From: an uncultured Acidobacteriota bacterium
Lineage (GTDB): Bacteria > Acidobacteriota > UBA6911
Reading direction: 5' to 3'
Length of the DNA stretch: 64,000 bases
Assembly (NCBI GenBank): GCA_963761825.1
Contig: CAVXIH010000005.1
Coordinates: forward strand, 74,992-138,991
The position numbers and the translations under genes were made by a program. Below the pieces are notes generated by a model that did no database searches, had not been told where the DNA came from, and saw only the letters and a list, made by a program, of their open reading frames with translations. Below, piece after piece: positions 1 through 64,000 of the stretch. Numbering within the stretch: position 1 is the stretch's first letter; the number at the start of each line of letters is the position of its first letter.

Positions 1-1779
1 GAAGAACAGGTATTGGGAAAGGCTTACGACGCTCGGCTGATGCGCCGTCTGCTCAAATACATCAGGCCGTATCGCGGCTCCGCGTATCTGGCCATTGTGT
101 GCCTGCTTCTGGGATCGGCGTTTTCAATCCTGCAGCCGATCCTCACCAAGATCGCAATCGATCGATACATCAAGAACAACAATTTGGCCGGACTGAACCA
201 AATCGCGATTCTTTACATAGGCACCCTAGTCCTGGTTCTCGGTCTGAGTTTCGCCCAGACGTGGCTCATCAATTTAATGGGCCAGAAAATCATGCGCGAT
301 CTCCGCATGGAGATCTTCCGGCATCTTCAAAAGCTCGATGTTGCCTTTTTCGACAAAAATCCGGTCGGCCGCCTGATGACGCGCGTGACAACGGATGTCG
401 ACGCCCTGAACGAACTGTTCACGGCCGGCGTCATCTCCGTTTTTGAAGATGTCTTCATGCTTTCGGGAATCATCATTTCCCTGTTTTTGCTGAACTATAA
501 GCTCGCCTTTGCCATCGTTGCCATTCTTCCGCTTTTGATTCTGGTCACGCTGATGTTCAAGATCAAGGTGCGCGACTCCTACAGGAGAGTCCGGACGGCG
601 ATTGCGCGCATCAATGCCTTCCTGCAGGAAAATATAACGGGCGCAGCCGTCGTCCAGATCTTCGGACAGGAAAGAAAACAGTACCGGAAATTCACGCACA
701 TCAACAAGGAACACCTGGACGCCAACGTGCAGGGGATATTCTATTATGCGATTTTCTATCCGCTGCTCGAACTGATCTCGGCGATGGCGATCGCTTTGAT
801 CATCTGGTACGGCGGGCATCAGGTGTTGGCCGGCGCCCTGACACTGGGGACACTGGTGGCGTTCATCCAATACTCCGACCGGTTTTTCCGCCCCATCTCG
901 GATCTCAGTGAAAAGTACACGATTCTCCAGGCCGCCATGGCGTCATCGGAGAGAATCTTCAGGCTCCTGGATACGGAACCGTCGATCATTTCCGCCCAAA
1001 CTCCGCAGGCGCCCTCGGTGCAAAAAGGCAGCATCGAATTCCGCAACGTCAGTTTTTCCTACAACCCCGGCGAACCGGTCCTGCACGATATCTCCTTCAA
1101 GGTCGAGCAGGGCCAGAAGATCGCCGTTGTCGGCGCCACCGGCGCCGGCAAATCGACGATCATCTCACTGCTGAGCCGTTTTTACGATGTCCAGCAGGGC
1201 CAAATCCTGATCGATGGACAGGACATAAAGGATTTCAATCTGCAGGAGCTGCGCCGTTCCATCGGGATCGTGCTTCAGGAAGTGTTTTTGTTTTCAGGAA
1301 GCGTCGCAGACAACATACGTTTGGGAAACAAAAGCATCACCGATGAAGACGTGCGGCGGGCGGCGGAAACGGTTCATGCATCCGGTTTCATCCGCGAACT
1401 GGAGCATCAATATGCATCCAAAGTCGGAGAACGGGGCTCCTCTCTTTCGGTGGGGCAGAAACAGCTGCTTGCCTTTGCGCGTGCCCTGGCCTACGACCCG
1501 AAAATCCTGGTCCTGGATGAAGCGACCTCCAGCATCGACACGGAAACAGAGATGCTGATTCGGGATGCGCTCGAAAAATTGATGGCTGACCGCACGTCTA
1601 TCATCATCGCGCATCGCCTTTCCACAGTGCAAAATGCAGACCGCATCATCGTCCTGCACCACGGCCGCATCCGGGAAACCGGCACGCATCAGGAACTGCT
1701 TCATCTAAAGGGTATTTACTGGAAACTCTACCAGCTGCAGTACAAGGACCAGCCCCTCTCTGGAGGAACAAAGGATTAG
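1..1779 (+). CDS. ABC transporter ATP-binding/permease (MsbA-like exporter), 5' truncated by the window edge
   Basis: TM domain followed by NBD with Walker A GATGAGKS, signature LSVGQKQ and Walker B ILVLDEATS; the frame is open from base 1. Confidence 0.95.
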   Translation, partial: EEQVLGKAYDARLMRRLLKYIRPYRGSAYLAIVCLLLGSAFSILQPILTKIAIDRYIKNNNLAGLNQIAILYIGTLVLVLGLSFAQTWLINLMGQKIMRDLRMEIFRHLQKLDVAFFDKNPVGRLMTRVTTDVDALNELFTAGVISVFEDVFMLSGIIISLFLLNYKLAFAIVAILPLLILVTLMFKIKVRDSYRRVRTAIARINAFLQENITGAAVVQIFGQERKQYRKFTHINKEHLDANVQGIFYYAIFYPLLELISAMAIALIIWYGGHQVLAGALTLGTLVAFIQYSDRFFRPISDLSEKYTILQAAMASSERIFRLLDTEPSIISAQTPQAPSVQKGSIEFRNVSFSYNPGEPVLHDISFKVEQGQKIAVVGATGAGKSTIISLLSRFYDVQQGQILIDGQDIKDFNLQELRRSIGIVLQEVFLFSGSVADNIRLGNKSITDEDVRRAAETVHASGFIRELEHQYASKVGERGSSLSVGQKQLLAFARALAYDPKILVLDEATSSIDTETEMLIRDALEKLMADRTSIIIAHRLSTVQNADRIIVLHHGRIRETGTHQELLHLKGIYWKLYQLQYKDQPLSGGTKD

Positions 1780-1900
1780 AGGATCAAAGGGGTAGAGGGG
1801 TAAAGGAAAAGAACGAAGAAGCTAAGGAAGAAGTACTTTATTATTTTACCCCTTTACCCCTTTACCCCTTTACCCCTTTAATCCTTTAATCCTTTGCTCC
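1770..1900. repeat. Palindromic element made of 8-nt tandem units between convergent genes
   Basis: Left arm AAAGGATT-AGAGGATC-AAAGGGGT-AGAGGGGT-AAAGG (1770-1806); right arm 4x TTTACCCC, 2x TTTAATCC, TTTGCTCC (1845-1900), the inverted counterpart. Confidence 0.85.
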
Positions 1901-2607
1901 TTCTTCGCGAAGTGCGCCACCAGGTCGCCAATTTCCAGGGTTCCCTTCATAAGAAAACCCTCCCCTTTCAGCGTTCCGATGAGAGTGCCGTAGAAGGAAT
2001 GGATGTTTTCCACGTGCGTTAAAAAGTCCGGGTGGCTGAGACTCGTGGAAGGCTCGCGGCTTGCAGGATCAAACAGCTGGGATCGGTAGGATCCGATGGC
2101 GGCATTGCGCTCTGCAATGAATTCCGTAATATCGACGACAAAGCTTGGAGGGACGTTCGTTGGCAGCTTGAAATATAAAAGCGTAGGAGGCCGATAGCGC
2201 GCCTGGCCCGTCTTGATCTTCGCCAGCCCGGAGTGATGCACGGCTTCGGCAACCAGCCTGCTCGTATTGACGTGATCCGGGTGTTTGTCGTCCCAATGAT
2301 GCGTCAAAACGATCCGGGGGCAATACTTGCGCACCATGCGAATCACTTTCAGCCGTGCGCGCGACGTAACGGCCATATCGCCGTCGGCAAGGCCCAGGTT
2401 TTCGCGGATTTTCAATCCAAGTACTTCGGCCGCCTTATGCGCTTCCCTTTTGCGCAAAGCCGGCGTTCCACGAGTCCCTAGTTCACCGCGCGTCATATCA
2501 ACCACGCCGGTTGCATAGCCGAGCGCCGCCATTTTAGCCAGCGTCCCGCCTGCAAAAAGCTCCACATCGTCCGGGTGGGCGCCAAAAGCAAGTATGTCGA
2601 GTGTCAT
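1870..2607 (-). CDS. bshB1: Bacillithiol biosynthesis deacetylase (PIG-L family)
   Basis: DILAFGAHPDDVE, DMTRGELGTRGT and HPDH motifs; next to a bshC-like gene. Confidence 0.88.
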   Translation of the reverse strand: MTLDILAFGAHPDDVELFAGGTLAKMAALGYATGVVDMTRGELGTRGTPALRKREAHKAAEVLGLKIRENLGLADGDMAVTSRARLKVIRMVRKYCPRIVLTHHWDDKHPDHVNTSRLVAEAVHHSGLAKIKTGQARYRPPTLLYFKLPTNVPPSFVVDITEFIAERNAAIGSYRSQLFDPASREPSTSLSHPDFLTHVENIHSFYGTLIGTLKGEGFLMKGTLEIGDLVAHFAKKEQRIKGLKG

Positions 2608-2610
2608 TCT

Positions 2611-3934
2611 TTAATCCATGGCAATGAGTTGATGTTCACGACTCAGAATATCCAGCTTCTCATACAAAGGTCGCAACGCCGCACAAGAATAGCGCAAAAG
2701 CATCTGAATGCCGCCAAGTTCCCGCTCCTGAATCCGTCCGTTCGGGGCAAGGGTGTTGCAGGTTCTTGATATCTGCCGGCGGACCATCTCTTCTTTTCTT
2801 TTGCAGGCGGTTTCAAAATTTTCCCTCAGGCGATCCAGCTGAAAGATGATTTTTTCCCTCCCGGAATCTGCAACTCCGCGGAGAGTACCATCGCCTGGAC
2901 AAAGGGCATTCAGCGCTGCAATCCTCTCTTCCGTCTCCAGTTTCAGTTTGCCCAGTTTTTCCGAGGCTCCTCGAGGCATTGCGTCCAGAATTCCTGTGAT
3001 GATCGCATCTGCGCCCGCATAGAGCCGGTTCAGATCGAGACCATAGCGGTCCAGAATTCGCCGGCTCCTGCTATCGAGGACAGTTGCGCTGGCCTGAGGC
3101 CACGCCATAGGTCCGACAAGGTTCCGGTCTCTCAAAAACGATTGCGCCCCGGTGAAAGCATCCACCTCAAAGGGATCGATCACAGTAGCGATAACGGGCA
3201 GAAGGGAGCACTGCAGGACGGATGCGGGCAGTGTGGAAAGCGCCGCAGCGCATCCTGCATCTTCCAGATCCAGGGAATGCGGATCCAATACAATGATGCC
3301 CCATTCCTTCATAAGCGCCGCCACCAGCCGCGCGCAACGCCTCGGCAAGGGTTGTCTCCGGGCTAAAAGATGATCTGAGAATTTCAAGAACTTCCGTATC
3401 GTAATTGCCGCGTCCTGATTCTTCTATTAGGGCAAGAAGTGCCTCTATCCTGCCCCCGGGCAAGGGATCGCTCAGCTCCTGATTTTCCAGATCCAGAGAG
3501 CAAATCTCCGATTCATTATTTAAAATCCGAACAGACCACCTCGAAAAAGCGCGCGGCAGCTCTCCACTGATCCAGCAGACAGGCACTGCCTGGAGTTTGT
3601 GGCGGGCCAGTTCTTCACAGATTTTGATAGTGGTCAGGCATTTGAACAATTGAAAAGCCGGTCCGCCAAACAGGCCGGGATAAAAATTTGTCAGAACGAC
3701 GACGGATTCCGGCTGTTGAAGTCGTTGGAGGTTTTCCCGCGTCCGGTCGTAACACAGACGGGCATCCTTCGCCAGCTGCCGGCACAAAGCATCACGCGGG
3801 CCGGTCTGGCCGCGCAGGGAGTCTGCACGAGCTATTATTTCCGGTATCTCAGGCAAAGCTGGGACAAAAGGCATTTTTGCGCACAAAAAACTGGACCAGG
3901 TTTCGGGGATTCCGGGCAATTCTTCGAATTTCAA
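2611..3934 (-). CDS. BshC-like protein, shortened (about 440 aa) with degenerate motifs; one frameshift near 3370-3390
   Basis: GLFGGP..QLFKCLTTIKICEEL, VPVCW, WGIIVLDP and C-terminal LAPNGRIQER resemble BshC; joined from ORFs 3167..3934 and 2611..3387. Confidence 0.72.
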
Positions 3935-4461
3935 TTCAGCCTGCGCCTGTTGTGAATGCGGTTCCGAGGAACCGTCTTCATGGAATGGGAGTACGTGTTC
4001 CGTTTTTTTTCGGGCATGCGAATGTGCAGCATACGCAAATCGTCCCCGGCATCTTCAATCTCGATTTCTGTGGCCTGATCAATCCTCGCGGTGAGACGTT
4101 CACTCCATTCAATCACCGTAATTCCCTCGCTGCCGAGGAAGTCATCCATGCCGATCGAATACAGATCCCGCTCGCCCTCGAGCCGGTAGAGATCCACATG
4201 ATAGATAGGACAGACACCGTGATAGATATTTACCAGAGTAAACGAGGGGCTGTTGACCATACCCGGATCCTCAAGCCCGAGTCCTTGAGCTATGCCGCGT
4301 GTTAAGGTCGTTTTGCCCATGCCCAATGCTCCGCGCAGCAATACCACTCCTGGAATGGACAAGGACCGTCCGATCTCCAACCCGATTTGCCGGGTTTCCT
4401 CGGGAGATCGGCTCAATATATCTGTAACCCGCTGTTTTTTCGCAGTCCTGCCAGGTTTCAT
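3931..4461 (-). CDS. tsaE: tRNA t6A biosynthesis ATPase
   Basis: GALGMGKTT, VNSPSFTLVNIY, YHVDLYRL. Confidence 0.95.
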   Translation of the reverse strand: MKPGRTAKKQRVTDILSRSPEETRQIGLEIGRSLSIPGVVLLRGALGMGKTTLTRGIAQGLGLEDPGMVNSPSFTLVNIYHGVCPIYHVDLYRLEGERDLYSIGMDDFLGSEGITVIEWSERLTARIDQATEIEIEDAGDDLRMLHIRMPEKKRNTYSHSMKTVPRNRIHNRRRLN

Positions 4462-6048
4462 GGATTCAGCACTTTTTTAAATGCTTTGGGCAAATATGCC
4501 AGGAGATCCGTGGCAATAAGGGATTCCATGCCTTTGTCTTCTGCTGCCAGATCTCCGGCCAGACCATGAATGTAAACGGCAGCAGACAGGCAGTCCGCAA
4601 GATTCAGCGGATTTTCGCGGCCGCGTCTGATGTTTCCAGCCTGCTACGAAGCGCCCCATGATTCCCGCCAGAATATCTCCGGTTCCTCCTGTTGCCATGC
4701 CGGGATTTCCCGTGCAGTTGATGAAAACATCTCCTGCCGGAGTCGCAATCACGGTCTGAAATCCCTTTAAAACTACATAGCAGCGGTAGCGCGACGCACA
4801 ATTGAGCGCGATTTCAAGGCGGTTTTTCTGCACATCCGCTATTTTCTTTCCCATCAGCCGGGCCATCTCGCCGGGGTGAGGAGTGATAATAATGGGCATG
4901 CCGGCTTCATTTTGAAGCGGCGCTGCGGGAGGCACAAAAGCGTTTATGCCGTCGGCATCCAGAACCACTGGGACCGGCGAACGCCGCACAAGCTCCCAAA
5001 TCAGTTTTCGAGTGGATGGATGCACCGTCATCCCCGGGCCAAGAACCATGGCTTCCACCTGGGGGAGCAGCGCCAGCAGTCTCTCCGCTCCAGCCCTGTC
5101 TGATGTCTGATCTTCCGTCTCCGGCAAAAACTCCGTCATCAGTTCAGGGAATTTCCCGACGACGCTCCGCTGAAGGCTTTTGGGAAGCCAGAGCGTGACC
5201 AAGCCTGCGCCTGATCTGAGAGCCGCCATTCCGGTCATCAGCGCCGCACCGCTTTTGCCGCCGGATCCGGCGACCACGTAGACATGGCCGAAGGAGCCTT
5301 TATGGCTGTCCGGCGCCCTCCGCGGCAATGCTTTGCGTATTTGAACGGGATCGATCAGATTCAGGCGATATTCCGGATTCTCAAGCAGGGCCGGGGGAGA
5401 TCCGATGGGAACCAGCACGACCTTCCCCGCAAAATCGGATGCAGGGGGAACAATGTGCGCCAGCTTCAGTGCCGAAAACGTCACGGTGAGATGCGCTTTG
5501 ACGGCAGGTCCCGGAATCACGGGGGAATCGGCGAAAAGCCCGGACGGGATGTCGACGGAAGCCACAAATGCCCGGGCAGAAACCTTGTTGACCCAGTCCA
5601 CGACGGGGCGGGTATCGGGCCCGATCGGTTTCCCAAGGCCCGTCCCAAAAAGTGCATCCACGATCACGTCCGGCTGAGAGACCTTTCTCAGATAGGATTT
5701 GGCTTCTGCCGGCGTGGCGAGCACCTGGATGGGCAGATCCATGGCATGCGCGATTTCCCAGTTGGTGCGCGCATCGCCTCTGAGCTTTTCAGGGTCGGCA
5801 AAGAGCAATATGGATGGATTGGCGTTCCGCAACGCGAGATAGCGCGCCACCACAAATCCATCGCCGCCGTTATTCCCTCTTCCACAGAGTATCACGATGC
5901 GTTTTGCGCTCAGGCCCGGGCAAGCTTTTTCAAGCTCGTCTGCAAAAGACCGGCCGGCGTTTTCCATCAACAATATGGATGGCATGCGATACTGCTCCGT
6001 TGTAAGCCGGTCGACTTCCGCCATTTGAGCTGCAGTCAGTATCTTCAA
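4458..6048 (-). CDS. nnr: Bifunctional NAD(P)HX epimerase/dehydratase (YjeF); frameshift near 4620
   Basis: LMENAG, GRGNNGGDG, DSHKGSFG, ITPHPGEMARL, GNPGMATGGTGD; the alternate frame gives AAVYIHGLAGDLAA and ends in TGA overlapping the tsaE start. Confidence 0.93.
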
Positions 6049-6061
6049 TGTGCCTCCTTTG

Positions 6062-6213
6062 GTCGGCTATCAGCTATCAGCTGTCGCAGCTATCAGCTGC
6101 GTTGTCGGCAGTCAGCTGTCGCAGCTGCAATTAATGGCTACCGGCAACAACTCATACTTATCATGCCGACTAACGACTGCCGTGCTGCTGACGGCTGATC
6201 AGCTGACTATGAC
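6062..6213. repeat. Heptamer-based imperfect palindrome in a divergent intergenic region
   Basis: Left arm of GCTATCA/GCTGTC-type units (6062-6127), right arm of GACTAAC/GACTGCC/GCTGACG-type units (6165-6213). Confidence 0.75.
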
Positions 6214-6216
6214 TAG

Positions 6217-6246
6217 TTGACGCCCCTTCCGAATAAGTCTTATTAT
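6217..6246 (+). promoter_or_regulatory. Putative sigma70 promoter for the M48 protease gene
   Basis: TTGACG (6217-6222), 18-nt spacer, TATTAT (6241-6246). Confidence 0.5.
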
Positions 6247-6382
6247 TATAGGTGTGAGACATTCAGGGGCCCGGAACATCTAAGTATTTGTGAAGCAAAC
6301 CGATTGACTTCTGGGTCTCACTCGATGCTTAGCATAGCTGGCATCGCCGCAGAAAACAACCGCTCCTGAGAGGGGGACGAAC

Positions 6383-7522
6383 ATGAAGAGGCTACGCGCG
6401 ATACGTTTATTGCATGCCTGGCGACGGTACTGGTTTCTTTGCCGGGATATGCCGAAAGGAAGCATGGCGATGTTGAAAATATTGGAAATCGCAGCGTATC
6501 AGGACGGATCTTTAAGGTTTTGCCCAACTTCGTATCGATGGAAAAAGAGATCGCTTTGGGCAACCAGATTGCGGGGGAATTTGAGCAGACGGCTCGAGAT
6601 GGTTGAAGATCCCGTGATCACTGATTACGTGGACCGGATTGGCCAGAACATCGTCAAGCATTCGGATGCCAAGGTTCCTTTTCACATCAAGGTCGTGGAT
6701 ACGGACGAGGTCAACGCCTTCGCTTTTCCGGGCGGCTACTTTTATGTCAACAAGGGTCTGCTCCTGGCCGCGCGGAACGAAGCGGAACTGGCAGGCGTGA
6801 TGGCCCATGAAATTTCTCACGTAACCGCGCGTCACGCCACCGAGCGCATGTCCAAGGGGCAATATCTTCAGTTGGCAGCAATTCCCGCCATGTTTGTCGG
6901 CGGATATTGGGCACAGATGGGGATCCAGAATGCTTTGGGTCTGGGTATAAACCTGGAACTGATGGGCATCACCAGGGAATCCGAGAGAGAAGCCGACCAG
7001 CTCGGGATCCAATATCTCTGGAATGCCGGCTATGACCCGAACGCTTTCGTCTCATTTTTCGAGAAGATGCAGCAAGAGGAAAAGAGCAAACCTGGCCGTC
7101 TGGCAGGCTGGTTCCGCACGCATCCGTCCACCACGGACCGGATCGTCGCTGCCCTGGATGAGCAGCGCTATCTGCCCGAAAAAGACAACTACATCGTGAA
7201 TACTTCGGAGTTTGACCGCGTGCGAGCCCGGCTGCAATCTATTGACAATGCTCAGAAATCCGAGGAGGCGGGCGACGCCAAGGAACAAAAACGGCCGACA
7301 CTCAAGCGCCGAACGGCGGACGGAAGCCCTGATCCCAATGATACCGGCGGTGACGATGACGGCGCTGCCACCAAGAAGAGGCCGACACTGAAGCGGCCCA
7401 CAGATCCGGATTCCCAGCCAACAGAACTAGGAGCCAGTCCGAGTCCTGGAATGGCCAGGACTCGGAGATATTTTTGCTCGCGCAACCAAATCCTTGCAGG
7501 GTCGGGAATATCCTGCATTTAA
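6383..7522 (+). CDS. M48 family Zn metalloprotease (BepA/YfgC-like); N-terminus scrambled by indels
   Basis: VNAFAFPGG, AHEISH (HExxH), ESEREAD, THPS motifs. Confidence 0.9.
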   Translation: MKRLRAIRLLHAWRRYWFLCRDMPKGSMAMLKILEIAAYQDGSLRFCPTSYRWKKRSLWATRLRGNLSRRLEMVEDPVITDYVDRIGQNIVKHSDAKVPFHIKVVDTDEVNAFAFPGGYFYVNKGLLLAARNEAELAGVMAHEISHVTARHATERMSKGQYLQLAAIPAMFVGGYWAQMGIQNALGLGINLELMGITRESEREADQLGIQYLWNAGYDPNAFVSFFEKMQQEEKSKPGRLAGWFRTHPSTTDRIVAALDEQRYLPEKDNYIVNTSEFDRVRARLQSIDNAQKSEEAGDAKEQKRPTLKRRTADGSPDPNDTGGDDDGAATKKRPTLKRPTDPDSQPTELGASPSPGMARTRRYFCSRNQILAGSGISCI

Positions 7523-7625
7523 AAGCTGTAACAATCGCCACCTTCTTGAAACAGTTTTCCTGTATTCTTCGTATTGATAGTTGTTACGCAGACTTGGCTG
7601 TTTCTAATCATAAGGAGTATCCGGT

Positions 7626-9331
7626 ATGAAATACGGTTCCGCTTCGTCCAAGTGGATCTCAATGTTGGGAATTATTGGTCTGGTTTTCACTCTCACAACA
7701 GTCCCGTCACCCGTTATCATGGCGCAGCAGGCTGCGGCTGACTCCCAGGAGGCGGCAAAGAAGTCCGCCGATGAGCGACCTGCCTCCTCTGCCCTTGAGC
7801 CCGATCGAAATTGCGGAGAAGGATGGGACGGCACTGCGGCTGTCGCTCAAAGACATTACAAAACTGGCGCTGCAGAATAACCTAGATATTGCCATCCAGG
7901 ATACAAACGAAGAACTGACTCAGCAGAAAATCATCAGCCGCTTATGGCAACTATGATCCCAAGCTGACGGCCCAGCTTGGCGTGCAATTGCGAAAAACGC
8001 CAATACAAAGCTGACATACCAGCACTCGCCACAGGGAAATCCAACAAGAACGATAGCGCCAATTGGAACTTTACTTTTTCGGAAGCCCGTCAAAACGGGA
8101 GGACACCTTTCAAGCGCAATGGAATTCCAGCAGATCGGACAGCAACTCAGTCCTTTTTTACTATTCAATCCGAATTACAACAGAAGCGGCATGACAGTAC
8201 AATACACTCAGCCCTTCTGGCAAAACTTACACATCGACACCACCGAGGAAACATCAAGCTGGTAAATCTGGACCTCGAAAGCACCGACAGCAAATTCAAG
8301 CAAAAAGTCACGGAAACCATTGCGAATATCCAGAGCAGTACTGGGATCTGGTATCGGCAATTCGCAACTATGACATCCGGCGCAATTCGGTAAAATTGGC
8401 CCAAATCAACCTCCGGGACAACAGGAAAAAAGTGGAAGTCGGCACGCTCGCCCCTATCGCGATTACCGAAGCCAGGCCGACCTCAAATCCAGAGAACTCG
8501 ATTTGATTTCATCCGAAGAGCAAATCCTCCGCCAGGAAAACACGGTGCGCCAGCTGATCTCCAATGACAGGAATGCAGACATCTGGTACAAGGTCATCGT
8601 TCCGACCGACCTACCGGATTTTATGGAATATAAGGTCGATTTGAAGACGGCCATAGATACGGCACTGAAGAACAGACCGGAACTGGAGCAGTGCGATATT
8701 CAATTGGAGCGGTCGGACATCAATCTGAAGATGACCGAAAACAACCGCAAATGGCAAATGGATCTTAACCGGCCAATTCGGAAGCAGCCGGGTCCGCCGG
8801 GTCCGCAACATATCAAAGCTAGAGACAGCGTACGATTACCCGAGCCTTCTCGGTGGCTCGGCCAGGCCTACAAGACATATTTACCGAAGGCTTCACCAAC
8901 TGGCAGGTAGCATTTACATTCGGTAACCACTTGCGGAACGGAACATGGATTCCCAAATCGCCCAGCAGAAGATCCAGAGACAACAGACACTCATGAATCG
9001 GAAAGCCGGAACAAAACATCCAGGTGGAAGTCCGCAATGCCGTCCAGAAACTCAAGACCAACCGCAAGCAGGTGGAACAGGCGAAGAAGCAACCCCAGCT
9101 GACCAAAGAGCGGCTGGATGGCGAAGTGAAGCGTTTTGACGCAGGACTAAGCGAGAACTACCGCGTCCTCGAACGGCAGAATCAGCTTGCAAGTCAGAAA
9201 ATACCGAACTGAAACCTGATCACTATAAAAAGGCAATTATTGCCTTGCAAAAAGCGATGTACACCCTTTTGGAATCCAACCAATTCGAGATTGCCAAAGG
9301 CAGCTCCAACAACGTCCCCGACTTGAAGTAG
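7626..9331 (+). CDS. TolC-family outer membrane efflux protein, multiple frameshifts
   Basis: Signal peptide; LSLKDITKLALQNNLDIAI, ALKNRPEL and EVRNAVQKL segments spread over several ORFs; last segment ends NVPDLK-stop at 9331. Confidence 0.8.
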
Positions 9332-9332
9332 C

Positions 9333-9400
9333 ATTGACGATTTAAGATTGACGATTGACGATGCCTTTCAATCGTCAATCGTAAATCATAAATTGTAAAT
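9333..9400. repeat. Heptamer palindrome directly after the tolC stop codon
   Basis: Three ATTGACG units with one ATTTAAG, a short spacer, then CAATCGT-CAATCGT-AAATCAT-AAATTGT. Confidence 0.85.
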
Positions 9401-9443
9401 ATTTACCTCCCACTTTCCCCCCCATTTCCTTTAGAATTGCCAC

Positions 9444-10298
9444 ATGAATATAGAAATGTTCGTCTATACGTATGCCCTATTGGGTCTGATAATCGGGAGT
9501 TTTCTCAATGTATGCATTTATCGGATTCCCCTGGGAAAATCGGTAGTCTTTCCGGGATCCGGCTGTCCGCAATGCGGCAAACCGATACGTTCTTACGACA
9601 ATATCCCGGTGTTGTCCTACATAATATTAAGTGGGAAATGCCGATTTTGCGGGAAACCTATTTCGATGCAGTATCCAATCGTGGAACTGCTGACGGCAGT
9701 GGCCTATTATACCTGCGCCAGGACTTGGGGCTTTCGTCGCCGACATTCGTGAACTCCCTTTTTCTTGCCGTCATCATCGTTCTTATTTTCACGGACTACA
9801 ACCACCGCATCCTTCCGAATATGCTGACGTTTCCCGGAACTCTCGCAGGGATACTGCTGAGCCCTTTCCAAAGGCCTCCGGCAGGCCAGCTTAATTCCTA
9901 CTATGCCGATAATATATCCGTAATAGCTGCCGCCCCATTCTCCCCGGAAATCCCGAGGCGGCCCTGCCTTGGGTGGGCTCCATTTTAGGTGCCCTCATCG
10001 GCGGAGGCCTCCTCCTCATGTGGGGTTTGCCTATGAAAAGCTCCGCAAGAGCAGGGGCTCGGAATGGGGGATGTAAAGATGATGGCGATGGTGGGAGCAT
10101 TCCTGGGCTGGTGTCTGGCTTTTCTGACCATTTTTTTAGGTTCCCTGCTCGGCCTTTCTCGGAGTATTTCTCATCCTGTTCCGCAAAATGAATCTTCAGA
10201 CAAAACTGGCTTTCGGCGTTTTCCTAGGCGTTGGTGCCGCAGTTTCTCTATTCTACGGACTGCCGTTTCTCGGCTGGTATTTCGGATTTTCTCGATAA
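9444..10298 (+). CDS. pilD: Prepilin peptidase (A24), frameshifted
   Basis: [20 protein letters not shown] Zn sites, [31 protein letters not shown]. Confidence 0.9.
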
Positions 10299-10333
10299 TT
10301 TTTTCGCTCACGACACGCTATTCCGTTAGAACT

Positions 10334-10854
10334 ATGTGAGTCGAAACGGAATCGAAAAGCGGACGCATCCTCAGGCTACAGACTCGTGGAATAGCTGATG
10401 GTCGTTGCCATCGCGGTATTTTGCTCACGGCGGCAATACCCGGCATTGCCGGGCTGCAACAGGAGTGGACGTTATGGGGCGCCGCAGACCCTAGAAGCCT
10501 CCATGCAGTGGGGCAGGATGCGTGCAATTTCTTCGAATACGCCGGTCATTTTCTCGAGACGGATGCCAGGAATTCTATTGGGCGGATGCCGAAAGCGGAG
10601 AACCTTTTTCCGCCGGCACTCTGCGGCATCTCCCGAGCGGCATCCGCATCGCGGCGGCACCCCGACGCCCGCTACGGTTCTACCCTCACGGCAACGCCGC
10701 TCCTGCCGGGACCTACACTATAGCAGGCGAAAACGGATCCTATTCGGTAGTAGTAACCCCGGGAGGAAGAATTCGCACTCAAAAAGAATTAACGATTCCT
10801 GATTTCGGGTTGAATCCTCACGGAACCTTTAATCTGGAATCCCGAGATCAATGA
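10334..10854 (+). CDS. FimT/GspH-like minor pilin, frameshifted; limits approximate
   Basis: GY.LVE-like prepilin start followed by hydrophobic LMVVAIAVFLLTAAIP; C-terminal SVVVTPGGRIR. Confidence 0.6.
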
Positions 10855-11902
10855 GAGGCCAATTTATGAGTCAAATCGATGAGTTTTTCAAGGCATGCCA
10901 TGGCTTTGCCGGACCGGATCGATTCCCGGGCAAGCTGAATTCCATCGCGCAAGCCTGCGGCCTTTCCTCCCACGACAAGACCTGCGGCGGCATTCAAAAG
11001 CACGACATCCCGGCGCGTGCCTTCCTGGTCGGAAAGAATTTCTCGTATAATTGCGGCGTTCCGGGCAGCGTCCCCTCCTTGGATCGCGCTGATCGCGGCG
11101 CGCGTAATGCCGAAATCTCTGGAGTCACATAGTAGGTGCGGACTTCGCCATCCCGCACTTCGGAGATCTTGCTCTCCCCGCTGATGGTGATCTCATCCAG
11201 TCCATCGGAACCGTGAACGACAAAGGCCCGTCCGATCCAAGTTCGCAGAGCACCTGGGCCATGATTTCGGTAAGGTCTTCGTTATAGACACCCAGAACTT
11301 GCGCCGTGGCACGGGCAGGATTGCAGATAGGTCCAAGCAGATTGAAGACGGTGCGAATCTTCATTTCGCGGCGCGCAAGAACGACATAGCGCATCGCTTC
11401 GTGGAGCAGAGGGGCAAACAGAAAACCGATGCCCGCTTCATCGATACAGCGCGCAACAGCGTCGGGAGTCAAATCAATGCGGATGCCCAGCGCCTCCACA
11501 ACGTCGGCGCTCCCGCAAAGGCTGGAGACGCTCCGGTTGCCATGTTTGGCACCCGAATCCCCGCCCGGCGACGACAAATGCCGTGGCAGTGGAAATGTTA
11601 AAGGTTCCCGTCGCATCCCCTCCGGTGCCGCAGGTATCGACCAGCATCTCGCGGTCGGTGCCGGAGAAAGCCGCGCCGACTGCGACCTGGGGACGGACGG
11701 GGGAGGCCTTTGCGCGAATGACCCTGGCAAACCCGATCAGTTCGTCCACGGTCTCGCCCTTCATGCGCAGCCCCGTCAGGAACGCGGCAATCTGGGCATC
11801 CGTAGCCTTGCCGGTCATGATCTCGTTCATAAGAGCTTCGGCCTCGGACCGGCTGAGGTGCTGGCCTTCCACAACTCTTCGAATACCGTCAGTGATGTGC
11901 AT
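10848..11902 (-). CDS. trpD: Anthranilate phosphoribosyltransferase, frameshifted
   Basis: [43 protein letters not shown]; reconstructed C-terminus [11 protein letters not shown]...KLASH-stop. Confidence 0.95.
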
Positions 11903-12044
11903 TTCATGGAGTATATCCGGAGCGCTCCGCAAATTCGAAGCAAAAACCGGATCGCGGCAGGGAACTGTCGCCCCGAAATCAGTGAATTCGCGGCTAAGAC
12001 AATCCGGCCCTGGTGCCGATTAGATAAAGGGATTCTGTAAGTGT

Positions 12045-12530
12045 ATGCGGATACCCGTTTGCTCAGCCGGAAGGCAAGGATTCAGTCTGATTGAGATGAT
12101 GCTGGCGCTTATTATTCTGACGTTCGGTCTCCTGGCGGCAGGCAGCTGCTATATGTTGCTGCCGGTTCCGGTTCGCTCGCCCGATCCAAGGGGACGGCAG
12201 CCGTTGCGGCTCAAAGCCATGCTGGAGTCGCTGGCTTCTCTATACGGGCAGAATCCATCTAGCCGCAGATCTTGCTCCCGGAGCCATGGTCCCCGGCAAA
12301 CCGTAGTCGCCAATCCCGTGGATGGAACCGTGCTGAATCGCTACGACGTGAACTGGACCGTGGAGAATGTTTCCGACCCTCGCCCGGGCAAGGTGCTAAA
12401 TGCCCGGCGTGTGCGGGCGACCGTCACCCCGGTACAAATCTGGAGGAGCTCCAAACGTCCGGCCTGGCTTCAACAAAGTCCTGAATATCGTTACGATCTA
12501 TTAGTTCGAAAACGCGCGGATAGCTTCGAT
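12045..12530 (+). CDS. PilV-like minor pilin, frameshifted; end approximate
   Basis: QGFSLIEMMLALIILTFGLLAAG prepilin cleavage/methylation motif. Confidence 0.7.
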
Positions 12531-13158
12531 GAGGATGCCCTTGAAGAAATCAGGCTTAACCGAGGAATCCAGCAGCCAATCCGGTTTTACATTGACCGAG
12601 TTCATGATTGCCGCGTCTATTCTCCTCATCCTATCCTCCGCCATTTTTGGCATGCTGACGGAAATCCAGCATGCCGGAAGCTATCAGGCCGAAGTTCAGT
12701 TCGTTCTTAATAACACTCGAATCGCGATGCAGACTGCGGAACGCTATATCCGGCAGGCTGGAAATGATCCGCTGGGCAGCGGTGTATCCGGCATAACATT
12801 GTCAGTGCGCAGGAAATTCAAATCAGGTCCGATGTCACGGGATCCGCAGGACCGGGTAATCCGGACAAGGGAGATCCGGACGGGGACATCGGCGATTCGG
12901 GCGAGAGCATTGCCATTCGCTTCAATAATCGTACGCGGTCGCTCGAAATCGTGCCTGAAGGTGGTGCCGCTCAGATCGTCGCAGGCTCCATTTCCGGCCT
13001 GTCTTTTCAATATTACGATGCCGGCGGCAATAGAACAGCGGCAAGCAGCGAAGTGCGCAAAATCGGCATTTCAATTTCAGGAACAAGCCTGCTGCGGACC
13101 CCGGACCGGCAAGGTATTTGGCGTGCAGCTCAACAGCGAGATACGGATATCCGCCTGA
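12529..13158 (+). CDS. PilW-like minor pilin, frameshifted
   Basis: SGFTLTEFMIAASILLILSSAIF prepilin motif; RYIRQAGNDP. Confidence 0.7.
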   Translation: MRMPLKKSGLTEESSSQSGFTLTEFMIAASILLILSSAIFGMLTEIQHAGSYQAEVQFVLNNTRIAMQTAERYIRQAGNDPLGSGVSGITLSVRRKFKSGPMSRDPQDRVIRTREIRTGTSAIRARALPFASIIVRGRSKSCLKVVPLRSSQAPFPACLFNITMPAAIEQRQAAKCAKSAFQFQEQACCGPRTGKVFGVQLNSEIRISA

Positions 13159-13242
13159 CACATTACTATGACAAGCCATGCAATTATCGACAAAGGAAAT
13201 TTAAATCAATTCTTCCGGAAAAAACGGAATCGAGGGGTCTTT

Positions 13243-13823
13243 ATGAAGAAAATCGCCGTGTTTTTGCAACAGTTTTCCTGATCGCATTTGTTTCGGTGTC
13301 CTATGCGCAGCAGTCGCTGGCAGATCTTGCGAAACAGGAAAAAGAGCGCCGGGAAGAAATAAAGAACAGCCGGGTCATCACCGACGAGGAAGCGGCCAAG
13401 TATAAAAGAGACGCGCAAGCGTCCCAGCCCTTCCGGAGCAGCCATCGGGAACTGCACATCCTGACAAACGGGGGAGTGAAGCAGCAAACAGACCTCAAAC
13501 CGACAATCCCGAGGCAGATGAACCCACGGATTTTGAGGGCGGCCGGAAAGCTTCTGGCGCAAAACAATGGCTGAAGCGCGCCAGAAAGTGAAGGACTTGA
13601 CGAATGAAGCCAATGTCATCGTGCTGAAAATAGCCGACCTGAAAACGAGTTTTACCGTATGGATAACGGTTTCAAACGCGGAGACATTCAGCGGGAAATT
13701 CAAAAGTCGTATTACGAGCAGGACCTCAACAAGCAAAACCTGGAAAAGGCAAAGCTGGAGCTTCAAGACCTGGAGAACGAAGCTCGAAAAAGCGGCGCAC
13801 TTCCCGGCTGGATTGCACCCTAG
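13243..13823 (+). CDS. Secreted coiled-coil hypothetical protein, frameshifted
   Basis: Reconstructed MKKIAVF...VSYAQQSLADLAKQEKERR signal peptide plus charged helices; ends GALPGWIAP-stop. Confidence 0.6.
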
Positions 13824-13865
13824 CCCGTTTTCTCAGGGGATTTTGTAGCAAGGCGGTGCAGAAAA

Positions 13866-13931
13866 CGGTTCAAAGTTGCGGTTGCAGGTTATCAATCTAA
13901 TTTGGAACCTGAAACCTGTAACCTGAAACCT
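13866..13931. repeat. Heptamer palindrome between convergent genes
   Basis: GGTTCA/AGTTGC/GGTTGC/AGGTT left arm; GGAACCT-GAAACCT-GTAACCT-GAAACCT right arm. Confidence 0.75.
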
Positions 13932-13940
13932 ATGCTTGTA

Positions 13941-14723
13941 TCAGGTCTGCGGGATCCCGAGCTCAGCGGATCCCGCGTTTCCCAGCAGGAGGACGGCGAC
14001 TCCGGCTGTCAGCAGCTTGAATTCCACATTTTGAAAGCCGGCCAGTTCGGCTTTTTCCTTCAGCGTTTCCGCAGAAGGAAAAGATTGGACGCTGGCCGGC
14101 AAATATCCATAAGGCCCCTCGACTCCCGAAATAATCTTCCCCAATTTCGGCAAAACCCGAAAGAAATAGAATCGGTATATCGGCGCCAGGACCGGCATTC
14201 TGGGCATGCCAAAGTCCAGGACGCGCATCACTCCGCCCGGGCGTAAAATGCGCCGCATCTCCCGCGGCCGCGATCGATATCCGCCAGATTCCGCAATACG
14301 AACGCCGAGACTACGACGTCGAAAGATGCATCGGCAAATGGAAGCATCAGAGCATCGGCCTCCAACAGCGCCACCGGCCGGCTCAAACTGCTCGTGCATG
14401 ACTTTGCTCGCCCCGACACGAAGCATGGGCTGGCAAAAATCGCAGCCTATGACCGGCCCCAAACCGGAGAAAGCAAGCGACAGGTCACCGGTTCCGCAAC
14501 CGACGTCAAGAATTCTCGGAACCGGAACGGGGATTCGCCGGCTCACTTCCCGCACGCAGATTTTTCTCCAGCGCCGGTCAATATTAGCGGAGAGAAAATG
14601 ATTTAGGAAATCGTAGCGGCCCGCGATTGCGCCGAACATTCGCGAACTCTGCGTGACTTGTCGTGATCGCTCATCCCTTGTCGGCTCCTGATTCGTCTGG
14701 CAGCATGGAACTCTCCGGGTCAA
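13941..14723 (-). CDS. menG: Demethylmenaquinone/ubiquinone methyltransferase (MenG/UbiE family), indels in the middle
   Basis: MFGAIAGRYDFLNHFLS, ILDVGCGTGDL, DALMLPFADASFD, YGYLPASV. Confidence 0.85.
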   Translation of the reverse strand: MTRRVPCCQTNQEPTRDERSRQVTQSSRMFGAIAGRYDFLNHFLSANIDRRWRKICVREVSRRIPVPVPRILDVGCGTGDLSLAFSGLGPVIGCDFCQPMLRVGASKVMHEQFEPAGGAVGGRCSDASICRCIFRRRSLGVRIAESGGYRSRPREMRRILRPGGVMRVLDFGMPRMPVLAPIYRFYFFRVLPKLGKIISGVEGPYGYLPASVQSFPSAETLKEKAELAGFQNVEFKLLTAGVAVLLLGNAGSAELGIPQT

Positions 14724-15819
14724 ATACCCTTCGCGGCCAGAAATTTCTCGAGAAATCCCTGCAGCGATGCTGCGTCAATGCCGGTGCGGATCTCGGCCTC
14801 TCCGGGCTTGCCGCAGAAAAACCATGCGGATATTTCCCGCACGGAATTTTTTGTCGCGGACCAGGGAATCCCACGACTTTTCTCAATCGAAATCCCATTG
14901 AGCGACGGAAGCCGGCCTACACTGCGGATCAATCGGATCAGCGATTCCGAATCCGCAGGCGCCAACAATCCCAGTTCGCTCCCGTATGCGAGGGCGGCGA
15001 TCATTCCCCACGCGACTGCCTCTCCGTGCTTGAATCTCCGATAGTCCGTCGCCGCCTCAAAAGCGTGGCCGATGGTATGCCCGAAATTCAGGATCATCCG
15101 CAATCCATTTTCTTTTTCATCGGCAGCGACAACGTCCGCTTTGATGCGCGCGGCCGACATAACGATATGCTGCATCGCATCCGGCCGGCAATTCAGGATC
15201 CTGGAGAGAGTTCTTTTCCAGATAGCGCAGCAGTGCTTTGGAGCGGATGGCGCCGCATTTGAGCACTTCATACAGGCCGGAGGCCAGTTCCCTTCCGGCA
15301 AAGTTCTCAGCGCGGCGATGTCCGACAACACGGCGGACGGCTGATGGAAAGCGCCGATCAGGTTTTTGCCTTGAGCCACGTTGATCCCGACCTTTCCCCG
15401 ATGGAGCTGTCCACCTGAGCCAGCAGAGTCGTGGGCACCATGACAAAGGGAATGCCGCGCATGAATGTGGCGGCTGCGAATCCGGCAATATCTCCAACAA
15501 CACCCCCGCCAAACGCCAGGATCCAGGAGCGCCTGTCCGCATGCGCGCGGAACAATTTCCGGTAGATCCGCAGCAGGGTCGCGTGATTCTTAAACCGTTC
15601 TCCATCCCCGATGCGAATGACTTCAGCCGGACCGAACGACTTTTGCAGCGACCCCAGAAGGGCTGCGCCGTGCAGCTGCAGAACAGTATTGTTTGTGACA
15701 ACGATCGGTGCGGCATCGAATCCGCACCTGGCCAGCAAGGCACCGGCATCGGCGATGAGGCCCTCTCCGACAAATATCGGATAGCTGTGCTTCGCCAGGT
15801 TTACAGTCAAGGTTTTCAA
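14720..15819 (-). CDS. aroB: 3-dehydroquinate synthase, frameshifted
   Basis: [52 protein letters not shown]. Confidence 0.95.
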
Positions 15820-15983
15820 TATTGAAGTCCTCCGGAGAATTCCTTGAGGATACCGGAAGCGCCCCTAGCTTCCCTATCCTTGCTTCCCTGTTGAAAGATC
15901 ATCATACGCAGCGCGCTAAATTCAAATCAAGCCTCGCGGACTATTTCCCGCTAAAATTCAAACTTTAAGCCTCCGGCTGTTTT

Positions 15984-16008
15984 TGTGAAAATCAGCGCAA
16001 TCTGTAGC
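15984..16008. repeat. Half element of the roughly 9-nt-period ATCAGCG/ATCTGT repeat type
   Basis: TGTGAAAATCAGCGCAATCTGTAGC; resembles the arms at 39145-39183. Confidence 0.4.
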
Positions 16009-16040
16009 GGCTTTTTCTTCTCTCCCTTTATAATGGATGC

Positions 16041-16475
16041 ATGGATGAAATGGAAAGCCGTCTGAGAGAAAGGCTGCAGGGGATCTATTCCGCCACCACG
16101 ATAGAGCATATCCTGCATCCCCATAATGTCGAAAGCATTCCCAAACCGGATGGATATGCTGCGTGCAGCAGCGGTTGCGGCGAAAGCATGAAAATCTGGT
16201 TGCGTACCCGGAATGATGCCATTGGCGACGCCGGATTCTGGACTGACGGCTGCGCCGCAACGATTGCCTGCGGCAGCATGGCCACGGAGCTAGCCCTGGG
16301 CAAATCCGTAACGCAGGCACTGGCAATTACGGCCGAAAACATTGCCGATGCGCTGGTGGACCTGCCTCCAGGCAACCTGCATTGCGCCGAACTGGCGGCG
16401 AATACTCTCAGAGCCGCACTGAAGGACCTTCTTTCCGTCCAGCAGCAGCCGTGGAAACGCCTGTATCGTAAATGA
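16041..16475 (+). CDS. IscU/NifU-N-like Fe-S scaffold protein
   Basis: GCGESMKIWL, GCAATIACGSM, LPPGNLHCAELA (three conserved Cys). Confidence 0.85.
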   Translation: MDEMESRLRERLQGIYSATTIEHILHPHNVESIPKPDGYAACSSGCGESMKIWLRTRNDAIGDAGFWTDGCAATIACGSMATELALGKSVTQALAITAENIADALVDLPPGNLHCAELAANTLRAALKDLLSVQQQPWKRLYRK

Positions 16476-16523
16476 AGAAAATTCTGGCCGCGCTCACAAT
16501 TTTACAAATGGGGAACACGCAGC

Positions 16524-17292
16524 ATGACCTATGAACGAGAACTTGAACTGGCGCTTGAATTGGTACGGAAAGCCGGAGCACTTGCGCTGCAGCTTTTCGA
16601 ACAACCGACGCCTGCGGAAGAAAAAGCGGACACGTCTCCGGTCACAGATGCGGACCGGGAATGTGAAAAACTTATCGCGGAGCGCTCCAGGAAAGTTTTC
16701 CCGAAGATGGAATACTCGGCGAGGAGGGGACGCGGATCCCTCCCGCTCCGGCCGGCGCTGGCTCATCGACCCGATCGACGGCACTCGGGATTTTGTTCGC
16801 CGCAATCCCTTCTGGTCCGTGCAGCTGGCGCTGCAGGTCGGCGAACGCGTGGAGATGGGAATCATCTACTGCCCCTGCACAAAGGAAATGCTTTTTGCCG
16901 CCAGCGGACAAGGATGCTATTGGAACGACGCACGCGTTGCCGCATCGAATATCGCCCGCGTGGATAAATCCATTCTCATGGTGAGCGGCTTCAAGGCTGC
17001 GTGGGATTCATGGCCGGCAGATGCCGTGCGGCTCCTTACGAAGAAATGCTGGACCGTTCGCTGCTATGGGGGCTGCTACGACGTCATCATGCTTGCACGA
17101 GGCAAAGCGGATATCTGGCTGAGCGGCAGCGGAATGGAATGGGACTATGCTCCCGTCCAGGTCATCGCGCGGGAATGCGGCGCGCGGTTCCTGATCCGTG
17201 ATGGAAGCGACCGCATTGACGCAAAGCACTGCGTGGTGTGCGCTCCCCAAATCGAGCGCGAAATCCGCGCTATCCTAGGCATCTCAAACTAA
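16524..17292 (+). CDS. Inositol monophosphatase family (HisN-like), frameshifted
   Basis: SPVTDADRECE, WLIDPIDGTRDF, WDYAP. Confidence 0.88.
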
Positions 17293-17293
17293 A

Positions 17294-18546
17294 ATGGTCC
17301 AGGCTTCCCGAGATTTTCAAGTCTTTGTCAAACCGGTCGGTCCGCTCTGCAACTTGGCGTGCCACTACTGCTATTACATCCAAAAACAGCCGCTTCACAC
17401 CAGCATGGAATCGCTGCGCATGCCCGACGCTTTGCTGGAGGAATACATCGTTCAGCATATCGCCGCAACTCGCAGACCGACGATCGCATTCTCCTGGCAC
17501 GGCGGAGAGCCCACGCTGCTCGGCTTGGACTATTTCAAAAAGATCGTTGCCCTGCAGCGCAAACATCTGCCCCGCGGCAAACGCGTCTTCAACGGCATAC
17601 AGACGAACGGCATCCTCATCGATGAGGAGTGGTGCGAATTTCTGGCGGCGGAAGGATTCGGCGTCGGCCTCAGCCTCGACGGCCCGCAGGAGCTTCATGA
17701 CCGATACCGCCTGACCGGAGGCAACGAACCGACACAGCGTCAAGCCCTGCGTGGTTTCGAACTACTGAAACGAAGCGGGATTACGTGCGACATCCTTTGC
17801 GCGGTGCACGATCGGAATGTGCGGCACCCGCTTCAAGTGTATCGCTACTTCAAACAGATCGGCGGCCAATATATCAGCTTCCTCCCGATTGTTATGAAGC
17901 TGCCGGGATCGGAATCGGAAATCGAGCCTTGCACGGTGCCGGCGGAGGATTATGGATCTTTTCTATGCGCCATCTTTGACGAGTGGACACAGCAGGACAT
18001 CGGGCGCGTTTCGGTACAGATATTCGAAGAGGCAATCCGCTCTTTGCGGGGACTGGAACACTCCCTCTGTATCTTCCGAAAGACCTGCGGTGAAATACCC
18101 GTCCTCGAGCATAACGGAGACTTCTTCTCCTGCGACCATTTTGTGGATGCGGCGCACCGTCTGGGAAATATTCTGGAAGTCCCGTTTGTGCAGCTGCTGG
18201 AAAGCTCTGCGCAGAGGGCGTTCGGCGAAGCGAAACGCGATGCTTTGCCCCGCTATTGCGGGCAGTGCGCAGTCCTGGACATGTGCAATGGCGGATGCCC
18301 GAAAGATCGTTTTCTCCGACTCCGGAGGGTCAACCCGGATTGAATTATTTGTGCGCGGGATTCAAACGCTTTTTCGCTCACTGCCGTCCGTTCTTCCAGA
18401 AAGTGATTGCGGCGGCTCAGGCACGGCAGGCAAAAACAAACAGCGTAGGGCGCAACGATCCTTGCCCGTGCGGCAGTGGTTTGAAATATAAGAGATGCTG
18501 CCTGGGAAAGAAGGAGACGGGAGACAGGAGTCAGAAGCCAGAATAG
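17294..18546 (+). CDS. Anaerobic sulfatase maturase-like radical SAM/SPASM protein with C-terminal SEC-C; frameshift near 18320
   Basis: [53 protein letters not shown]. Confidence 0.9.
18513..18543. repeat. Heptamer array forming the last codons of the anSME ORF
   Basis: GGAGACG-GGAGACA-GGAGTCA-GAAGCCA-GAA, then the stop codon. Confidence 0.65.
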
Positions 18547-18547
18547 G

Positions 18548-19598
18548 CTATGTCCAGCGGCCCGGGATCTTGCTGGTACAGGAAGGGCAGAGTCCGGTCG
18601 GTCCCAGGTTGTTTTTCAGGATTAGATATCCACGGCGTTCGACCAGGAGTGCGCCACAACCGGGACAAAAAGTGCTCTCGGCGTTCCCTGTCCTTCCGGG
18701 CAAATTCCCTGCGTAAACATAGCGCAGGCCGCTCTCTTTTCCGATTGCAGCCGCTTTCATCAGATCTCCAGGACTGGTGTTGTCCGGATTCGTCATTTTG
18801 TAGTCTGCGTGGAATGCCGTTACATGCCATGGGATCTCAGGCGAAACGCGGGAGATGTACTCCGTAAGTTTTGTTAATTCCTCGCGTGAATCATTGAAAC
18901 CGGGGACAAGCAGAGTCACCACTTCCACCCAGATTCCCATCGCATGAAGACTGAGGATGGTGTCCAGAACCGGCTGGAGGCGTCCTCCAAACTGACGATA
19001 ATGCCGGTCGTCGTAGCATTTCAGATCGACTTTGAATAAATCAAGATGAGGACGGAGATATTTCAGTGCTTCGGGCGTCCCATATCCGTTGGATACAAAG
19101 CCGGTCATCAGGCCCGCCGCCTTGGCCTGCTTGAAAACGGCCACACTCCATTCTGCAGTAATCAGGGGCTCATTATAGGTGCTGACAACGATCCCCGCGC
19201 CTTGCATCACAGGCATGCTTGACGAGTGTATCCGCATGAACCGGCTGCGGAGGCGCATACGCGCGAGTATCCTGCAGAGTCTGCGAGGTTCCCCAGTTCT
19301 GGCAATAGCCGCAGTGGAAATTGCATCCCAGCATCCCGAAGCTAAGGGCGCGTGAACCAGGACGCACGTGAAAGAAAGGCTTTTTCTCGATGGGATCGAC
19401 CTGCGCCCCGGACACATACCCGAACGGCACGCGAAGAGTCCCACCCCTGTTGATCCGCATCTTGCATATGCCTGATTCTCCGTCGGAAATTGTGCAGCGA
19501 TGGGCGCACGCAAAGCAGCGCACACGCCCCCGATCAAGCTTCTCAAACAGCTCTCCCTCTATAGTGTATTGTTCGAGTATTTCCGCTGGAGTTGCCAT
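18548..19598 (-). CDS. amrS: AmmeMemoRadiSam system radical SAM enzyme, frameshifted
   Basis: VRCFACAHRC, DPIEKKPFFH, GCNFHCGYCQNW, TYNEP, IPWHVTAFH, YVYAGN. Confidence 0.9.
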
Positions 19599-19615
19599 AG
19601 GCTAATGCGCTTTAT

Positions 19616-19763
19616 GTAGCGGCAGCGAGCTCTGCTCCTTGCACGCATTTCCGTCATCATAAACCAACAAAGCATGCGGGTCGGGGCTGAAGCTCCGACC
19701 CGCATGTTATTCTTGTCTACCATGAGCAAGATGCTTATAAGAAGCAGCGCTTGCTGCCGCTTT
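19616..19763. repeat. Nested REP-like palindromic intergenic structure
   Basis: Outer inverted pair AGCGGCAGCGAGCTCTGCT (from 19618) / AGCAGCGCTTGCTGCCGCT (19743-19761); inner perfect 12-bp hairpin CATGCGGGTCGG (19673-19684) / CCGACCCGCATG (19695-19706). Confidence 0.7.
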
Positions 19764-19838
19764 GAATTTCAAGCTGCCGGCTGAGATCCTGAATCAGGGA
19801 CCGGAAACAGGGAATTCATGAACGCCAAAATATTAAAC

Positions 19839-20895
19839 CTACTTCTTATTTGCTTTGAAAGACAAATTTGCGCCGAAGAACGGCAACACTTTTGTCGCCA
19901 GCCTTTCCGCGATTCGGTTCACGTGATCTCCTTCGTAAATCTCGGAGACATGACGTATTCCATAGTCACTGAGTATCTGATCCAGGGTTTTGACGGTATT
20001 GTTGATACCCATGTCTTTGTCTCCGGCATCCATAGCGATGGCTTTGTATTTTTTCAGCGCGGGCACATATTGATGCACCATGGCCAGTGGAGCGTTGGCG
20101 GCCCACTTGGCGATAACGTCCGGCTGCAACTGACCGTTTTTTACCGTGAAGTCAAAAAAGAACGGCGGATTCATGGAATTTGGAGACCATGCAGCAGAGG
20201 ATGCGAGCATCGCTTTGACTCCGAAATTCGCTTTCTCCACGTCCTGCAGTGTCTTGATCGCATCGATCTGCGTTCCCATCTCGAGACGCGGATTGATATC
20301 GGCCGCCATGCAGCATGGGCTCATGGCGTATACACTGGAAAAAACCTCGGGGCTTTTAAAGCTCAGGCGCACCGTGCCATAGCCTCCCATGGAGTGTCCA
20401 GCGAGGCCGCGGCTTTCACGTTCGGGAATCGTTCGATAGTGGCTGTCCACATAAGCGACCAGATCCTGCGCGATATACCCTTCCCAATCGCCGGTTGTCA
20501 CCGAATTCGAATACATGCTGCCCGCAAACTTTGTATATGCATTGGGCATGACGATAATCATTTCGGGCACGCCCGCGGTGAACGCCTTGTCTGCCGCAAC
20601 AGGAACATTGATAAAATGCGTTACCAGCCCAAACCACCGATCATCGGAATCTGTAAAACTATGCAAAAGGTAAACGACGGGGTATCGTTTGTTCCTCTCT
20701 TTGGCGTAACCGGGAGGCAGATAAATGGAAACATCGCGGTCTGCCGAGTCTTCTGAAAGATTGCCTTCGAGCGATTTCCCGTGCACCTTAATCCGTTCGA
20801 ATTTCCCCTTGTAAGCCGGCGCGTTCGGTTTGCGCCAGTAGTGTCGCCGTCATGACCATCAATAAAGCCAGTAGCGCTGTGCGGGCGGGTTTCAT
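19839..20895 (-). CDS. Secreted putative esterase (alpha/beta hydrolase); frameshift near the N-terminus
   Basis: [21 protein letters not shown] nucleophile elbow, YEGDH; signal peptide upstream in another frame. Confidence 0.85.
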
Positions 20896-21078
20896 AGCGT
20901 CCAATCTCCTCAGAATCATCCTAGAGTTTTGAGGGCCAAATATTCTCCTATGCTAGGATGCCTATATGTCCCTGTCAAAAGATATCGCTATCCGCAAAAC
21001 TTCCGGATCTTTGAGACTTTGCCTCCCGGGCCTTCGCGTTAAACTCATGGCTCGTGTATATGCTGGAGGCAAGGGTGC

Positions 21079-21912
21079 ATGGAAAAACTCACGGACTGGA
21101 ATTCTCTTTGGCGCGAACTGGTTGAGATCAAGGAAAAAAGCCGTAAAGGCAAATCCGAAGGTTCTCAACCGGACATCTGGGCAGACCGGGCGGTCGAATT
21201 TAAAGAAGGCGTGCAACGCAAATGGGTTCGGCCGGACTCGAGCCGTGATTATATCCTCTCGCACCTGGACTCGAACTCGACAGTGCTCGACATCGGCGCC
21301 GGCACCGGTGCCTGGTCTGTTCTGTTGTCCCGTCGTGCAAAGCACGTCACGGCGGTCGAACCGTCGCCGTCGATGATCAAAGTGCTGCGCGAAAGTCTGG
21401 ATGAAGAACACGTCACGAACGTTTCGATAGTGGAAGGTTCCTGGCCGGACGTGTTTGTGGAACCGCACGATTTTTCGCTGTGTTCGCACGCGATGTATGC
21501 CTGCCATGATCTGGCCTCGTTCATTCTCCGGATGGCTGCCTGCACCCGGCGCATGTGCTTTCTGCTGCTGCGCGCGCCATCACTCAACGGGGTGCGCGCT
21601 GAAGCGGCACGGCATATCTGGGGCCAACCGCTCGACAGCCCTAATTTCACAATTGCATACAACATCCTGCTCCAGCTTGGTATCTACGCCAATGTGCAGA
21701 TGGAAAACACCGGTCTGTGGAAACCACGGACAAGCTCGAGCCTGGAAGAAGCGTTGAGCACTATGCATCGATTCCTGGGGCTCGGCGATTCAGACGAACA
21801 CGATGCGTATCTGATGGAACTGCTGCAACGACGCCTGGCATGGAAAGACGGGCGATATATATGGCCGCCGGAAGTGCGATCGGCACTGATATATTGGCAA
21901 GTTGAATCCTGA
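21079..21912 (+). CDS. Class I SAM-dependent methyltransferase
   Basis: VLDIGAGTG, VTAVEPS. Confidence 0.9.
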   Translation: MEKLTDWNSLWRELVEIKEKSRKGKSEGSQPDIWADRAVEFKEGVQRKWVRPDSSRDYILSHLDSNSTVLDIGAGTGAWSVLLSRRAKHVTAVEPSPSMIKVLRESLDEEHVTNVSIVEGSWPDVFVEPHDFSLCSHAMYACHDLASFILRMAACTRRMCFLLLRAPSLNGVRAEAARHIWGQPLDSPNFTIAYNILLQLGIYANVQMENTGLWKPRTSSSLEEALSTMHRFLGLGDSDEHDAYLMELLQRRLAWKDGRYIWPPEVRSALIYWQVES

Positions 21913-21929
21913 ACTGGTTTTCACAGCGG

Positions 21930-22850
21930 TTACTCGATGGGCCGGCGAGTTTCGCGAGCAGGTAAAACAGAGTCGCTCTGTGTTTCGGATTGCACGAGGC
22001 GCAGTTCGGACACTAAGATCCCCGCCAATATCAGTGCTCCGCCGATCCATTCTCTGGCGGTTAAAACCTGTCCCAGTATCCAGTAGGCGAAAAGCGCCGC
22101 AAAGAATGGCTCCAGGCTGAAGATCAGCGCCGTGCGGTTCGGGGTCGTGAACTGCTGTGCCCGTGCCTGTACATAGAAAGCGACTGCGGTTGCCAGAATC
22201 CCAGTGACGAAGAAATACAAAAGCAAACTCGGGTGCCAAATGATGAAGGGAGTTTCCAGGATAGGAGTCAGGAAGGTGCATAGCAGGGCTGTGCCCGCCA
22301 TCTGCAGCAGCATCAACTGGCGATAGTCCGTGGTTGCGACGAAATGTCCAAGGAGCAAAATCTGGAGGGCAAACAGGAATGCGCAGATCAGCGTCAGCAT
22401 CTCTCCCGATCCGGCTTTCATCTGCTGGATGTTCACGAGCAGAACCCACAAACCCAGCGTCGCCAGGATCACGCCTATCATAGTCTGCAGCCTGGGCCTG
22501 TCACGGAAGAAGATGAATCCAAGCAGCGGCACCAGCAGAACGCTCAGGGCTGTGATGAACGCCGAGTAAGAAGGGCTGGTGCTGCGCAGACCCAGAGTCT
22601 GGAAAATAAAGCTCCCCAGCAGGACCAGGGAAAGGACCAGTCCCTGGCGCAGCGATTTTGCGGATACCCTGCGGATCTGCCCCGGCATAATAATGACGAT
22701 GACCGCAGTGGCTATCCAGAACCTCACCGCAACAAGAAGAATGGGGGAAATAAACGCCAGACTGTTTTTCACTACCGTGAAGGTGCTTCCCCACACGAAT
22801 GTAATCGCGATCAGCGCAAGATCGGCCTGAATCGACTTCGGTATCTTCAT
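21930..22850 (-). CDS. DMT/EamA family transporter
   Basis: About 10 hydrophobic segments; WGSTF, IFSLEPFFAALF. Confidence 0.92.
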   Translation of the reverse strand: MKIPKSIQADLALIAITFVWGSTFTVVKNSLAFISPILLVAVRFWIATAVIVIIMPGQIRRVSAKSLRQGLVLSLVLLGSFIFQTLGLRSTSPSYSAFITALSVLLVPLLGFIFFRDRPRLQTMIGVILATLGLWVLLVNIQQMKAGSGEMLTLICAFLFALQILLLGHFVATTDYRQLMLLQMAGTALLCTFLTPILETPFIIWHPSLLLYFFVTGILATAVAFYVQARAQQFTTPNRTALIFSLEPFFAALFAYWILGQVLTAREWIGGALILAGILVSELRLVQSETQSDSVLPARETRRPIE

Positions 22851-22934
22851 GCCCAGATACTATCAAAGCCGAATGCCCATTAAACTCAAATGGCAAATTT
22901 TTGTCCGTGAAGAGCAAGGAGATCTGGAGGAGAT

Positions 22935-24411
22935 CTGGACACCCACTTTTTTATCGATTTATTTTGGCTCATTCCATGAGTTCGCCATTAGTTATATGAA
23001 ACGAGGTGAACCATGGCTCTGCCCCGCAAAAAATATGTCAAGGAAGGAAAAGAAGGCGTCTATCACTGCTTCACCCGGTGCGTCCGCAGGGCCTTTCTTT
23101 GCGGCTACGACACCCTCACACAACGCGACTTCTCCCACCGCAAAACGTGGCTCGTCGATAGGTTGCGGCATCTCGCGGCTATTTTCGCTATCGATGTCTG
23201 CGCGTACGCCGTCATGGAGACTCACTACCACACTATTCTGCGCACTCGCCCCGACATCCTGGCAACCTGGTCCGATTCGGACGTCGCACTCCGCTGGCTG
23301 ACCCTCTTCCCTCTCAAGGATGCCGCCGTGCCGCCTGCCGACCTGCAAATCCGCGCCCTGGCCGATTGCCCCGAACGTATCGCCGAACTGCGTAAACGAT
23401 TGGGTAGCCTGAGCTGGTTCATGGGTCGGCTTAACGAATTCATCGCACGCGCTGCAAACAAAGAAGATAGCGTCAAAGGACGGTTCTGGGAATCCCGATT
23501 CAAATGCCAGAACCTGCTCGACGATGCGGCCATCGCCGCTTGCATGGTTTATGTCGATCTTAATCCTATCCGCGCCTCTCTCGCTGCCTCTCCTGAAGAA
23601 AGCAACTTCACCAGCATCCAGGAACGAATCCGCGCATGGCATAACGAAATGATGAACTCAGACTCCGTTCCCTTTGCGTCCCAGTCAAAACAGCCAGCTC
23701 TGCCTCTTGCAACCGCAATATCCAAAAACTCGAGGATATGACCCCTATTTCCAACGCTATTCCCGAAGGCGTCCCCTGCCATTCCATTCTTCCTCCTTCC
23801 TCTTGCTGGCTGTGTCCTATCCAATCCGATGCCCATCGCCGCGGCATCCTTCCGATGACGGCAACCGAGTATTTCGATCTCGTGGATAAATCAGGTCGCT
23901 TTCTACGGTCCGACAAGCGCGGCGCCATCCACCCCGGTCTTGCACCCATCCTCCTGCGGATCGGGGCCAATCCGGAAATGTGGAGCAACACCGTTTCCCG
24001 CTTCGGATCCAAATTCCGCCTCGCAGCCGGTCTGCTTTCCAGTATGCGCAGTTTCGCAGATCAGCTCGGCAGGCGTTGGCTCATCGGCGTTGCCGCGGCT
24101 CGAGCTGCCTTTGCAGTCTCGCCACCCCAATCGGCCTGAGTTCTATTCTTCCATCTGTCCATCCTCCACAGATCCAGCGAAATCGGATGATCCCAGCGCA
24201 CGATTCCTGCATCGTTTGACTATCTCTATTCCCGAGACTGCTCTACGGTCCTGCACTCTGTCGATTTGTCTTATCCACTGACCCCATCCGTTTCCTCCAT
24301 CATTAATCGCCCTTTCCCGCAAAGATCCGGATTTGCTAAACAAAAATTATAAATAGTGGGTGTCCAGGCTTTTCTCATTGTTATAAATTGTCATAAATAG
24401 TGGGCGTCCAG
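22935..24411 (+). mobile_element. HUH Y1 transposase element with terminal inverted repeats
   Basis: Left CTGGACACCCACTTTTTTAT (22935-22954); right ATAAATAGTGGGTGTCCAG (24349-24367) and a second copy ATAAATAGTGGGCGTCCAG (24393-24411). Confidence 0.75.
23013..24139 (+). CDS. REP-associated/IS200-like tyrosine transposase (Y1_Tnp), in two frames joined at 23738-23741
   Basis: YHCFTRCVRRAFLCG, AYAVMETHYH (HUH), GRFWESRFK, MVYVDLNPIRA (catalytic Tyr), EYFDLVDKSGR. Confidence 0.88.
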
Positions 24412-24536
24412 GCTTTCCCAAGCTTTCACTCCATGCTTTCCAGGCTTTCATTCCAGGCTTTCATCACACATATGCTTTCTTTTCTTTAAATCCTTCAGGC
24501 TTTTTTGTTGGGTACCTGCTATCTACTTTGGAATCT

Positions 24537-25225
24537 TTATCTTATAGATAAATGCCGATACCCGATTGTGATTGGGATACCTATTTTAATACAGACATTT
24601 TTTGGGTAGCGCGGATCAATAGGAAAAATATTGAGGAGTTCCTCTCCTCGGCGGACATCCGTCGGGAGCATCCCCGCAATACGGGCGGCCTCTAGTCCCA
24701 AATCGCCATCCTCGAATACCTGGCAGTACTCCGGAGCAACGCCGATCCGCCTTGCAGCCTCAAGGAAAATATCGGGAGCGGGCTTGGGCCGGACAGCATC
24801 ATCGGCAGTTACTACGGCTTGAAAATACTTTTTGATATGAAGCGCGTCCAATTCCAGATCCACATTCTCCCGAACGCCTCCCGAGGCAATAGCCATTGGC
24901 AGGATGTCGCGATATTTCAGGACGACATCCACCACAAAAGGAATCGGTCTGAATTCGGATGCATGCGCCCGGAAAAACGTATGTTTGTCATGCACCGTCT
25001 CGACAGGATCGAACGCCGCGGGCGAAATGTGCGTTGTACAAAACTACAATTTCTTCCTCGGGCATTCCCTTCTTTGAAAAAAAGAAATCGAAATCCCATA
25101 CCCCTCCCCGGGATAGTGATGACATGTTTCCACGCCTTCATGTGCAGCGGCATGGAATCCACCAGAGTTCCGTCGCAGTCAAAAATAAGCCCTTTGATAA
25201 ATGGCGGCACTTCTATCGTACGCAT
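24537..25225 (-). CDS. HAD-family sugar phosphatase (beta-PGM/YqaB-like), frameshifted; 3' end uncertain
   Basis: IFDCDGTLVDS, KPAPDIFL, VFEDGDLG. Confidence 0.88.
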
Positions 25226-25253
25226 CGCAATCCTATATCTAATGGCTGTAATC

Positions 25254-25367
25254 GTCGGAATCGGTATCGCTATCGGGTATCGCGATCGGCTTTAAAATCC
25301 AGGCCTCAAAGATTTCAATCCGACTCCCGATTGCGATTTCCGATACCGATAGCGATACCGATTCCGA
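25254..25367. repeat. Hexamer palindromic element, copy 1
   Basis: (ATCGGT/ATCGCT)n ... (ACCGAT/AGCGAT)n with a perfect 22-bp stem, 25255-25276 pairing with 25346-25367. Confidence 0.9.
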
Positions 25368-25373
25368 ATAACT

Positions 25374-26853
25374 CTAGAATGGATTTTCGGTCGGGTAGTA
25401 AACTCCCTTAGGGCAATTAAAGAAGAGATCGTCGACCCCCAGCATTCTGCAGGCAGCAAAGAGCGTTTTGCCCGCATGCTTGAATGCGATCGCCGTATGA
25501 TGCGGAAATCTCTTTTCAATCAATACGTGACGATAAAAGCGTCCCATCTCGCGGATCGCAAACACGCCGATGGATCCGAAGGACCGGGGATTCACGTCAA
25601 GCACCTCCCCGTTCGCCATATAGGCCTGGATGCGCGATTCCGGCGTCGATTGAATACGGAAGACAGAAATCGGACCGGCTTTGATCCTTCCTTCCAGCGT
25701 TCCTCTCGTAATGTCCGGCTTGTGCTCCGGCTCCATCAGGCGATGCATGATCAGCTGATGCTGCATGGACGGGTTCATGAGGCAAGCGGACGATGTGTTC
25801 CCGCAGTGAAAGCCCATCCACAGGTCGGTGAGCGCATAATCGCCGATAGCCTTTTTGCATTCGGCATACATGTCCTTAGGAACGGAGTTATTGATGTCCA
25901 GGATGGCCGGCGGCAATTCCGTCGCACAGATGGACATATACTCGCTCAGCGCTCCGTAGATATCGGATTCGCAGGCAACTGGAATGCCTTTTGCCGCCAG
26001 CCGCGAGTTCATGTAGCAGGGGACATGGCCGAAGTATTTCTCGAAAGCCGGCCAGCATTTATTGGCAAATGCGACATACTGGGAAGCGCCCAGGTTTGCC
26101 TGCATATATTTCTCGAGGGCCGCTTCGTATTGAGCGACCTTTTCATTCAGGTCCGGATACGTATTGCCCTGTCCCAGTTCTTTCGCTATTTCGGCGGCAA
26201 TGCGTTTCACATCGGAACTCCCCTTTTCCGCCTGCACAAGATCGAAAAGGTCCAGTTCGCTGTTCTCCATGATCTCGACACCCAGGTCAAACAGAGGCTG
26301 AATCGGCGCGTGGCAGGTCAGGAAGTCAAACGGCCGCGGCCCGAAAGAGATGATTTTCAAGATTGCGGACGCCGATGACCGTACGCGCAACCGGCAGGAA
26401 CTCTGCCAGCATTGCGGCAATATCGTTGGGATCCCCGACGGGATATTCCGGGATGTGGGGCCGGAGGCGCCGCAGCCCGATGTTGTAGGATGCGCTGAGC
26501 ATGCCGCAATAGGCATCGCCACGGCCATTGATCAGGTCGTTGCCGCTATCTTCGGCAGCGGCAACGAACATGACCGGGCCGGAAAATTTCTGGGCCAGCA
26601 GCGTGGTGGGCCCTTCCGGGCCGAAGTTTCCCAGGTAGATCGCCAGCGCATTGATTTTTTTCTGTTCCACCTCATCCAGCGCCTTTAAGACATCACGCTC
26701 ATTCTCAATGATCGTCTCAATTTCGACGACCGGGACCTTGAGCTCTTTGCAGGCGGCTACTACATTGCTCCGGCGCTTGCGGGAAAGCTCGATCGGGAAA
26801 CAGTCTCGGCTGACGGCGACGATACCAAGTTTGACAATAGGGATATTTTGCAT
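25374..26853 (-). CDS. L-fucose/L-arabinose isomerase-related protein (COG2407-like); frameshift near 26340
   Basis: LGIVAVSRDCFP, YLGNFGPE, DAYCGML, VACESDIYGAL, FHCGN, FPHH. Confidence 0.8.
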
Positions 26854-26859
26854 GAAGGG

Positions 26860-27558
26860 TCATCCTTGCTTTTTCTGGCCGTAATAGGCATGCGGCCCGT
26901 GTTTTCGTTGATAATGCTTCTCCTGAATATGCGAGGGGAGCGCTGCGATGGAAGGATTCAGCAGGAGCGATCCGAGAGCCATTTGGGCAACTCTCTCCAG
27001 GATCAGACTGTTATGAACGGCATTTCCGGAGCTTCTCCCCCAGACAAACGGAGCGTGCCCCGCCACCAGTACCCCCGGCATGGCCAATGGATCCATCCCG
27101 GCAAACCGCTCGATGATGATCAGGCCCGTTGCGCGCTCATACCCGTCACGGACCTCGTCCGCCGTAAGAAATCGGGTCACAGGGACCGGGCCGTTGAAAT
27201 GATCCGCGTGCGTCGTTCCGAGGCACGGGATCTCGCGGCAAGCCTGTGCGAACATGGTGGCATACTCGCTGTGCGTGTGCACAATTCCGCCGATGCCCGG
27301 AAAAGCCTTGTAGAGCTCCAGGTGCGTCGGCGTGTCCGATGAGGGGCGAAGATTCCCGTCCACAACATTTCCATCCAGATCTACGACAATCATGTCTTTG
27401 GCCGTCATGGATTCATATTCGACGCCGCTGGGTTTGATCACGACGCGGCCTTCGGAACGATCGATGCCGCTAACGTTTCCCCACGTTCGGGTTACTAGTC
27501 CGTAGCGGACCAGTTCCATGTTGGCCTGAAAAACTTTTTTCTTAAGCGGGTCCAACAT
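26860..27558 (-). CDS. araD: L-ribulose-5-phosphate 4-epimerase
   Basis: TWGNVSGID, IKPSGV, PSSDTPTH, HTHS, GTTHADHF, HGPHAYYGQ. Confidence 0.95.
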   Translation of the reverse strand: MLDPLKKKVFQANMELVRYGLVTRTWGNVSGIDRSEGRVVIKPSGVEYESMTAKDMIVVDLDGNVVDGNLRPSSDTPTHLELYKAFPGIGGIVHTHSEYATMFAQACREIPCLGTTHADHFNGPVPVTRFLTADEVRDGYERATGLIIIERFAGMDPLAMPGVLVAGHAPFVWGRSSGNAVHNSLILERVAQMALGSLLLNPSIAALPSHIQEKHYQRKHGPHAYYGQKKQG

Positions 27559-29260
27559 CAGAGTGATCTCCGCACTTCATCCCGGATATCCAGCAGTTCT
27601 TTCATAAGGGAGTGCATCCCCCCCGACCATTGCCGGGTGCCATAGGCATCATGCAGCCGGCGGTACAGCGCGTAAAGCCTTTGATAAATCCTATGATTTC
27701 TTTCGACCGGCCGGTATTCTCTGCCGCTTCCTACCATGGCTTTCTGCGCCGCGACCACAGAGTCATAGCCGCCCGCTTCCTCTCCTGCTGCGACCGCCGC
27801 AAAGACGGCGGCGCCCAAGGCGGGGGTCTGTTCGCTGCGGGAGATCTTCATGGGACGGCCGGCAATATCGGCATAGATCTGCATCATCAGGGCATTTTTG
27901 GAAGCAAGGCCGCCGCAGTTGACGACCTCTTTGATCGGCACGCCGTATTCTTCGATCCGATCAATAATGACCAGTGCTCCGAATCCGGTTGCTTCGAGCA
28001 AAGCCCGGTAAATCTCATGCGGCTGCGTGTGCAGCGTCTGGCCGATCAGCAGTCCCGCAAGCCGCGCGTCGACAAGAATTGTGCGGTTCCCGTTATTCCA
28101 GTCGAGTGCGATCAGCCCGCTCTCTCCGGGTTTCAAGCGCAGCTGCGGCTTTCTCCAGGTTCGCAAATTGTTCGTCCTGGGTCCTTCCGAATTTTTCCGG
28201 AACCAGCGTGTTCACAAACCAGAGGAAGATGTCGCCGACCGCCGACTGCCCTGCTTCGATGCCGTAATACCCGGCCATGACGGATCCGTCCACGATGCCG
28301 CAGACGCCCGGGATGTCCTGCAGCGGCTCATCGTTCGGGTGGATCATGATATCGCACGTACTCGTCCCGATGATCTTCACCAGCGTTCCCTGGGAAATCC
28401 CGGCGCCCACCGCACCCATATGTGCATCGAAGGCACCCACGGCGATCGCAACGGAAGGCGAGAGCCCGAGCCGCCGGGCCCATGCGGGCGAAAGCGTGCC
28501 GGCCCGACGATCGGCAGTATAGCACGGTATCGTACAGTCGCGGGCGCAGAGATCCGAGTCCCGGCGAAAGCTTTTCGAGGAATTCGCTGTCCGGCAATCC
28601 CTTCCATGCCGGATTGAAGATGGCTTTGTGCCCCGCCGCGCATACGCTGCGTTTCACCTTCTGCGGCGACAACTCCCCGGTCAGGACGGCAGGAATCCAG
28701 TCGCAGATTTCAATCCAGCTGGCAGCGGCTTCGAATACATCCTTTGCCACATTTTTGCAGTGCAGGATCTTGCTCCACCACCATTCCGACGAATACGTGC
28801 CGCCGATTTTCGAGAGGTACTGCGGGCGTATTTCGGATGCCAGCTGCGTAATTTGCGCGGCCTCCCTATAGCCGGTGTGATCTTTCCAAAGCCACACCAT
28901 TGCCGCGGGATCGTCTTTGAATCTTTGCTGGAAACACAGAGCCTGCCCCTCTGCATCCACCGGCATCGGACTGCTTCCCGTTGTGTCAATTCCAATGCCG
29001 ATGATGTCCGAGGATGAAATTGCGGATCGGACTCCTTCCCCTTTTGAATGGCGCCCCGGATCGTTGCCTCGATCCCGAGAAGATAGTCCGCCGGATTCTG
29101 CCTTGCCAGATTAGGATCCGAAAGCATCAATGATGACACCATCGTTTCCCGAAGGGTACGGGAAAACATGGCTGGCGATCTCCATGCCCGAAGTCACATC
29201 TACCAGAAGCGAACGGCAGGAATTCGTACCGAAGTCGAGCCCTAATACGTAGCGAGACAT
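27558..29260 (-). CDS. araB: Ribulokinase (FGGY family), several frameshifts
   Basis: Reconstructed start [14 protein letters not shown]; [53 protein letters not shown]. Confidence 0.9.
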
Positions 29261-29272
29261 GTTCGTTAATTC

Positions 29273-31027
29273 TTATCCGACAAAATAGAGGTAAGCAGCC
29301 ACGATCAATGCAACGACCACGACAGACAGAATCACATCGATCGCTTTCCAGCTTTCCCTGGAAATCCGCTTGTCTTCCGTGGACCTCGTTGCGTAGGTTA
29401 AGCCGCCTATTTTTGCATAATCAGGCGCAGCGGTCATATAGCTCACGATAATCATTACGGCCGCTGAAATTATCAGGATCACTCCGCTGTAGTACTGAAA
29501 GAAAATATTATTCACTATCCACAGGAATGAGCCCTGCTCATATTGGAAACCCTGCATTAGCTTGACCGGAGTATCGATCGCCAGGCGGACAACGCCGAGG
29601 GCAAACCCGGTAATTAGCGTCCAGAGGCAGCCCTTGGCATTCATTCTTTTGATGAATACGCCCAGGAAGAAAACGACAAAGATCGGCGGCGCGAGGTATC
29701 CCTGAATGCCCTGCAAGTAGTCATATAGGCCGCGTCCCCCGCGGATTACAGGAATCCAGCAGATGCCGATAAGGACCATGACCGCGGTGGCGATTCTGCC
29801 CACCCAAACCAGCCGTTCCTGCGATACGCCGCGGCGCAGGCGTCCATAAAAGTCGATAGTGAACAAAGTGGCGCTGGCATTGAATGCGCCTGCCAAAGAA
29901 CTCATCAGCGCCGCGAGCAGGCCTGCAACCACGATGCCGCGAATCCCGACGGGAAGAATATGCGCGACCATGAGCGGAAACGCCTGTTGCGCATTATCAC
30001 GGATAATCTTGCCGTCCGCCCCGATCAGGAGATTGTGGAAGCCGGGCACTTTATTTGAAATCGCCAGCGCGTAGCAGATGATGCCGGGGATAATAAAGAT
30101 GAACACGGGGAGCAGTTTAAAGAATGCCGCCGCGATGGATCCGCGCCGGGCTTCGGTCTCGTTGGGAGCGGTAAGCGTGCGCTGTACGATATACTGATCC
30201 GTGCACCAGTACCAGAGACCGATGACGGGCGCGCAGATGATCATTCCCAGCCAGGGATAATTGTTGTTGAAGTACCAGGCCATCTGGTGCGCGTTCTTGA
30301 CCGGAGCCCAGGTGCTCTCAAGGCCCGCCGGTACCATCGGCTTCCATAAATTAAACATGTCCGTTGGAACGATGGCTCTCAATTCCGACCATCCGCCCAG
30401 CGCGTGAAGGCCGAATATGGTTACCAGCGCCGATCCGATGATCAGCACAATCGTCTGCATCGCTTCCGTATAGGCCACGGCACTCATGCCGCCGACGATC
30501 GTATATAAACCGGTGATGATGACGACAAGAAGAGAGCCGATCCAGAAACTGTCCAATCCCCAGAGATTGACTTCAGGCAGCAGCACCGCGAAAACCACTC
30601 CGCCGGCGAAAATGCCTACAGCTATCTTCGTTAGGATGTAAGCAACCAGGGAGATGACGGAGAGGACCGTGCGCGCCATCGGGGAGAACCGCCGTTCGAG
30701 AAACTCCGGCATGGTGAACACTTTCGACCGCATATAAAAAGGAACCATCACCCATCCCAGGACCAGCAGGCACCACGCGTGCAACTCGTAGTGCGCCATG
30801 GCCACGCCGTCCGTCGCTCCCGAAGCCGCCAACCCCACGAGGTGCTCCGAGCCGATATTCGAAGCAAAGATCGAAGCCCCGATGACGAACCATCCCAGTT
30901 CTCTTCCTGCCAGAAAATAGCTATCCGAAGTCTTTTTCTGCTTTTTGGCAACCCATACAACAATTCCCGCAATCAAAGCGAAATAGGCAAGAATAACGAT
31001 CCAGTCAATAGGCTGCAGGATGCTCAT
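29273..31027 (-). CDS. Sodium:solute symporter (SGLT-like sugar transporter)
   Basis: YFLAGR, ASNIGSEHLVGLA, WYWCTDQYIVQR, AALMSSLA. Confidence 0.93.
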   Translation of the reverse strand: MSILQPIDWIVILAYFALIAGIVVWVAKKQKKTSDSYFLAGRELGWFVIGASIFASNIGSEHLVGLAASGATDGVAMAHYELHAWCLLVLGWVMVPFYMRSKVFTMPEFLERRFSPMARTVLSVISLVAYILTKIAVGIFAGGVVFAVLLPEVNLWGLDSFWIGSLLVVIITGLYTIVGGMSAVAYTEAMQTIVLIIGSALVTIFGLHALGGWSELRAIVPTDMFNLWKPMVPAGLESTWAPVKNAHQMAWYFNNNYPWLGMIICAPVIGLWYWCTDQYIVQRTLTAPNETEARRGSIAAAFFKLLPVFIFIIPGIICYALAISNKVPGFHNLLIGADGKIIRDNAQQAFPLMVAHILPVGIRGIVVAGLLAALMSSLAGAFNASATLFTIDFYGRLRRGVSQERLVWVGRIATAVMVLIGICWIPVIRGGRGLYDYLQGIQGYLAPPIFVVFFLGVFIKRMNAKGCLWTLITGFALGVVRLAIDTPVKLMQGFQYEQGSFLWIVNNIFFQYYSGVILIISAAVMIIVSYMTAAPDYAKIGGLTYATRSTEDKRISRESWKAIDVILSVVVVALIVAAYLYFVG

Positions 31028-31048
31028 GCAATGCTCTCCTCTTAAAAG

Positions 31049-32185
31049 CTATCGGGTCGAAAATTGATAGACGGTGGTCTGATGATATCTTTGTCCCGGC
31101 CGCAGCGTCACAGACGGGAATTGCGGCTTGTTCGGAGAATCGGGAAAAGCCTGAGTTTCCAGGCAGAGGCCGCTTCTTTGCTTATAGGCTACACCATTTT
31201 TCCCCTTCGCCGATCCGTCAAGGAAGTTGCCGGAGTAAAACTGAAGCCCCGGCTGGTCGGTAAAAATGGTCATCATGCGTCCGCTGCCGACTTCATATAG
31301 CTCGGCGACTTTGCGCACGTTGCCGACGCTGCCTTTCAGAACCCAGTTGTGATCGTAGCCCTTGCCAAAGGCCAGCTGCTCATTCTGGTCGTTGATATGC
31401 GCTCCGATCGCCATGGGGGAGCGGAAATCCATCGGCGTGTCTGCCACGTTTTCAATCTGTCCGGTCGGAATGAGTCCCTTGTCCACCGGAGTGATGCCGT
31501 CAGATTCGATCATCAAAAGATGATCGAGAATCGTTTTGTCAAACGAGCCGGAGAGATTGAAATAGGAGTGCTGCGTCGGATTCAGAATCGTGGGCTTGTC
31601 CGTCGTTCCTTCATAGTCGATGCGCAGTTCGTTTTTGTCAGTCAGGGTATAGGTAACCTTCAGCGTCACAGTTCCGGGATACCCTTCCTCCCCGTCACGG
31701 CTGACATATTGGAGCTGGAGAGATGATTCCGCGGAATCGCCGGCTTTTGCATCCCATAGGACTTTGTTGAAGCCTGTTTTCCCGCCATGAAGATGGTTCT
31801 CGCCGTCGTTGACCGTTAGTTGATAGTCTTTCCCATCCAGCTGAAATCGTCCTTTACCAATGCGGTTGCCGTAGCGTCCCACGATTGCCCCGAAATAGGC
31901 CGTGCCGTCAATATATCCCTGCAGAGAATCATAGCCGAGGACAATGTCCTCCATCTTCCCGTTCCGGTCGGGAACTTTGAGCGAGGTGACCGTCGCTCCA
32001 TAGCTGATGATCTGTGCGGTAACGCCGGAGCGGTTTTCGAGTGTGTATTGATGCACTTCCCGTCCGTCCGGAAGCTTGCCGAAAACAGTCGTTTTCATGG
32101 GAGGTTGGACCTTTCTGTTTGTCTGACATGCTTGTGTCGAAAAGAGAGCGAAAATGGCAATGCAGAGAATGAGCGGCCTCATCAT
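31049..32185 (-). CDS. galM: Aldose 1-epimerase (mutarotase) with signal or lipoprotein peptide
   Basis: GRYGNRI, HLHGG, TQHSYFNL, GYDHNW, QFYSGNFL, CLETQ. Confidence 0.95.
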   Translation of the reverse strand: MMRPLILCIAIFALFSTQACQTNRKVQPPMKTTVFGKLPDGREVHQYTLENRSGVTAQIISYGATVTSLKVPDRNGKMEDIVLGYDSLQGYIDGTAYFGAIVGRYGNRIGKGRFQLDGKDYQLTVNDGENHLHGGKTGFNKVLWDAKAGDSAESSLQLQYVSRDGEEGYPGTVTLKVTYTLTDKNELRIDYEGTTDKPTILNPTQHSYFNLSGSFDKTILDHLLMIESDGITPVDKGLIPTGQIENVADTPMDFRSPMAIGAHINDQNEQLAFGKGYDHNWVLKGSVGNVRKVAELYEVGSGRMMTIFTDQPGLQFYSGNFLDGSAKGKNGVAYKQRSGLCLETQAFPDSPNKPQFPSVTLRPGQRYHQTTVYQFSTR

Positions 32186-32296
32186 AAAGCATGCTCCGTT
32201 TAAGGATTAAAATTTAAAAAAAGCAGTCTGTCATATCATGCGGCGAAGGGCAATCAATTTGAGATTTCAGAGACAGGGCAACAGATTTCAATATAT

Positions 32297-32441
32297 GTCG
32301 GTATCGGAATCGGTATCGCTATCGGTATCGGCAATCGCAATCGGCGATTTAGACTCGAGCCTTATGATCTAATAACGATACGCGATCGCGATCTCGACTG
32401 CCGATTGCGATTGCGATACCGATTCCGATAGCGATAGCGAC
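32297..32441. repeat. Hexamer palindromic element, copy 2
   Basis: GTCGGTATCGGAATCGGTATCGCT... spacer ...CCGATTCCGATAGCGATAGCGAC. Confidence 0.9.
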
Positions 32442-32535
32442 TCTATGGAATGGTGCTTTGCTGTAGCGTTTCAATCCGTCATGTTACAGCAACTAATTAT
32501 GCTAAGATGAGGCAGGGTTTGAAGAAGGAGGAGGC

Positions 32536-34362
32536 ATGAGGAAGATTTTGCAGGGGAATGAGGCCATCGCTCGAGGAGCATGGGAAGCGGGAGTGACGGT
32601 AGGATGCGCCTATCCCGGAACGCCCAGCAGCGAAATCCTGGCGGAATTGTCAAAATATCCGGAAGTGTACACCGAATGGTCGCCGAATGAAAAAGTCGCG
32701 GTGGAGGTTGCGCACGGCGCTTCCTTCGCAGGCGGTCGCGCCATCGCTTGCATGAAACATGTCGGCCTGAATGTGGCGGCCGATCCTTTCATGACCATTT
32801 CGTATACGGGCGTGAAGGGGGGCTTTGTCATCGTGGTGGCGGACGATCCGGGACAGCACATCTTCGCAGAACGAGCAGGACAGCCGTCACTGGACTCGAT
32901 TCGGCAAGGTGCCCATGCTCGAACCGGCGGACGCCCAGGAGTGCAGCGATTTCACGCGGATTGCCTTTGACATGAGCGAAAGGTTCGATACGCCGGTGCT
33001 GCTCCGGAGCGAGACGCGGGTTTCCCATTGCGATTCGGCCGTAGAACTGGGCGAGAGAAAGGAATCGGGACCATTCCGAAGGGACTCGACAAAAAGGACA
33101 TTCCCAAAATGGTGATGGTCCCCATGTACGCCAGAGTCCGCAGAGTCCTGGTTGAGGAAAGAATCGGCAAACTCGCCAGCCTATGCCGACGAAGAATTCC
33201 CCTACAACGTCATGGAGATCAACGATCCTTCCATCGGGTTTATTGCTTCCGGAGTCACATACCTCCATACGAAAGAAGTGTTCCCTCAGTACTCTTTCTT
33301 AAAGCTGGGCATGACGTGGCCATTGCCGAAAAAGCTGATTGCGGAATTTTTTAAGAAAGTCAAAAAGGTGATCGTGGTCGAAGAGCTGGATCCGTTCTTT
33401 GAAACGGAAATCCGCGCGATGGGATTCAAGGTGCGCCACGGCAAGGATCTCATCCCGGCGATCGGCGAGCTGACGCCGACCATCATTGAACAATCGCTTT
33501 CCAAGGCCGTGACGGGAAAGCGCATCAAGCCTGCAAAACCGGCTGCAAGCCTGGAAGAATTGCCCAAGAGGCCACCGAATCTGTGCGCCGGATGTTCGCA
33601 CCGACCGCTGTTTTGTTGCGTTGAAAAAGCTCGGCCTTTTCGTCTTCGGAGATATCGGCTGCTATGCGCTGGCGGTCTCTCCGCCTCTGTCCGCCATGCA
33701 TTTCTCGACCTGCATGGGCGCCGGAGTCGGCGGCGCCTATGGCGCAGGCAAAGTGCTCGGCAGCGAGGGACTCGGAAAGATTTGCGCCGTGCTGGGAGAC
33801 TCGACTTTTCTGCACAGCGGCATCGGTCCCTTGATGGACACGGTTTACAACGGAGGCTATTCGACAACGATTATCCTGGACAACCGGATTACCGCCATGA
33901 CCGGACAGCAGGAACACCCGGGAACAGGATATACGATAAAGGGCGATCCTGCGGATATGCGTCGATTACGCGCAACTGGCGAAAGCCGTGGGCGTCAAAA
34001 ATGTTCGCATGATCGATCCGTACAATATCAAAGAGACAATCGACGTGATCCGCGAAGAAGTGAACCGAGATGAGCCATCCGTCATCATCACACAAAACAG
34101 CCCGTGCATTCTTCTCCGCCGGGACAAACCGCGCGAACGGTTTAAGCACCCGACGTATCGCATCGATAACGACACCTGCACGGGATGCAAAATGTGCCTG
34201 AATGTGAATTGTCCCGCCATAAGCTGGGTGGAGAACCCGGGCACTTCAAAGAGCGGCAGCAAGAGAAAAGGCACATCGTTTATCAATCAGGATCAATGCG
34301 TCGGCTGCGCCGTGTGTTCCCAGACATGTGAGTTTGAAAGCATATTGCCGAATGAGCAATGA
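32536..34362 (+). CDS. iorA: Indolepyruvate:ferredoxin oxidoreductase alpha subunit, frameshifted
   Basis: GNEAIARGA, YPGTPSSE, NEKVA, KHVGLNVAADP, CAGCSHR, GDIGCY, GDSTFLHSG, two C-terminal 4Fe-4S motifs. Confidence 0.93.
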
Positions 34363-34373
34363 GGAGACGAGCA

Positions 34374-34973
34374 ATGTCCAATAATGGCAAAACCAGAAAT
34401 ATATTTCTATCGGGTGTGGGAGGACAGGGCACGATCCTCGCAAGCAATATCCTGGGCCAGGTGCTGCTCGATGCCGGGTACGACGTGAAAAAGGCGGAAG
34501 TGCACGGCATGGCGCAGCGCGGCGGCGACGTAACAACCCATTTCCGGTTTGGGGAAAAGGTATATTCGCCGCTGATCAAACAGGGGGACGTCGATTACCT
34601 CGTTTCTTTCGAACTGCTGGAAGCTCTGCGATACCTGAATTGGGTAAAGCCGGAGGGCAAAGTCATTCTCAACAATTTTTCCATACTCCCTCCCGCAGTG
34701 AACCTGGGGAAGATGGAGTATCCCAAAGATGTCGAGAAAACCTTCAAGAAACACTTTAAGGAAAACGTCTGGCTAGTGGATGGATATGAGATTGCGAAGG
34801 GCATCGGCAATACCCAGGTGGCCAATGTCGTCCTGCTCGGCGCGCTTTCCAACTTCTTCCCGGAACTAAAGCCAGAACAATGGACAGATGGGATCAGGAG
34901 CCTGCTTCCAGCCAAGCTGCATGAGATAAATGTTAAAGCGTTCGATGAGGGAAGATCCGCAATCAAGAACTAA
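34374..34973 (+). CDS. iorB: Indolepyruvate:ferredoxin oxidoreductase beta subunit
   Basis: GVGGQGTIL, EVHGMAQRGG, NVVLLGA. Confidence 0.95.
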   Translation: MSNNGKTRNIFLSGVGGQGTILASNILGQVLLDAGYDVKKAEVHGMAQRGGDVTTHFRFGEKVYSPLIKQGDVDYLVSFELLEALRYLNWVKPEGKVILNNFSILPPAVNLGKMEYPKDVEKTFKKHFKENVWLVDGYEIAKGIGNTQVANVVLLGALSNFFPELKPEQWTDGIRSLLPAKLHEINVKAFDEGRSAIKN

Positions 34974-34990
34974 CGAATCCTTAGTGCATT

Positions 34991-35104
34991 TCGCTATCGG
35001 AATCGGTATCAGAATCGCTATCGGAAATCGGGATTAAGGGTCGATGGCAACAAAACCGAATCCCGATTGCGATTCTCGATACCGATACCGATTCCGATTC
35101 CGAT
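34991..35104. repeat. Hexamer palindromic element, copy 3
   Basis: ATCGGA/ATCGGT left arm and ACCGAT/TCCGAT right arm between convergent iorB and CoA-transferase genes. Confidence 0.88.
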
Positions 35105-35127
35105 TTTTTTCGAGATGGGTTTCCTGC

Positions 35128-36479
35128 CTAAATTATCCCCTGTGCCTTTAGTTCCTTCAGCCGCGCGGGGCTGAGGTTCAGGTACTTCTGATACACCGAC
35201 TCATTCTCATACCCGACAGGCTGGCAGACCCATTTTGTTCGCAGCGGGGTCTCTGTCATTTTGTATTGCGCCTGCGCCGTAATGATGTCCCCGTAAATCG
35301 GATCCGCGACCGGCGTGAAGATCCCCCGGTCTTTCCAGTTAGGATCGTTGATGGCATCCTCCGGAGAAAGGATCGGAGCGACGACGCACGTGATCGGCGC
35401 CAGGCGACCGTGTTTGGAGTAATCCAGGGACATTTGCAGCAGCTCTTCGCTGGTATATTTTAGCGTTTCCTCGAAGACGAGAGCGGACCATTTGAGCTGC
35501 TCCGCTTCCGCTGTAAACGGAGCGACGCTGGTCCAGCTGCTCGGCGCCCCATTCATCCCATTTCCCTACCATGTCCGCAAAAGCCTGCCACATTTCCAAT
35601 CGCAGGCCGCCCAGGAAGACCGCGCCATTCTTGGTAGGAGCAAAGCAGTACAGCCATATCGCCGTGTCGAGATTTCCGAACCGCTCGTTGATGCGGCCCT
35701 TGTGCTCATACCAGAGCGCCACAAAATCATCGATGCGGGCATACGCTTCCGCTGACGCGACATCCAGCGCCTGTCCTTTGCCTGTTATCATTCTTGCATG
35801 CAGCGCCGCGAGGATTCCCATCGCCATGAACGTTCCCGACATAAACCACGCGATCCAGGGACCCGATTTCGTGGGGACGGCCCACGGGCACGCATCATAG
35901 GTCTTTCCCGGAGGAAGCCTTTCCCCCGTGTCGTAATGAAAGCCCGACATAGCCTGCGCGATGTTGTCGTAATCCGACATTTTGCTTTTGCTCATGGGCC
36001 CGAAGCCGCCAAAAGCGGTGATGGACGCAAAGATCAGCTTCGGATTGATCTCCTTCAGCTCCTCATAGCCGATCCCCCAATCGTCCATGGTTCCGGGCGC
36101 GAAGGTTTCAATGAGCACATCGGCCTGCCGCACAAGGTCCCGGAACATATCTCTCGCTTCCGGCTTTGCCAGATCGAGCGTGACGTGATGCTTGTTCCGT
36201 CCTTCCGTCAAATAATTCAGCCCTTCGCCTTTATACATGAATCCATAGGGAGTGCAGCTTCGGATGAAATCGCCCTCCGGGCGGCTCGATCCGGATCACG
36301 TTAGCGCCATGTTCGGCTAGAACCGAGGAGCAATGGCATCCGGCAAAGCTCTTGTTGCTCAGATCCAGTACGGTGATGTCATCCAGCGCTTCGGGTTTGG
36401 TATGCGCAATACCGGGATCATCTCTTTCCCTGACCCAGTTTGCCCATTCCGACCAATCCGTTCTCTTTTTACCGGCCAT
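35128..36479 (-). CDS. Family III CoA-transferase (CaiB/BaiF), second subunit lacking the catalytic Asp; frameshifted
   Basis: [46 protein letters not shown]. Confidence 0.85.
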
Positions 36480-36552
36480 CCTCAAATCCTCACATCTATG
36501 AAATTAAAAGTGCAACAAACTATACAACTGAAACGCCACCAATGCCGCGTTA

Positions 36553-36587
36553 CAGCTGACGACTGAAAGCCGACAGCTGATAGCCGA
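36553..36587. repeat. Heptamer half array just after a stop codon
   Basis: GCTGACG-ACTGAAA-GCCGACA-GCTGATA-GCCGA. Confidence 0.65.
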
Positions 36588-36591
36588 TTTT

Positions 36592-37917
36592 TTATGTCCG
36601 CAACCCCGCCTTGCCGTCCCAGTCCGGAGGCGGACGTCGTCCCTGCATGTCCTTCCACTTCCCCAACGCGCCCGCTTCATATAGCTTCCCGATTTCGTCG
36701 TCGTTCTTGCCGAGATACTTTTTCATTACGAATTCATTATCAAAGCCAACAGGCCGAACCGACCACTTGGTATGGGGCGGAGTTTCGGACATCTTCACGG
36801 GAAATTCGTAGTTATTGTATTTGCCGTACATGGGGTCGTCGACCTCGGCCCAGAAATCCCGGACACGAAAACGCTCATTCTCAACCAGATCTTTGGCGGT
36901 ATAGAGATGGCTGGCCGCAAAACCGTGCTTTTCCGCGAGGGCTTCGATCTCTTCCGCTTTTCGGGATCGCACCCATGCGGAAATTATTGCGAGGATTGCA
37001 GTCGCGTTCTCCTCTTTCAGGCGCGTCGAATGGTCTTTGAATCTTGGGTCATCCGCCAACTCCGGCTTGCCCATCGCACGGCACAGGCCGGCAAACTCTT
37101 CCGGCGCAGGCGCGGCCAATGCGACGAATGCGTCATTGCTGCAGCGGAACGTATCCGCCGGGCAGATCGAAACATCCCGATTGCCCGCCGGCTGCGGCTG
37201 TGTGCCCGTCATCTGCAGATACGGCCAGATCCAGGACATTGTCCGCATGACGTTTTCCGTCTGCGAGAATTCGATGAACTGTCCCTTGCCCGTCCTGTCG
37301 CGGTAGTGGAGCGCGGCCAGCACGGCGATTTCGGCGCACATGGCGCCATAGTTGTCACCGATATAGGCGCGCAGTTTCAGGGGTGTCTGCCCGGGAAAGC
37401 GGGACATATAAGAATATCCGGTAAGCGCCTGAGAAGCCCCGTCGTTGGAAGGCCGGTTTTCTTTGGCGTATTGGCCCCATTGTCCATATCCGTTCTTGGA
37501 TAGAAAAATAACGCCAGGGTTGATTTCGCTGATCTGCCGGTACCCGATGCCCCAGTCTTCCATGACGCCGGGCCGGAAGTTGTTTTCCACAATGTCGCAC
37601 TTGGCCGCAAGCTCACAAAACACTTTTTGTCCTTCGGGCTTGTGCAGATCAAGTCCAACCCAATATTTGTTCTGATTAATATGCAGCAGCAGCGGGCTTT
37701 GGTCCTTAAAGAACCAGCCAAAGGGATTCAATGAGCGCGTCGAATCGCCCATGGGGGGGATTTCGCACCGGATAACTTCCGCGCCCAACTGCGCCAGCAG
37801 AGCCGGTCCCATGGGCCCGAGCAGCATGGTGCACACTTCCAGCACTTTGATGCCCTTCAGCGGGGACGGTTTGGATGATTTATTTTGTATGTAATTCTTC
37901 CAGGTTTTTTCCGCCAT
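36592..37917 (-). CDS. Family III CoA-transferase (CaiB/BaiF), subunit with catalytic Asp
   Basis: PLKGIKVLE, GAEVIRCE, ENNFRPG, YIGDNYGAM. Confidence 0.92.
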   Translation of the reverse strand: MAEKTWKNYIQNKSSKPSPLKGIKVLEVCTMLLGPMGPALLAQLGAEVIRCEIPPMGDSTRSLNPFGWFFKDQSPLLLHINQNKYWVGLDLHKPEGQKVFCELAAKCDIVENNFRPGVMEDWGIGYRQISEINPGVIFLSKNGYGQWGQYAKENRPSNDGASQALTGYSYMSRFPGQTPLKLRAYIGDNYGAMCAEIAVLAALHYRDRTGKGQFIEFSQTENVMRTMSWIWPYLQMTGTQPQPAGNRDVSICPADTFRCSNDAFVALAAPAPEEFAGLCRAMGKPELADDPRFKDHSTRLKEENATAILAIISAWVRSRKAEEIEALAEKHGFAASHLYTAKDLVENERFRVRDFWAEVDDPMYGKYNNYEFPVKMSETPPHTKWSVRPVGFDNEFVMKKYLGKNDDEIGKLYEAGALGKWKDMQGRRPPPDWDGKAGLRT

Positions 37918-38231
37918 ATTGACTCTACCCTCTCACACAGGTGCGCCGCTTGAAAACGCGACACTTGTACTACATTCAGAGGCACTCGGCAAGAAATTCG
38001 GCCAATTTGGGTAGTCGGCGCCATAGCCTCGAAATTGCCCGGGATTCTATCCGAGCGACGAATTGCCGGGTGATGGCGCGGATGGATCAGCGCGCTGCGT
38101 CACCTGGAACATATGTGCGATTGCCGTCGTTCATCTATGGCTCCATGACTCCTTTCCATTGTAGAATTCCATTCAAGGGAAGGATAGCTGTTTAAATCCA
38201 GCGGAAGCGCATCGCCGCTTCCGGACAGGAG

Positions 38232-39137
38232 ATGGAAATGAAACACATTGAAGGAAAAGTCGCATTCATCACCGGCGCTGCCAATGGCGCGGGATTTGGC
38301 ATGGCCCAGGTTTTTTCGAAGAACGGCATGAAAGTGGTCATTGCGGATATCCGCCAGGATAGCCTCGACCGCGCAATGGCTCATTTCGGAAATAACCCGA
38401 ATGTGCACGCAATCCGCCTGGATGTCACCGATCGGGAGGCGTTCGCGCGCGCAGCGGACGAAACCGAGAGAGTATTCGGCAAGGTGCATGTCCTGTGCAA
38501 CAACGCGGGGATCAATCTTTTCGTACCGATCGAAGAATGCACCTACAACGATTGGGATTGGGTTATGGGCGTGAATTTCGGCGGCGTCGTCAACGGCATC
38601 CAAACCTTCATCCCGCGCATGCGAAAGCATGGCGAGGGGGGACACATCGTGAACACAGCCTCCATGGCCGCGTATCTGCCCAGCGCTGCCGCGGGCATTT
38701 ATACCGCATCCAAATACGCCGTGCGCGGGCTCAGCGAAGCGCTGCGGTGCAGCCTGTATAAGTACAACATCGGAGTTTCAGTCTTCTGCCCCGGTCTGAT
38801 CAACAGCTCGATTTATGAAAGCGAGAAAGTTCGCCCGCAACAGCTGGCATCGCCTGAAAACACCGCCAAGAGCCAGCAAACGATGGATATATTGCCGAAA
38901 ATACACAAGCTCGGGATGGGGCTTGAGGAAGTTGGGGAAAAGGTTCTCGCCGGCATACGGCGCAACGCGATGTATATTTTCAGCCACCCGGAATTCAAAG
39001 AGGAGCTGCAGGAAATATTCGACGAGGTTTTGAGCGCTCTGCCGGAAGAAGATGCGCCGGCCGAACGGCTAGGATTCGAGAAAACGCGGCGCGATAGCCT
39101 TAAAATAGCCAAAGCCGAAGCCAACAAAATCGGATAG
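38232..39137 (+). CDS. Short-chain dehydrogenase/reductase
   Basis: VAFITGAANGAG, NNAG, NTASMA, YTASK. Confidence 0.93.
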   Translation: MEMKHIEGKVAFITGAANGAGFGMAQVFSKNGMKVVIADIRQDSLDRAMAHFGNNPNVHAIRLDVTDREAFARAADETERVFGKVHVLCNNAGINLFVPIEECTYNDWDWVMGVNFGGVVNGIQTFIPRMRKHGEGGHIVNTASMAAYLPSAAAGIYTASKYAVRGLSEALRCSLYKYNIGVSVFCPGLINSSIYESEKVRPQQLASPENTAKSQQTMDILPKIHKLGMGLEEVGEKVLAGIRRNAMYIFSHPEFKEELQEIFDEVLSALPEEDAPAERLGFEKTRRDSLKIAKAEANKIG

Positions 39138-39144
39138 GGAAAAA

Positions 39145-39183
39145 GCCACAAATCACACCAATCAAATTTGTGCAATTCGTGGC
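39145..39183. repeat. Compact palindrome with roughly 9-nt-period units between convergent genes
   Basis: GCCACAAATCACACCAAT / ATTTGTGCAATTCGTGGC, abutting the stop codon of the DUF2238-like gene. Confidence 0.65.
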
Positions 39184-39923
39184 TATTTTTTCTCTATGTC
39201 GGAAGGACCAGATTCGAGCTTTCCGGCTCGAGCAGGCGATTTCAACCGCAGCCACTCCTGCAGCTTCCGCTCACCGAGCGGGCGATCGCCGCGGGGGATG
39301 CGGAAGCTTAGCCGGAATTCCTTGGCAAACTCCGGATTCAACTTCCAATTGACGAGTGCGATGATAATCATGGCCAGAAGCGCGCCTATTCCCGCCATCG
39401 CCATGTCTTTCTGCGCGTCCCAGATGTCACCCTGCGCACCCAGGAACGCAACGCCGGCCGCCGGATCCACATTCCGCGCAACCCACCATTCGATGATTTC
39501 GTACGCCGCCGAAAACGAAAGAGTCACGTCCAGAGGCAGGTAGAATCCCCAGAAACCCTTCACCTGCGAAATGCGCAGGAACACTTCGCGCATCGGATAG
39601 GCCAGCAAAAATCCGAAGCTGAAATGGACCAGCCGGTCGTACATATTGCGCTCGGCTCCGAGCCAGTTCTTCAGCGTGTCCCCGAAGGGAACCTCCGCAT
39701 ACGTGTAATGCGACCCGATCACATGCAGGATCATGAAGAGCGTAATCAGCGTATACGATGTGTCCGAAAGCTTGAAGTAGCGGCCGGAAATCAGGATGAT
39801 CGGCAGGAAAATAAATACCAGATAATTTTCCAGCAGCCAGTCATGGGGATAGGTTGGGTGTATCGCAGCCGCTATCCATACGGCGATAAAGACCAGGATC
39901 AGAGAGCACTTATAAACTGACAT
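39183..39923 (-). CDS. DUF2238 (YjdF-like) membrane protein
   Basis: DWLLEN, LHVIGSHYTYAEVPFG, RNMYDRLVHF, YEIIEW, QGDIWDAQKDM. Confidence 0.88.
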   Translation of the reverse strand: MSVYKCSLILVFIAVWIAAAIHPTYPHDWLLENYLVFIFLPIILISGRYFKLSDTSYTLITLFMILHVIGSHYTYAEVPFGDTLKNWLGAERNMYDRLVHFSFGFLLAYPMREVFLRISQVKGFWGFYLPLDVTLSFSAAYEIIEWWVARNVDPAAGVAFLGAQGDIWDAQKDMAMAGIGALLAMIIIALVNWKLNPEFAKEFRLSFRIPRGDRPLGERKLQEWLRLKSPARAGKLESGPSDIEKK

Positions 39924-40020
39924 GGCAGCGTTTCCTCCATCCAAAAAATAGGTGCGGTGAATGGTTCCGATACACGGATACAGGTTCTCTCAATTTCTAT
40001 GCGTTCCCTCACTATTTCCC

Positions 40021-40499
40021 TTATTTGTCTCTTTCTTCCTTTGCATTGCGAAGCCGGGATTCCCTCCGGCTTCGCGCTTCCCGGTTTCGCCGCTTCTCAT
40101 CCTCCGTTTCCAGAATGATCTGCGGCACCTGTGTCGGACTCCCTTTGGCATCCAGGCTACAAAAGAGAGATACGCCGAAGCCGTATGCCGGACCTCGCCC
40201 GTCATGAAATTTTCTGCTTCCACGCGCACGCCCACTTCCATCGAAGTTCTTCCTGTATAGTTCACCGAAGCCAGCAGCCTGAGGAGATCTCCCACATACA
40301 CCGGCGAGTAGAAGTCCACTCGGTCGATCGATGCCGTGACCGCGTTGGTATTCGCGTGGCGGCTGGCGACGATGCCGGCGGTGTTGTCGATATCCTTCAA
40401 TATGACTCCGCCATGAACGTTCCCAGCCAGGTTGGCGTCCTGGTGCGTCATTTGATACACGATGGTAATCGTGCTGTCTTTCACCGGCTTGGCTTGCAT
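40021..40499 (-). CDS. Acyl-CoA thioesterase (hotdog fold); frameshift near 40160
   Basis: DANLAGNVHGG, TASID, GRTSMEVGVRVEAE; the alternate frame gives the C-terminus VPQIILETEDEKRR. Confidence 0.9.
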
Positions 40500-40645
40500 T
40501 ATAAAACCCTTTCCCTGCTGAACATCTGAATGTGCATATTTCGATAGCTGCCATTGTACAAAAGCGCGGATCGTCCTGTCGCTAAATTTATCGGGAAAAT
40601 CTTGGAGGAGGAAAAAATACTGCGGATTTGCCTTCAACGCAAGAT

Positions 40646-40766
40646 ATCGGTATCGGAATCGCTATCGGTATCGCCAATCGCAATCGGAAATCGGCATTTC
40701 AATCTCAAATCAATAAAGCCGAATCCCGATAGCGATTGCGATACCGATTCCGATAGCGATACCGAC
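40646..40766. repeat. Hexamer palindromic element, copy 4
   Basis: ATCGGTATCGGAATCGCT... spacer ...CCGATAGCGATACCGAC. Confidence 0.9.
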
Positions 40767-40780
40767 GTGTGCGGTTGTGC

Positions 40781-42554
40781 CTATTTCAGGTTGAATACGA
40801 CGGTCACCATGGCCTGTGCGGCAACGGGCTCTCCATTCAAAAGCGTTGGGCTGTATTGCCATTGCTTGACGGCATCCATAGCGGCCGCCTCGAGGATCGG
40901 ATTATTTCCTTCCATAGCCCTCAATTCGTAAACAAATCCTTCCTCATTGATGACTATCGTGAGCCTGACAGTTCCCTGGATACCTCCCCGCAGTGCCTGC
41001 TCCGGATAGACGGGTTCAACTCGATGAATCAGTTTGGATTCCTGAACCATGTTGCCAATGCGGATCGGCTCCGTGCGCGGAGGCTTAATAGGATTGTCGG
41101 CGATTTGCTCTCGAGCAGGAGGAGGAACGGCAGCTTTTGGCCGCTCCGTCATCCCCCCCACAACAGATCCGGGAACAGAGGTGCGCGGCGTACTCACAGA
41201 GGGCTTTGCGTCCCCTGTTCTTTCCCAAAAGGCAGCAGTCTCTTTACTGAGAAAATAGCACGTCACGTTAGTGACAACTGAAACAGGATTGCCATTCAAA
41301 AACGTCGGGCTATAGCGCCATTGTGTTACGGCATCGAATGCAGATTTTATGAGCATCGGGTGCCCTGCCTGCGCCACTATTCTGTAGACTTGTCCTTCCT
41401 CATTAATGATAAACCCTAAGTCTGACTATTCCATTCAATCCAACGCGTTTGGCCTCTTCTGGATAAATCGGCTCGACCTTGAAAATCAGTTTTGATTCCT
41501 GAGTATCTCCGGCGACTTGGATTGGCGTTGTCTGTGGAGCTTTGATTTCGGCACTGGATCTCTGTTCCTGCGCAAGCACGGGTGCGCCCGTTAAAGGGAA
41601 CCACCCGGCAGCCAGATATACGGTCCCCAATAAAATCAAAAAAATGCTGATCATGCTGACAGCCAGTCTCGATCGGCTCATGGAAACCTCCTTTAGCAGC
41701 AGCGCCACGCGCTGCACGAGATGACTTTCTTTTAAAAACAGCGGCGCCGGAACGGCTCGCGGACGCCCCTGCGCCCGTGCAAATTCCAGCAGCGAATCCA
41801 GATATGGCTGCTTGTTGCCGGTTAATCGCACAACTTCGTAGTCGACTGCCTGCTCCCGGCTGAGTTGGATGCGGTTCAGCAACCACCACACTCCCGGATG
41901 GAACCAGAAGAGCGAGCCAACGACTTCTTCCACAACAATAAGGATCCAATCATAGCGACGCACATGCAGAAGCTCATGACAGAGGACTGCTTTCTGGCAC
42001 GGTTCGCTCAGTTTCTTGAACGACAACGGAAGAATGATTCTTGGCGAGCGGAAACCGAAAGTGACGGGACTGTCGATCTCGTCGGAAAGAAGCAGAGGAA
42101 CTCGAACACCCGTGCGCCATTGCATATCCCGGACTGAGGCGTGTTCTTCAAGAAACATGCGCGATTTGCGCTGAAAAAGGTGCAACCGCAAAAATCCGAG
42201 TATCAGCCACGCCAGCCTTAGGAGAATACCGGCTGCCAAAATAATCCCGAGAACCTCCCATGGAAATTGCATCGGCGGATTGAGACCCATCGGAACCGCA
42301 ATATGCGATGCTCTGACGGTGCCGGTTCCATTCCCGGAGATAGCCGTACCGAGGACTGGGCGATTCCAGCGCTGCAGAAAAGGCAGCGCTATGCATGCCA
42401 GCAGCAGGATTTGCCAATAAATCAGCGTTACTCGCGGAAGACGCAACCGGAAGAGATACGCCAGCAATGTCCCCGCCGCAGCCAGAATGGCGATTTGAAG
42501 GCTATACGCGATAAGATTCGAAATCCAGAAAGGAAGTGCCACAGCACCCTCCAT
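40781..42554 (-). CDS. BlaR1-like M56 peptidase fused to two TonB C-terminal domains; frameshift near 41400
   Basis: SPVTFG, CHELLH (HExxH), NPxxW-like HPGVWW, EQAVD; two TonB-C repeats ending QWRYSPTFLNG and QWQYSPTLLNG. Confidence 0.85.
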
Positions 42555-42582
42555 TGATAATTTCAGTAATCTCTACTGAAAT

Positions 42583-42610
42583 GACTGCCGACTAACGACT
42601 GCCGACTGCC
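42583..42610. repeat. Heptamer half array after the blaI stop codon
   Basis: GACTGCC-GACTAAC-GACTGCC-GACTGCC; the 18-mer GCCGACTAACGACTGCCG is identical to 6165-6182. Confidence 0.75.
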
Positions 42611-42616
42611 CGCTAT

Positions 42617-42991
42617 TCACTTCTTCTCCCGAATCATCCTGGTAACCGCTTCCAGGTCCTTTTCCGATAAGCGCCGCTCCTGAACCAGGTGCGCGAGCAA
42701 GGGCTCTGCGGATCCGTTGAATACCCGGTCCAGGAAATCTTTGACGATTTTGCGGAGAGCCCGATTCTGGGGCTCGACGGCCTGATAGACATGCGCGCGC
42801 CCTTCTGTCCGCTTTTTCAGGTGCCCTCTTGCTTCCATCGTCTTCATAGTGGTCATGACGGTCGTGTAGGCTATGGGGCGCTGCACGCGCAGCGCTTCGT
42901 ATACGTCGCGCACCGTCGCATCTCCCCGCTGCCACACTACCTTCATGATTTCTATTTGCTGTGTCGTAAGATGCAATTCTTTTGGTCTCAT
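42617..42991 (-). CDS. BlaI/MecI/CopY family repressor
   Basis: EIMKVVW, YTTVMT, RAHVY, FLDRVFNGS. Confidence 0.93.
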   Translation of the reverse strand: MRPKELHLTTQQIEIMKVVWQRGDATVRDVYEALRVQRPIAYTTVMTTMKTMEARGHLKKRTEGRAHVYQAVEPQNRALRKIVKDFLDRVFNGSAEPLLAHLVQERRLSEKDLEAVTRMIREKK

Positions 42992-43028
42992 AGTACTATT
43001 TAATAGTACTACTCTTCATATATGTCAA
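42991..43028 (-). promoter_or_regulatory. Putative BlaI-type operator and promoter at the blaI start codon
   Basis: Perfect 10-bp inverted repeat TAGTACTATT-T-AATAGTACTA (42991-43011); on the minus strand TTGACA (43028-43023), 17 nt, then TATTAA. Confidence 0.65.
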
Positions 43029-43357
43029 GAAATATTTTTCGGCTGCGCTTCTTGATGTCCTATAAAAATCCGGTCCGCATCCGGACTAGGACTGAAACCC
43101 ATCCAAATCAGGAATCACTCTCTTCATTAAGTGGATTCCGGCTTTGGCTTTATAAAATTAAGGGCTCAGAGGGCCATCTTTCTGTTAAACTTGGGTAGCA
43201 CTTGAACACGAAATCCAAAGACAAGGAACCTTTACTCCCTGCTGGAAGCGCCTTACGGCCCGCCATCAGGCTGGGCAAAGCAATAGCTTCCTGTTCTGGA
43301 ACACTGGACCATTTGCAGTAAGCAATAGAAATCGATCCGAACGGATCGGCAGGAATC

Positions 43358-44533
43358 GTGACGAACATGGAACCGTTTTTACCGGAACGCATCTTCTCCG
43401 TCCCGACGGATAGGAATCAGGACTCTCCTCGGGTCCTGATTTCCCCTCACCGCTACATCCAGGGGAAGGATGTTCTCGATCATCTGGGACGCTACCTCTC
43501 GATAGTGCCAAGCCGACGTCCCGTCGCGCTGATGACGGAAGGCAGCAGGCAACGGGTTGGCGCAAAAATTGAAGCCAGCCTTAAACAGGCCGGCATCGAG
43601 CCTCACATAGAAATATTTCGCGGCGAGTGCTCATATGAAGAAGTAGAACGCATCGCCGGTGCAGTCCACCAATCCGGATGGGCGGCGGATTCCGTTATTG
43701 CGGCCGGCGGCGGAAAATGCATCGACGCCGGCAAATGCGTCGGCTTTCGCCTCGGAGTGCCAGCAGTCATCTGCCCCACTATTGCTTCAACCGACGCTCC
43801 CTGCTCCGCCGTTTCGGTGATGTACACGCCAGAAGGTGTGGGCATAGGACCGGAGTTCTTCCCCAACAGCCCGGCGCTGGTGGTCGTTGACACGCGGCTC
43901 ATCGCGTCCTCTCCCATACGGCATCTCATCGCAGGCATGGGGGACGCCATTGCCACTTTCTACGAAGCCCGCACCTGCTTCAGAAATCCTTCCGGCAGAA
44001 ACAATGTTGGCGCGCGCATTACGATCGCGGCTCTGGCATTGGCTGAATTGTGCGCGAAAACCGTATTTGACGACGGACGAAAAGCGATCGAGGCCGTCCG
44101 GCGTGGGGAAATCGACTCGTCCGTCGAAAACATCATCGAGGCGAATACGCTTTTGAGCGGCGTGGGCTTCGAAAGCGGAGGATTGTCGATCGCCCACGCA
44201 ATGGCTGCCGGATTCACCGTGATCCCGACTCTGCACCGCGACTTTCTTCATGGAGAACTTGTCGGCATCGGCCTCGTCGCCCAGCTGATACTGGAACGGG
44301 AACGGGACGAAGCCCGAAAAGTTCTCAGCTTTCTCAAGGACGTGGGGTTGCCGACTACTCTCGATCAGCTTCAATTAAATATTCAGCGCGACGCAACAGC
44401 TCTGATGGAAGCTATGACCGCCGCAATGAAATCGCCCTTCGCCAACACTGAACCTTTCGAGGTCACCCCAGAGTCTCTGTTCTCTGCACTTATCGGGGCC
44501 GATCGGATGGCGGGGGAATCTTTTAGCCGCTAG
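43358..44533 (+). CDS. gldA: Glycerol dehydrogenase (Fe-ADH family)
   Basis: SPHRYIQG, GGGKCIDAGK, PTIASTDAPCS, AGMGDA, SGVGFESGG, HGELV. Confidence 0.9.
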   Translation: MTNMEPFLPERIFSVPTDRNQDSPRVLISPHRYIQGKDVLDHLGRYLSIVPSRRPVALMTEGSRQRVGAKIEASLKQAGIEPHIEIFRGECSYEEVERIAGAVHQSGWAADSVIAAGGGKCIDAGKCVGFRLGVPAVICPTIASTDAPCSAVSVMYTPEGVGIGPEFFPNSPALVVVDTRLIASSPIRHLIAGMGDAIATFYEARTCFRNPSGRNNVGARITIAALALAELCAKTVFDDGRKAIEAVRRGEIDSSVENIIEANTLLSGVGFESGGLSIAHAMAAGFTVIPTLHRDFLHGELVGIGLVAQLILERERDEARKVLSFLKDVGLPTTLDQLQLNIQRDATALMEAMTAAMKSPFANTEPFEVTPESLFSALIGADRMAGESFSR

Positions 44534-44562
44534 CCTCCCCGTTCAATGCAAACTGTCACTAG

Positions 44563-44727
44563 TCGTATCAGTATCGCTATCGGTATCGCTATCGGTATCG
44601 CTATCGGTATCGGTATCGCGATGGAAAATCGGCAGTGGAAGACCGCAGCAAAAGCGCAAAGACCGATAGCGATTTGCGATTCCGATTTGCGATACCGATA
44701 CCGATAGCGATATACCGATAGCGATAT
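44563..44727. repeat. Hexamer palindromic element, copy 5 (longest)
   Basis: (GTATCGCTATCG)n left arm; (CCGATA/GCGATA)n right arm; between convergent genes. Confidence 0.9.
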
Positions 44728-44744
44728 AGATGGAGCTTGGCTGG

Positions 44745-45938
44745 CTATTGATTGCGGAGGCAATAGAGATGGGAATCGCTGCGTAGGAAGATGGCTCCGT
44801 CGGACACGGCCATCGAAGCGAGCGTCTGGCCATTCAGTTGATTCGTGGCGAGTATTTTAAACTCCTTCCCGGGCGCAATAACAACCGATTGGCCGTCCTC
44901 GCTCAGAAAATAAATCCGGCCATCCGCATATAGTGGCGAAGCGGAATGATTCCCGCCTATGCGCTGCTGCCAATGCTCTTTTCCCGTACTCGCATCCAAG
45001 CAGGTGGCGATTCCGTTGTCGTTGATCAAGTACAGTTCTTCTCCTACAAGAAGTGGCGAAGGCGTCAGCGGCGCGCCCCGGTCACGCCTCCAGATAACGT
45101 GCGACTTTGTAACGTCTCCGCGGCCATCCACGCGGATAGCCAAAAGCGATGGCTGCTGAAATCCGGTGCAAATAAACACCAGGCCGTTCCCAAATACCGG
45201 CCGCGGCACGTTGGAAAATCCATCACCATAAAGCACATGCCAGATTTCCTTGCCCGTGCGCGGTTCATACGCGACAACCCGGAAGGCACCAGCGCTTATC
45301 AACTGGTCCCCGCCCGCCGGACGCACTATCAAAGGCGTCGAATACGCATGGCTTGCTTTTCGGTATTGTTTCCATTGAATACCGCCGGTCGATTTGTCCA
45401 GTGCCGCGACATACTGGACCGACATGCCATCACAGTTCACGACCAGCAAATTTTCGTAGATAACCGGGGAGCCTCCCGGCCCATGCTGGCCGTTGTCATA
45501 CTCGAGCCGCGTCCGCCAGAGAATCTTGCCGGACTGCGAAATGCAGGCAGTGCCAAATGCGCCGAAGTGCACATAGACCCTGTTTCCATCCAGCACCGGC
45601 GTTGGCGAGGCAAGGCTGTTCTTTGCGTTGACGCGTCCGGGCACATTTAGGCGAAAAACTTCGACATTCTGTAGAATAGCACCGCTCTTGCGATCCACGC
45701 AGATGGCGCGCAGCGATTTCCCCTCTTCTGTCGCCGTCGTCAGCCAGATCTGGTCTCCCTGGATTGCAGGGGAAGACCATCCCCGCCCCGGGATCGCGGT
45801 TTTCCACCGGACATTCCTGTTTTCACTCCAGGTTAGAGGAAGCCCGCTTTCATCCGAAAGACCTTGCCCGGTTGGTCCGCGGAACTCCGGCCAATCCCGG
45901 GCAAGAAAGACCATAGCAAGGAAATATAGAATTTTCAT
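44745..45938 (-). CDS. Secreted PQQ-like beta-propeller protein (BamB-like repeat family)
   Basis: DWPEFRGP, WSSP, repeated SP motifs and Trp docking motifs. Confidence 0.85.
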   Translation of the reverse strand: MKILYFLAMVFLARDWPEFRGPTGQGLSDESGLPLTWSENRNVRWKTAIPGRGWSSPAIQGDQIWLTTATEEGKSLRAICVDRKSGAILQNVEVFRLNVPGRVNAKNSLASPTPVLDGNRVYVHFGAFGTACISQSGKILWRTRLEYDNGQHGPGGSPVIYENLLVVNCDGMSVQYVAALDKSTGGIQWKQYRKASHAYSTPLIVRPAGGDQLISAGAFRVVAYEPRTGKEIWHVLYGDGFSNVPRPVFGNGLVFICTGFQQPSLLAIRVDGRGDVTKSHVIWRRDRGAPLTPSPLLVGEELYLINDNGIATCLDASTGKEHWQQRIGGNHSASPLYADGRIYFLSEDGQSVVIAPGKEFKILATNQLNGQTLASMAVSDGAIFLRSDSHLYCLRNQ

Positions 45939-47651
45939 TGCCGGATTCCTCCGCTTCGTGATGCATCTGCCTGCAACGGCCGCAGCATGCTGATTGCCGT
46001 TCCCGCAGCGAGAACCACGGCAACGCCGACAACATTATAGTAGAGCCATGAAATTGAAGAGTAATAGGCCACTGCGAAGACCGCGATCTCCCCGGCGATC
46101 AGTCCATAAAAAGCGCCCGTCCCGTTACAGCGGCGCACCATGAACGCGAGGAGAAACACGCCGAGGATCGGCCCATAGAAATAGGATCCCACTTTGTTGA
46201 CCGCCTCGATCAGGGATCCCAGCTTGCCGGCATAGCAGGCAGCGCCGGTTGCAAAAGCGCCCCAAAATAACGTGGCCCCCCGGGATACCCAGAGATAATG
46301 CGCATCGCCTGCCGCTCTTGCAGAAGTACCGTTTGTAGAAATCGATAATCGTTGCGCTCGCCAGCGAATTAATTTCGGACGAAAAGCTGGACATGGCTGC
46401 GGCGAAAATCACGGCAAGCATGATGCCCAGAATTCCGGCAGGCGCATGCTGGATCAGGAAAGAAGGGAAAATATAGTTCACTTCGCTCGAAGGTTCCGAT
46501 CCCGTCACAGATTTCAGAAGTGCGCGATTCTCATTCTTCAGTTCCCGAAATGCCGCATCGGCTTCACGGTACCGTCCCTCGGCGGCCCTCAGAGCAACTG
46601 CGTTGTGGCTCTTCCGGGCTTCGCTCAGGGAAAGAGCCTCTACGCGTCTTTCCTGGAAAACCGCGTCATACCTCTTCTCCAGCTCCGCATACCGGCTCCC
46701 TGCCTTCTGCATCAGGACACTCTGGTTCGCCGCGCTGAAATTCAGCGGAGGCTTGATAAAGTGATACGACACAAACATCAGCACACCGACGGCAAGGATC
46801 AGAAACTGCATCGGGACCTTCAGGAATGCATTCAACATAAGACTCATGCGGCTCTCTGTGAGCGACCGCCCCGTGAGATAGCGCTGTACCTGGCTCTGAT
46901 CGCATCCGAAGTAGGAGAGCGCCAGGAAAAAGCCTCCCAACATCCCCGAGAGTAGCGTGTAGGAATTTTTCAAATCCATGGAGAGATCGATGCTGTTCCA
47001 TTTGCCTTCAAGCCCGGCGAGATGCACCGCATCGCCGATGGAATAGTTCGCCGGGAACTTGGACACGAAAAGCGCGATCGCGATAAAAATGCCTGCGAAC
47101 ATCAGCAGCATTTGTTTTGCGTCGATCATGATCACGGCTTTGTTGCCGCCGATCGTCGTGTAGATGATCGTAGAAGCGCCCATGATCATAATGGTAATCA
47201 ACTCATTCCAACCGAAAATGACGGCGAGGATGATCGAAGGGGCATACAAAACAAAACTCACCGCGAGGCCACGGGATATGAGGAAGATAAAACTGGTCAG
47301 ACTGCGCGTTTTGGCGTCGAAGCGCCTTTCGAGATATTCGTAGGCCGTGAAGACATTGGCCCTATAGAAAAAGGGGACAAATGTCATGCACAGGATGACC
47401 ATGACAAGAGGTTGCGGCAGATAGACCTGTATGAACGACATCCCCGCGTTGTAGGCCTGGCCGGTGGTCCCGATATACGTGATGGCGCTGGCCTGCGTGG
47501 CCATGACGGAAAGCCCGACTGCCCACCAGCGCAGGGAGCGCTTGCCGCGGAAATAATCATCCAGGTTTTTATTCTTTTTGCCGTGGCGGAAACCCTCTGC
47601 CAGGACATAGGCAAAATAGAGGATGACGATAATCCAGTCGGCAATATGCAT
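45935..47651 (-). CDS. Sodium:solute symporter; frameshift near 46300
   Basis: LSVMATQASAIT, YFGCDQSQVQRY, AAMSS, YGPILGVF. Confidence 0.9.
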
Positions 47652-47657
47652 GGCGCG

Positions 47658-47819
47658 CTAACGGTTGAATAGGACGGTCATTAGATAAAGAGCGAGCACA
47701 AGAGCACAGGTATAAACAACGACTGAAACATACAGTCGATTCCATGTGCTGAAGAATGGGGGCGGATCATCTCTCTCAGCCGCAGTGCGCTCAGGGTCAT
47801 GATCTTCAGGGATTTTCAC
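47658..47819 (-). CDS. Small (53 aa) single-TM protein upstream of the SSS gene; absent from the ORF track
   Basis: GGAGG RBS, GTG start, MKIPEDHDPERTAAERDDPPPFFSTWNRLYVSVVVYTCALVLALYLMTVLFNR, stop 6 nt before the SSS ATG. Confidence 0.75.
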   Translation of the reverse strand: MKIPEDHDPERTAAERDDPPPFFSTWNRLYVSVVVYTCALVLALYLMTVLFNR

Positions 47820-47931
47820 GCAACCTCCGGAATCCCGTAGTGTTACTACACAATACTGTCTGTCTCATCATAATCATTCCGGCAGGATGAAACAATGATT
47901 CTTCAAATGTAGCGCGGCATGAACAGGGTCC

Positions 47932-48032
47932 GTCGGGATCGGTATCGCTATCGGGATCGGTATCGGGAATCGCAGTCGGTTGTCAGCTTTTCGATCGCGA
48001 TTTGCGATACCGATAGCGATTCCGATACCGAC
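47932..48032. repeat. Hexamer palindromic element, copy 6
   Basis: GTCGGGATCGGTATCGCT... spacer ...CCGATAGCGATTCCGATACCGAC. Confidence 0.9.
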
Positions 48033-48055
48033 GTGTTTTGTTATTTAGCGAGTAT

Positions 48056-49261
48056 TTAGCACAATCCGCGGAAGGGAGACAGGGCGCGGTCGAGGACACC
48101 CAGGGAATAGGTGATGGCGACTCCATAGTTGGTGATCGGGACGCGGGCTTCGCGGCAGCGCATAATGCGGGAAATCACTTCGCGCCGGTTCAGCATGCAC
48201 GCGCCGCACTGGACGATCAGCTGATAGGAACTAATATCTTCGGGAAAATCGTGTCCTTGCCGGTGCACAAATTCCAGGTCCACTCCCGTATACTGCCGAA
48301 TCCAGCGGGGGATCTTGACTCTTCCGATGTCTTCGCCGATCGGGTGGTGCGCGCAGGACTCCAGAACCAGGATGCGGTTTCCGGGCTGCAGCGTGTCGAT
48401 GGTTTTGACTCCGCGCACGAACTCCTTCAGATCGCCTTTCAAACGCGCAAACAGGATTGAAAATGACGTCATCGGGACCTGGCTGGGCGTATCGCCCGCG
48501 ACCCGCAGGAACGCCTGGGAATCCGTGACTACGAGGGCCGGCGGATTTTTGAGTTTATCCAGCGCATCCTGCAGTTCGCGCTCTTTAACCACCATGCAGC
48601 AGGAATCATGATCCAGGACATCGCGGATCGACTGCACCTGCGGCAGGATGAGTCTTCCCTTCGGGGCTTCCAAATCGATGGGGACGACCAGGACCACAAC
48701 TTCGCCGGGATTGATCAAATCGCCTAATACCGGGGGAGAGTCCATAAATTCCTCCGGCGCTGTGCGTATCAGGGCTTCCCGAAGCTCAAGCATGCCTTTG
48801 CCCTGGCTGGCGACCGTCTCCACGACGGGGAGATTGCGGGACTTGAGATTTTGCAGCACCTCCGCGCGCGGCGCACCGCAATCGCTCTTATTGAACACCA
48901 CGATGACGGGCACCTTGCGTTTCAACATTTCAGCCAGGATGCTCTCTTCGAACTCTCCCCAGCAATTTCCTTCTGCCACCAGGATTCCCATATCCGTGCG
49001 CTCAAAAATAAGCCGCGTCCTCTCGGCCCGCATTTCACCCAGGGCGCCGACGTCATCGATGCCTGCCGTATCGATAAACAGGACTGGCCCGAGCGGCAGC
49101 AGCTCCATTGGTTTTTCCACCGGATCCGTGGTCGTTCCCGGCACATCCGAAACAATGGAAACCTGCTGGCGGGTCAACGCATTCAGCAGCGAGGATTTAC
49201 CCACATTGCGCCGGCCGAACAGTCCGATATGCAGCCGCATTCCTTTCGGCGTGTCTTTCAT
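48056..49261 (-). CDS. hydF: [FeFe]-hydrogenase maturation GTPase
   Basis: GRRNVGKSS, GTTTDPV, DTAG, APKGRLILPQ, TDSQAF, ESCAHH, QCGACM. Confidence 0.97.
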   Translation of the reverse strand: MKDTPKGMRLHIGLFGRRNVGKSSLLNALTRQQVSIVSDVPGTTTDPVEKPMELLPLGPVLFIDTAGIDDVGALGEMRAERTRLIFERTDMGILVAEGNCWGEFEESILAEMLKRKVPVIVVFNKSDCGAPRAEVLQNLKSRNLPVVETVASQGKGMLELREALIRTAPEEFMDSPPVLGDLINPGEVVVLVVPIDLEAPKGRLILPQVQSIRDVLDHDSCCMVVKERELQDALDKLKNPPALVVTDSQAFLRVAGDTPSQVPMTSFSILFARLKGDLKEFVRGVKTIDTLQPGNRILVLESCAHHPIGEDIGRVKIPRWIRQYTGVDLEFVHRQGHDFPEDISSYQLIVQCGACMLNRREVISRIMRCREARVPITNYGVAITYSLGVLDRALSPFRGLC

Positions 49262-50676
49262 TCTTTTCCCTCAGGTTCGCAGGCGGTGACCCGAGCCGGG
49301 CAACGTTCTCGGGAGAGATCAGCTGATCGAATTGTTCCGGAGTCAGGCTTCCCTCTTCCAGCACAACCTGGCGCACTGTTCTTCCTTCCGCGCGCGCGCG
49401 GCGCGCAATGGCTTGAACCTTCTCATAGCCCAGCAATGCAACCAGCGCCGTGAGAGTTGCGGTGGCGCCTTCCACATGCGTTCGGCAGCGGGACTCATCC
49501 GCCGTAATCCCCGCCACGCAGTGCTCACAAAAGATGCGGCAGGCATTGCGCAAAAGATCCAGACTGCCGAGCAGCGCATCCGCAACCAGCGGCAGAAAGG
49601 CGTTCAGCTCCAGGTTGCCCATCGCGCATGCCTGAGCAATGGCTTGATCGTTGGCCATCACCATGATCGCCGCTTGGGATACCGCCTCCGGAATAACCGG
49701 ATTCACCTTGCCGGGCATGATGGAGGACCCCGCCTGGCGCGCCGGCAAATGGATCTCGCCGAAACCGGCGTCGGGTCCTGAAGACAGCAGACGCAGGTCC
49801 GTCGCAATTTTCAATAGATTGGTTGCGCACGCTTTCAGAATGCCGCTGACTTCGACAAAAACATCGGCGTTCTGCGTACACTCGACAAGGTTCTCGGCGC
49901 GCGCCAGCCCCATTCGTGTAATTTCCCGCAATTGATCGACGACGCCGAAGATGTAGCGCCTGGGAGCGGCAATACCGGTCCCGATAGCCGTACCTCCGAG
50001 ATTGACGATGCGCAGCCTCTCCTCGCACTTATAGATGCGCCAGCGGTCCCGTGCGAAAGCCTCCGCATACGCGCCCATTTCGCGGCCCAGGGTAGTCAGT
50101 ACCGCATCCTGGAGCTGTGTTCTGCCGACCTTCACGATGTGCGCGAATTCCTGCTCCTTGCGCTGGAACTCTTCAAGCAGGCGCACTACGTCGCGCTGCA
50201 AAAGCCGCAGCAATTGAATGCCCGCCACTTTCAGAGCGGTCGGATAGGTATCGTTCGTGGATTGATGCAGATTGATATCTTCGAGCGGGCTAACCGTTGA
50301 ATAGTCGCCCAAAGGTCTTCCGAGAATCTGCAGGGCGCGGTTGGCCAGGACCTCGTTGACATTCATGTTCGTGGAGGTGCCGGCGCCCCCCTGAAGAGCA
50401 TCCACCCGGATAGCGGCGTCCAGATGCCCTTCCATCATTTCCGTACAGGCGGTTTCAATAGCGCTCGCCTTTTCATCATCCCACCAGCCCAGTTCATGAT
50501 TGGTTCTGGCGCATGCAAGCTTCACGGCGCCATAGGCATGGATGAGCGCAGGATTGACCGGCCGCAGTGCCAGCGCGAAATTTTCAATGGCGCGTTCGGT
50601 GTAGATGCCGTGCAGCGCATCCGCCGGCACGTCCCGTGAACCCAGAAGATCCTGCTCTGTTCGATACAGTCATCAT
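49197..50676 (-). CDS. aspA: Aspartate ammonia-lyase; indel at the 5' end and probably at the 3' end
   Basis: QGGAGTSTNMNVNEV, QSTND, KVGRTQLQDA, GSSIMPGKVNPV. Confidence 0.9.
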
Positions 50677-50697
50677 AGCCGGTAATTCCACAATCGC

Positions 50698-50751
50698 GTA
50701 CCTGGTTATACTGTCCCTCGCATAGCAACAGGGGACAGTATAACCAGGTAC
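50698..50751. mobile_element. Empty non-autonomous copy of the inverted repeats that flank the 62678-63346 transposase
   Basis: GTACCTGGTTATACTGTCCC (50698-50717), 14-nt spacer, GGGACAGTATAACCAGGTAC (50732-50751). Confidence 0.85.
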
Positions 50752-50763
50752 AGATCTTGAGGG

Positions 50764-52191
50764 CTAAAAATAGAGATCGCGGTCATCTGTCTGGCGTATT
50801 TGACGCAGCCGCTTTTCCAGTTCTTCTTTTTGCGGACCCGGTTCAAGCCGTGCCAGTTCTGCCTGTATCAGCGCTTCTCCCGCTTTCCGAGTCTCGGGCG
50901 ATGCATAGTCCACCAGGTACTCCGTCAGCGTGGAAATGGCATTGGGCGTGCAATACCGCTTGATGAATCCCGGAATGGCAAATTCCATAAAATGCTCGCC
51001 CGTGCGCCCGAGCCGGTAGCAGGCAGTGCAGAAACTCGGCACATAGCCGTCCTGCATGAGTTCTTGCATGACTTTGTCCAGCGACCGGATATCCCCAAGC
51101 TCGAATTGTTCCCGGTCGGCAAGCTGCGTGTCTTCCTTTTCCGTGTATCCGCCGATTTCGATCCGGCTGCCCGCATCGATCTGAGAGACGCCGTACTTCA
51201 TCAGTTCCCGACGCAGCGGCGCGTTTTCGCGGGCGGTAAGGATCAGTCCCGTGTAGGGAACAGCCAGGCGCAGCGTTGCGATCACGCGCTTAAAATCGCC
51301 GTCGCTGGACAGATCCCAGATCCGGGGAAATTCACGCCGCACGCCGGACGCAGGCGCGGGAAGCTGATCGTATGCGGCCCGACTCCATAGCGCTTCTGGA
51401 GATACAAGGCGTGCGCCACAAGGCCCAGCACTTCGAACCGCCAGTCATACAAGCCGAAAAGCACGCCGATCCCCACATCGTCGCACCCGGCTTCCAGAGC
51501 GCGGCTCAATCCGTCGAGCCGGTACAGGTAATTGCCCTTGCGCGTGCGCGGCGAATGCACGCCGGCATAGGTTTCATGATGATACGTTTCCTGGAAAATC
51601 TGATACGTGCCGATCCCGGCCGCTTTAACGATCCGGTATCCCTCATGATCCATGGGCGCCGCATTGATATTGACTCTGCGGATTTCCCCGTGCCCGTTGC
51701 GCGTGGCATACACCGTGCGCACGCTTTCGGCCATGAAATCGGCGTCGTATCCTGGATGCTCGCCGAAAACCAGGATCAGCCGCTTTTGCCCCGAAGCTTC
51801 GAGCTTCACCACCTGTTCGCGCAATTCTTCGAGTGTCAGAGTGCGCCGCACCGAGAGCTTATTGCTGCTCTGAAATCCGCAATAGGAACAGTCATTGACG
51901 CACTCGTTGCCCACATAGAGAGGAGCGAAAAGCACAATCCGGTTGCCGTAGACGGTTTCCTTCAGTTTCTGGGCAGTCTGAAAAACGCTGTCGAGCAGCT
52001 CGGGATCATCCGTGCGAAGAAGGACTGCAGTCTCTTCAACGCTGAGCGGCTGCTTGGCAAGGCTTTTCGCGATGATGTCCTGCACCCGGCTTCGCTCCGG
52101 CGGCGCGCCGGCGAGCAGCTGCATAAAATATCCGTCATCGATAAAATCAACGGCGCCCTTGACTTAGATCCATTTTGGGCAATCCAGACAT
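50764..52191 (-). CDS. hydG: [FeFe]-hydrogenase maturation radical SAM protein, frameshifted
   Basis: FAPLYVGNECVNDCSYC, FQETYH, HTISFP, SQIDAGS, PSFCTACYR, YCTPNA. Confidence 0.95.
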
Positions 52192-52321
52192 ACCTCACCT
52201 CGTGATGCGCAACATCGCTCGCTTCGCGGCGAAAATCCGAATATAATTTCTTATCGCGGCCGGCAATCTCGGATAGGCCATTGCCCTCTCCGGCAACCAT
52301 GCAAGATTTCACTTCGGTTCA

Positions 52322-53455
52322 TTACGCAGCCTTGAGAGTATTGTGAAGCGTCACGGTAAACGTGCTGCCGATATCCGGCTTGCTTTTGACAGTGATTTCG
52401 CCGTTGTAGAGCGTGACGAGCTTTTTCAGCGTGGACAGTCCCAGGCCGCTCCCCAGGATATTGCGGGTTTTTTCGTTCTTGATTCTTGAGAAGTCGCTGA
52501 AGAGGCGCTGGGTTTCTTCCTGGGTCATGCCGATTCCGGTGTCTTCCACCTGGATTCGGATTTCATCTCCGGTCATGCCGACCGTGACACCGACACGCCC
52601 CTGGTCCCGGTTATATTTCACCGCATTGGAAATAAGATTATTGAAAATCATCTCGATCTCCGTGCGGTCCGCCTCCATGAACAATCCGGCGGGCACATCC
52701 AGCTGAACCGAGATACTGCGGCGCTCGATCTCCGCTTTGACGTTTTCGATCGCCTGGCGGGCGACGTCCGACAGATCGACCGCGGTCGGCGTGCGTTGTC
52801 TCTGCCCGGACTCGATGGAAGTCAAGTCCAGCAGATCCGTGATCAGCTTTCGCATTCCTTCGATACGGATCAGGCACCGATCCAGCATGTGATCGTAATC
52901 TTCCAGCTTGTTGCCGACCGAGCGTTCATGGATCATCTGGAGATAACCCTCGATGGCGGCGATGGGAGCCTTCATCTCATGGGCCAGAACGGAGATGAAC
53001 TGAAAACGCACCTGCCGTTTTTCCTCGGCCAGCCTGCGGGCCTGCCGCTGCAGGATGAGGTGCCGCGCTGCCTTGCGCACCGCGCCGCGCAGTTCCTCCG
53101 GTGTAAACGGTTTGGCCAGGAAATCGTAGGCGCCGCGGCGCGTAGCGGTGACGGCGGTATCCAGCGAGGCATAGGCGGTAATCATGATGACCAGGAGGTC
53201 GAGAGAGCTTTTGCTGAGCCGGTCCAGGATATCCAGGCCGGTGGTATCCGGCAGCTTGTGATCGAGAATGAGAATGTCGGTCGGCCCTTCACTCATCTTC
53301 TCTTCCAGTTCCTTGCCGGTGGCCGCCGTCCTTATGTCGAATCGGACCTCACCGCCAATATCGGGAAGACTCACAATGATATCCCGCAGCGCCCGCTCGG
53401 CGCCTCGCCGCATGCCAAATTCGTCATCCACGATGAGGATGTTCAGGATATCCAC
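52322..53455 (-). CDS. Hybrid receiver-histidine kinase
   Basis: REC domain (ILIVDDE, LDHKLPD, KPF), then HEMKAP, NLISNAVKY, DTGIG, GSGLGL. Confidence 0.93.
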   Translation of the reverse strand: MDILNILIVDDEFGMRRGAERALRDIIVSLPDIGGEVRFDIRTAATGKELEEKMSEGPTDILILDHKLPDTTGLDILDRLSKSSLDLLVIMITAYASLDTAVTATRRGAYDFLAKPFTPEELRGAVRKAARHLILQRQARRLAEEKRQVRFQFISVLAHEMKAPIAAIEGYLQMIHERSVGNKLEDYDHMLDRCLIRIEGMRKLITDLLDLTSIESGQRQRTPTAVDLSDVARQAIENVKAEIERRSISVQLDVPAGLFMEADRTEIEMIFNNLISNAVKYNRDQGRVGVTVGMTGDEIRIQVEDTGIGMTQEETQRLFSDFSRIKNEKTRNILGSGLGLSTLKKLVTLYNGEITVKSKPDIGSTFTVTLHNTLKAA

Positions 53456-53472
53456 TTCTTCCGCCTTTCGTA

Positions 53473-53856
53473 TTAAAGTTTGCCGCTCAAAAGCTTGTCC
53501 GCTTCATCCGCCAGCACGCGCGGATTGATGGGCTTTTCCAAAAACTTGCTGACCGGCAGCCAGGTCTCGTCGGGCTGGAACGTGTAGCCGAGCCGCATCT
53601 CCTTGCTGATGCCCGTCAGCATGATCATGGGCATGGTGGGATACAGGGCGTGCAACCGGCGGGCAAGTTCGAAACCGGCGGTCTTGTCTTCCATCATGAC
53701 ATCCAGCACGGCAAGGTCGGGCTCTTCTGTTTGCGCGATCTTCTGGGCTTCGGCCGAGGAATACGCCACATGGACGGTGTGGCCCCGTTGAGCAAACACG
53801 GTTCGGTTCATTTCGATAAGGTCCTGATCGTCATCCACCAACAGTATCTGGGCCAT
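53473..53856 (-). CDS. Single-domain response regulator
   Basis: ILLVDDD, VLDVMM, MLTG, EKP. Confidence 0.93.
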   Translation of the reverse strand: MAQILLVDDDQDLIEMNRTVFAQRGHTVHVAYSSAEAQKIAQTEEPDLAVLDVMMEDKTAGFELARRLHALYPTMPMIMLTGISKEMRLGYTFQPDETWLPVSKFLEKPINPRVLADEADKLLSGKL

Positions 53857-53887
53857 TGCAATCTCCTTTTCCCATATGATGTCGGAT

Positions 53888-55886
53888 TTACTCTTCCGGA
53901 GCCTTCCGGGGGAGTTTAACCGTAAATTGAGTTCCCGTCTGCCCCGCAGACGGATCGTTATTGGACATCATCATGATGTCCCCCCGGTGCATCTTGACAA
54001 TGCCGTAGGTGACGGCAAGCCCGAGTCCGGTCCCTTTTCCGATCTGCTTGGTTGTAAAAAATGGTTCAAAAATCTTTCCCTGGTTTTCCTTGGAAATTCC
54101 GCTTCCCGTGTCTTTGATCGAGAACCAGACATCGCGCTCGTTGCTGCCGATGCTGATCGTGAGACTGCCTCCATCGGGCATGGCGTCGCACGCATTGCTG
54201 AACAGATTGGTGATGACCTGGTTGATCTGGTCCGGGTCCAGATCGACTTTCGGATTTTCAATCGCCGATTCGATGCGTGCCTGAATATTGGCGGGGAACG
54301 GGTACGCTTTCACCGCGCGCTGCATCAGCTTGCAGAGATCCACGATGCGGAAGACCGCCTTATTCTGCCGCGCAAAGTGGAGCAGGCGGACGACGATCTT
54401 TTTGCACCGGTCGGCCTGCTCCGCGATCATGTCGAGATCTTCGCGCCAATCCGGGAATTTTTCCGCCTGCTCCAGCAGCATGTGCGCATGCATCAGAACG
54501 ATGCCGAGCGGATTATTGACTTCGTGCGCCACGCCTGCGGCCAGTTGTCCCATGCTGGCGAGCCGCTCCGAATGCATGAGCGCTTCCTGCGTGCTGACCA
54601 GTTGCTGATGGGAAACCGCCAGCTGCTTGACGGTATCGCGCAGTTTGTCGATGGTGTAGGGCAGGCACATTTCGGTTTCGGCCAGCCGGAGATGAATGGC
54701 GATCGCGTGCTGGACGCAGGAATCATACCCGCAGGCGCCGCAGTTAAGCTCATCTTCCGGTTTCACTTTGCCCATCCGGGCAAGAATCTTGGAAATTTCT
54801 TCGCGGGACGGCGGCGTAAAGCGCTGATCATGGGTACTGAATTCCCGCGACAGATCTATGTCGGAAAATGTTGCGACATCCTGTTCCCACTGTTGCTTGT
54901 GTTCTTCGGTCCAGCGCTTCTGAACATAGTTCCCGACGAGGCTGCGCCGCCGAAAGAGAGCGGCGCTGGTGGTCATGCCGGCGCCCATGATGCAGCCATT
55001 GCAGCAGAGGATTTCCAGCAGGCGCGCAGTCCACACTGTTCGACTCGACCGCTTGAATCGCCTCCACGAAGCTGGTGCGGCCATCCGTAGCCATTACTTC
55101 CCCGGTTCATCAAATTCTCCTGGATATCCGCCGCCTGCAGCAATCCTCGGCTGATCGGGAACAAACCTCCCGGGCCGCTCCACGGCGGATCAAACTCACT
55201 GGCCTCAACGGTTTCCGGACGGACACCTGCTTCGCCAAGCATCTGTCGGAGTTCCCGAACGTCAACACGGCATCAACGTCCCCTTCCAGCTTTTCGCTGG
55301 CGGCTTCGCCTTTTTTTGCGATGCAGGGACCGATGAACACCACGGGCACTTCCGGCCCGTACAGACGGTGCACGATCCGGGCGGCGGCGACCATAGGGGA
55401 AACGATCGGGGCGAGCTTGGGGACAAGATCGGGATAATACCGCTCGACATATCCGACAAGCGCCGGGCAGGTCGTGGCGATATAATTGGTCCTGTCCGGG
55501 CTGTCCAGAAGCTCCCGATAGCGCCGGGCGACGAGGTCGGCGGCGAATCCGACTTCGTGGACATATCGAAACCCAGCGCCCGCAGCATCCCAACAACTTT
55601 TTCGTACTCGACATTCCTCGAATTCCGCAGGAAAGCTCGGCGCCATGAGGGCTGCGACGGCTCCGCCCTGATTCAGCAAATGCTTGACCTGCTGCGTCCC
55701 GTCCAGCACCTTCTTGGCGCCCTGGCTGCAAACCCGGGCGCAGTTGCCGCAGCCGATGCAGCGTTCCGGGATGACGTTGGCCTGGCCGTCCGAAATTCCG
55801 ATCGCCTTGGCCGGGCACTCCCGCACGCATGTGTAGCAGACCCGGCATCGCTCTTTGATCGTCTGTACGAAACATGCAGATTGCAT
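53888..55886 (-). CDS. Sensory [FeFe]-hydrogenase-like domain fused to a histidine kinase (group C type), frameshifted
   Basis: Two 4Fe-4S motifs (CRVCYTCVREC, CIGCGNC); IATTCPA, IGPCIAKKGE, EILCCNGCIMG; NCGACGYDSC FeS domain; AHEVNNP, NACDAM, GKGTGLGL. Confidence 0.85.
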
Positions 55887-55896
55887 GGTTGCCCCG

Positions 55897-56314
55897 TTAA
55901 TGGCCTGTCGAGGGAGTATGCTCCGGTTCTTCGTTGAGCAATCTGCGGACTTCAGCCTTCAGCTGTTCCGGCCGGACAGGCTTATCCATGATCTTATCCA
56001 CTTTGATCCAGGACTGCTCGTCCGCATGCCGTGCCGAAAAGGACAGTCCCGTCGCCCCGGCAACGGCAGTCAGCAGGATCACAGGCATTTCCGGGTACAG
56101 CTTTTTGAGCTGATGGCTGAGCACGAAACCGGAGTCTTTCTCCTCCATCATCAGATCCAGAACGGCCAGATCCGGCTTCACCTTGAGGATCGCTTCCTCG
56201 GCCTCCCGCCTGTCCTTCGGCTGCAGTCACATCATATCCCGCGGCGGTCAGCATAGCGGTTATTTGTTCGAGGAGATCCAAATCATCGTCCACGACCAGT
56301 ATTTTCTTTTTCAC
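55897..56314 (-). CDS. Single-domain response regulator, frameshifted
   Basis: KILVVDDD, VLDLMM, LLTA, DKP. Confidence 0.88.
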
Positions 56315-56368
56315 TCTCGTAATCTCCCTTTCTTCAAACTTGCTTCAGCCCGTCCGCACAATCTATCT

Positions 56369-58086
56369 CTACAGCACATCCCTGGGATCGTAGTGGGTAT
56401 GAAGCAGGCTGTGACTCTTCTCGCCGAGCGGCTTCCCGAGAAACTCATCATACAGCCGAACGATATAGGGATTCTTGTGGCTGACGCGAGCCTTTTCGTT
56501 CTGGTCGATTTTGTACAGCGCCTGCATGCGGGCGCGCGCGGCGTTGATATCGGCGTTGATCGGCTGCCCGCCGCCGTTGATGCATCCGCCGGGGCAGGTC
56601 ATGACCTCGATGAAATGAAGATCCTTGCGGCCGGCCCGGATCTCTTCCAGCAGTTTGCGGGCGTTGCCGAGGCCGCTCACGACCGCGGCGCCGACTTCCA
56701 GGTCGCCGATCTTGGCGCGGAGTTCCTTGGCGCCCTTCATCCCGCGCAGCGGCTGAATGTCCAGCTTGGCCATTTCCTTGCCGGTGAGCAGATAGTGTGC
56801 CGTGCGGACCGCCGCTTCCATCACGCCGCCGCTGGCGCCGAAAATCTTGCCGGCCGTGGACCGTTCGCCGAACGGCGTATCGGCCGTCTGCGGAGTCATC
56901 GCCAGCAAGTCCACGCCATACATGCGCAACAGCTGCCCCAGTTCCCGCGTCGTCAGCACATAATCCACATCCGGGACATGATCCGGAGCCATTTCCGGGC
57001 GGCTGCTCTCAAACTTCTTGGCGGTGCACGGCATGATCGAAACGCTGACAATCTGCGCCGGATCGATGTTTTCGCGCTGCGCAAAGTAGCTCTTGATGAT
57101 CGCGCCCATCATCTGCTGCGGGCTTTTGCAGGACGACAGGTTCGGGATGAATTCAGGATAGAACTGCTCCACAAACTTGATCCAGCCCGGCGAACAGCTC
57201 GTGAACATCGGCAGGGCGCCGCCCGTGCTGAATCCGCTGCGCCAATTCGGACGCTTCTTCCATGATGGTCAGGTCGGCCGTGAACGATGTGTCGAACACG
57301 CGGTCGAATCCGATGCGCCGCAGCGCCGCGACCATCTTGCCGTCGACATCCTGGCCGGGTTCCATGCCGAATTCCTCGGCCAGGCTGACCGAAACCGACG
57401 GAGCGTGCTGCACGACAACCAGTTTCTTCGGATCCTCGAGCGCCGCGATCACTTCTTCCAGATACGACCGTTCGGTGAGCGCGCCGGTGGGACAGCCGAC
57501 GATGCACTGGCCGCAATTGATGCAGGTCGACACATTCAGGCCCTGGTCAAACGCCGTGCCGATGTATGCCTTGCAGCCGCGGCCGACAAAATCGATGGCC
57601 CCGATGCCCTGGATCTCTTCGCAGATGCGCACGCAGCGGCCGCACAGGATGCACTTCTCCGGATCCCGGACGATGGGACCGGAGACGTCCTTTTCCTGCT
57701 CATTCCGTTTGCCCCGGAACATGCGCTGCCGGATGCCCATGCTTTGCGACAGCTGCTGCAGATCGCATTTGCCGCTCCGCGCGCAGTAGAGGCAGTCATC
57801 CGGGTGATTGCTCGAGGAGCAGCTCGACAATCGTCCGGCGCGCGTCCAGCACTCTCGGCGAACGGGTCTGAATTTTCATCCCCGGAGCCACGGGAAAGGA
57901 GCATGCCGGAACAAAGTTCTGCGCCCCTTCCATTTCCACGATGCACATGCGGCATGCGCCGCTCGGCAGCAGCCCTTCCATGTGGCACAGGGTCGGGACG
58001 TGAATCCCTTCCCTTTTCAATGCCGAGAGAATCGTCTCTCCATCTTTTGCTTCAATAGTCCTGCCATCCACTTGCATTTCAATCAT
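56369..58086 (-). CDS. hydA: [FeFe]-hydrogenase catalytic subunit (group A, M3 architecture), frameshifted
   Basis: 2Fe-2S, His-ligated 4Fe-4S (NHPDDCLYC) and two 4Fe-4S sites; H-cluster motifs TSCSPGW, MPCTAKKFE, EVMTCPGGCING. Confidence 0.95.
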
Positions 58087-58116
58087 ATCTTCACCTCAAT
58101 CCATGCATCCAATCTG

Positions 58117-61100
58117 TCAGTGCGGTTGCGTGAATTCCAGATCGCAGCGCGCACAGCGCCGCGCTTCCGCCAGTACATTCTCTTCGCTCGGGCACAATTC
58201 CACTTCAGCGAAACATTTCTTTCGCTGCGCGACCGGCAGCAGCGGCAGTTCCAGCCGATAGGTTTCTCCGGTCTCCTCGTCCACTTCCATGAAAGGCTCC
58301 ACATAGATCGAGGGGAGCTTGACTTTGGGCAGGACCTTCATAAGCTTGCCCGATACGTAGCGGTCGATCATGGCCGCCGCCTGCTTGCCCACGGCAATCG
58401 CGGCGATCACCGTGCTCGGACCGCTGACGACATCGCCGCCGGCGAATACGCCTTCCCTGCTGGTGATAAAGGATTCTTCGTTGATCTTAACGGTTCCCCA
58501 CGAAGACAGGCCGAGGCCTTCCAGCCCGGCCGGTTCCGGCTCCTCGCTGATCGCGACAATCAGCGTGTCCAGTTCCACATCGAACTCCGAGCCTTTGACC
58601 GGGACCGGTTTGCGCCGGCCGGATGCATCCGGGGCGCCCAGCTGGTTGCGCAGCGAACGCAGGCCGGTCAAACGCCCTCCGCTGCTGTGAACCGCCACCG
58701 GAGTAACCAGCTCTTCCAGGATGACGCCTTCCGCGAGTCCGGCCTCGACTTCTTCTTTGTAGGCCGGCATTTCTTCGCGGCGTGCGGCGATAGAAGACGG
58801 TCACGCTCTCGACTCCGGGCTGGCGGATCGCTACGCGCGCCGCATCCATGGCCGAGTTGCCGCCGCCGACGATGCCGACGCGACCGCGCGCCATCGACTT
58901 GCCTTCAAGGTTGTAGGCCTTGAGGAACTTGATGCCGGGGATGATTCCGGCAACCTCTTCGCCCGGCAGATCAAGCTTCTTGCTGGCGTGGGATCCGGTT
59001 GCGATGAAAACGGCTTTATAGCCATCCTCGAACAGCTTGTCGATCGTAAAGTCGCGGCCCAGAGCCTGCCCGAAACGCATTTCGATATTCTGATTCATCA
59101 GGGCCGCGATTTCCCTCTGCAGGCCTTCGCGCGGCAGGCGGTATTCAGGGATGGCGGCCGTCAGCATCCCGCCGGCCATCCCTTCGCGCTCAAACACCGT
59201 CACGCGGTGCCCGAGCGCGGAAAGTGAATTCGCCGCAGTCAGGCCGGCCGGCCCGGCGCCGATGACGGCGATGCGCGCTGCGTCCTTGCCCGCCGGCACA
59301 ATCGGCGATCTTGCCGGGCGCAACCACGCTGTCGACCACAAAGCGCTTCAGCGTCCGGATAGCGATAGGCTCGCCTCCGGTCGCGCCCGCACGGCAAACC
59401 TGTTCGCACGGATGATGGCAAACGCGGGCACAGGCGGAAGGGAACGGGTTGGCTTCGCGGATCACGCGGTAGGCGTCGTCGTACTCGCCGCGCGCGATGT
59501 GCGCCACATAGCGCCAGACCTCGGTGCCGACCGGGCAGCCGTTCTGGCAGGGCGCTCCGACCAGGTCCTTGCACGACCCGGACGGGCAGCGGCGCTCGAA
59601 AACATGCGCTTCATATTCATCGCGGAACCACTTGCAGCGTGCTCAGCACCGGATTCGGCGCCGACTGACCCAGTCCGCACAGGCTGGTGGACCGGATGGT
59701 TTCAGCCAGCTTCTTCAGGTGCATGATTCCCTGGACGCGCAACAGAGCATCCAGATCGCTCTCCTTGTGGCGCGGACGCGTGATGGCTTCCAGGATTTCC
59801 AGCATGCGCCGCGTCCCTTCACGGCAGGGAATGCATTTGCCGCAGCTCTCGTTCTGGATGAATTCCATGAAGTATTTGGCAAAATCGACCATGCAGGTGG
59901 ATTCGTCCACCACAACCAGTCCGCCCGACCCCATGATCGTGCCGAAGTTTTTCAGTTCTTCGTAATCCGTCGGCAGATCCATGTGCGCCTCCGGCACGCA
60001 ACCGCCGGAAGGGCCGCCGATTTGAACTGCTTTGCATTTTTTGTTACCGGGAATGCCGCCGCCGATGTCGAACACGACTTCACGAAGAGACGTTCCCATC
60101 GGGATCTCCACAAGCCCGGTTCGTCTTAACCATGCCGGAGAGCGCGAAAACCTTCGTTCCTTTGCTCCCCTTGGTCCCCATCGCCGCATACCATTCGGCG
60201 CCGCGATCCAGGATGACAGCCAGGTTTGCCAGAGTTTCGACGTTGTTGATGACGGTGGGTTTGCCGAACAAACCCTGGACTGCGGGGAACGGAGGACGAG
60301 GCCGCGGCATGCCGCGCTTCCCTTCTATCGAGTGGATCAGGGCCGTCTCTTCGCCGCACACAAATGCGCCGGCGCCCATTTTCATTTTGATCGAGAAATC
60401 CACGCCGCTGTCGAGGATGTTATAGCCGATCAAGCCGCAGGCGGACGCCTGCTCAAACGCCTCGCTGAGCCGCTGGATCGCCAGCGGGTATTCAGCGCGG
60501 ATATAGACGTACGCCTTGGTGGCGCCTATAGCGTAGGCCGCAATCAGCATGCCTTCGAGCAGCCGATGCGGATCGCTTTCGCAGACCGCTCGATCCATAA
60601 ATGCGCCGGGATCCCCTTCGTCGGCGTTGCAGATCAGGTATTTCTGATCGGCTGCGGCAGCCCGCGCAAATTTCCACTTTTTGCCGGTAGGAAAACCTCC
60701 GCCGCCGCGTCCGCGGAGTCCGCTCTTCTCGATCAGATCGCAGACCGCATCCGGCGTCATCGTTCTTAGAACTTTTGCGATCGAACCATAGCCGCCGTGC
60801 GCGATGTATTCATGAATGTTGCCGGGATCGATGATGCCGCTGGAAGCAAGCACTACGCGAACCTGGCTCGCAAGGAACGGATGCTCGTCGAGGTTTGCGA
60901 TCCCGTCCCAGGGCTTGGCGCTGCCTGCGCGATACTGGCCCAGAACCAATTCGGTAGGAATGCGGTTCTCGAGCAGCACCGCATCAAGCACTTCCGGAAC
61001 CTTGTCGGCCGTGACCGTGCTGAAACTCACGCGCGCGCGGCCGGGGACCTGAATGTCCATGATCGGTTCGTCGGAACACATGCCGTTGCAGCCGACTTCA

Positions 61101-61393
61101 ACGACATCCGCATTGATATTGTGCTGTTCCAGGAATTCCCGGACGGCTGCAAGGGTTTTGCCGGCTCCGGCGCCCAGGCCGCATGTGCCTGCGCCCACGA
61201 AAATCGCGGGCTGCGCCACCGTATCGCGCCTCAGTGAAGCCAGCACGGCCGCCAGTTCCCGGGGACCTTTGGCCCTCGCGTTGACAAAGAGGTCGGCTTT
61301 GAGGTCCTTCAGCAGGGTGTCGGATATTTCACTAAAATTGACCCAGCATTTGCCGGCACCATCTATGATTGCAGTATCAGTATTAGCGGCCAT
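58117..61393 (-). CDS. HydB/NuoF-like flavoprotein fused to a GltD/NfnA-like FAD oxidoreductase (about 1090 aa), several frameshifts
   Basis: Thioredoxin-like 2Fe-2S; [47 protein letters not shown]; in-frame continuation into APCQNGCP...[35 protein letters not shown]. Confidence 0.88.
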
Positions 61394-61856
61394 TCTTAGA
61401 CTCCATTTCCCTACATTCCTGTATGATTTTGACCAGCTTCTGGGGCGTGACTTTGGCGTAAAACTCGCCGTTAAGGTTCATCACCGGCGATAAGCCGCAG
61501 GCGCCCATGCAGGCAACAGTTTCCAGGCTGAACAGGCGGTCTCTGGAGGTCTGGCCCGGCTTCAGCTTCAGCAGTTTCTGAGCCATTTCCAGCACCCGGT
61601 TGGATCCTTTGACGTGGCAGGCCGTTCCCCGGCAAACCATGACGTGATACTTGCCTTTAGGCTGAAAGCGGAACTGGTTGTAAAAGGTCGCAACCCCGAA
61701 AATTTTTGTGGTCGGAAGATTGAGATGCTTGCCGATGCGGACAACCGCTTCGCGAGAAAGATAGCCCTGATTTTCCTGGACTTCCTGCAGGATCGGGATG
61801 AGTGCGTCGCGCCCGGCGCGGGGGTGCTTCTTTAGTATCGAATCCACATCATTCAT
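61383..61856 (-). CDS. hydC: HydC/NuoE-like 2Fe-2S subunit
   Basis: LIPILQEVQ, ATFYNQF, VCRGTACH, CMGACGLSP. Confidence 0.93.
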   Translation of the reverse strand: MNDVDSILKKHPRAGRDALIPILQEVQENQGYLSREAVVRIGKHLNLPTTKIFGVATFYNQFRFQPKGKYHVMVCRGTACHVKGSNRVLEMAQKLLKLKPGQTSRDRLFSLETVACMGACGLSPVMNLNGEFYAKVTPQKLVKIIQECREMESKNGR

Positions 61857-62542
61857 AAATTGATCTCCTTATTAACCGTTTCGGAAGCCGGCTTTTTAAG
61901 AGCGGGTCTTTCCGATTTCAGAGACTGGCGCGCAAAATACGCCACTCGGTCCATCGACATCGCCAGATCGATGTCTTCGACATAAACACCGGACGGCACG
62001 TGCAAAGCAGTTCGCGCAAAATTCAGGATGCCGCGGATGCCCGCTTCCACATACACATCCGATACATATTGAGCTTCCTTGTCGGGAACCGCGATGATTC
62101 CGACCGTAATGCACTGCTCCCGAATAACGCTCGCAGCATTCTCGATGGAGTAGCATGGACAACCGTGGATCAAGCGGCCAAATTTATCGGGATTGGTTTC
62201 TAATGAGGCCACGATTTTGAGGGTTGGCCGGCGGCCGAGAAAAAACTTCAGAAGGGCGCGCCCGATATTGCCGACACCGGCGATAATGGCTCGCTGTTCT
62301 TCGGCCGGGAAAACGAATGCTTCGATATGATCCCGGAGTTTTTTGACATCATACCCCCGGGCAGGAGTGCCGGAGTACCCTACGACCATGAGGTCGCGTC
62401 GCACCTGGGCGGCTGTGACGCGTGATCTTGAGGCAAGATCGTGCGAATAAATATAGGTTTCTCCTTCACTCGCGAGATCTCTAAGTATACGCCAGTAAAG
62501 AGTTAAGCGCCCAATAGTCCTATACGGCACCGCATCAACCAT
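61853..62542 (-). CDS. rex: Redox-sensing transcriptional repressor
   Basis: RLTLY, QVRRDL, GY, GVGNIGRAL, IIAVP, GILNFA. Confidence 0.93.
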   Translation of the reverse strand: MVDAVPYRTIGRLTLYWRILRDLASEGETYIYSHDLASRSRVTAAQVRRDLMVVGYSGTPARGYDVKKLRDHIEAFVFPAEEQRAIIAGVGNIGRALLKFFLGRRPTLKIVASLETNPDKFGRLIHGCPCYSIENAASVIREQCITVGIIAVPDKEAQYVSDVYVEAGIRGILNFARTALHVPSGVYVEDIDLAMSMDRVAYFARQSLKSERPALKKPASETVNKEINL

Positions 62543-62565
62543 ATATTCCTCGTTACGCGAGTCGC

Positions 62566-62594
62566 ATTGTGAATTATTTCACAATATGTGTCAA
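62566..62594 (-). promoter_or_regulatory. Sigma70 promoter overlapped by a Rex operator
   Basis: TTGTGAA-TTAT-TTCACAA (62567-62584) matches the Rex consensus; on the minus strand TTGACA (62594-62589), 17 nt, CACAAT (62571-62566). Confidence 0.85.
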
Positions 62595-62613
62595 GCGAAA
62601 TATTGTTAAAAAG

Positions 62614-63438
62614 CGTACCTGGTTATACTGTCCCCATTTCAAAAAGACAACCCAGGTCAGATTTAAGCTTTTTCAAATCAGGCTTTTTTATCCAATTGCA
62701 GCCTATATTTGCCCTGAGCCGATCTTCGATACTCTTGTTCCAGTTTTTTTGTGATTTCCTTTGGGCCGCAAAATCGCCCAGTTCTTGTAGCCCTTCGGAT
62801 TCGATCGTGAGCGTCTCTTTTGGAAGCTGCCTGAATCAGGTATTCCCGCCATGAGTACCGGTCGAAGTGTTTGCGCCAGAGATCCATGTCGAGTAGGCCT
62901 GAATGATCTTCTCCTGTAAGATGGGCGCGCGCACTTGACCATTCCCAATCTAACGGATTTTCCACGATGCCCGCGCGAACGGGATTTAGTTCTATATAGG
63001 CAAGGGCCTCCCACATATCGTAAACGGGACATGAGAAGAAGCGGCCTTGCCACAGATGGCCGGTCCGATTGCAGCGGAGGTTCTGATACCGTGCAAAATC
63101 TCGATCCAGGGTGCGCATAGCCTGGGACAAAGAGTCTTCCGTTCGTGGAATGGGGGCCTGATGTACATGATTGGTCATGAGGGAGTGACCCAGCACCATC
63201 ACCTCTTTGGCTTCCACCTGGCCCTCCAGCAATCCGAGGTAGAATTTGCGGTCTTCATCAGAAAAAAAGACATTCTGGCGGTGATTCCCACGCTGGGTCA
63301 CATGGTGAACGTAACCAGGAATTACTAGCCGGGGCTTTCTCGCCATGCTTGTAATGTTTCACGAGCTGTCTTATTATTTCACCAAAATGCAGGAATTATC
63401 CAGATGACGAGGCAAAGGGGACAGTATAACCAGGTACG
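62614..63438 (-). mobile_element. HUH Y1 transposase element bounded by a perfect 22-bp inverted repeat
   Basis: CGTACCTGGTTATACTGTCCCC (62614-62635) and GGGGACAGTATAACCAGGTACG (63417-63438). Confidence 0.85.
62678..63346 (-). CDS. REP-associated tyrosine transposase (Y1_Tnp)
   Basis: HHVTQRGNHRQ, LMTNHVH (HUH), GHLWQGRF, AYIELNPVRAG, WEWSS. Confidence 0.93.
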   Translation of the reverse strand: MARKPRLVIPGYVHHVTQRGNHRQNVFFSDEDRKFYLGLLEGQVEAKEVMVLGHSLMTNHVHQAPIPRTEDSLSQAMRTLDRDFARYQNLRCNRTGHLWQGRFFSCPVYDMWEALAYIELNPVRAGIVENPLDWEWSSARAHLTGEDHSGLLDMDLWRKHFDRYSWREYLIQAASKRDAHDRIRRATRTGRFCGPKEITKKLEQEYRRSAQGKYRLQLDKKA

Positions 63439-64000
63439 GGAATTTTGAATTCATAGAGGGCATCAAACGGATTTTCTACAGGGAGGCGACGGATTTTCCC
63501 GAATCCCGCTTTTTCGCCGAGCATTTTTATTTCAGACCCCTTAATTGCCGCACCATAGCCGGGGCCTCCTTCTGTCAGGACGGAACTCATGCAATAAAAG
63601 AGGGACACGCCATAATTCCAGTTTGCATAGGTGTGGCCCGTGCTTTCTTCAATTTTTTCGGGAACGTTTGCTTCCATAATCAGACAGGAACCGCCTCGTT
63701 TGAGCGCTTGTTTCACCGAAACAAGCACCCGGACCGGGTCGGCCAGATGATGCAATGCATAGAAAATCGTAATCAGATCGTAACGCCCTGCCGGCAAGGT
63801 AAAGCCATCGTACGTGTCGAAATGGATGCGGCCGCCAAACCCGGCTGAAGCCGCATTTTTTCTGGCCTTGTCAATGGAAGTTGCAAATACGTCAAGGCCG
63901 AATACTTCGGCTTTCGGAAAAGCCCCGGCAATCGCGATGGAGGCAAGCCCGCCGCCGCATCCCAGGTCCAGAGCTGCACCGCCCTTGTTCAGCCGCGCCA
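63396..64000 (-). CDS. Class I SAM methyltransferase, 5' part outside the window
   Basis: The open frame from the window end reads LDLGCGGG...YDLITIFYALHHL; its last residues are encoded by the transposon inverted repeat. Confidence 0.85.
   Translation of the reverse strand, partial: ARLNKGGAALDLGCGGGLASIAIAGAFPKAEVFGLDVFATSIDKARKNAASAGFGGRIHFDTYDGFTLPAGRYDLITIFYALHHLADPVRVLVSVKQALKRGGSCLIMEANVPEKIEESTGHTYANWNYGVSLFYCMSSVLTEGGPGYGAAIKGSEIKMLGEKAGFGKIRRLPVENPFDALYEFKIPVPGYTVPFASSSG

Follow-up and report, generated by a model that had tools for sequence, protein, structure and literature searches.

In the window, i.e. the whole stretch of 64,000 nucleotides analysed here, six intergenic palindromes are built from short tandem units that face each other in inverted orientation. 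The question raised by this locus is what these elements are and how they came to occupy their gaps; the sequence-only reading had considered them a possible new repeat or mobile family. The results described below place them in a dispersed family of related copies. The six elements are probably "solo" forms, i.e. forms without the gene, of a cassette family that resembles intervening sequences and whose gene belongs to the four-helix-bundle family PF05635.

Hexamer palindromes of the window

All six elements (e1–e6, Table 1) were found at the expected positions with paired hexamer arms. Each of them consists of a left arm of the type (ATCGGT/ATCGCT/ATCGGA...)n, a centre of 15–60 nt and a right arm of the type (ACCGAT/AGCGAT/TCCGAT...)n. 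When folded as RNA, the elements yielded minimum free energies (MFE) between −53.1 and −72.8 kcal/mol, the z-scores ranging from −5.6 to −9.2, and none of the 200 dinucleotide shuffles that served as control in each test folded as well. The perfect 22-bp stem claimed for e1 was recovered as an uninterrupted stem of 22 pairs. The shared ends are likewise real, with GTCGG opening e1, e2 and e6 and CCGACGTGT closing e4 and e6.

A fragment noticed near position 24,554 turned out to be a decayed right arm (GCCGATACCCGATTGTGATTGGGATACC), which has diverged too far for the genome-wide scans to detect it. In agreement with the sequence-only reading, these scans yielded no further hexamer copies within 24 kb of the left end of the window or within 16 kb of its right end. 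No rRNA or other Rfam family was matched in the window. The elements were also considered as intrinsic terminators, i.e. as G + C-rich stems followed by a U-tract. This assignment was rejected since five of the six lack a T-run: upon reading of the six element ends, a T-run was observed after the right end of e3 only (CCGATTTTTTTCG).

Table 1 Hexamer palindromes and related features, with folding values for the elements as RNA (window positions unless a contig is given)
Feature	Position	Strand	Context	MFE (kcal/mol)	z
e1, hexamer palindrome	25254..25370	.	tandem gap between HAD-hydrolase-like ORF (-) and fucose-isomerase-like gene (-)	−57.7	−7.6
e2, hexamer palindrome	32297..32440	.	divergent gap, aldose 1-epimerase (-) / POR/TPP-enzyme gene (+)	−72.8	−6.7
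e3, hexamer palindrome	34991..35105	.	convergent gap, POR gamma (+) / CoA-transferase (-)	−53.1	−5.6
e4, hexamer palindrome	40646..40770	.	tandem gap, thioesterase (-) / TonB (-)	−63.5	−9.2
e5, hexamer palindrome	44563..44730	.	convergent gap, Fe-ADH (+) / PQQ beta-propeller gene (-)	−71	−7.4
e6, hexamer palindrome	47932..48032	.	tandem gap, downstream of hydF (-), upstream of SSF transporter (-)	−55.8	−6.6
Decayed right-arm fragment	24553..24590	.	units GCCGAT, ACCCGAT, TGTGAT, TGGGAT, ACC		
Palindrome of the larger tandem-unit population	1763-1902				
Palindrome of the larger tandem-unit population	9333-9400				
Four-helix-bundle pseudogene	C15:2269-2631		flanked by whole hexamer palindromes, like the genes on C4 and C13		

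The hexamer family in the genome

The hexamer elements are one class among the tandem-unit palindromes of this genome (G000), a larger population that comprises 188 heptamer, 62 hexamer and 15 octamer inverted pairs and has two members inside the window (Table 1). The hexamer family amounts to about 100–120 copies genome-wide, 70 of which are clean and about 50 partly degenerate. The arms almost always follow each other in the order (ATCGSN)n and (NSCGAT)n. The elements are 90–165 bp long, with a median of 122 bp for clean copies. Among the latter, 43 of 70 start with [GT]TCG[GC] and 42 of 70 end with [GC]CGA[CA], and the two arms are of unequal length in 52 of 70 copies.

Compared to controls with shuffled unit order, better pairing of the arms was found for 79% of the 70 elements, but the advantage is modest (mean −55.6 versus −51.6 kcal/mol, median z −0.8). 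An arm of one copy pairs almost equally well with those of all other copies, indicating that the stem reflects generic ATCG/CGAT pairing without copy-specific co-evolution. The loops are more informative. Comparison of loops of unlinked copies yielded 69 pairs with a score of at least 11, versus none with shuffled loops, and the loop of C1:6335 is the reverse complement of that of C7:271173. Homologous loops at unlinked loci show that the family spread by copying and not by independent slippage, which is in line with the earlier argument that plain slippage is insufficient. The hexamer elements are hence a dispersed family of common descent.

The copies were found in 23 divergent, 23 convergent and 45 tandem gaps (background 20/20/60%). 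Their placement in all three gap types, reported before for the window, is thus roughly proportional to the frequency of these types. Intergenic imperfect palindromes in about 100 copies are reminiscent of REP/REPIN families, which are mobilised by REP-associated tyrosine (Y1) transposases, and the genome harbours four PF01797 genes, including one at 63014–63307 of the window. However, none of the four Y1 genes has hexamer elements in its 900-bp flanks, the nearest copies are 2.4–20 kb away, and the gene on contig C6 is flanked by different, GC-rich hairpins. The suspected association with Y1 transposases was therefore not found, and the elements are very unlikely to constitute a REP/RAYT family. 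REP palindromes are short (20–40 bp), feature a conserved 5′ tetranucleotide and are located predominantly at gene 3′ ends, in contrast to the present tandem-unit elements, for which no depletion of divergent gaps was observed.

A role as attC-like sites of a chromosomal integron, at which gene cassettes would be exchanged, can be regarded as extremely improbable. The elements resemble attC sites in their length, their imperfect palindromic structure and their location between genes, the gene content beside e3 and e4 differs from that of relatives, and taxa with such palindromes overlap those known for chromosomal integrons. On the other hand, no integron integrase exceeded the cut-off (best TIGR02249 score of 111 bits versus 265), the adjacent genes have ordinary metabolic functions and do not share one orientation, and the ends read [GT]TCGG and CCGA[CA], with no GTTRRRY-type core sites.

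Association with four-helix-bundle genes

All eight PF05635 genes of the genome sit between inverted arrays of short tandem units. In an automated test, seven of the eight were scored as flanked in this way, compared to 1.6% of all predicted genes. The unit is a heptamer, octamer or hexamer, depending on the four-helix-bundle subfamily. The hexamer subfamily is represented by two intact genes (contigs C4 and C13) and one pseudogene (Table 1), each located between whole hexamer palindromes (P). The P-gene-P units of C4 and C13 are homologous as wholes, and the homology stops at the outer ends of the palindromes. The loop type of the cassette palindromes, AGTTG..AAAAAACCGAAT, recurs in the solo copies C13:202983, C13:186567 and C10:184491. 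The 3′ part of this loop type, AAAACCGAATCCCGAT, is present in the window copies e3 and e4; in e3 it forms the 3′ side of the loop and matches loops of palindromes that flank four-helix-bundle genes. No PF05635 match was obtained on C5, the contig of the window, so that e1–e6 are gene-less and were classified as solo derivatives rather than full members of the cassette family.

Period-6 ATCG-type arms were found beside genes of the same protein subfamily at 10–11 of 13 loci in other Acidobacteriota, in the same-genus genomes G015, G007 and G035 and in a Desulfobacterales MAG. Contigs with proteins labelled Chlorobiales and Bacteroidota also carry a gene of the subfamily together with ATCG-type hexamer arms. 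An acidic (xD)n tail, which is the translated right arm, ends 42 of the 120 closest homologues. Since the subfamily carries period-6 arms elsewhere, both the 6-base period and the occurrence of such palindromes across phyla are explained. The cassette, with the same 6-base unit, is found in many bacterial phyla. When 116 hexamer palindromes of other phyla were inspected together with 4 kb on both sides of each, only one four-helix-bundle gene was found, and the co-occurrence of gene and palindromes at the genus level is weak (Fisher p about 0.03, phylogeny ignored).

Orthologous sites in related genomes

At two orthologous sites, P-gene-P is present in some species and a solo P in others. At the C4 site, the P-gene-P unit of G000 corresponds to one P of the same loop type, without a gene, in G018 (flanks 95–97% identical), a comparison that does not tell gain from loss. 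At the C13 site, P-gene-P is present in G000 and the more distant G015, whereas G005, which is closer to G000 than G015 is, features a solo P with a homologous loop; the left arm only was found in G002 and a trace only in G010. The direction of change at this site follows from a tree inferred from identity levels only. Among the small cargo genes suggested by the sequence-only reading, the four-helix-bundle candidate is supported both by these sites and by the two intact cassettes and the pseudogene.

Descent from a gene-bearing copy was seen at these two sites only, neither of which is among e1–e6.

For about 22–24 of about 30 G000 copies, an element was found in the same gap of G018. Positional conservation of about 75% of the copies, compared to a relative with 92–95% DNA identity, indicates that the copies are mostly inherited vertically. 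Strictly vertical conservation of positions, which the sequence-only reading had named as an outcome that would speak against it, is largely what was observed. Of the 16 informative G000/G018 pairs, 4 show a flipped centre. Unit order and unit number vary even between orthologues, and the same gaps hold other hairpins or other unit repeats in more distant relatives. Comparison of filled and empty sites at C5:5943 and C7:224540 revealed ragged boundaries with 20–60 extra bases on each side. With regard to the features of MITEs, the arms represent inverted repeats, and target duplications are absent at both ragged sites. Insertion as a mobile unit with defined ends, as proposed before, thus gained no support there.

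Flipping also affects the elements of the window. In the G018 orthologue of e1, the centre and two inner units are inverted, with breakpoints inside the arms. The centre of e5 is inverted relative to G018 (alignment score of 47.5 flipped and 6 direct), and that of e6 is exactly inverted in G018 (27/27 bases). The e4 gap contains an element of the same orientation in G018 and none in G005, while at the e3 site a 9.1-kb island is present in G018. In the e2 gap, an element with an unrelated loop was found in G018, a decayed element in G005 and a plain hairpin in G032. Among the 19 relatives examined for the e6 gap, G018 alone has an element and G005 the remains of a decayed one, while a four-helix-bundle gene was found in this gap in none of them.

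Hairpins that grew in place by replication slippage and were selected as transcription terminators or mRNA-stabilising 3′ structures, with neither mobility nor relation to a gene, are an improbable explanation. It would fit the very stable stems, the fast change in unit number and the location of many copies just past stop codons (e.g. e4, e6 and e3), as well as the other hairpins or repeats in the same gaps of distant relatives, which look as if a structure were needed. However, loops are homologous at unlinked loci, the elements are as frequent in divergent (promoter) gaps as in convergent ones, a T-run follows only one of the six window elements, and one protein subfamily is accompanied by the identical unit in different phyla.

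Proposed origin of the elements

According to the solo cassette explanation, the full form of the cassette occurs in two layouts. In one of them, the PF05635 gene is preceded by a 5′ leader arm, (ATCGSN)n, and followed by a 3′ arm, (NSCGAT)n, the latter often encoding the (xD)n tail. In the other, which is the layout of this genome, the gene is enclosed by two complete hexamer palindromes in direct repetition. Recombination of one P with the other would then remove the gene and leave one P, as in solo LTR formation, and in the reverse reaction a circle of gene plus P may enter any resident P. Solo hairpins would subsequently persist in intergenic DNA by vertical descent, during which slippage of 6-base units would lead to arms of unequal length and exchange between the two arms to a flipped centre. 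Each copy of the window would once have held the gene or derive from a gene-holding copy. The elements appear to be selfish or close to neutral and not regulatory. The genome encodes RNase III, and elements in neighbouring transcripts are predicted to fold into long double-stranded stems that could be cleaved by this enzyme.

Alternatively, the palindromes could be the primary self-multiplying units or functional sites, e.g. binding arrays for a pentameric four-helix-bundle protein or a global regulator. The gene would then be a partner or passenger that sometimes landed between them, and most solo copies would never have held it. We consider this order of events rather doubtful, although several observations point in its direction. 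Solo copies exceed gene copies by about 40 to 1, and no gene of the hexamer-linked subfamily was found in G018, G005 and G002 despite dozens of palindromes in each, suggesting that palindromes may also multiply alone. The copies are regionally clustered (30% of spacings below 6 kb versus 18% at random), each four-helix-bundle subfamily has its own unit, and the paired tandem arrays of Geobacter have been read as regulator sites (PMC2700814). On the other hand, a 6-bp period sets successive units on different faces of B-DNA, and neither unit order nor unit number is kept between orthologues. Translation of the right arm as a protein tail in many homologues ties arm and gene into one unit, and P-gene-P was found opposite solo P at the C4 and C13 sites.

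If the solo cassette explanation is extended, four-helix-bundle genes and tandem-unit palindromes might together form a transposase-free, self-propagating system across phyla, which we put forward as a speculation of low probability. The cassette would leave as a circle of gene and one palindrome, by exchange between its two palindromes, and re-enter at solo palindromes, any of which could serve because all arms are mutually compatible. The pentameric protein would recognise the arms, and intervening sequences (IVS) of 23S rRNA would be copies that settled in rRNA. If so, the roughly 100 solo hairpins of a genome would provide a network of landing pads and serve as hot spots of recombination.

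Comparison with known systems

The kind of repeat is already known, so that the assumption of a wholly new repeat family cannot be maintained. Tandem hepta-, octa- and nonanucleotides in paired inverted arrays were described for Geobacter metallireducens (PMC2700814) and inverted pairs of GGGAATC, a unit forming G-quadruplexes, for Xanthomonas (PMC4692102). These arrays resemble the present elements in being intergenic pairs of short arrays on opposite strands, capable of forming stem-loops and present in tens of copies per genome, with position and type kept between related species and a variable unit number. They differ in units and periods, as ATCGSN has no G-tracts. They were read there as regulator sites or quadruplexes, and no associated gene family is named in the passages searched, whereas the PF05635 cassette link and centre flipping are shown for the present elements. 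In the literature, no published link between paired tandem-unit arrays and the PF05635 four-helix-bundle gene was found.

In the ORF-bearing IVS of 23S rRNA from Coxiella burnetii and Leptospira, S23p (PF05635) is encoded inside the loop of a long stem of terminal inverted repeats (PMC4990558). In Coxiella, RNase III excises the S23p-bearing IVS with its 28-bp terminal stem, and heptamer tandem units beside the ORF vary in number between strains (PMC4990558). The ORF decays while the stem persists, and the IVS was proposed to be, or to have once been, mobile, with no enzyme known (PMC4990558). The protein family, the long inverted-repeat stem, variable short tandem units near the ORF and a stem that outlasts the ORF are common to both systems. 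In contrast to the IVS, the present elements lie between protein-coding genes and not in helix 25 or 45 of 23S rRNA, their arms consist of 6-base units, one arm being able to encode a protein tail, and the gene is located between two whole palindromes. In addition, the six window copies are devoid of any ORF, and processing by RNase III, shown in Coxiella, would apply here by analogy.

With REP/REPIN families the elements share the abundance of intergenic imperfect palindromes, mostly vertical inheritance and an excess of repeats over partner genes. They are three to five times longer, built from tandem units and show no bias against divergent gaps. Their partner is not a Y1 transposase but a cargo gene between the repeats, with no known catalytic activity.

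Solo LTRs form by recombination between direct terminal repeats. The collapse of repeat-gene-repeat into one repeat that stays in place and the excess of solo repeats over full elements are similar here, although the repeat is a 120-bp palindrome and neither reverse transcriptase nor integrase is involved, i.e. the likeness is one of mechanism and not of kinship. Finally, a study by Kelchner and Wendel from 1996 is said to describe hairpin-associated minute inversions in non-coding chloroplast DNA, in which the loop flips repeatedly between close relatives via exchange between the stem arms. Those inversions concern an organelle and short stems, whereas the elements described here have arms of 40–55 bp made of repeated units, which offer many registers for exchange.

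Structure and genomic distribution of the elements

In each of the six elements e1–e6 (see table), ATCGSN units on the left and NSCGAT units on the right enclose a centre of 15–60 nt. Folding as RNA gives one long hairpin per element, with MFE values between −53.1 and −72.8 kcal/mol and z-scores from −5.6 to −9.2; 0 of 200 dinucleotide shuffles folded equally well. The 22-bp stem that the sequence-only reading had described for e1 appears in the fold as 22 uninterrupted pairs, and the fragment noted near 24554 turned out to be a decayed right arm. A search of the window against Rfam at gathering thresholds matched no family.

Locations of the features discussed
Location	Feature	Strand	Context
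Window 1763-1902	Non-hexamer palindrome of like design
Window 9333-9400	Non-hexamer palindrome of like design
Window 24407-24464	11/22-base tandem repeat (TCCAGGCTTTC)		Just upstream of decayed hexamer arm
Window ~24554	Decayed right arm
Window 25254-25370	Hexamer palindrome e1
Window 32297-32440	Hexamer palindrome e2
Window 34991-35105	Hexamer palindrome e3		Convergent gap, POR gamma/CoA-transferase
Window 39155-40604	Genes for DUF2238 membrane protein and 4HBT thioesterase		Indel ending 42 bp from e4
Window 40646-40770	Hexamer palindrome e4		Tandem gap, thioesterase/TonB
Window 44563-44730	Hexamer palindrome e5
Window 47932-48032	Hexamer palindrome e6		By hydF
Window 63014-63307	Y1 (IS200-like) transposase gene	-
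C5:208543	Palindrome with flipped centre
C6:30168-30503	Y1 (IS200-like) transposase gene
C8:300470-301695	Six tandem copies of a 237-bp unit
C8:469505-469816	Example of ORF calling through hexamer arms
C15:2269-2631	Broken four-helix-bundle gene		Right arm upstream, complete GGGGTC/ATCGGT palindrome downstream
G018, C10:353769-362921 (L025/L026)	9.1-kb island		Site orthologous to e3

A strict scan of the studied assembly (G000; 4.6 Mb, 54% G + C), in which the window spans C5:74992-138991, yielded 122 clusters of hexamer runs. A looser scan gave 70 clean left-right elements and about 50 others, in which one arm is degenerate or the units are GGGGTC/CCCGAC, while the reverse order, NSCGAT before ATCGSN, was essentially absent in these scans. 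The median element is 122 bp long, with a loop of 28 nt and 6 units per arm; one arm is longer than the other in 52 of the 70 clean copies, and the inner stem tends to be ATCGCAATCGGC-TTTT…AAAA-GCCGATTGCGAT. Recurring ends, noticed before in a few copies, extend to the whole genome: 43/70 clean copies start with [GT]TCG[GC] and 42/70 end with [GC]CGA[CA]. The elements also occupy several gap types, as had been proposed (45 tandem, 23 divergent, 23 convergent), and no bias was found compared to the background gaps (60/20/20%). They are clustered, with 30% of spacings below 6 kb compared to 18% at random (maximum 28% in 500 trials).

The complementarity of the arms, which had been taken to argue against plain slippage, stood in part. 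The real unit order pairs slightly better than shuffled units, albeit by a small margin (−55.6 vs −51.6 kcal/mol); 79% of elements outfold their own unit-shuffles, with a median z of −0.8. Almost as good a partner for a left arm is the right arm of a different copy, whichever it may be, and co-evolution of the arms within a copy is accordingly only weak in these comparisons. The stem is therefore generic, and pairing or recombination is possible between any two hexamer copies.

Short tandem units of other lengths are numerous as well. Tandem Repeats Finder detected 869 heptamer, 271 hexamer and 91 octamer arrays in the whole genome, with 188, 62 and 15 neighbouring inverted pairs of the same unit, respectively. 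One of the two non-hexamer palindromes in the window is of octamer type (AAAGGATT/AAAGGGGT … TTTACCCC/TTTAATCC), the other of heptamer type (ATTGACG … CAATCGT).

Longest-ORF calling passes through hexamer arms at many loci because the readings IGIAIG, SVSLSE and TDSD are free of stops. This produced 29 false placements of elements inside ORFs. It is likely that automatic annotation over-extends genes at hexamer arms.

The suggested association with Y1 transposases was not borne out, as the four Y1 genes of the genome carry no hexamer elements in their flanks. Several GC-rich hairpins of type CTCCGGGCTYGCRCCCGRAG lie just upstream of the Y1 gene on C6, and hairpins and gene may be a true REP/RAYT pair with no relation to the hexamer elements. 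An integron was rejected, since no integron integrase scored above the family cut-off in the genome, as was a HIP1-type cyanobacterial signature, given that GCGATCGC occurs only 237 times.

Common descent, vertical inheritance and flipping

Copies that are not linked share homologous loops (score of at least 11 in 69 pairs, compared to 0 with shuffled loops), in agreement with the proposed spreading family. They fall into GGCTGTAGCC, GATGATCG and AGTTGAAAAACAAAAAACCGAAT types, each present in both orientations. Orthologous gaps were compared with 820 kb of the close relative G018 (92–95% DNA identity), which covers about 30 gaps with an element in the studied genome. Although a family that spreads is supported, about 22–24 of these gaps are also filled in G018, so inheritance is mostly vertical. 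In two gaps G018 lacks an element and the boundaries are ragged, and three hold unrelated repeats; no target-site duplications were found at the two filled/empty sites.

Orthologous copies almost always differ in how many units they have and in how these are ordered. Flipped centres were found in 4 of the 16 pairs with alignable centres, namely e1, e5, e6 and the copy at C5:208543; where the arms contain ATCGCGAT, centres were delimited by a second method. The flip at e1 took in the loop and, on either side of it, the two nearest units of the arm, indicating that the exchange took place inside the arms.

The locus at C8:300470-301695 could be read as an array of insertions. Each of its units comprises one hexamer palindrome and about 115 bp of unique sequence, and what varies among the near-identical copies is mainly how many hexamer units they have. 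The array reading was rejected in favour of tandem duplication.

At the site of e3, G018, the closest relative, carries an island that is flanked by a mini-hairpin of GGGGTC units and a right arm. On the island lie genes for a tyrosine recombinase and for an XRE/HigA-like regulator, along with an RHS-type C-terminal fragment next to a small ORF. The DUF2238 and 4HBT genes next to e4 are found in neither G018 nor the relative G005. Rearrangements and islands adjoin two of the six window copies.

Association with a four-helix-bundle gene

A four-helix-bundle protein of 126 aa, present in two copies, was found among the genes located between two nearby palindromes. In a whole-genome search for PF05635, 8 genes were detected, and all of them lie between inverted short tandem-unit arrays, which supports a four-helix-bundle cargo, one of the candidates named earlier. 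An automated flanking test recovered 7 of the 8, compared to 1.6% of all predicted genes. The arms of six are built of heptamers, octamers or 14-mers; the remaining two, on C4 and C13, each lie between two complete hexamer palindromes. These two palindrome-gene-palindrome units, of about 640 bp, align as wholes, and their homology reaches the outer palindrome ends and goes no further. C15 carries a third, similarly flanked member of the hexamer-armed subfamily, which is broken by several in-frame stops.

The C4 site in G018, with flanks 95–97% identical, holds a single palindrome of the same loop type without the gene, and other sequence is present in more distant relatives. At the C13 site, the complete unit occurs in the studied genome and in G015, a solo palindrome with a homologous loop in G005, only a left arm in G002 and only a trace in G010. 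G005 is nearer to the studied genome than G015 by HydF and flank identity, hence the simplest reading is that the gene was lost in G005, through a presumed exchange involving both flanking palindromes; the polarity is taken from identity levels, not from a tree.

Within the genus, matches to the palindrome pattern number 320 in the studied genome, 86 in G018, 45 in G002, 40 in G005, 34 in G035, 27 in G015 and 9 in G013, and palindromes are essentially absent from the remaining 23 genomes. The palindrome-rich genomes include those nearest to the studied genome by HydF identity. The gene subfamily is present in the studied genome, G015, G035 (broken) and G007. Palindromes clearly persist without the gene within the genus.

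Occurrence in other phyla

In at least 116 stretches of public genomes, exactly matching runs of three ATCGSN units are followed, after a gap, by three NSCGAT units. The listed matches include Desulfobacterales, Chromatiaceae, Thermoanaerobaculales, Verrucomicrobiota/PVC, Hydrogenedentota, Binatia, Cyanophyceae, Nitrospiraceae, Planctomycetia and Fibrobacterota. Only one four-helix-bundle gene was found within 4 kb on either side of these 116 palindromes, about the chance level at the gene density of the studied genome, so solo forms dominate everywhere.

The C4/C13 gene subfamily has period-6 ATCG-type arms at 10–11 of 13 loci of other Acidobacteriota, in G015, G007 and G035 of the same genus, in one Desulfobacterales MAG and on contigs with proteins labelled Chlorobiales and Bacteroidota. 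Among the closest homologues (best 120 of 5366 clusters at E ≤ 1e-10), 42 of 120 end in (xD) tails of at least three repeats, corresponding to the translated NSC-GAT arm, and others end in S-E/S-V/S-L repeats, the ATCGSN arm in its second frame. The 6-base period is explained by the reading of one arm of this subfamily as an (xD)n tail, and the occurrence of the same unit in distant phyla by the subfamily's presence there. On two JGI metagenome contigs (L221/L222), the 3' end of the gene (right arm and about 75 bp) is tandemly repeated three times downstream of the stop codon.

Possible role and comparison with known systems

Taken together, the six elements are confirmed at the positions first given, and their interpretation is supported in part: a spreading family with four-helix-bundle cargo, without the Y1 link and with most copies vertically inherited. 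We infer a selfish or nearly neutral family. RNase III is encoded in the genome, and in Coxiella this enzyme excises an intervening sequence with the same gene family and a 28-bp terminal stem (PMC4990558). By this precedent, the stems, if transcribed within operons, would be RNase III substrates or structures protecting 3' ends. For annotation, this flags about 100 loci per genome at which long inverted repeats can flip and ORF callers extend genes through the repeat, with rearrangements and islands beside two of the six window copies.

Literature searches with the repeat letters gave chance matches only. Those on STRR or heptamers and on four-helix-bundle genes with repeats led, at the nearest, to Geobacter, Xanthomonas, Beggiatoaceae and Coxiella; the hexamer form, a link between arrays and the gene or intervening sequences, and an origin of solo palindromes were not found there. 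Already known are both tandem-unit arrays in pairs and intervening sequences that bear an ORF. Comparable paired arrays are described in passages on Geobacter metallireducens (PMC2700814) and Xanthomonas (PMC4692102), and these passages name no associated gene.

The STRR of cyanobacteria are likewise short tandem-unit repeats in inverted pairs, and the DGR accessory protein Avd belongs to the four-helix-bundle "23S rRNA IVS protein" family. To our knowledge, decades of cataloguing such inverted pairs (STRR, Geobacter, Xanthomonas) have given no origin for them, and we know of no role of the protein family outside DGRs. Repeats and gene as one unit, with a solo hairpin replacing palindrome-gene-palindrome at the same site in close relatives, provide a common, testable frame for both puzzles.

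Follow-up and report, generated by a model that had tools for sequence, protein, structure and literature searches.

The hydG-aspA intergenic region carries a 54-bp hairpin-forming inverted repeat

The analysed window is a 64,000-nucleotide stretch of an acidobacterial genome and corresponds to C5:74992-138991 of a 4.6 Mb assembly in 16 contigs (G000). At window positions 50698-50751, two copies of the 20-mer GTACCTGGTTATACTGTCCC face each other. The left arm (50698-50717, plus strand) is an exact match and the right arm (50732-50751, minus strand) is its exact reverse complement, with a 14-nt spacer or loop, TCGCATAGCAACAG, between them (50718-50731, no strand assigned). The arms pair into a perfect 20-bp stem, and the complete doublet folds at -22.3 kcal/mol as DNA and at -43.6 kcal/mol as RNA. 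An exact search returns four matches to the 20-mer in the window, two per strand, and none in 100 dinucleotide-preserving shuffles, even with 3 mismatches allowed. All four positions listed in a first-pass annotation of this DNA are thus exact where chance predicts none, and the spacer length and the names of the two neighbouring genes given there are likewise correct. The spacer occurs in no other copy of the repeat family described below, its overlap with the spacer at C10:96091 being limited to AGCAACAG. A terminator and promoter scan gave no call of either type at 50698-50751, where there is also no T-run, the doublet matched no Rfam family and a plasmid search gave no match.

Both neighbouring genes lie on the minus strand. 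hydG is present as two overlapping frames, a 5' part (51282-52124) and a frameshift-separated 3' part (50764-51342) whose stop codon at 50764-50766 is followed by the doublet after 12 nt. The frame shifts near TTTCCCCGGATC at about position 51320, and the orthologue in G018 is a single 474-aa ORF; the split across 50764-52124 reflects a real frameshift or else a homopolymer error of the assembly. The longest aspA ORF (49197-50630) begins with a GTG at 50630, and the doublet sits 67 nt upstream of this start. This ORF is without about 17 N-terminal profile positions. An ATG upstream of it (window 50630-50690, minus strand) is +1 out of the AspA reading frame, two in-frame TGA codons precede CTG TAT CGA in the aspA upstream region, and the corresponding region of G018 shows the same ATG offset.

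The same repeat bounds the gene of an HUH/Tyr protein with a RAYT fold

The other two matches in the window are the terminal inverted repeats of a gene-bearing element, both exact copies of the 20-mer, located at 62615-62634 (plus strand) and 63418-63437 (minus strand). The perfect inverted repeat extends to 22 nt (62614-62635 and 63417-63438). The unit measures 823 bp with an interior of 783 nt and contains a single gene for a 222-aa protein (62678-63346, minus strand) and no second ORF. The protein matches PF01797 (Y1_Tnp, E = 2e-7) and carries the motifs NHVH (residues 59-62), HLWQ (97-100) and YIELNP (117-122); residues N59, H60, H62, W99, Y117, N121 and P122 are invariant among 35 homologues. 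The AlphaFold2 model has a mean pLDDT of 90, and its top PDB match in a Foldseek search is 4er8_A (4ER8; E = 1.3e-7, target-normalised TM-score 0.73), the structure of E. coli TnpA-REP bound to a REP hairpin. The TnpA proteins of IS608 and ISDra2 are the next structural matches. At the sequence level the TnpA-REP match has an E value of 0.011, and the score against the NCBIfam RAYT equivalog NF047646 is 59.1 bits, under the cut-off of 80. The C-terminal region (139-221) is helical in the predicted model and yields no Pfam HTH match even at E <= 1.

The window enzyme is an intact HUH/Tyr protein with a RAYT fold. Because of its TnpA-REP-like fold and of the NHVH, HLWQ and YIELNP motifs, which are those of TnpA-Y1 subclass 2.1 (Table 1 of PMC6006769), we assign it to this subclass. 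Subclass 2.1 equals what Bertels et al. 2017 (PMC5581495) call Group 1 RAYTs, and Quentin et al. 2018 (PMC6006769) give its correspondence to the TIRYT class as probable. [quoted passage not shown]

The leader that separates the start codon from the right repeat (63347-63417, minus strand) contains the motif GAAATAA(A/T)-N9-CTCG(C/T)GAAAC, which is also conserved upstream of a paralogue (L002) and of orthologues (L064-L067). It is a candidate promoter or autoregulatory site. The right repeat falls within the last 14 codons of a SAM-methyltransferase ORF (63396-63998, minus strand), so that the element supplies the C-terminal tail of that protein (...VPGYTVPFASSSG).

Convergent repeat pairs form a genome-wide family

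A genome search for the 20-mer, proposed in the first-pass annotation, reveals a dispersed family with 69 exact copies in G000 and 81 at up to 3 mismatches. The copies are arranged as 34 convergent pairs, always in the order plus then minus, and 13 singles. The transposase gene lies within one of the pairs, and the remaining 33 are gene-less with spacers of 6-113 nt. What had been described as full and empty forms at the same locus is instead a population of pairs spread over the genome. In most pairs complementarity continues for 5-8 nt past the 20-mer with the consensus AAWCG...CGWTT, reaching 11 nt at C13:158158. The flanks of the pairs are mirror-symmetric, and no direct-repeat target duplications flank them. 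Several doublets at unrelated loci share a loop together with their outer arms: the loop TTTTTCTCGGA is present in six doublets, in both orientations, and CTTTTTTTCAG in three. The sharing of loop and outer arms is the signature of copying of the whole 61-67-nt unit, and subfamilies of the doublet have clearly multiplied. Two of the 33 gene-less pairs, C3:62292-62367 and C16:303719-303794, are identical together with their flanks; one lies near a contig end, and the locus is either duplicated or assembled twice.

A single 29-nt arm folds at -0.1 kcal/mol, on par with shuffled sequences, in agreement with the earlier description of the repeat as not itself palindromic. Whole doublets fold at -22 to -30 kcal/mol (DNA) with z-scores of -8 to -13, and a subfamily consensus doublet reaches -29.9 kcal/mol (z = -12.7). 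The unfolded lone arm and the strongly folded doublet indicate that in the window family a hairpin arises only from the pair.

Pairs are found preferentially just past genes, as counted with a crude ORF-based gene call. About 20 of the 34 lie 3-25 nt past a stop codon, 10 fill gaps between convergent genes and only 2 are located between divergent genes. Among pairs between co-directional genes, 14 of 17 are closer to the upstream stop than to the downstream start (p = 0.013). The hydG-aspA copy follows this near-stop rule.

Arm perfection appears tied to an intact cognate gene

A survey of 41 relatives finds the 20-mer in abundance only in G000, G005, G018 and G020, all members of one genus. 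G018 is the closest relative, with about 93-96% DNA identity to G000, and G005 shares about 80%. G000, in which the gene is intact, has 69, 7, 3 and 2 copies with 0, 1, 2 and 3 mismatches, respectively. The corresponding numbers are 17, 15, 9 and 4 in G018, where the cognate gene is a truncated pseudogene at the syntenic site, and 18, 21, 9 and 3 in G005, where no cognate gene was found. The exact fraction of 85% in G000 (69/81) differs strongly from that in G018 (17/45, Fisher p = 8e-8) and in G005 (18/51, Fisher p = 5e-9), the two genomes with an absent or broken cognate gene having 35-38% exact copies. G020 has 19, 8, 1 and 2 copies and thus 63% exact ones, with no cognate gene found in an assembly that is 87% complete.

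Many doublet sites are orthologous between G000 and G018; G000 and G005 have almost none in common. At 8 sites shared by G000 and G018, divergence amounts to 8.5% in arms, 29.5% in loops and 12.7% in flanks, values that carry a bias to conserved arms due to the selection of shared sites by recognisability. The arm differences at these sites are all on the G018 side, with exact arms in 16 of 16 cases in G000 vs 5 of 16 in G018 (p = 7e-5). The same variant is present on both arms in 4 of about 14 variant doublets, far above chance, and one such two-arm change originated in situ, at the orthologous site G018 C18:368094/368149. Arm perfection thus appears tied to an intact cognate gene, a correlative pattern resembling descriptions of REPIN-RAYT systems.

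The first-pass annotation had named, as a case against a mobile element, repeats conserved at orthologous positions in genomes without the transposase. This case is found in part: G018 has many sites in common with G000, and G005 and G020 still contain the repeat. On the other side, G018 keeps the cognate pseudogene in synteny, and the repeats in G018, G005 and G020 are visibly decaying.

Doublet sites are occupied by other sequences in sister species

The hydG-aspA spacer region is hypervariable across 11 relatives. G018 carries an unrelated 166-nt palindromic insert and G005 another insert, and the region is short and plain in G006, G010 and G013. The comparison of this junction that had been suggested earlier therefore reveals differing spacers but defines neither target nor boundaries, as none of the 11 relatives offers a clean empty site for the hydG-aspA copy and no alignment sets the insertion boundaries. 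The variation points to an acquisition of the doublet in the G000 lineage.

The same picture is obtained at other loci. G018 was searched with the joined flanks of 20 G000 doublets, and G000 with G005 doublets; the doublet was replaced every time and a simple gap was never seen. Presence and absence of doublets vary between species at many sites, with each "empty" site filled by other sequence. With sites replaced rather than cleanly empty, insertion boundaries and target stay undefined and movement can be deduced from distribution only. The replacing DNA is often another hairpin family, for example of the TTTCGGAGTGCGGCAGC...GCTGCCGCACTCCGAAA type or palindromes built from hexamers or heptamers. 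Intergenic slots that hold differing hairpin families in sister species are mostly located just past stop codons (for example L016 1335-1500, L054, L055, L056 and G000 C9:583908-584135). In the G018 orthologue of G000 C9:298036, the left arm and loop of the doublet are replaced by such an element. A separate insertion of the two arms around resident DNA was considered and rejected: the sole similarity between a loop and an empty site is non-significant, 513 of 2000 shuffles scoring equally.

Three paralogues each have their own repeat family

G000 contains three TIRYT paralogues, the window gene and two others with 54% and 34% identity to it, and each is associated with an inverted repeat and a dispersed doublet family of its own. 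The C9-type paralogue (C9:560364-561154) is flanked by AATTTCGGTGACAGTCACCATAACCTCGAAATTA, with about 39 dispersed matches, and the C7-type paralogue (C7:178041-179223) by GGGGTCAGGTCTGGAAAATT, with 24. Arm polarity is identical between gene-bearing and gene-less forms within each of the three families. The C7 family includes about 10 gene-less doublets with conserved interiors, and the C7 paralogue gene itself is possibly divided between two ORFs. Partial self-complementarity is seen in the C9 repeat (dG -4.9 kcal/mol).

A protein search places the window gene in an orthologue clade at 67-94% identity, with no orthologues among 137 representative genomes of the class. Four orthologues (73-76% identity), fetched with their flanks from records outside the whole-genome comparison set, carry the same 20-mer on both sides, with at most 1 mismatch and in the same polarity. 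They lie in four different gene neighbourhoods, so that together with G000 the same 20-mer bounds the gene in five genomic contexts. The intergenic site of one of these units (L066) holds no such unit in G000 and has a hexamer-built palindrome instead, which indicates that the gene-bearing unit is placed differently among relatives, its ends staying letter-perfect.

A second, independent TIRYT remnant lies beside rex in L061. This contig end, from a MAG labelled Actinomycetes (G137), comprises rex and a 44-aa TIRYT remnant with 90-95% DNA identity to G000 and is probably chimeric or mis-binned. G137 was considered as a close relative free of doublets and rejected: all flanks of 32 G000 doublet loci are missing from this MAG, and the genome is consequently uninformative on the family.

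The GGGGWSAS motif is present in the window arm as GGGGACAG, at the inner, loop-proximal end. In related TIRs (L004, L010, L011 and the C7 and C9 types) it is located at the outer end, and the box GGGGACAGT likewise occupies the outer repeat end in the TIRYT systems of G001, G011 and G017 and in the C9 and C7 families. In G011 the box forms part of an intra-repeat mini-hairpin, GGGGACAGT-CACC-ACTGTCCCC. The window-family arm reads, from outside to inside, GTACCT-GGTTAT-ACTGTCCCC and, when read backwards, is homologous to the C9 repeat (GGNGACAGT...ATAACC). This homology implies that the box is loop-proximal and that two arms are needed to form its 9-bp duplex. Recognition of this duplex by the enzyme, if it occurs, would explain the excess of pairs over singles and the co-variation of the arms. 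No current model accounts for a box at the loop-proximal end here and at the outer end in related systems.

The hydG-aspA sequence as a probable gene-less TIR dimer

We conclude that the 54-bp sequence is very probably a gene-less TIR dimer, that is, a REPIN-like, hairpin-forming and non-autonomous form of the TIRtron, in which the single-copy TIRYT gene lies between the same 20-22-nt arms. The arrangement was already described in 2013 for TIRtrons and TIRYTs, and the present system is a clear new example and no new kind. The proposal of a MITE-like derivative in the first-pass annotation is borne out by the gene-less form with the same arm polarity, the 33 dispersed pairs and the shared-loop subfamilies. 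Its background statement, that subgroups flanked by inverted repeats are known from surveys with their mobility undemonstrated, is accurate (PMC3733652, PMC6006769), and we found no bench evidence for any TIRYT in the literature searched.

The proposed mechanism would start from single-stranded DNA, for example the lagging-strand template, in which the two arms would pair into a hairpin of 20-28 bp. Pairing would recreate the 9-bp duplex GGGGACAGT/ACTGTCCCC, which in related systems is formed within one repeat. The TIRYT enzyme would then bind the doublet hairpin and copy or move the unit in trans by HUH/tyrosine cleavage and rejoining; its own gene, as a 783-nt "loop", would rarely move. Action of the enzyme on the folded doublet is proposed from homology to TnpA-REP and IS608-type proteins and from the gene-linked conservation, and mobility of the unit is deduced from its distribution. 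The hydG-aspA copy probably arrived after the split from the closest sequenced relative and, once transcribed, would form a very stable stem-loop 12 nt past hydG.

Some features of the family would also fit stem-loops selected by the host after genes, as stabilisers of mRNA 3' ends, attenuators or a protein-binding site, with the Y1 gene only historically associated. The clustering of pairs 3-25 nt past stop codons and their bias towards the upstream stop are expected for such elements, as are the many sites orthologous between G000 and G018, the persistence of the repeat in G005 and G020 without a cognate gene, and the conservation of arms over drifting loops, including compensated arm changes in G018, which has no working enzyme. 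As a full explanation we nevertheless regard host selection as unlikely: the same exact 20-mer surrounds the Y1 gene in five genomic contexts, each paralogue has one repeat family, G005 has a largely different set of sites, the members of young subfamilies have identical loops at unrelated loci and arms decay upon gene loss. The hydG-aspA copy is also without a T-run, a terminator-like call or an Rfam family. Host selection is compatible with a TIR dimer rather than exclusive of it, co-option after spread being possible. A host function of the hairpin could explain conservation without ongoing transposition, given that the repeat persists without an intact gene and that many orthologous sites are old.

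The first-pass annotation had also considered an excision scar, which would mean that a second full element at hydG-aspA lost its interior by excision or local deletion, with both ends and 14 nt remaining. Arm polarity is indeed that of the full element, the spacer ends in 7 nt (GCAACAG) with a weak resemblance to the interior end of the full copy (GCAAAG), and several other spacers start with CATTT, as does the left end of the full element's interior. HUH/Y1 excision, as established for IS608 and ISDra2, reseals the donor seamlessly and does not leave both ends behind. Moreover, no spacer has BLAST similarity to the 783-nt interior and the resemblance of the hydG-aspA spacer to it is unconvincing, the gene exists once and occupies the syntenic position in G018 and the L061 fragment, and doublet arms reach 5-8 nt past the repeat of the full element (AAWCG/CGWTT). 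The genome contains 33 such units, with diverse spacers and mostly abutting stop codons, and we consider a scar very improbable. An assembly artefact or a coincidental inverted repeat has a negligible probability despite probable frameshift errors in the assembly such as the split hydG, since no match is expected by chance, 69 exact copies exist in the genome, orthologous genes in four independent assemblies lie between the same arms and the repeat fills three sister genomes; the artefact that the first-pass annotation had allowed for is excluded on the latter two grounds.

Taking the TIR dimer as the preferred interpretation, we tentatively suggest a broader joint reading, which we hold to be possible rather than probable. 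A Group 1 RAYT, from a class credited in the literature with few or no associated repeats, would here sustain a REPIN-like population whose arms stay letter-perfect only while the cognate gene is intact. The GGGGACAGT/ACTGTCCCC duplex would be split between the arms and flipped, leaving only the doublet as substrate, and doublets would compete with at least two unrelated hairpin families for post-stop slots, the families replacing one another between sister species.

Relation to known systems

The system most closely resembles TIRtrons. It has an HUH/Tyr gene with long terminal inverted repeats, not GTAG REP hairpins, a GGGGWSAS motif in the repeat, repeats elsewhere in the genome as singles and dimers, and several divergent paralogues per genome, as in Koribacter versatilis with three. 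The NHVH, WQ and YIELNP motifs are present and the protein length fits the TIRYT range of about 220-240 aa. It differs in the number of repeats, with 69 exact copies of the flanking repeat compared with a mean of 12 occurrences of the flanking 16-mer for Group 1 RAYTs, and in the dispersed families that accompany all three paralogues instead of one of three as in Koribacter. A further difference is the position of the GGGGACAGT box at the inner, loop-proximal arm end instead of the outer one, and another may be the C-terminal part of the window protein, in which a Pfam HTH or DnaA_C-like domain was not detected.

Similarities to REPIN-RAYT systems (Groups 2 and 3; Bertels and Rainey 2011, PMC3116915) include a single-copy Y1 gene between inverted copies of a dispersed doublet repeat, one repeat family per paralogue, vertical inheritance with sites common to close relatives and decay after gene loss, extragenic positions after genes, and 4ER8 as the closest structure. 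In contrast to REPIN-RAYT systems, the window repeat alone is no palindrome and lacks a 5' GT[AG]G tag (the arm begins with GTAC). The hairpin is formed by the doublet only, whereas the repeat of REPtrons is an imperfect palindrome, and the window protein belongs to another subclass (59 bits vs the NCBIfam RAYT cut-off of 80). The "double-foot" REPs of subclass 2.4 (PMC6006769) similarly form one long hairpin with mirror-image feet and could arise by a central deletion within an inverted dimer (PMC6006769). The window family differs from them in enzyme subclass, in the lack of GT[AG]G feet and in the lack of copies inserted inside the transposase gene.

With IS200/IS605 elements (IS608, ISDra2) the unit shares the HUH/Y1 catalytic core and fold, a presumed single-strand, hairpin-dependent chemistry and the lack of target duplication. 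In those elements the subterminal hairpins are non-identical and lie on one strand, the tyrosine motif is Y-x3-Q, the gene is present in many identical copies and tnpB often accompanies it; the window unit shows none of these features and instead has Y-x3-NP, one cognate gene copy and perfect inverted-repeat ends. Classical MITEs, which depend on DDE transposases, differ from the doublets, whose flanks are mirror-symmetric and without target-site duplications.

Within the RAYT family, the TIRYT (Group 1) branch is the largest and has been studied least. This acidobacterial genome is a tidy natural system for their study, with three paralogues that have their own families and 69 letter-perfect arms in one of them, and the sister genomes with decaying repeats and a lost cognate gene provide a useful natural contrast to the genome with an intact gene. 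The combination could guide first biochemistry on recognition, in particular on whether a duplex box formed only upon arm pairing is what is recognised. It also bears on whether REPIN-like partnerships between host and element reach beyond Proteobacteria, and for genome annotation it accounts for a class of strong stem-loops just past genes.

The window contains a fourth, more distant Y1-like ORF (23013-24139, plus strand) with the motifs THYH, FWESRF and YVDLNP, which resemble subclass 2.3. Its Pfam match is weak only, and it is followed by a second ORF in another frame.

Follow-up and report, generated by a model that had tools for sequence, protein, structure and literature searches.

A putatively sensory [FeFe]-hydrogenase joined to a histidine kinase in the hydrogenase operon of an uncultured Acidobacteriota bacterium

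The window, the whole stretch of DNA that was analyzed (64,000 nucleotides), carries a hydrogenase operon on its minus strand with the gene order rex-hydCBA-REC-[HydS-HK]-REC-[REC-HK]-hydG-aspA-like-hydF. HydS-HK is the gene of interest, and its neighbors are as follows.

62566 to 62594, minus strand: sigma70-like promoter (TTGACA-17-CACAAT) with an overlapping Rex operator
61856 to 62542, minus strand: rex, redox-sensing (NADH/NAD+) repressor (Pfam Put_DNA-bind_N and CoA_binding)
61386 to 61856, minus strand: hydC, NuoE-like [2Fe-2S] subunit
58120 to 61393, minus strand: hydB, NuoF-like flavoprotein with a fused GltD/NfnB-like domain; orthologs are 1090 aa long, four frame changes here
56372 to 58086, minus strand: hydA, catalytic [FeFe]-hydrogenase, group A, bifurcating type (NF040763, 825 bits); two frame changes here
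55897 to 56329, minus strand: upstream single-domain response regulator; 157 aa in orthologs, one frame change here
53476 to 53856, minus strand: downstream single-domain response regulator, 127 aa; acidic pocket DD, acceptor Asp52, Thr81 and Lys108 kept
52322 to 53455, minus strand: receiver-first hybrid kinase, REC-HisKA-HATPase_c, 377 aa
50767 to 52160, minus strand: hydG maturase (radical SAM; TIGR03955, 484 bits for the ortholog); one frame change here
49197 to 50666, minus strand: aspartate ammonia-lyase-like gene between hydG and hydF
48056 to 49261, minus strand: hydF maturase GTPase (HydF_tetramer, HydF_dimer, MMR_HSR1)

The sequence-only reading had placed the fusion inside the hydrogenase operon, and HydS-HK does lie beside hydA, the receivers and the maturases, a position that is conserved across phyla. 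The receiver Asp, Thr and Lys are conserved. The remaining maturase gene, hydE, was found elsewhere in the genome with a score above the family cut-off; HydE, HydF and HydG are all encoded. The TSCSP motif of the neighboring HydA was considered as an oddity and dropped, as Acetobacterium woodii HydA1 (PDB 7Q4V) has the same motif, making it a natural variant.

HydS-HK starts with the ATG at 55886 and ends with the stop codon at 53888-53890, exactly the extent that had been proposed. The following features were located within it.

53888 to 55886, minus strand: HydS-HK gene, sensory-type [FeFe]-hydrogenase plus histidine kinase; 665 aa in orthologs, five frame changes here
55725 to 55847, minus strand: two N-terminal [4Fe-4S] ferredoxin motifs (Fer4 Pfam matches), cysteines invariant
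55461 to 55481, minus strand: H-cluster motif P1, IATTCPA; Thr at the Cys299 position, ligand Cys300 retained
55305 to 55334, minus strand: H-cluster motif P2, IGPCIAKKGE; Met353 replaced by Gly, ligand Cys, Lys and Glu retained
54977 to 55015, minus strand: H-cluster motif P3, EILCCNGCIMGAG; Met497 replaced by Leu, one additional Cys, equivalents of Cys499 and Cys503 retained
54665 to 54742, minus strand: C-terminal FeS domain PF04060 (Pfam and motif), CGACGYDSC...C, Cx2Cx4Cx16C
54527 to 54664, minus strand: helical connector of fixed length; 47 residues from the last FeS Cys to the phospho-His, continuing into DHp helix 1
53891 to 54529, minus strand: HisKA/HATPase_c transmitter; H box AHEVNNP, N box NLFSNACDAM, G1 DTGSGI, F box FEPFFTTK, G2 GKGTGLGL
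55028 to 55611, no strand assigned: stretch with all five frame changes (near 55611, 55572, 55256, 55105 and 55028)

The motifs that had been quoted from the sequence (the N-terminal 4Fe-4S pair, IATTCPA, IGPCIAKKGE, P3, CGACGYDSC and AHEVNNP) were all found. The domains follow one another as two [4Fe-4S] motifs (CRVCYTCVRECP at 55812-55847 and CIGCGNCARVCS at 55725-55760), the H-domain, a small-subunit-like wrap, the Cx2Cx4Cx16C FeS domain, the 47-residue helix, and DHp plus CA. In Pfam searches, the frame-broken 5' piece matched Fe_hyd_lg_C (PF02906, E 1.4e-32) along with two Fer4 motifs, and the 398-aa ORF at the 3' end matched PF04060 (2e-06), HisKA (2.4e-13) and HATPase_c (3.6e-24). The H-domain was present in all 120 of the closest homologs. 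The fold model resembles [FeFe]-hydrogenases (E down to 1e-21), and AlphaFold2 was confident about both the H-domain (pLDDT > 90) and the CA domain. No group C or kinase-fused protein has a solved structure; the best H-domain matches were T. kivui HydA1 or CbA5H.

The kinase half has the H-box His (H box at 54509-54529) and the N, G1, F and G2 boxes of class I (HisKA) kinases of the NtrB/AtoS/ZraS-like type. Residues H454, N560, N564, D592, G594, G596, F609, F610, G616, G618, G620 and G622 are invariant, and the closest solved relative is ZraS (9JFJ, E 5e-35). The connector is 47 residues long in 118 of 119 homologs. The AlphaFold2 monomer has helices at 408-426, 430-436 and 441-476, leading from the connector into DHp, with low confidence for the connector and DHp. 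Pfam detected no PAS domain in HydS-HK or in any of its 120 closest homologs, in line with the initial view that the protein lacks one. A concealed sensor domain, PAS or otherwise, ahead of the kinase was likewise rejected, since there was no Pfam match and the connector from the FeS domain leaves no room for it. Because a C-terminal PAS domain is missing, HydS-HK does not belong to subclass M2f (the type of Thermotoga maritima HydS, TmHydS). There is no dedicated NCBIfam model for the protein, and every match fell under its cut-off; as a result, public labels read '4Fe-4S binding protein' or '[Fe-Fe] hydrogenase large subunit C-terminal domain-containing protein'. The organism's own genome contains kinase-domain paralogs but no second copy of HydS-HK. 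Some congeners carry a paralog that is 43-46% identical.

Due to the five frame changes, HydS-HK is not a single ORF in this assembly. Each change is a single-base length difference relative to six intact orthologs, and the frame stays open throughout the kinase half (53888-55084). Intact single-ORF orthologs of 665 aa, 75-93% identical, occur in genomes of the same genus, eleven of which have an uninterrupted ORF, and all 120 top homologs share the architecture at ~665 aa. The hydrogenase and kinase halves had been read as one gene, and the orthologs bear this out; two separate genes are ruled out because every ortholog is a single ~665-aa ORF.

Another possible explanation for the breaks is that HydS-HK is a pseudogene in this organism, with its hydrogenase half inactivated by genuine frameshifts. 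All five changes fall inside the H-domain, the kinase half is free of them, obvious homopolymers are absent at the sites, and the density (five breaks in 2 kb) is somewhat higher than the operon average of ~0.9 per kb. Nevertheless, this explanation is highly improbable. The hyd operon, which spans 14.5 kb, contains at least 13 frame changes, with hydA, hydB and hydG broken in a like manner. The essential rpoB gene, located on contig C16, is split into four or more frame pieces, compared to one frame in genome G005. The read-through protein retains all 167 family-invariant residues, and its only in-frame stops are those produced by the shifts. Compared with the nearest ortholog, it is 91% identical over the H-domain, 94% over the middle part and 96% over the kinase. 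Since the neighboring hyd genes and rpoB are likewise broken and every invariant residue is kept, the five frame changes are, judging by these comparisons, assembly errors, and neither decay nor a sign of two genes. Gene-specific decay was judged unlikely for the same reasons, the breaks being genome-wide.

The H-cluster ligands C140, C188, C295 and C298, which correspond to C300, C355, C499 and C503 of CpI, are invariant in 57 sequences and are retained in the window protein. They align with the ligands of T. kivui HydA1 and of the neighboring HydA, and remain invariant across many phyla in sequences down to ~55% identity. G186, P187, C188, K191, K192 and E194 of P2 are invariant in the family, as are A82-P83-S84. 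We take A82-P83-S84, K191 and E194 to be the counterparts of the cyanide-ligand contacts P231/S232, K358 and E361 of CpI. Of 114 homologs, 112 have Thr or Ser in place of the proton-relay Cys299. This protein has Thr at 299, Gly at 353 and Leu at 497, which confirms the Thr and Leu that had been noted from the sequence. The position that presumably corresponds to Ser319 is Ala. The E279/E282/R286 stretch is four residues shorter in HydS-HK, and the alignment there is unreliable. [quoted passage not shown]

The fusion of a hydrogenase to a kinase is not new. It is widespread and, as the sequence-only reading had stated of a kinase-linked subgroup, has been predicted from genomes several times (HydDB group C, Elusimicrobia, Hydrogenedentota, Caldithrix). 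HydDB [FeFe] group C1 is named 'histidine kinase-linked (putative)' (PMC5037454). Like HydS-HK, its members are putative H2 sensors acting via histidine kinases, and the group is defined by sequence clustering and gene context. The Hydrogenedentota 'BfuT' proteins of sub-type V clusters have as their best HydDB match WP_006928132.1, the Caldithrix abyssi type (PMC11406978), and a kinase-fused type has been described for Elusimicrobia lineage V, Ignavibacterium and Caldithrix (bioRxiv 10.1101/765248). Both types share with HydS-HK the H-domain-kinase fusion without PAS, a location directly beside trimeric hydCBA, and Rex nearby. A kinase-fused group C gene that follows hydA in a hydCBA cluster, by which the BfuT sub-type V cassette is recognized, is what was found in the window (order rex-hydC-hydB-hydA-REC-HydS-HK). 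This genus differs from these types by an extra stand-alone receiver upstream and the long HydB-GltD fusion, and otherwise there is no essential difference. Published accounts disagree as to whether the kinase-fused proteins belong to C1 or to C3: HydDB reportedly places the kinase-fused, hydA-adjacent type in C3, and the best C1 reference is without a kinase domain (PMC11406978). No biochemical test of any kinase-fused member was found in the literature.

Two putatively sensory [FeFe]-hydrogenases without a fused kinase, TmHydS and Thermoanaerobacter mathranii HydS (TamHydS), bind the H-cluster and react with H2, and both are reported to have the Cx2Cx4Cx16C motif at the C-terminus (PMC8163306). 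TmHydS (group C, M2f) also shares with HydS-HK the two N-terminal [4Fe-4S] motifs, the missing Cys299 relay and Gly in place of Met353. It has Ser at 497 and a PAS domain at its C-terminus, whereas HydS-HK has Leu at 497 and, instead of PAS, HisKA/HATPase_c attached via the 47-residue helix. TamHydS (group D, M2e) resembles HydS-HK in the absence of PAS, Leu at 497 and the C-terminal four-Cys cluster, but has Ser rather than Gly at 353 and no kinase in the same polypeptide. Its gene adjoins those of a bifurcating hydrogenase and of a separate, kinase-like protein, and its H2 chemistry is slow and CO-tolerant. A similar logic is found in the regulatory [NiFe]-hydrogenase system HoxBC, HoxJ and HoxA (HydDB [NiFe] group 2b), in which a low-activity hydrogenase acts on a histidine kinase that governs hydrogenase genes. 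In contrast to HydS-HK, this system has an unrelated metal site and fold, its sensor and kinase are two proteins with a PAS-like link, and it acts through a known DNA-binding regulator.

The cassette rex-hydC-hydB-hydA-[HydS-HK]-REC-[REC-HK]-hydG-aspA-like-hydF is conserved across 80 genomes from many phyla. HydA is encoded directly upstream of HydS-HK in 61 of 67 loci, including those of the Hydrogenedentota MAGs L057 and L069, whose homologs are 57-58% identical to HydS-HK and lie in the same gene order. A REC follows HydS-HK directly in 56 of the 67 loci, a REC-HK homolog lies downstream in 65, and rex was found upstream in 35 of 47 loci.

The regulatory output of the cassette was also considered. 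A perfect predicted Rex operator, TTGTGAATTATTTCACAA, at 62567-62584 overlaps the operon promoter. All three receiver proteins of the cluster are without an output domain, and the cluster encodes no transcription factor other than Rex. Although the kinase is NtrB-like, no sigma54 -24/-12 promoter element (TGGCAC-N5-TTGC) occurs in 47-64 kb, and there is no sigma54-type (NtrC-like) partner regulator in the window. With Rex as the only DNA-binding output of the cluster, control of the operon by HydS-HK is hypothetical.

This organization could mean that HydS-HK is an accessory 'T' subunit on HydABC, with the kinase and receivers tuning the activity or assembly of the enzyme after translation and not its expression. 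The position immediately after hydA in most loci, the receiver-only proteins and receiver-first kinase with no DNA-binding output, and the literature name BfuT, which denotes a subunit, would all agree with such a role. We consider it quite unlikely, as the solved HydABC structures 8A6T, 7Q4V and 7P5H were matched to the HydA subunit only, and output regulators may be encoded elsewhere. It is also only a partial rival to hydrogen sensing because the two are compatible.

HydS-HK is probably a hydrogen sensor. At a probability of roughly 0.6, we favor the reading that it is a soluble sensor kinase of ~665 aa with a group C-like input, in which H2 is signaled through the H-cluster to the kinase. 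We infer H-cluster insertion, the response to H2 and regulation of the kinase alike. HydE, HydF and HydG would insert a genuine [2Fe] subcluster into HydS-HK. The replacement of the relay Cys by Thr, Ser319 by Ala, Met353 by Gly and Met497 by Leu would make turnover slow and, as a proposed consequence, the redox state of the H-cluster would report ambient H2 instead of driving catalytic flux. Electrons would equilibrate across the accessory clusters, of which the C-terminal one caps the connector helix, and the redox or conformational state of this C-terminal cluster would travel along the fixed-length helix to the dimeric DHp, where it would switch autophosphorylation of the conserved His. 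The phosphoryl group could then pass to the adjacent single-domain receivers, the receiver-first kinase, or both, forming a short cascade; the cluster encodes no DNA-binding protein as its final target. Rex at the operator over the promoter would provide a separate NADH/NAD+ input.

The same chain of clusters could instead serve a general redox or electron-pool sensor, which would equilibrate with ferredoxin or HydABC so that the kinase reports the reduction state of the cell, with the H-domain reduced to a vestigial scaffold, whether or not the [2Fe] subcluster is present. There are five cluster sites, the last immediately ahead of the kinase helix, the group A proton relay is lost, and the gene co-occurs with Rex, another redox sensor. 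Furthermore, the authors of the Hydrogenedentota study report that H-cluster motifs were not found in their 'C1' set (PMC11406978), suggesting that some kinase-linked relatives may not bind the cofactor. However, the H-cluster cysteines and the mapped cyanide-ligand contacts (APS and Lys) are invariant across the phyla sampled, which is hard to explain without a bound [2Fe] site. The gene travels with hydG and hydF, and TmHydS and TamHydS retain a reactive H-cluster despite comparable substitutions. A general redox sensor is, thus, rather unlikely.

A more speculative extension of hydrogen sensing, which we regard as unlikely, is a self-contained kinase-to-kinase relay that is gated by H2 and consists of HydS-HK, the stand-alone receiver or receivers, and the receiver-first kinase. 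This relay may have moved with hydCBA and hydG/hydF over more than 10 phyla with no transcription-factor output in the cassette, and would end in protein-protein action on the bifurcating hydrogenase, its maturation or Rex. If true, H2 metabolism would be under post-translational control, with the 47-residue helix reading the state of the C-terminal [4Fe-4S] cluster.

For putatively sensory [FeFe]-hydrogenases, the question is how H2 is signaled onward, as the two characterized examples, TmHydS and TamHydS, are without a defined output. The value of the finding lies with the whole large and already noted family and not with this copy. The present sequence needs polishing, and the better object of study is an intact ortholog or the homolog from cultured Caldithrix abyssi named in the literature. 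Since hydrogenase and kinase are joined in one polypeptide, autophosphorylation and phosphotransfer could be assayed directly as a readout in the presence and absence of H2. Such a protein is, thus, attractive as a model and might serve as a part in H2 biosensors.

The fusion of a sensory-type [FeFe]-hydrogenase to a histidine kinase, here called HydS-HK, was read from the window as the following gene:

53888-55886, minus strand: HydS-HK, ATG at 55886, stop codon at 53888-53890

The ORF scan of the window found no single ORF across this interval. The 3' part is one open frame of 398 codons (53888-55084), and the 5' third contains five frame switches. In Pfam, the 5' pieces matched Fe_hyd_lg_C (E 1.4e-32) and two Fer4 motifs, and the 3' piece matched an FeS domain (PF04060), HisKA (2.4e-13) and HATPase_c (3.6e-24). 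All the motifs quoted in the sequence-only reading were located within this interval, among them the two 4Fe-4S motifs (55725-55847), IATTCPA (55461-55481), IGPCIAKKGE (55305-55334), CGACGYDSC with its fourth Cys (54665-54742) and AHEVNNP (54509-54529). Its description of HydS-HK is accurate, well past chance, and the overall verdict is that the feature is real and was correctly interpreted.

The read-through translation (668 aa) was used as the query for a homolog search, and the top 120 matches were examined. All of them carry the identical domain set, nearly all are 664-669 aa long and the best is 93% identical. An uninterrupted full-length frame was also found in 11 same-genus genomes at 75-88% identity. 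The two halves therefore belong to a single gene, as had been proposed. Several congeners contain a second full-length paralog with 43-46% identity; in one of them the two copies lie 18 kb apart (G017:C70, 75651-77597 and 93127-95118). The source genome has a single copy.

Aligned to six intact orthologs, this copy differs in length by one base at each of five places, near 55611, 55572, 55256, 55105 and 55028. Such breaks could mean that this copy is a true pseudogene, which we regard as very unlikely. Counted against the proteins of an 88%-identical relative, neighbouring genes are broken too (one frame change each in hydG and the upstream receiver, two in hydA and four in hydB), with at least 13 frame changes in 14.5 kb of the operon. 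The rpoB gene of the source genome, on another contig (C16:43352-47583), is split into four or more frame pieces and contains stops, while it is one frame in the relative G005, and the remaining Fe_hyd_lg_C loci are likewise split. The read-through protein retains all 167 alignment columns that show no variation across 57 homologs, and its identity to the closest ortholog rises from 91% (H-domain) through 94% (middle part) to 96% (kinase). From this pattern, we concluded that the frame breaks are consensus errors. The assembly comprises 4.6 Mb in 16 contigs, which fits a long-read MAG. Single-base length errors are frequent genome-wide, and findings of a "frameshifted gene" from this genome should be discounted until the assembly is polished.

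The active site was aligned to Thermoanaerobacter kivui HydA1 and to the neighbouring catalytic HydA. The four H-cluster ligands (C140, C188, C295 and C298, numbered on the intact 665-aa ortholog) are retained and invariant in the homolog alignment. A82-P83-S84 and K191/E194 are also invariant among homologs; they map to P231/S232 and K358/E361 of CpI, which we take to be the cyanide-ligand partners. This conserved pocket argues that HydS-HK binds a genuine [2Fe] site. The maturase genes hydG and hydF lie within the operon and hydE elsewhere in the genome. In CpI numbering, position 299 is Thr (Thr or Ser in 112/114 homologs, Ala in 2/114), 353 is Gly and 497 is Leu, bearing out the reported changes of the proton-transfer Cys to Thr and of the L3 Met to Leu. 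The position mapped to Ser319 is Ala, and the stretch covering E279, E282 and R286 is Arg-rich and four residues shorter, so that no reliable counterparts of these three residues emerged from the alignments. An extra conserved Cys immediately precedes the Cys499-equivalent ligand (LCCNGC, 54977-55015) in about 105 of 120 homologs. HydS of Thermotoga maritima (TmHydS) has Gly353 and Ser497, and that of Thermoanaerobacter mathranii (TamHydS) has Ser353 and Leu497; in both, Cys299 is missing, an H-cluster is bound and turnover is slow (PMC8163306). HydS-HK, also without Cys299, shares Gly353 with TmHydS but not its Ser497, and Leu497 with TamHydS but not its Ser353. Its substitutions follow the pattern published for sensory-type enzymes.

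The anatomy of the protein, in residues of the intact ortholog, is as follows:

Residues 1-60: two ferredoxin-type [4Fe-4S] motifs
Residues about 60-300: H-domain
Residues about 300-380: helical wrap in place of the small subunit
Residues 382-407: Cx2Cx4Cx16C C-terminal cluster motif, described in TmHydS and TamHydS (PMC8163306)
Residues 408-453: connector helix
Residue 454: phospho-acceptor His of AHEVNNP
Up to residue 665: DHp helix 2 and ATP-binding domain

The N, G1, F and G2 boxes of the ATP-binding domain are all invariant among homologs. In an AlphaFold2 monomer model built on a 57-sequence alignment, the H-domain had pLDDT >90 and the CA domain good confidence. The connector and DHp were modelled with low confidence, as is to be expected when a dimeric four-helix bundle is predicted as a monomer. 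Foldseek matched the N-terminal half to the [FeFe]-hydrogenases CbA5H, DdH, T. kivui and T. maritima HydA, and CpI (E down to 1e-21). The last FeS cysteine and the phospho-His are 47 residues apart in 118/119 homologs. Such constant spacing points to a helical coupler that is rigid and phase-sensitive. It also leaves no space for a PAS domain, as the sequence-only reading had noted; domain annotation detected no PAS domain in HydS-HK or any of the top 120 homologs.

In relatives, the minus-strand gene order is rex, hydC, hydB, hydA, a receiver, HydS-HK, a second receiver, a REC-HisKA-HATPase_c gene, hydG, an aspartate ammonia-lyase-like gene and hydF, and it is identical in the window. The relatives' products measure 1090 aa (HydB, NuoF-like plus GltD-like), 571 aa (HydA), 157 aa (upstream receiver), 665 aa (HydS-HK), 127 aa (downstream receiver) and 377 aa (REC-HisKA-HATPase_c). 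HydS-HK lies in an operon with the catalytic enzyme and maturases. Gaps of 11-31 nt flank it, and a search inside the cluster found no convincing terminator. A one-genome-per-species scan returned 214 relatives; the best 80 of these, all MAGs, belong to Acidobacteriota, Planctomycetota, Lentisphaeria, Latescibacterota, Hydrogenedentota, Fermentibacterota, Gemmatimonadales, Anaerolineaceae, Polyangiaceae and others.

Neighbours of HydS-HK, counted over loci with enough flank
hydA, directly upstream: 61/67
hydB, nearby: 47/52
hydC, nearby: 47/52
rex, nearby: 35/47
Receiver, directly downstream: 56/67
Receiver-first hybrid kinase, downstream: 65/67
hydG, nearby: 38/53
hydF, nearby: 31/47

The receivers of the cluster retain the acidic pocket, acceptor Asp, Thr and Lys, and all three receiver proteins lack an output domain. 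Besides transporters, the window flanks encode a BamB-like protein and an IS200-like transposase, and no further regulator. A less likely rival reading is that HydS-HK is an accessory subunit acting on HydABC.

Several neighbouring genes have features of their own. hydB (58120-61393) encodes a 1090-aa protein in which a NuoF-like flavoprotein is fused to a GltD/NfnB-like domain (Fer4_20 and Pyr_redox_2), and which may use NADPH or a second nucleotide as partner. This long form is present in the genus and some Planctomycetota; in most other phyla HydB is short. The aspartate ammonia-lyase-like gene (49197-50666) stands between hydG and hydF in many phyla; this conserved position suggests that it contributes to H-cluster maturation, perhaps by supplying nitrogen. 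In hydA (56372-58086, minus strand), motif P1 (about 57205) reads TSCSP for the textbook TSCCP, the Ser standing at the position numbered here as ligand Cys300. TSCSP is shared by 70/70 of the neighbouring HydA proteins, from various phyla, and by Acetobacterium woodii HydA1 (PDB 7Q4V), and so looks to be natural variation among enzymes of the bifurcating type. Elsewhere in the source genome (C9:192130-198235), a weak, frame-split second Fe_hyd_lg_C match is followed by HydC-like, HydB-like and HydA-N-terminal-like genes; this region is possibly a further cluster of hydrogenase-like or Nfn-like type.

The promoter scan found no sigma54 element around the operon. It placed a sigma70-like promoter ahead of rex, 25 nt away, with this operator:

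62567-62584: perfect 18-bp Rex operator TTGTGAATTATTTCACAA, overlapping the -10 element of the predicted promoter (within 62566-62594)

The operon is probably auto-repressed by Rex responding to NADH/NAD+. An IS200/Y1-transposase-like ORF (62678-63346, minus strand) lies directly upstream of the promoter.

Kinase-linked relatives have been predicted before. In HydDB, [FeFe] group C1 carries the label "histidine kinase-linked (putative)" (PMC5037454), and an Elusimicrobia study likened a kinase-fused type to Ignavibacterium and Caldithrix (bioRxiv 10.1101/765248). In a 2024 Hydrogenedentota study, the product encoded downstream of bfuA was described as "BfuT" and has a histidine-kinase domain; HydDB classed it as C3, with a Caldithrix abyssi protein as best match (PMC11406978). 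Hydrogenedentota loci in our set (L057 and L069) match the window cassette in gene order. The literature search turned up no biochemistry on any kinase-fused member, NCBIfam has no dedicated model, and structure-database and Foldseek searches found no solved structure of the type.

The architecture, conserved ligands and kinase boxes, fixed connector and conserved cassette are established. In the proposed mechanism, the module would bind an H-cluster that equilibrates with H2 and does not turn over fast, because proton exit would be impaired. By way of the accessory clusters, its redox state would reach the C-terminal cluster, which would cap the connector; a general redox sensor is a less likely rival reading here. 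In the H2-sensing mechanism, the connector helix would relay this state to the DHp dimer, setting kinase versus phosphatase activity, and the phosphoryl group would pass to the stand-alone receivers and/or the receiver-first hybrid kinase. Rex would exert separate NADH/NAD+ control over the promoter. HydS-HK is one more member of a widespread, genome-predicted kind, in this case a copy in a noisy assembly, and its only specific addition is that the cassette is confirmed in another acidobacterial genus. The kinase-fused family is well suited to experiments on signalling by [FeFe] sensors.

Follow-up and report, generated by a model that had tools for sequence, protein, structure and literature searches.

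Along the minus strand of the 64 kb stretch of Acidobacteriota DNA analysed here (the window), ORF calls and Pfam searches place, in this order, rex, hydC, a gene fusing a NuoF to a GltD module (NuoF::GltD) and hydA (Table 1). The 3' end of rex overlaps the start of hydC by 4 nt, and in 53 of 71 loci rex is the gene immediately upstream of hydC. The predicted Rex box, TTGTGAAATAATTCACAA, is the only zero-mismatch match within the 64 kb window; 24 of 53 orthologous loci have a TGTGA-N6-TCACA box upstream of rex. We infer that rex-hydC-hydB::gltD-hydA is a Rex-controlled operon, in which Rex would tie expression to the NADH/NAD+ ratio.

In 39 of 51 loci HydS-HK, ~665 aa long in relatives, is encoded downstream of hydA; the domains of its orthologues are Fer4, Fe_hyd_lg_C, PF04060, HisKA and HATPase_c. 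This HydS-type sensor kinase and the response regulators nearby probably supply an H2 signal. hydG is split by a frameshift, its two TIGR03955 pieces covering profile positions 8-284 and 294-469. With hydE located elsewhere, the genome holds the full set of hydE, hydF and hydG maturases. Neither in the window nor in the loci of relatives does the operon include an NfnA-like partner gene, and it has no conserved ferredoxin gene.

Table 1. Features of the hydrogenase locus (window positions, except hydE).
Feature	Position	Strand	Evidence and remarks
Rex operator (predicted)	62567..62584	.	perfect palindrome; 5' of rex, just 3' of a TTGACA hexamer
rex, NADH/NAD+ redox-sensing repressor	61853..62542	-	229 aa ORF; orthologues with PF06971 and PF02629
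hydC / bfuC, NuoE-like [2Fe-2S] subunit (cluster C1)	61383..61856	-	intact, 157 aa; PF01257, E 6.5e-51
NuoF/BfuB part of fusion	59556..61393	-	Pfam; PDB matches to BfuB subunits
GltD/NfnB-like part of fusion	58117..59555	-	Pfam; PDB ranking
hydA / bfuA, [FeFe] hydrogenase catalytic subunit, M3a type	56369..58086	-	~572 aa; Pfam Fe_hyd_lg_C, Fe_hyd_SSU
Response regulator (receiver domain)	55897..56314	-	tblastn with L001 response regulator, 71% identity; same position in relatives
HydS-HK, sensory [FeFe]-hydrogenase-like protein fused to histidine kinase	53888..55886	-	tblastn; two frames in window
Second response regulator	53473-53856	-	ORF; tblastn against L001 RR2 / RR_HK, 60% and 74% identity for this and the next gene
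Receiver-histidine kinase hybrid	52322-53455	-	ORF; tblastn as for the preceding gene
hydG, radical-SAM H-cluster maturase	50770..52154	-	TIGR03955 in two pieces, 273 and 193 bits
hydF, GTPase H-cluster maturase	48080..49252	-	TIGR03918, 561.5 bits (cut-off 325.55)
hydE	C8:291141-292169, elsewhere in genome		maturase

Subunits and the fusion junction

HydA contains the Pfam domains Fer2_4, NADH-G_4Fe-4S_3, Fer4, Fe_hyd_lg_C and Fe_hyd_SSU. A sequence-only reading of this DNA had credited it with all three H-cluster motifs, and these are indeed present (TSCSPGW, MPCTAKKFE and EVMTCPGGCINGGGQP), with L1 being TSCSPGW rather than the textbook TSCCPxW. The same TSCSPGWIKF occurs in the solved, active HydA1 of Acetobacterium woodii (PDB 7q4v) and in 61 of 65 orthologous HydA genes. 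In the PDB it matches T. kivui HydA1 (8a6t_A, 613 bits) and A. woodii HydA1 (7q4v_A) best, and the orthologue in relative L001 reaches 828 bits against NF040763, 'NADH-dependent [FeFe] hydrogenase, group A6' (cut-off 765). HydA also retains its [2Fe-2S] and His-ligated cluster motifs and is, judged by sequence, a complete catalytic subunit.

The fusion (61393-58117, ~1090 aa) contains the Pfam domains Complex1_51K, NADH_4Fe-4S, Fer4_20 and Pyr_redox_2. Its NuoF part comprises an N-terminal thioredoxin-like domain with a three-cysteine pattern in the alignment, an FMN/NADH site, the B1 [4Fe-4S] cysteines (ESCGKCIPC...SLCGLG) and then a hinge motif, and its PDB matches are BfuB subunits (7t2r_B, 9n5u_B, 9bov_B, 8oh5_B, 7q4v_B and 8a6t_B; 598-636 bits). 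The hinge, FRDEYEAH...RCPxGxCKxL, is the canonical one of BfuB and aligns residue for residue with those of T. kivui and A. woodii HydB, StnB and A. mobile HydB. GltD homology begins right behind it. Read directly, the junction passes from the hinge motif to the GltD iron-sulfur region in one frame without a stop, whereas unfused paralogues in the same genome have a normal CxxCxxCxxxCP domain at this place. A Pfam search of the fusion found no Fer4 dicluster domain after the NuoF part, bearing out the earlier statement that this HydB lacks the usual C-terminal two-[4Fe-4S] ferredoxin domain. The DPGAFMDR variant, which had been called typical of bifurcating HydB, does mark the HydB/Bfu-type NuoF paralogues of this genome against two other, complex I-like NuoF-type copies; it does not split bifurcating from non-bifurcating forms.

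The GltD part has a Fer4_20 (DPD_II) region holding two cysteine groups, one of them APCQNGCP... The FAD Rossmann and NADP-type motifs that had been noted in it are both there: IGAGPAGL belongs to an FAD fold and VGGGNSAMD...FYRR to an NADP(H)-type fold. In its GxGxxA plus YRR signature the latter agrees with the NADP(H)-type motif that PMC7483475 describes for StnC. The part ends in a ~70-aa tail closing with RCLRCD, which is conserved across all fusion types. Its PDB matches rank NfnA first (9bov_A, 346 bits; 9n5u_A, 333), followed by StnC (8oh5_C, 303), NfnB (4ylf_B, 246), NfnL (5jca_L, 222) and GltD (190), and among the PDB matches compared the ~70-residue tail aligns only with NfnA/StnC. 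These alignments place the GltD module of the fusion in one lineage with the GltD insert of StnC/NfnA. The motifs indicate that a GltD-like module, with its two [4Fe-4S] sites and its FAD and NADP(H)-type folds, has taken the place of the ferredoxin-type B3/B4 domain.

Reading-frame breaks and distribution

The fusion had been said not to depend on the repair of indels. This holds for the junction, but four frameshifts interrupt the fusion gene itself and two interrupt hydA. In each case the window has one base more than the intact relative L004: at 60124 and 59631 in the NuoF part, 59302 and 58781 in the GltD part, and 57814 and 57227 in hydA. When the extra bases are skipped, the fusion frame is open to its terminal stop. 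The K of KWFRDEY in the window is a product of the extra base at 59631; relatives have QWFR or KWFR in one continuous frame. Differences between the window and L004 amount to 7.3%, 3.5% and 36.4% at the three codon positions. Since all six changes are single extra bases and the differences are concentrated at third codon positions, the frameshifts are most likely assembly errors, and the operon is therefore probably functional. A decaying pseudogene cluster, in which the six frameshifts would be real, seems very improbable. Six frameshifts within 5 kb do point that way, as do the further ones in hydS, hydG and a response regulator (55897..56314, a one-base insertion near 56204). However, indels in neighbouring genes also fit an unpolished long-read assembly of 16 contigs, the frameshifts in hydB and hydA are all +1 insertions, and an intact orthologue was found in at least 13 of 24 other species searched in the genus.

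Intact NuoF::GltD frames of 1085-1118 aa occur in at least 575 species genomes. They are found in close and distant relatives, with identity up to 95%, so the fusion is no local accident. An adjoining H-cluster HydA, which the sequence-only reading had proposed to count, directly follows the fusion in 65 of the 66 loci with enough flank, and the remaining one also has a HydA match (L053). The design is found across hundreds of uncultured anaerobes. Because the junction is in one frame, orthologues are intact, frameshifts are +1 only and differences follow codon position, the comparison indicates a genuine fusion that is under selection. Further NuoF::GltD fusions, in this genome and elsewhere in the genus, share the fusion point and RCLRCD tail, and their partners differ: a first group has a molybdopterin/formate-dehydrogenase-like subunit (this genome's copy at C8:304846-311300), a second a different HydA (~50% identity), and a third NuoG-like proteins without an H-domain.

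Coupling of H2 to NAD(H) and NADP(H)

HydC and the NuoF core of HydB keep the parts of the Bfu 'flavobicluster', namely the FMN/NADH site and the B1 [4Fe-4S] and C1 [2Fe-2S] cysteines (CRGTAC...CMGAC in the HydC translation), as well as the His/Cys hinge. The minimal bifurcation site has been defined as B1-FMN-C1 (Li et al. 2025, PMC11829005), and all of its ligands are present in HydC and the fusion. The most likely reading, to which we give an even chance, is that the locus encodes a soluble three-subunit HydABC/Bfu-type [FeFe] hydrogenase coupling H2 to both NAD(H) and NADP(H), the latter substituting for ferredoxin. NAD(H) would react at FMN and NADP(H) at FAD, at the end of the branch normally leading to ferredoxin. 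H2/H+ would be equilibrated with both pyridine nucleotide pools, the overall reaction being NADH + NADPH + 2 H+ <-> 2 H2 + NAD+ + NADP+. If so, lower-potential NADPH would help a fermenting cell to drive H2 release from NADH without ferredoxin. The earlier proposal of a hydrogenase with NAD(H)/FMN and NADP(H)/FAD sites and no ferredoxin-type domain is consistent with all the sequence evidence.

H2, NADH and NADPH lie thermodynamically close together, so bifurcation is not required and both sites could act independently. A non-bifurcating, dual-specificity hydrogenase, exchanging H2 with NAD(H) at FMN and NADP(H) at FAD over one shared iron-sulfur chain and using either nucleotide alone with no energetic coupling, is a serious though clearly less probable candidate. 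It can be pictured as an NAD(P)H-dependent [FeFe] hydrogenase that, like the S. wolfei type, needs no ferredoxin, and that has an additional NADPH port. This locus lacks the B3/B4 domain on which bifurcation is held to depend, and HydB without B3/B4 is described as non-bifurcating in the account of Zheng and Huang (PMC11406978), citing Syntrophomonas wolfei, which counts against the coupled reading. Work on StnC showed that its equivalent FAD does not bifurcate and is a plain NADPH entry point (Kumar 2023, PMC10482914), and NCBIfam calls this HydA type 'NADH-dependent'. However, an uncoupled two-site enzyme would also be a free NADPH-to-NAD+ transhydrogenase, dissipating the NADPH/NADH disequilibrium, and the hinge and full set of flavobicluster ligands are conserved across phyla, which would be unexpected had gating been lost.

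It is unlikely that the enzyme is ferredoxin-dependent, with H2, ferredoxin and NAD(P)H all involved. The GltD FAD would then be a second, NfnB-like bifurcating flavin, or ferredoxin would dock on HydA, which could still bind it at its N-terminal clusters and which keeps its [2Fe-2S] and His-ligated cluster motifs. The GltD fold does bifurcate in NfnAB, the T. maritima NfnB match reaches 246 bits, and an extra FAD bifurcation centre was postulated by Zheng and Huang (PMC11406978). Against this, the operon offers no NfnA-like partner or other second exit path for the FAD and no conserved ferredoxin gene, and the GltD module is nearer the non-bifurcating StnC/NfnA form than NfnB. A Stn/NfnABC-type transhydrogenase with an inactive hydrogenase-like subunit can be practically dismissed: the NuoE, NuoF and GltD modules are those of the Stn/Nfn-Bfu lineage, but the third subunit has a full H-domain with three H-cluster motifs and a score above the [FeFe] hydrogenase cut-off, the maturases are present, and the third subunit of Stn is NuoG/Fdh-like and itself bears the GltD domain.

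Relation to known systems

NfnAB/NfnSL (PDB 4ylf, 5jca) also have a GltD-like large subunit with two [4Fe-4S] clusters, FAD and an NADPH site. However, in NfnB the FAD is itself the bifurcating site and NfnA has to provide a second exit, and the ~70-aa tail is missing. The non-bifurcating NADH-dependent [FeFe] hydrogenase of S. wolfei, as described in PMC7483475 and PMC11406978, is likewise a three-subunit HydABC whose HydB is without C-terminal [4Fe-4S] clusters; by that description its lost domain is not replaced, whereas here an NADP(H)/FAD module stands in its place.

StnABC/NfnABC (Nfn-Bfu; PDB 8oh5, 9bov, 9n5u) resemble this locus in their NuoE and NuoF modules, down to the 'SCG...GCxGxC' N-terminal domain, and in the GltD lineage with a tail ending in RCLxC; in them NADPH enters at the non-bifurcating FAD. 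The sequence-only reading had placed a NuoF-GltD fusion in StnB, but the 65 kDa NuoF-like StnB keeps two C-terminal [4Fe-4S] sites and it is the 128 kDa StnC that has the GltD-like domain, joined there to a NuoG-like one (Kremp 2020, PMC7483475; Kumar 2023, PMC10482914). 'StnB-like' is therefore the wrong label. In those complexes GltD is inserted in NuoG-like StnC/NfnA, the NuoF-like subunit retains B3/B4 for ferredoxin and there is no H-cluster, whereas here the NuoF subunit bears GltD and a true hydrogenase forms the third subunit.

Also among the closest known systems are the electron-bifurcating HydABC of A. woodii, T. kivui and Thermotoga maritima (PDB 7q4v, 8a6t, 7p5h). HydA aligns with their A. 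woodii and T. kivui counterparts at 573-613 bits, TSCSPGWIKF is identical to A. woodii, and the NuoE-like HydC, the HydB core with FMN and B1, and the hinge motif are shared. However, these enzymes keep the C-terminal ferredoxin-type B3/B4, the proposed route to ferredoxin, where this locus has GltD, and their N-terminal HydB domain has four cysteines rather than three.

The same architecture has been described from genomics as the 'sub-type I BfuABC' group A3 [FeFe] hydrogenase (Zheng and Huang 2024, mSystems, PMC11406978). That description is purely genomic, and our literature search found no biochemistry on any member of the NuoF::GltD hydrogenase family. In sub-type I, as here, the B3/B4 of BfuB is replaced by DPD_II (two [4Fe-4S]) and a C-terminal FAD/NAD(P) domain, BfuA is of M3a type with serine fifth in motif P1, and the gene order is C-B-A. 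BfuD is missing from forms that were described in several phyla (PMC11406978). That study centred on Hydrogenedentota, and the match is by described features; the present locus is an Acidobacteriota member of this architecture. Beside the sub-type I genes it has rex and a perfect Rex box upstream, and the HydS-histidine kinase set, hydG and hydF downstream.

Operon layout and the frameshifts

The operon under study encodes Rex, HydC, a NuoF::GltD fusion and the catalytic subunit HydA. Pfam assigned to the fusion, in order, the domains Complex1_51K, NADH_4Fe-4S, Fer4_20 and Pyr_redox_2, and to HydA the domains Fer2_4, NADH-G_4Fe-4S_3, Fer4, Fe_hyd_lg_C and Fe_hyd_SSU. A sequence-only reading of the locus had described a NuoF part running in one frame, free of stops, into a GltD part. 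Direct reading of the junction confirmed this, and FYRR and the other motifs named for the fusion were found in the window sequence. The junction motif quoted there as KWFRDEY is present except for its first letter, the K being an effect of the surplus base at 59631; QWFR stands in the close relatives P0001 (a fusion protein) and L004 (an orthologous locus), and KWFR in more distant ones.

Operon and maturase genes, with their positions in the window
Gene	Position	Strand	Remarks
rex	62542-61853	minus	redox-sensing repressor
hydC	61856-61383	minus	NuoE-like, 157 aa, intact
NuoF::GltD fusion	61393-58117	minus	four frameshifts
hydA	58086-56369	minus	two frameshifts
hydF	48080-49252		maturase
hydG	50770-52154		maturase, frameshifted
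hydE	different contig of the source genome		maturase

As the reference for the frameshift alignment we used L004; it comes from an NCBI metagenome-assembled genome, and its fusion protein shares 92% identity with that of the window. Every frameshift in the fusion and in hydA corresponds to one surplus base in the window relative to L004; the fusion has four such bases (60124, 59631, 59302 and 58781) and hydA two (57814 and 57227). We read the frameshifts as probable assembly errors. When the surplus bases are skipped, the fusion frame is open as far as the terminal stop. The window and L004 differ by 7.3%, 3.5% and 36.4% at codon positions 1, 2 and 3, the pattern of a gene subject to purifying selection. 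Comparable one-base indels occur in neighbouring genes (a response regulator, hydS and hydG), and the source genome assembly consists of 16 contigs. Across window positions 53800-62600, of which 7.4 kb aligned to L004, the single-base changes within coding regions comprise about ten insertions and two deletions, none in an obvious long homopolymer. Other broken genes of this assembly are unsafe to read as pseudogenes without checking.

The fused flavoprotein and its hydrogenase partner

Ligands for the FMN site and for cluster B1 (SLCGLG) are present in the fusion, and those for cluster C1 (CRGTAC...CMGAC) in HydC. Together these would form the B1-FMN-C1 flavobicluster, the minimal bifurcation site, which comprises FMN and the B1 [4Fe-4S] cluster in BfuB and the C1 [2Fe-2S] cluster in BfuC (Li et al. 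2025, PMC11829005). The usual C-terminal ferredoxin-type domain is missing, as had been noted from the sequence; Pfam found no Fer4 dicluster (clusters B3/B4) after the NuoF part. Alignment with solved BfuB subunits gave the canonical hinge as FRDEYEAH(V/I)xx(R/K)(R/K)CPxGxC(K/Q)xL. This hinge, which may be the B2 site, is common to the fusion, the HydB subunits of T. kivui and A. woodii, StnB and A. mobile HydB. The B2 position has been described as holding a Zn ion (Li et al. 2025). Homology of the GltD type starts directly after the hinge, at APCQxGCP, the point at which the unfused NuoF paralogues on contigs C1 and C9 of the source genome have a normal CxxCxxCxxxCP ferredoxin-type domain. 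These two features place a predicted NADP(H)/FAD module on the hinge that normally bears B3/B4.

The N-terminal domain of the fusion has a three-Cys pattern ending in GCNGMC, as in StnB and in Csac and archaeal NfnB, and lacks the N-terminal four-Cys pattern of A. mobile HydB. Published work assigns to this domain a [2Fe-2S] site in Sporomusa and a Zn site in Caldicellulosiruptor. Fusion residues 1-60 (window ~61393-61210) form an extension before the thioredoxin-like domain that is kept in close relatives; this stretch of about 60 residues is unmatched in the solved BfuB subunits, alignments with which begin at residue 63-65.

By its motifs, the GltD module would contain two clusters, an FAD fold and an NADP(H)-type fold with GxGxxA and YRR. 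Among solved structures it scored highest against Csac NfnA (9bov_A, 346 bits), followed by archaeal NfnA (9n5u_A, 333 bits), StnC (8oh5_C, 303 bits), T. maritima NfnB (4ylf_B, 246 bits), P. furiosus NfnL (5jca_L, 222 bits) and GltD itself (2vdc_G and 6s6s_G, ~190 bits). The alignment with NfnA and StnC extends through a tail of about 70 residues ending in EAxRCLxC, and the stand-alone NfnB, NfnL and GltD chains stop short of it. This common tail, together with the RCLRCD motif kept in all NuoF::GltD fusions examined whatever their partner, places the module, at the level of sequence, in one lineage with the GltD insert found in Stn and Nfn-Bfu transhydrogenases. The FAD of that insert has been demonstrated to admit NADPH without bifurcating (PMC10482914).

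HydA has all three H-cluster motifs, as claimed before: TSCSPGW (L1), MPCTAKKFE (L2) and EVMTCPGGCINGGGQP (L3). The group A motifs used for comparison were TSCCPxW, MPCxxKxxE and ExMxCxxGCxxGxGQ, so that in L1 a Ser replaces the second Cys of the textbook form. A. woodii HydA1 (7q4v), an active enzyme, has the identical TSCSPGWIKF, and 61 of 65 orthologues have TSCSPGW, with SSCSPGW at one locus. In the alignment with CpI (CpI numbering) this Ser, within window positions 57190-57208, falls at Cys300, presumably one of the residues that bind the [4Fe-4S] subcluster of the H-cluster. In that case active enzymes, A. woodii HydA1 among them, would naturally have Ser in place of a cluster ligand. 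Zheng and Huang (PMC11406978) also report Ser as common here in four of their five A3 sub-types. Since the motif is identical in A. woodii HydA1 and common in these sub-types, the Ser variant is no argument against an H-cluster. We rejected the idea that TSCSPGW marks a degenerate, Stn-like subunit devoid of an H-cluster, because active A. woodii HydA1 shares it. A full-text literature search for 'TSCSP' returned nothing relevant.

Family scores were obtained with the HydA of the orthologous locus L001, the frameshifted window HydA scoring in pieces only. The L001 protein reached 828.3 bits (cut-off 765) on NF040763, the NCBIfam model 'NADH-dependent [FeFe] hydrogenase, group A6', and 502.7 bits (cut-off 405.95) on TIGR02512. 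The best solved relatives of HydA are the catalytic subunits of bifurcating HydABC from T. kivui (8a6t_A, 613 bits) and A. woodii (7q4v_A, 573 bits). The source genome encodes all three H-cluster maturases: HydF (561.5 bits) and HydE (351.8 bits), each above its own cut-off, and HydG, found in two pieces (273 and 193 bits) with a frameshift between them. The only catalytic H-domain found in that genome is the one in the window.

A putative Rex operator, TTGTGAAATAATTCACAA, lies upstream of rex at 62567-62584, directly past a TTGACA hexamer, and is the sole zero-mismatch match in the 64-kb window; a looser, three-mismatch pattern was no more frequent in the window than expected by chance. The exact box TGTGA-N6-TCACA occurs at the equivalent place in 24 of 53 orthologous loci. 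On its 3' side the operon is followed by genes for two response regulators, with that for a sensory hydrogenase-like histidine kinase between them, and then by one for a receiver-kinase hybrid. The kinase gene (53888-55886) encodes a histidine kinase joined to a sensory hydrogenase-like protein, for which relatives show the domains Fer4, Fe_hyd_lg_C, PF04060, HisKA and HATPase_c; two receiver proteins and the receiver-kinase hybrid surround it, the second receiver and the hybrid at 52322-53856. This set of HydS-kinase and receiver genes looks like an H2-sensing signalling set.

Distribution and partners of the NuoF::GltD unit

Searching with the fusion returned thousands of protein matches. 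The best 120 share at least 72% identity over the junction region, and most of these are 1085-1104 aa long; P0001, at 1090 aa, is 95% identical to the window protein. Named matches come from Acidobacteriota, Planctomycetota and Lentisphaerota. In the neighbourhoods of four matches (P0001, P0050, P0072 and P0002), NuoE, the fusion and a HydA of 571-573 aa occur together in all four, rex upstream in three, and HydS-histidine kinase and radical-SAM genes downstream in two.

When one genome was scanned for each species, the junction turned up in at least 575 genomes, which makes this a large enzyme family. The best 80 loci are without exception from metagenome-assembled genomes, and their labels include, besides the three phyla above, Myxococcales, Elusimicrobia, WOR-3, Eisenbacteria, Latescibacterota, Spirochaetes, Thermodesulfobacteriota and Longimicrobiales. 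HydA is encoded immediately 3' of the fusion in 65 of the 66 loci whose flank extends for 1.9 kb or more, and the 66th has a HydA match too. Among the same best 80, rex lies directly 5' in 53 of 71 loci and the HydS-histidine kinase 3' in 39 of 51. Such recurrence, with an identical continuous frame and the same neighbours at 66 independent loci, led us to reject an assembly chimera as the origin of the fusion. Of the 24 further species of the genus that were searched, at least 13 have an intact orthologue, whereas an even sample of the phylum gave only 11 matching genomes out of 301.

HydA-linked fusions of nine differently labelled lineages form one clade (100/100 support) with short internal branches in a tree built from the NuoF part, and on this basis their distribution would fit transfer between phyla. 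NuoF::GltD fusions as a whole are not cleanly one clade in this tree, in which just two unfused Bfu-type paralogues were sampled, and the unfused paralogue on contig C1 nests among fused ones (96/97).

The source genome has a second NuoE and NuoF::GltD operon (C8:304846-311300; locus L095 1346-7801). Its fusion is ~50% identical and is frameshifted too, and its third subunit is NuoG-like/molybdopterin, formate-dehydrogenase-like, with no HydA. With HydA in one operon and a formate-dehydrogenase-like subunit in the other, the NuoF::GltD unit serves at least two catalytic partners within one organism. Two other genomes of the genus carry a second, divergent HydA-linked operon (L096 3633-11887 in G022; L098 3547-11392 in G023), whose fusion is 52% identical over NuoF and 40% over GltD, with HydA identity of 44-51% and a rex-like and a HydS-like gene downstream. 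At least two distinct hydrogenase lineages of the genus use the fused flavoprotein. Seven more NuoE and NuoF::GltD operons (L099-L105, in G023, G030, G027, G100, G083, G244 and G199) are followed by a gene that matches the N-terminal NuoG-like part of HydA only, with no H-domain and no molybdopterin match. Given HydA, formate-dehydrogenase-like, divergent HydA and NuoG-like partners within this genome and genus, the unit looks like a portable module. Three further NuoE/NuoF/NuoG-like sets lie at C1:127033-129958, C9:194967-198274 and C13:207403-210278, and the C1 and C9 NuoF copies, at least, have the canonical B3/B4 ferredoxin-type domain; the source organism is unusually rich in Bfu-type modules.

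Proposed function and comparison with known systems

The complete HydA, the B1-FMN-C1 ligands, the hinge and the GltD module together suggest an enzyme that links H2 to both nucleotide pools. NAD(H) would react at FMN and NADP(H) at FAD, the terminus of the former ferredoxin branch, according to NADH + NADPH + 2 H+ <-> 2 H2 + NAD+ + NADP+. We give this assignment of both nucleotides, each linked to H2, roughly an even chance. The working potentials tabulated by Schut et al. (PMC9304861) are ~-280 mV for NADH, ~-380 mV for NADPH and -414 mV for H2 at 1 bar, from which we calculated a mean donor potential of ~-330 mV. By calculation, H2 release would be favourable up to ~100 Pa with NADH plus NADPH, compared with a few Pa for NADH alone. 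A fermenter would thereby gain a ferredoxin-free hydrogen valve, which Rex would turn on as NADH accumulates.

A more speculative proposal, which we put forward tentatively and think somewhat improbable, is a ferredoxin-free Bfu enzyme in which B1-FMN-C1 splits or merges electron pairs between two nucleotides (2 H2 + NAD+ + NADP+ <-> NADH + NADPH + 2 H+), with NADP(H) as the low-potential partner, bound to a GltD module that hangs from the hinge of the usual ferredoxin domain. NuoF::GltD would in that case be a portable 'two-nucleotide' module, given its pairing with formate-dehydrogenase-like and other catalytic subunits. If NADP(H) replaces ferredoxin, the enzyme would be a natural system in which to test the disputed mechanism of Bfu bifurcation, with a low-potential exit that can be traced optically via NADPH. 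It would also mean ferredoxin-independent H2 release from NAD(P)H by fermenting bacteria; carriers of the fusion, which come from soils, fens and sediments, include Acidobacteriota, Planctomycetota, Lentisphaerota and many candidate phyla. The family would be of high interest if nucleotide-nucleotide confurcation were shown, this locus itself being of moderate interest.

The sequence-only reading was right in its observation and partly supported in its interpretation. It took NuoE plus a NuoF-GltD fusion to be the established StnA/StnB architecture, which is wrong, as the GltD-like domain belongs to StnC. StnB (65 kDa) resembles NuoF and has two [4Fe-4S] sites at its C-terminus, and StnC (128 kDa) joins a GltD-like to a NuoG-like domain (PMC7483475, PMC10482914). 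The link to Stn holds for the lineage of the GltD module and fails for the arrangement of modules. In StnABC the GltD-like domain sits in the NuoG-like third subunit, which has no H-cluster, whereas here it sits on the NuoF-like subunit, and HydA has a full H-domain and no GltD. The two C-terminal [4Fe-4S] sites of StnB are missing in the fusion. In NfnAB (NfnSL), an FNR-like NfnA/NfnS partner with [2Fe-2S] and a second FAD adjoins the GltD-like subunit; no NfnA/NfnS-type gene was found in the window operon or orthologous operons.

Literature searches for NuoF/GltD/HydB and for HydABC/NADPH/NfnB returned Stn and Nfn-Bfu papers only, and we found no paper on the biochemistry of the NuoF::GltD hydrogenase form. 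A term search of the Bfu classification paper (PMC9304861) gave no mention of the fusion. Zheng and Huang (2024, PMC11406978) describe a sub-type I BfuB with modules termed 'DPD_II' and 'FAD', state that such co-existence 'has never been reported', and postulate a novel bifurcating mechanism without experiments. As described there, sub-type I BfuABC carries DPD_II plus an FAD/NAD(P) domain where B3/B4 would otherwise be, and the window fusion likewise has Fer4_20 and Pyr_redox_2 in frame. The locus is a further member of an already described kind of enzyme, not a new kind, to which it adds a new host lineage, a Rex/HydS regulatory setting and a link to the StnC/NfnA lineage of GltD modules.
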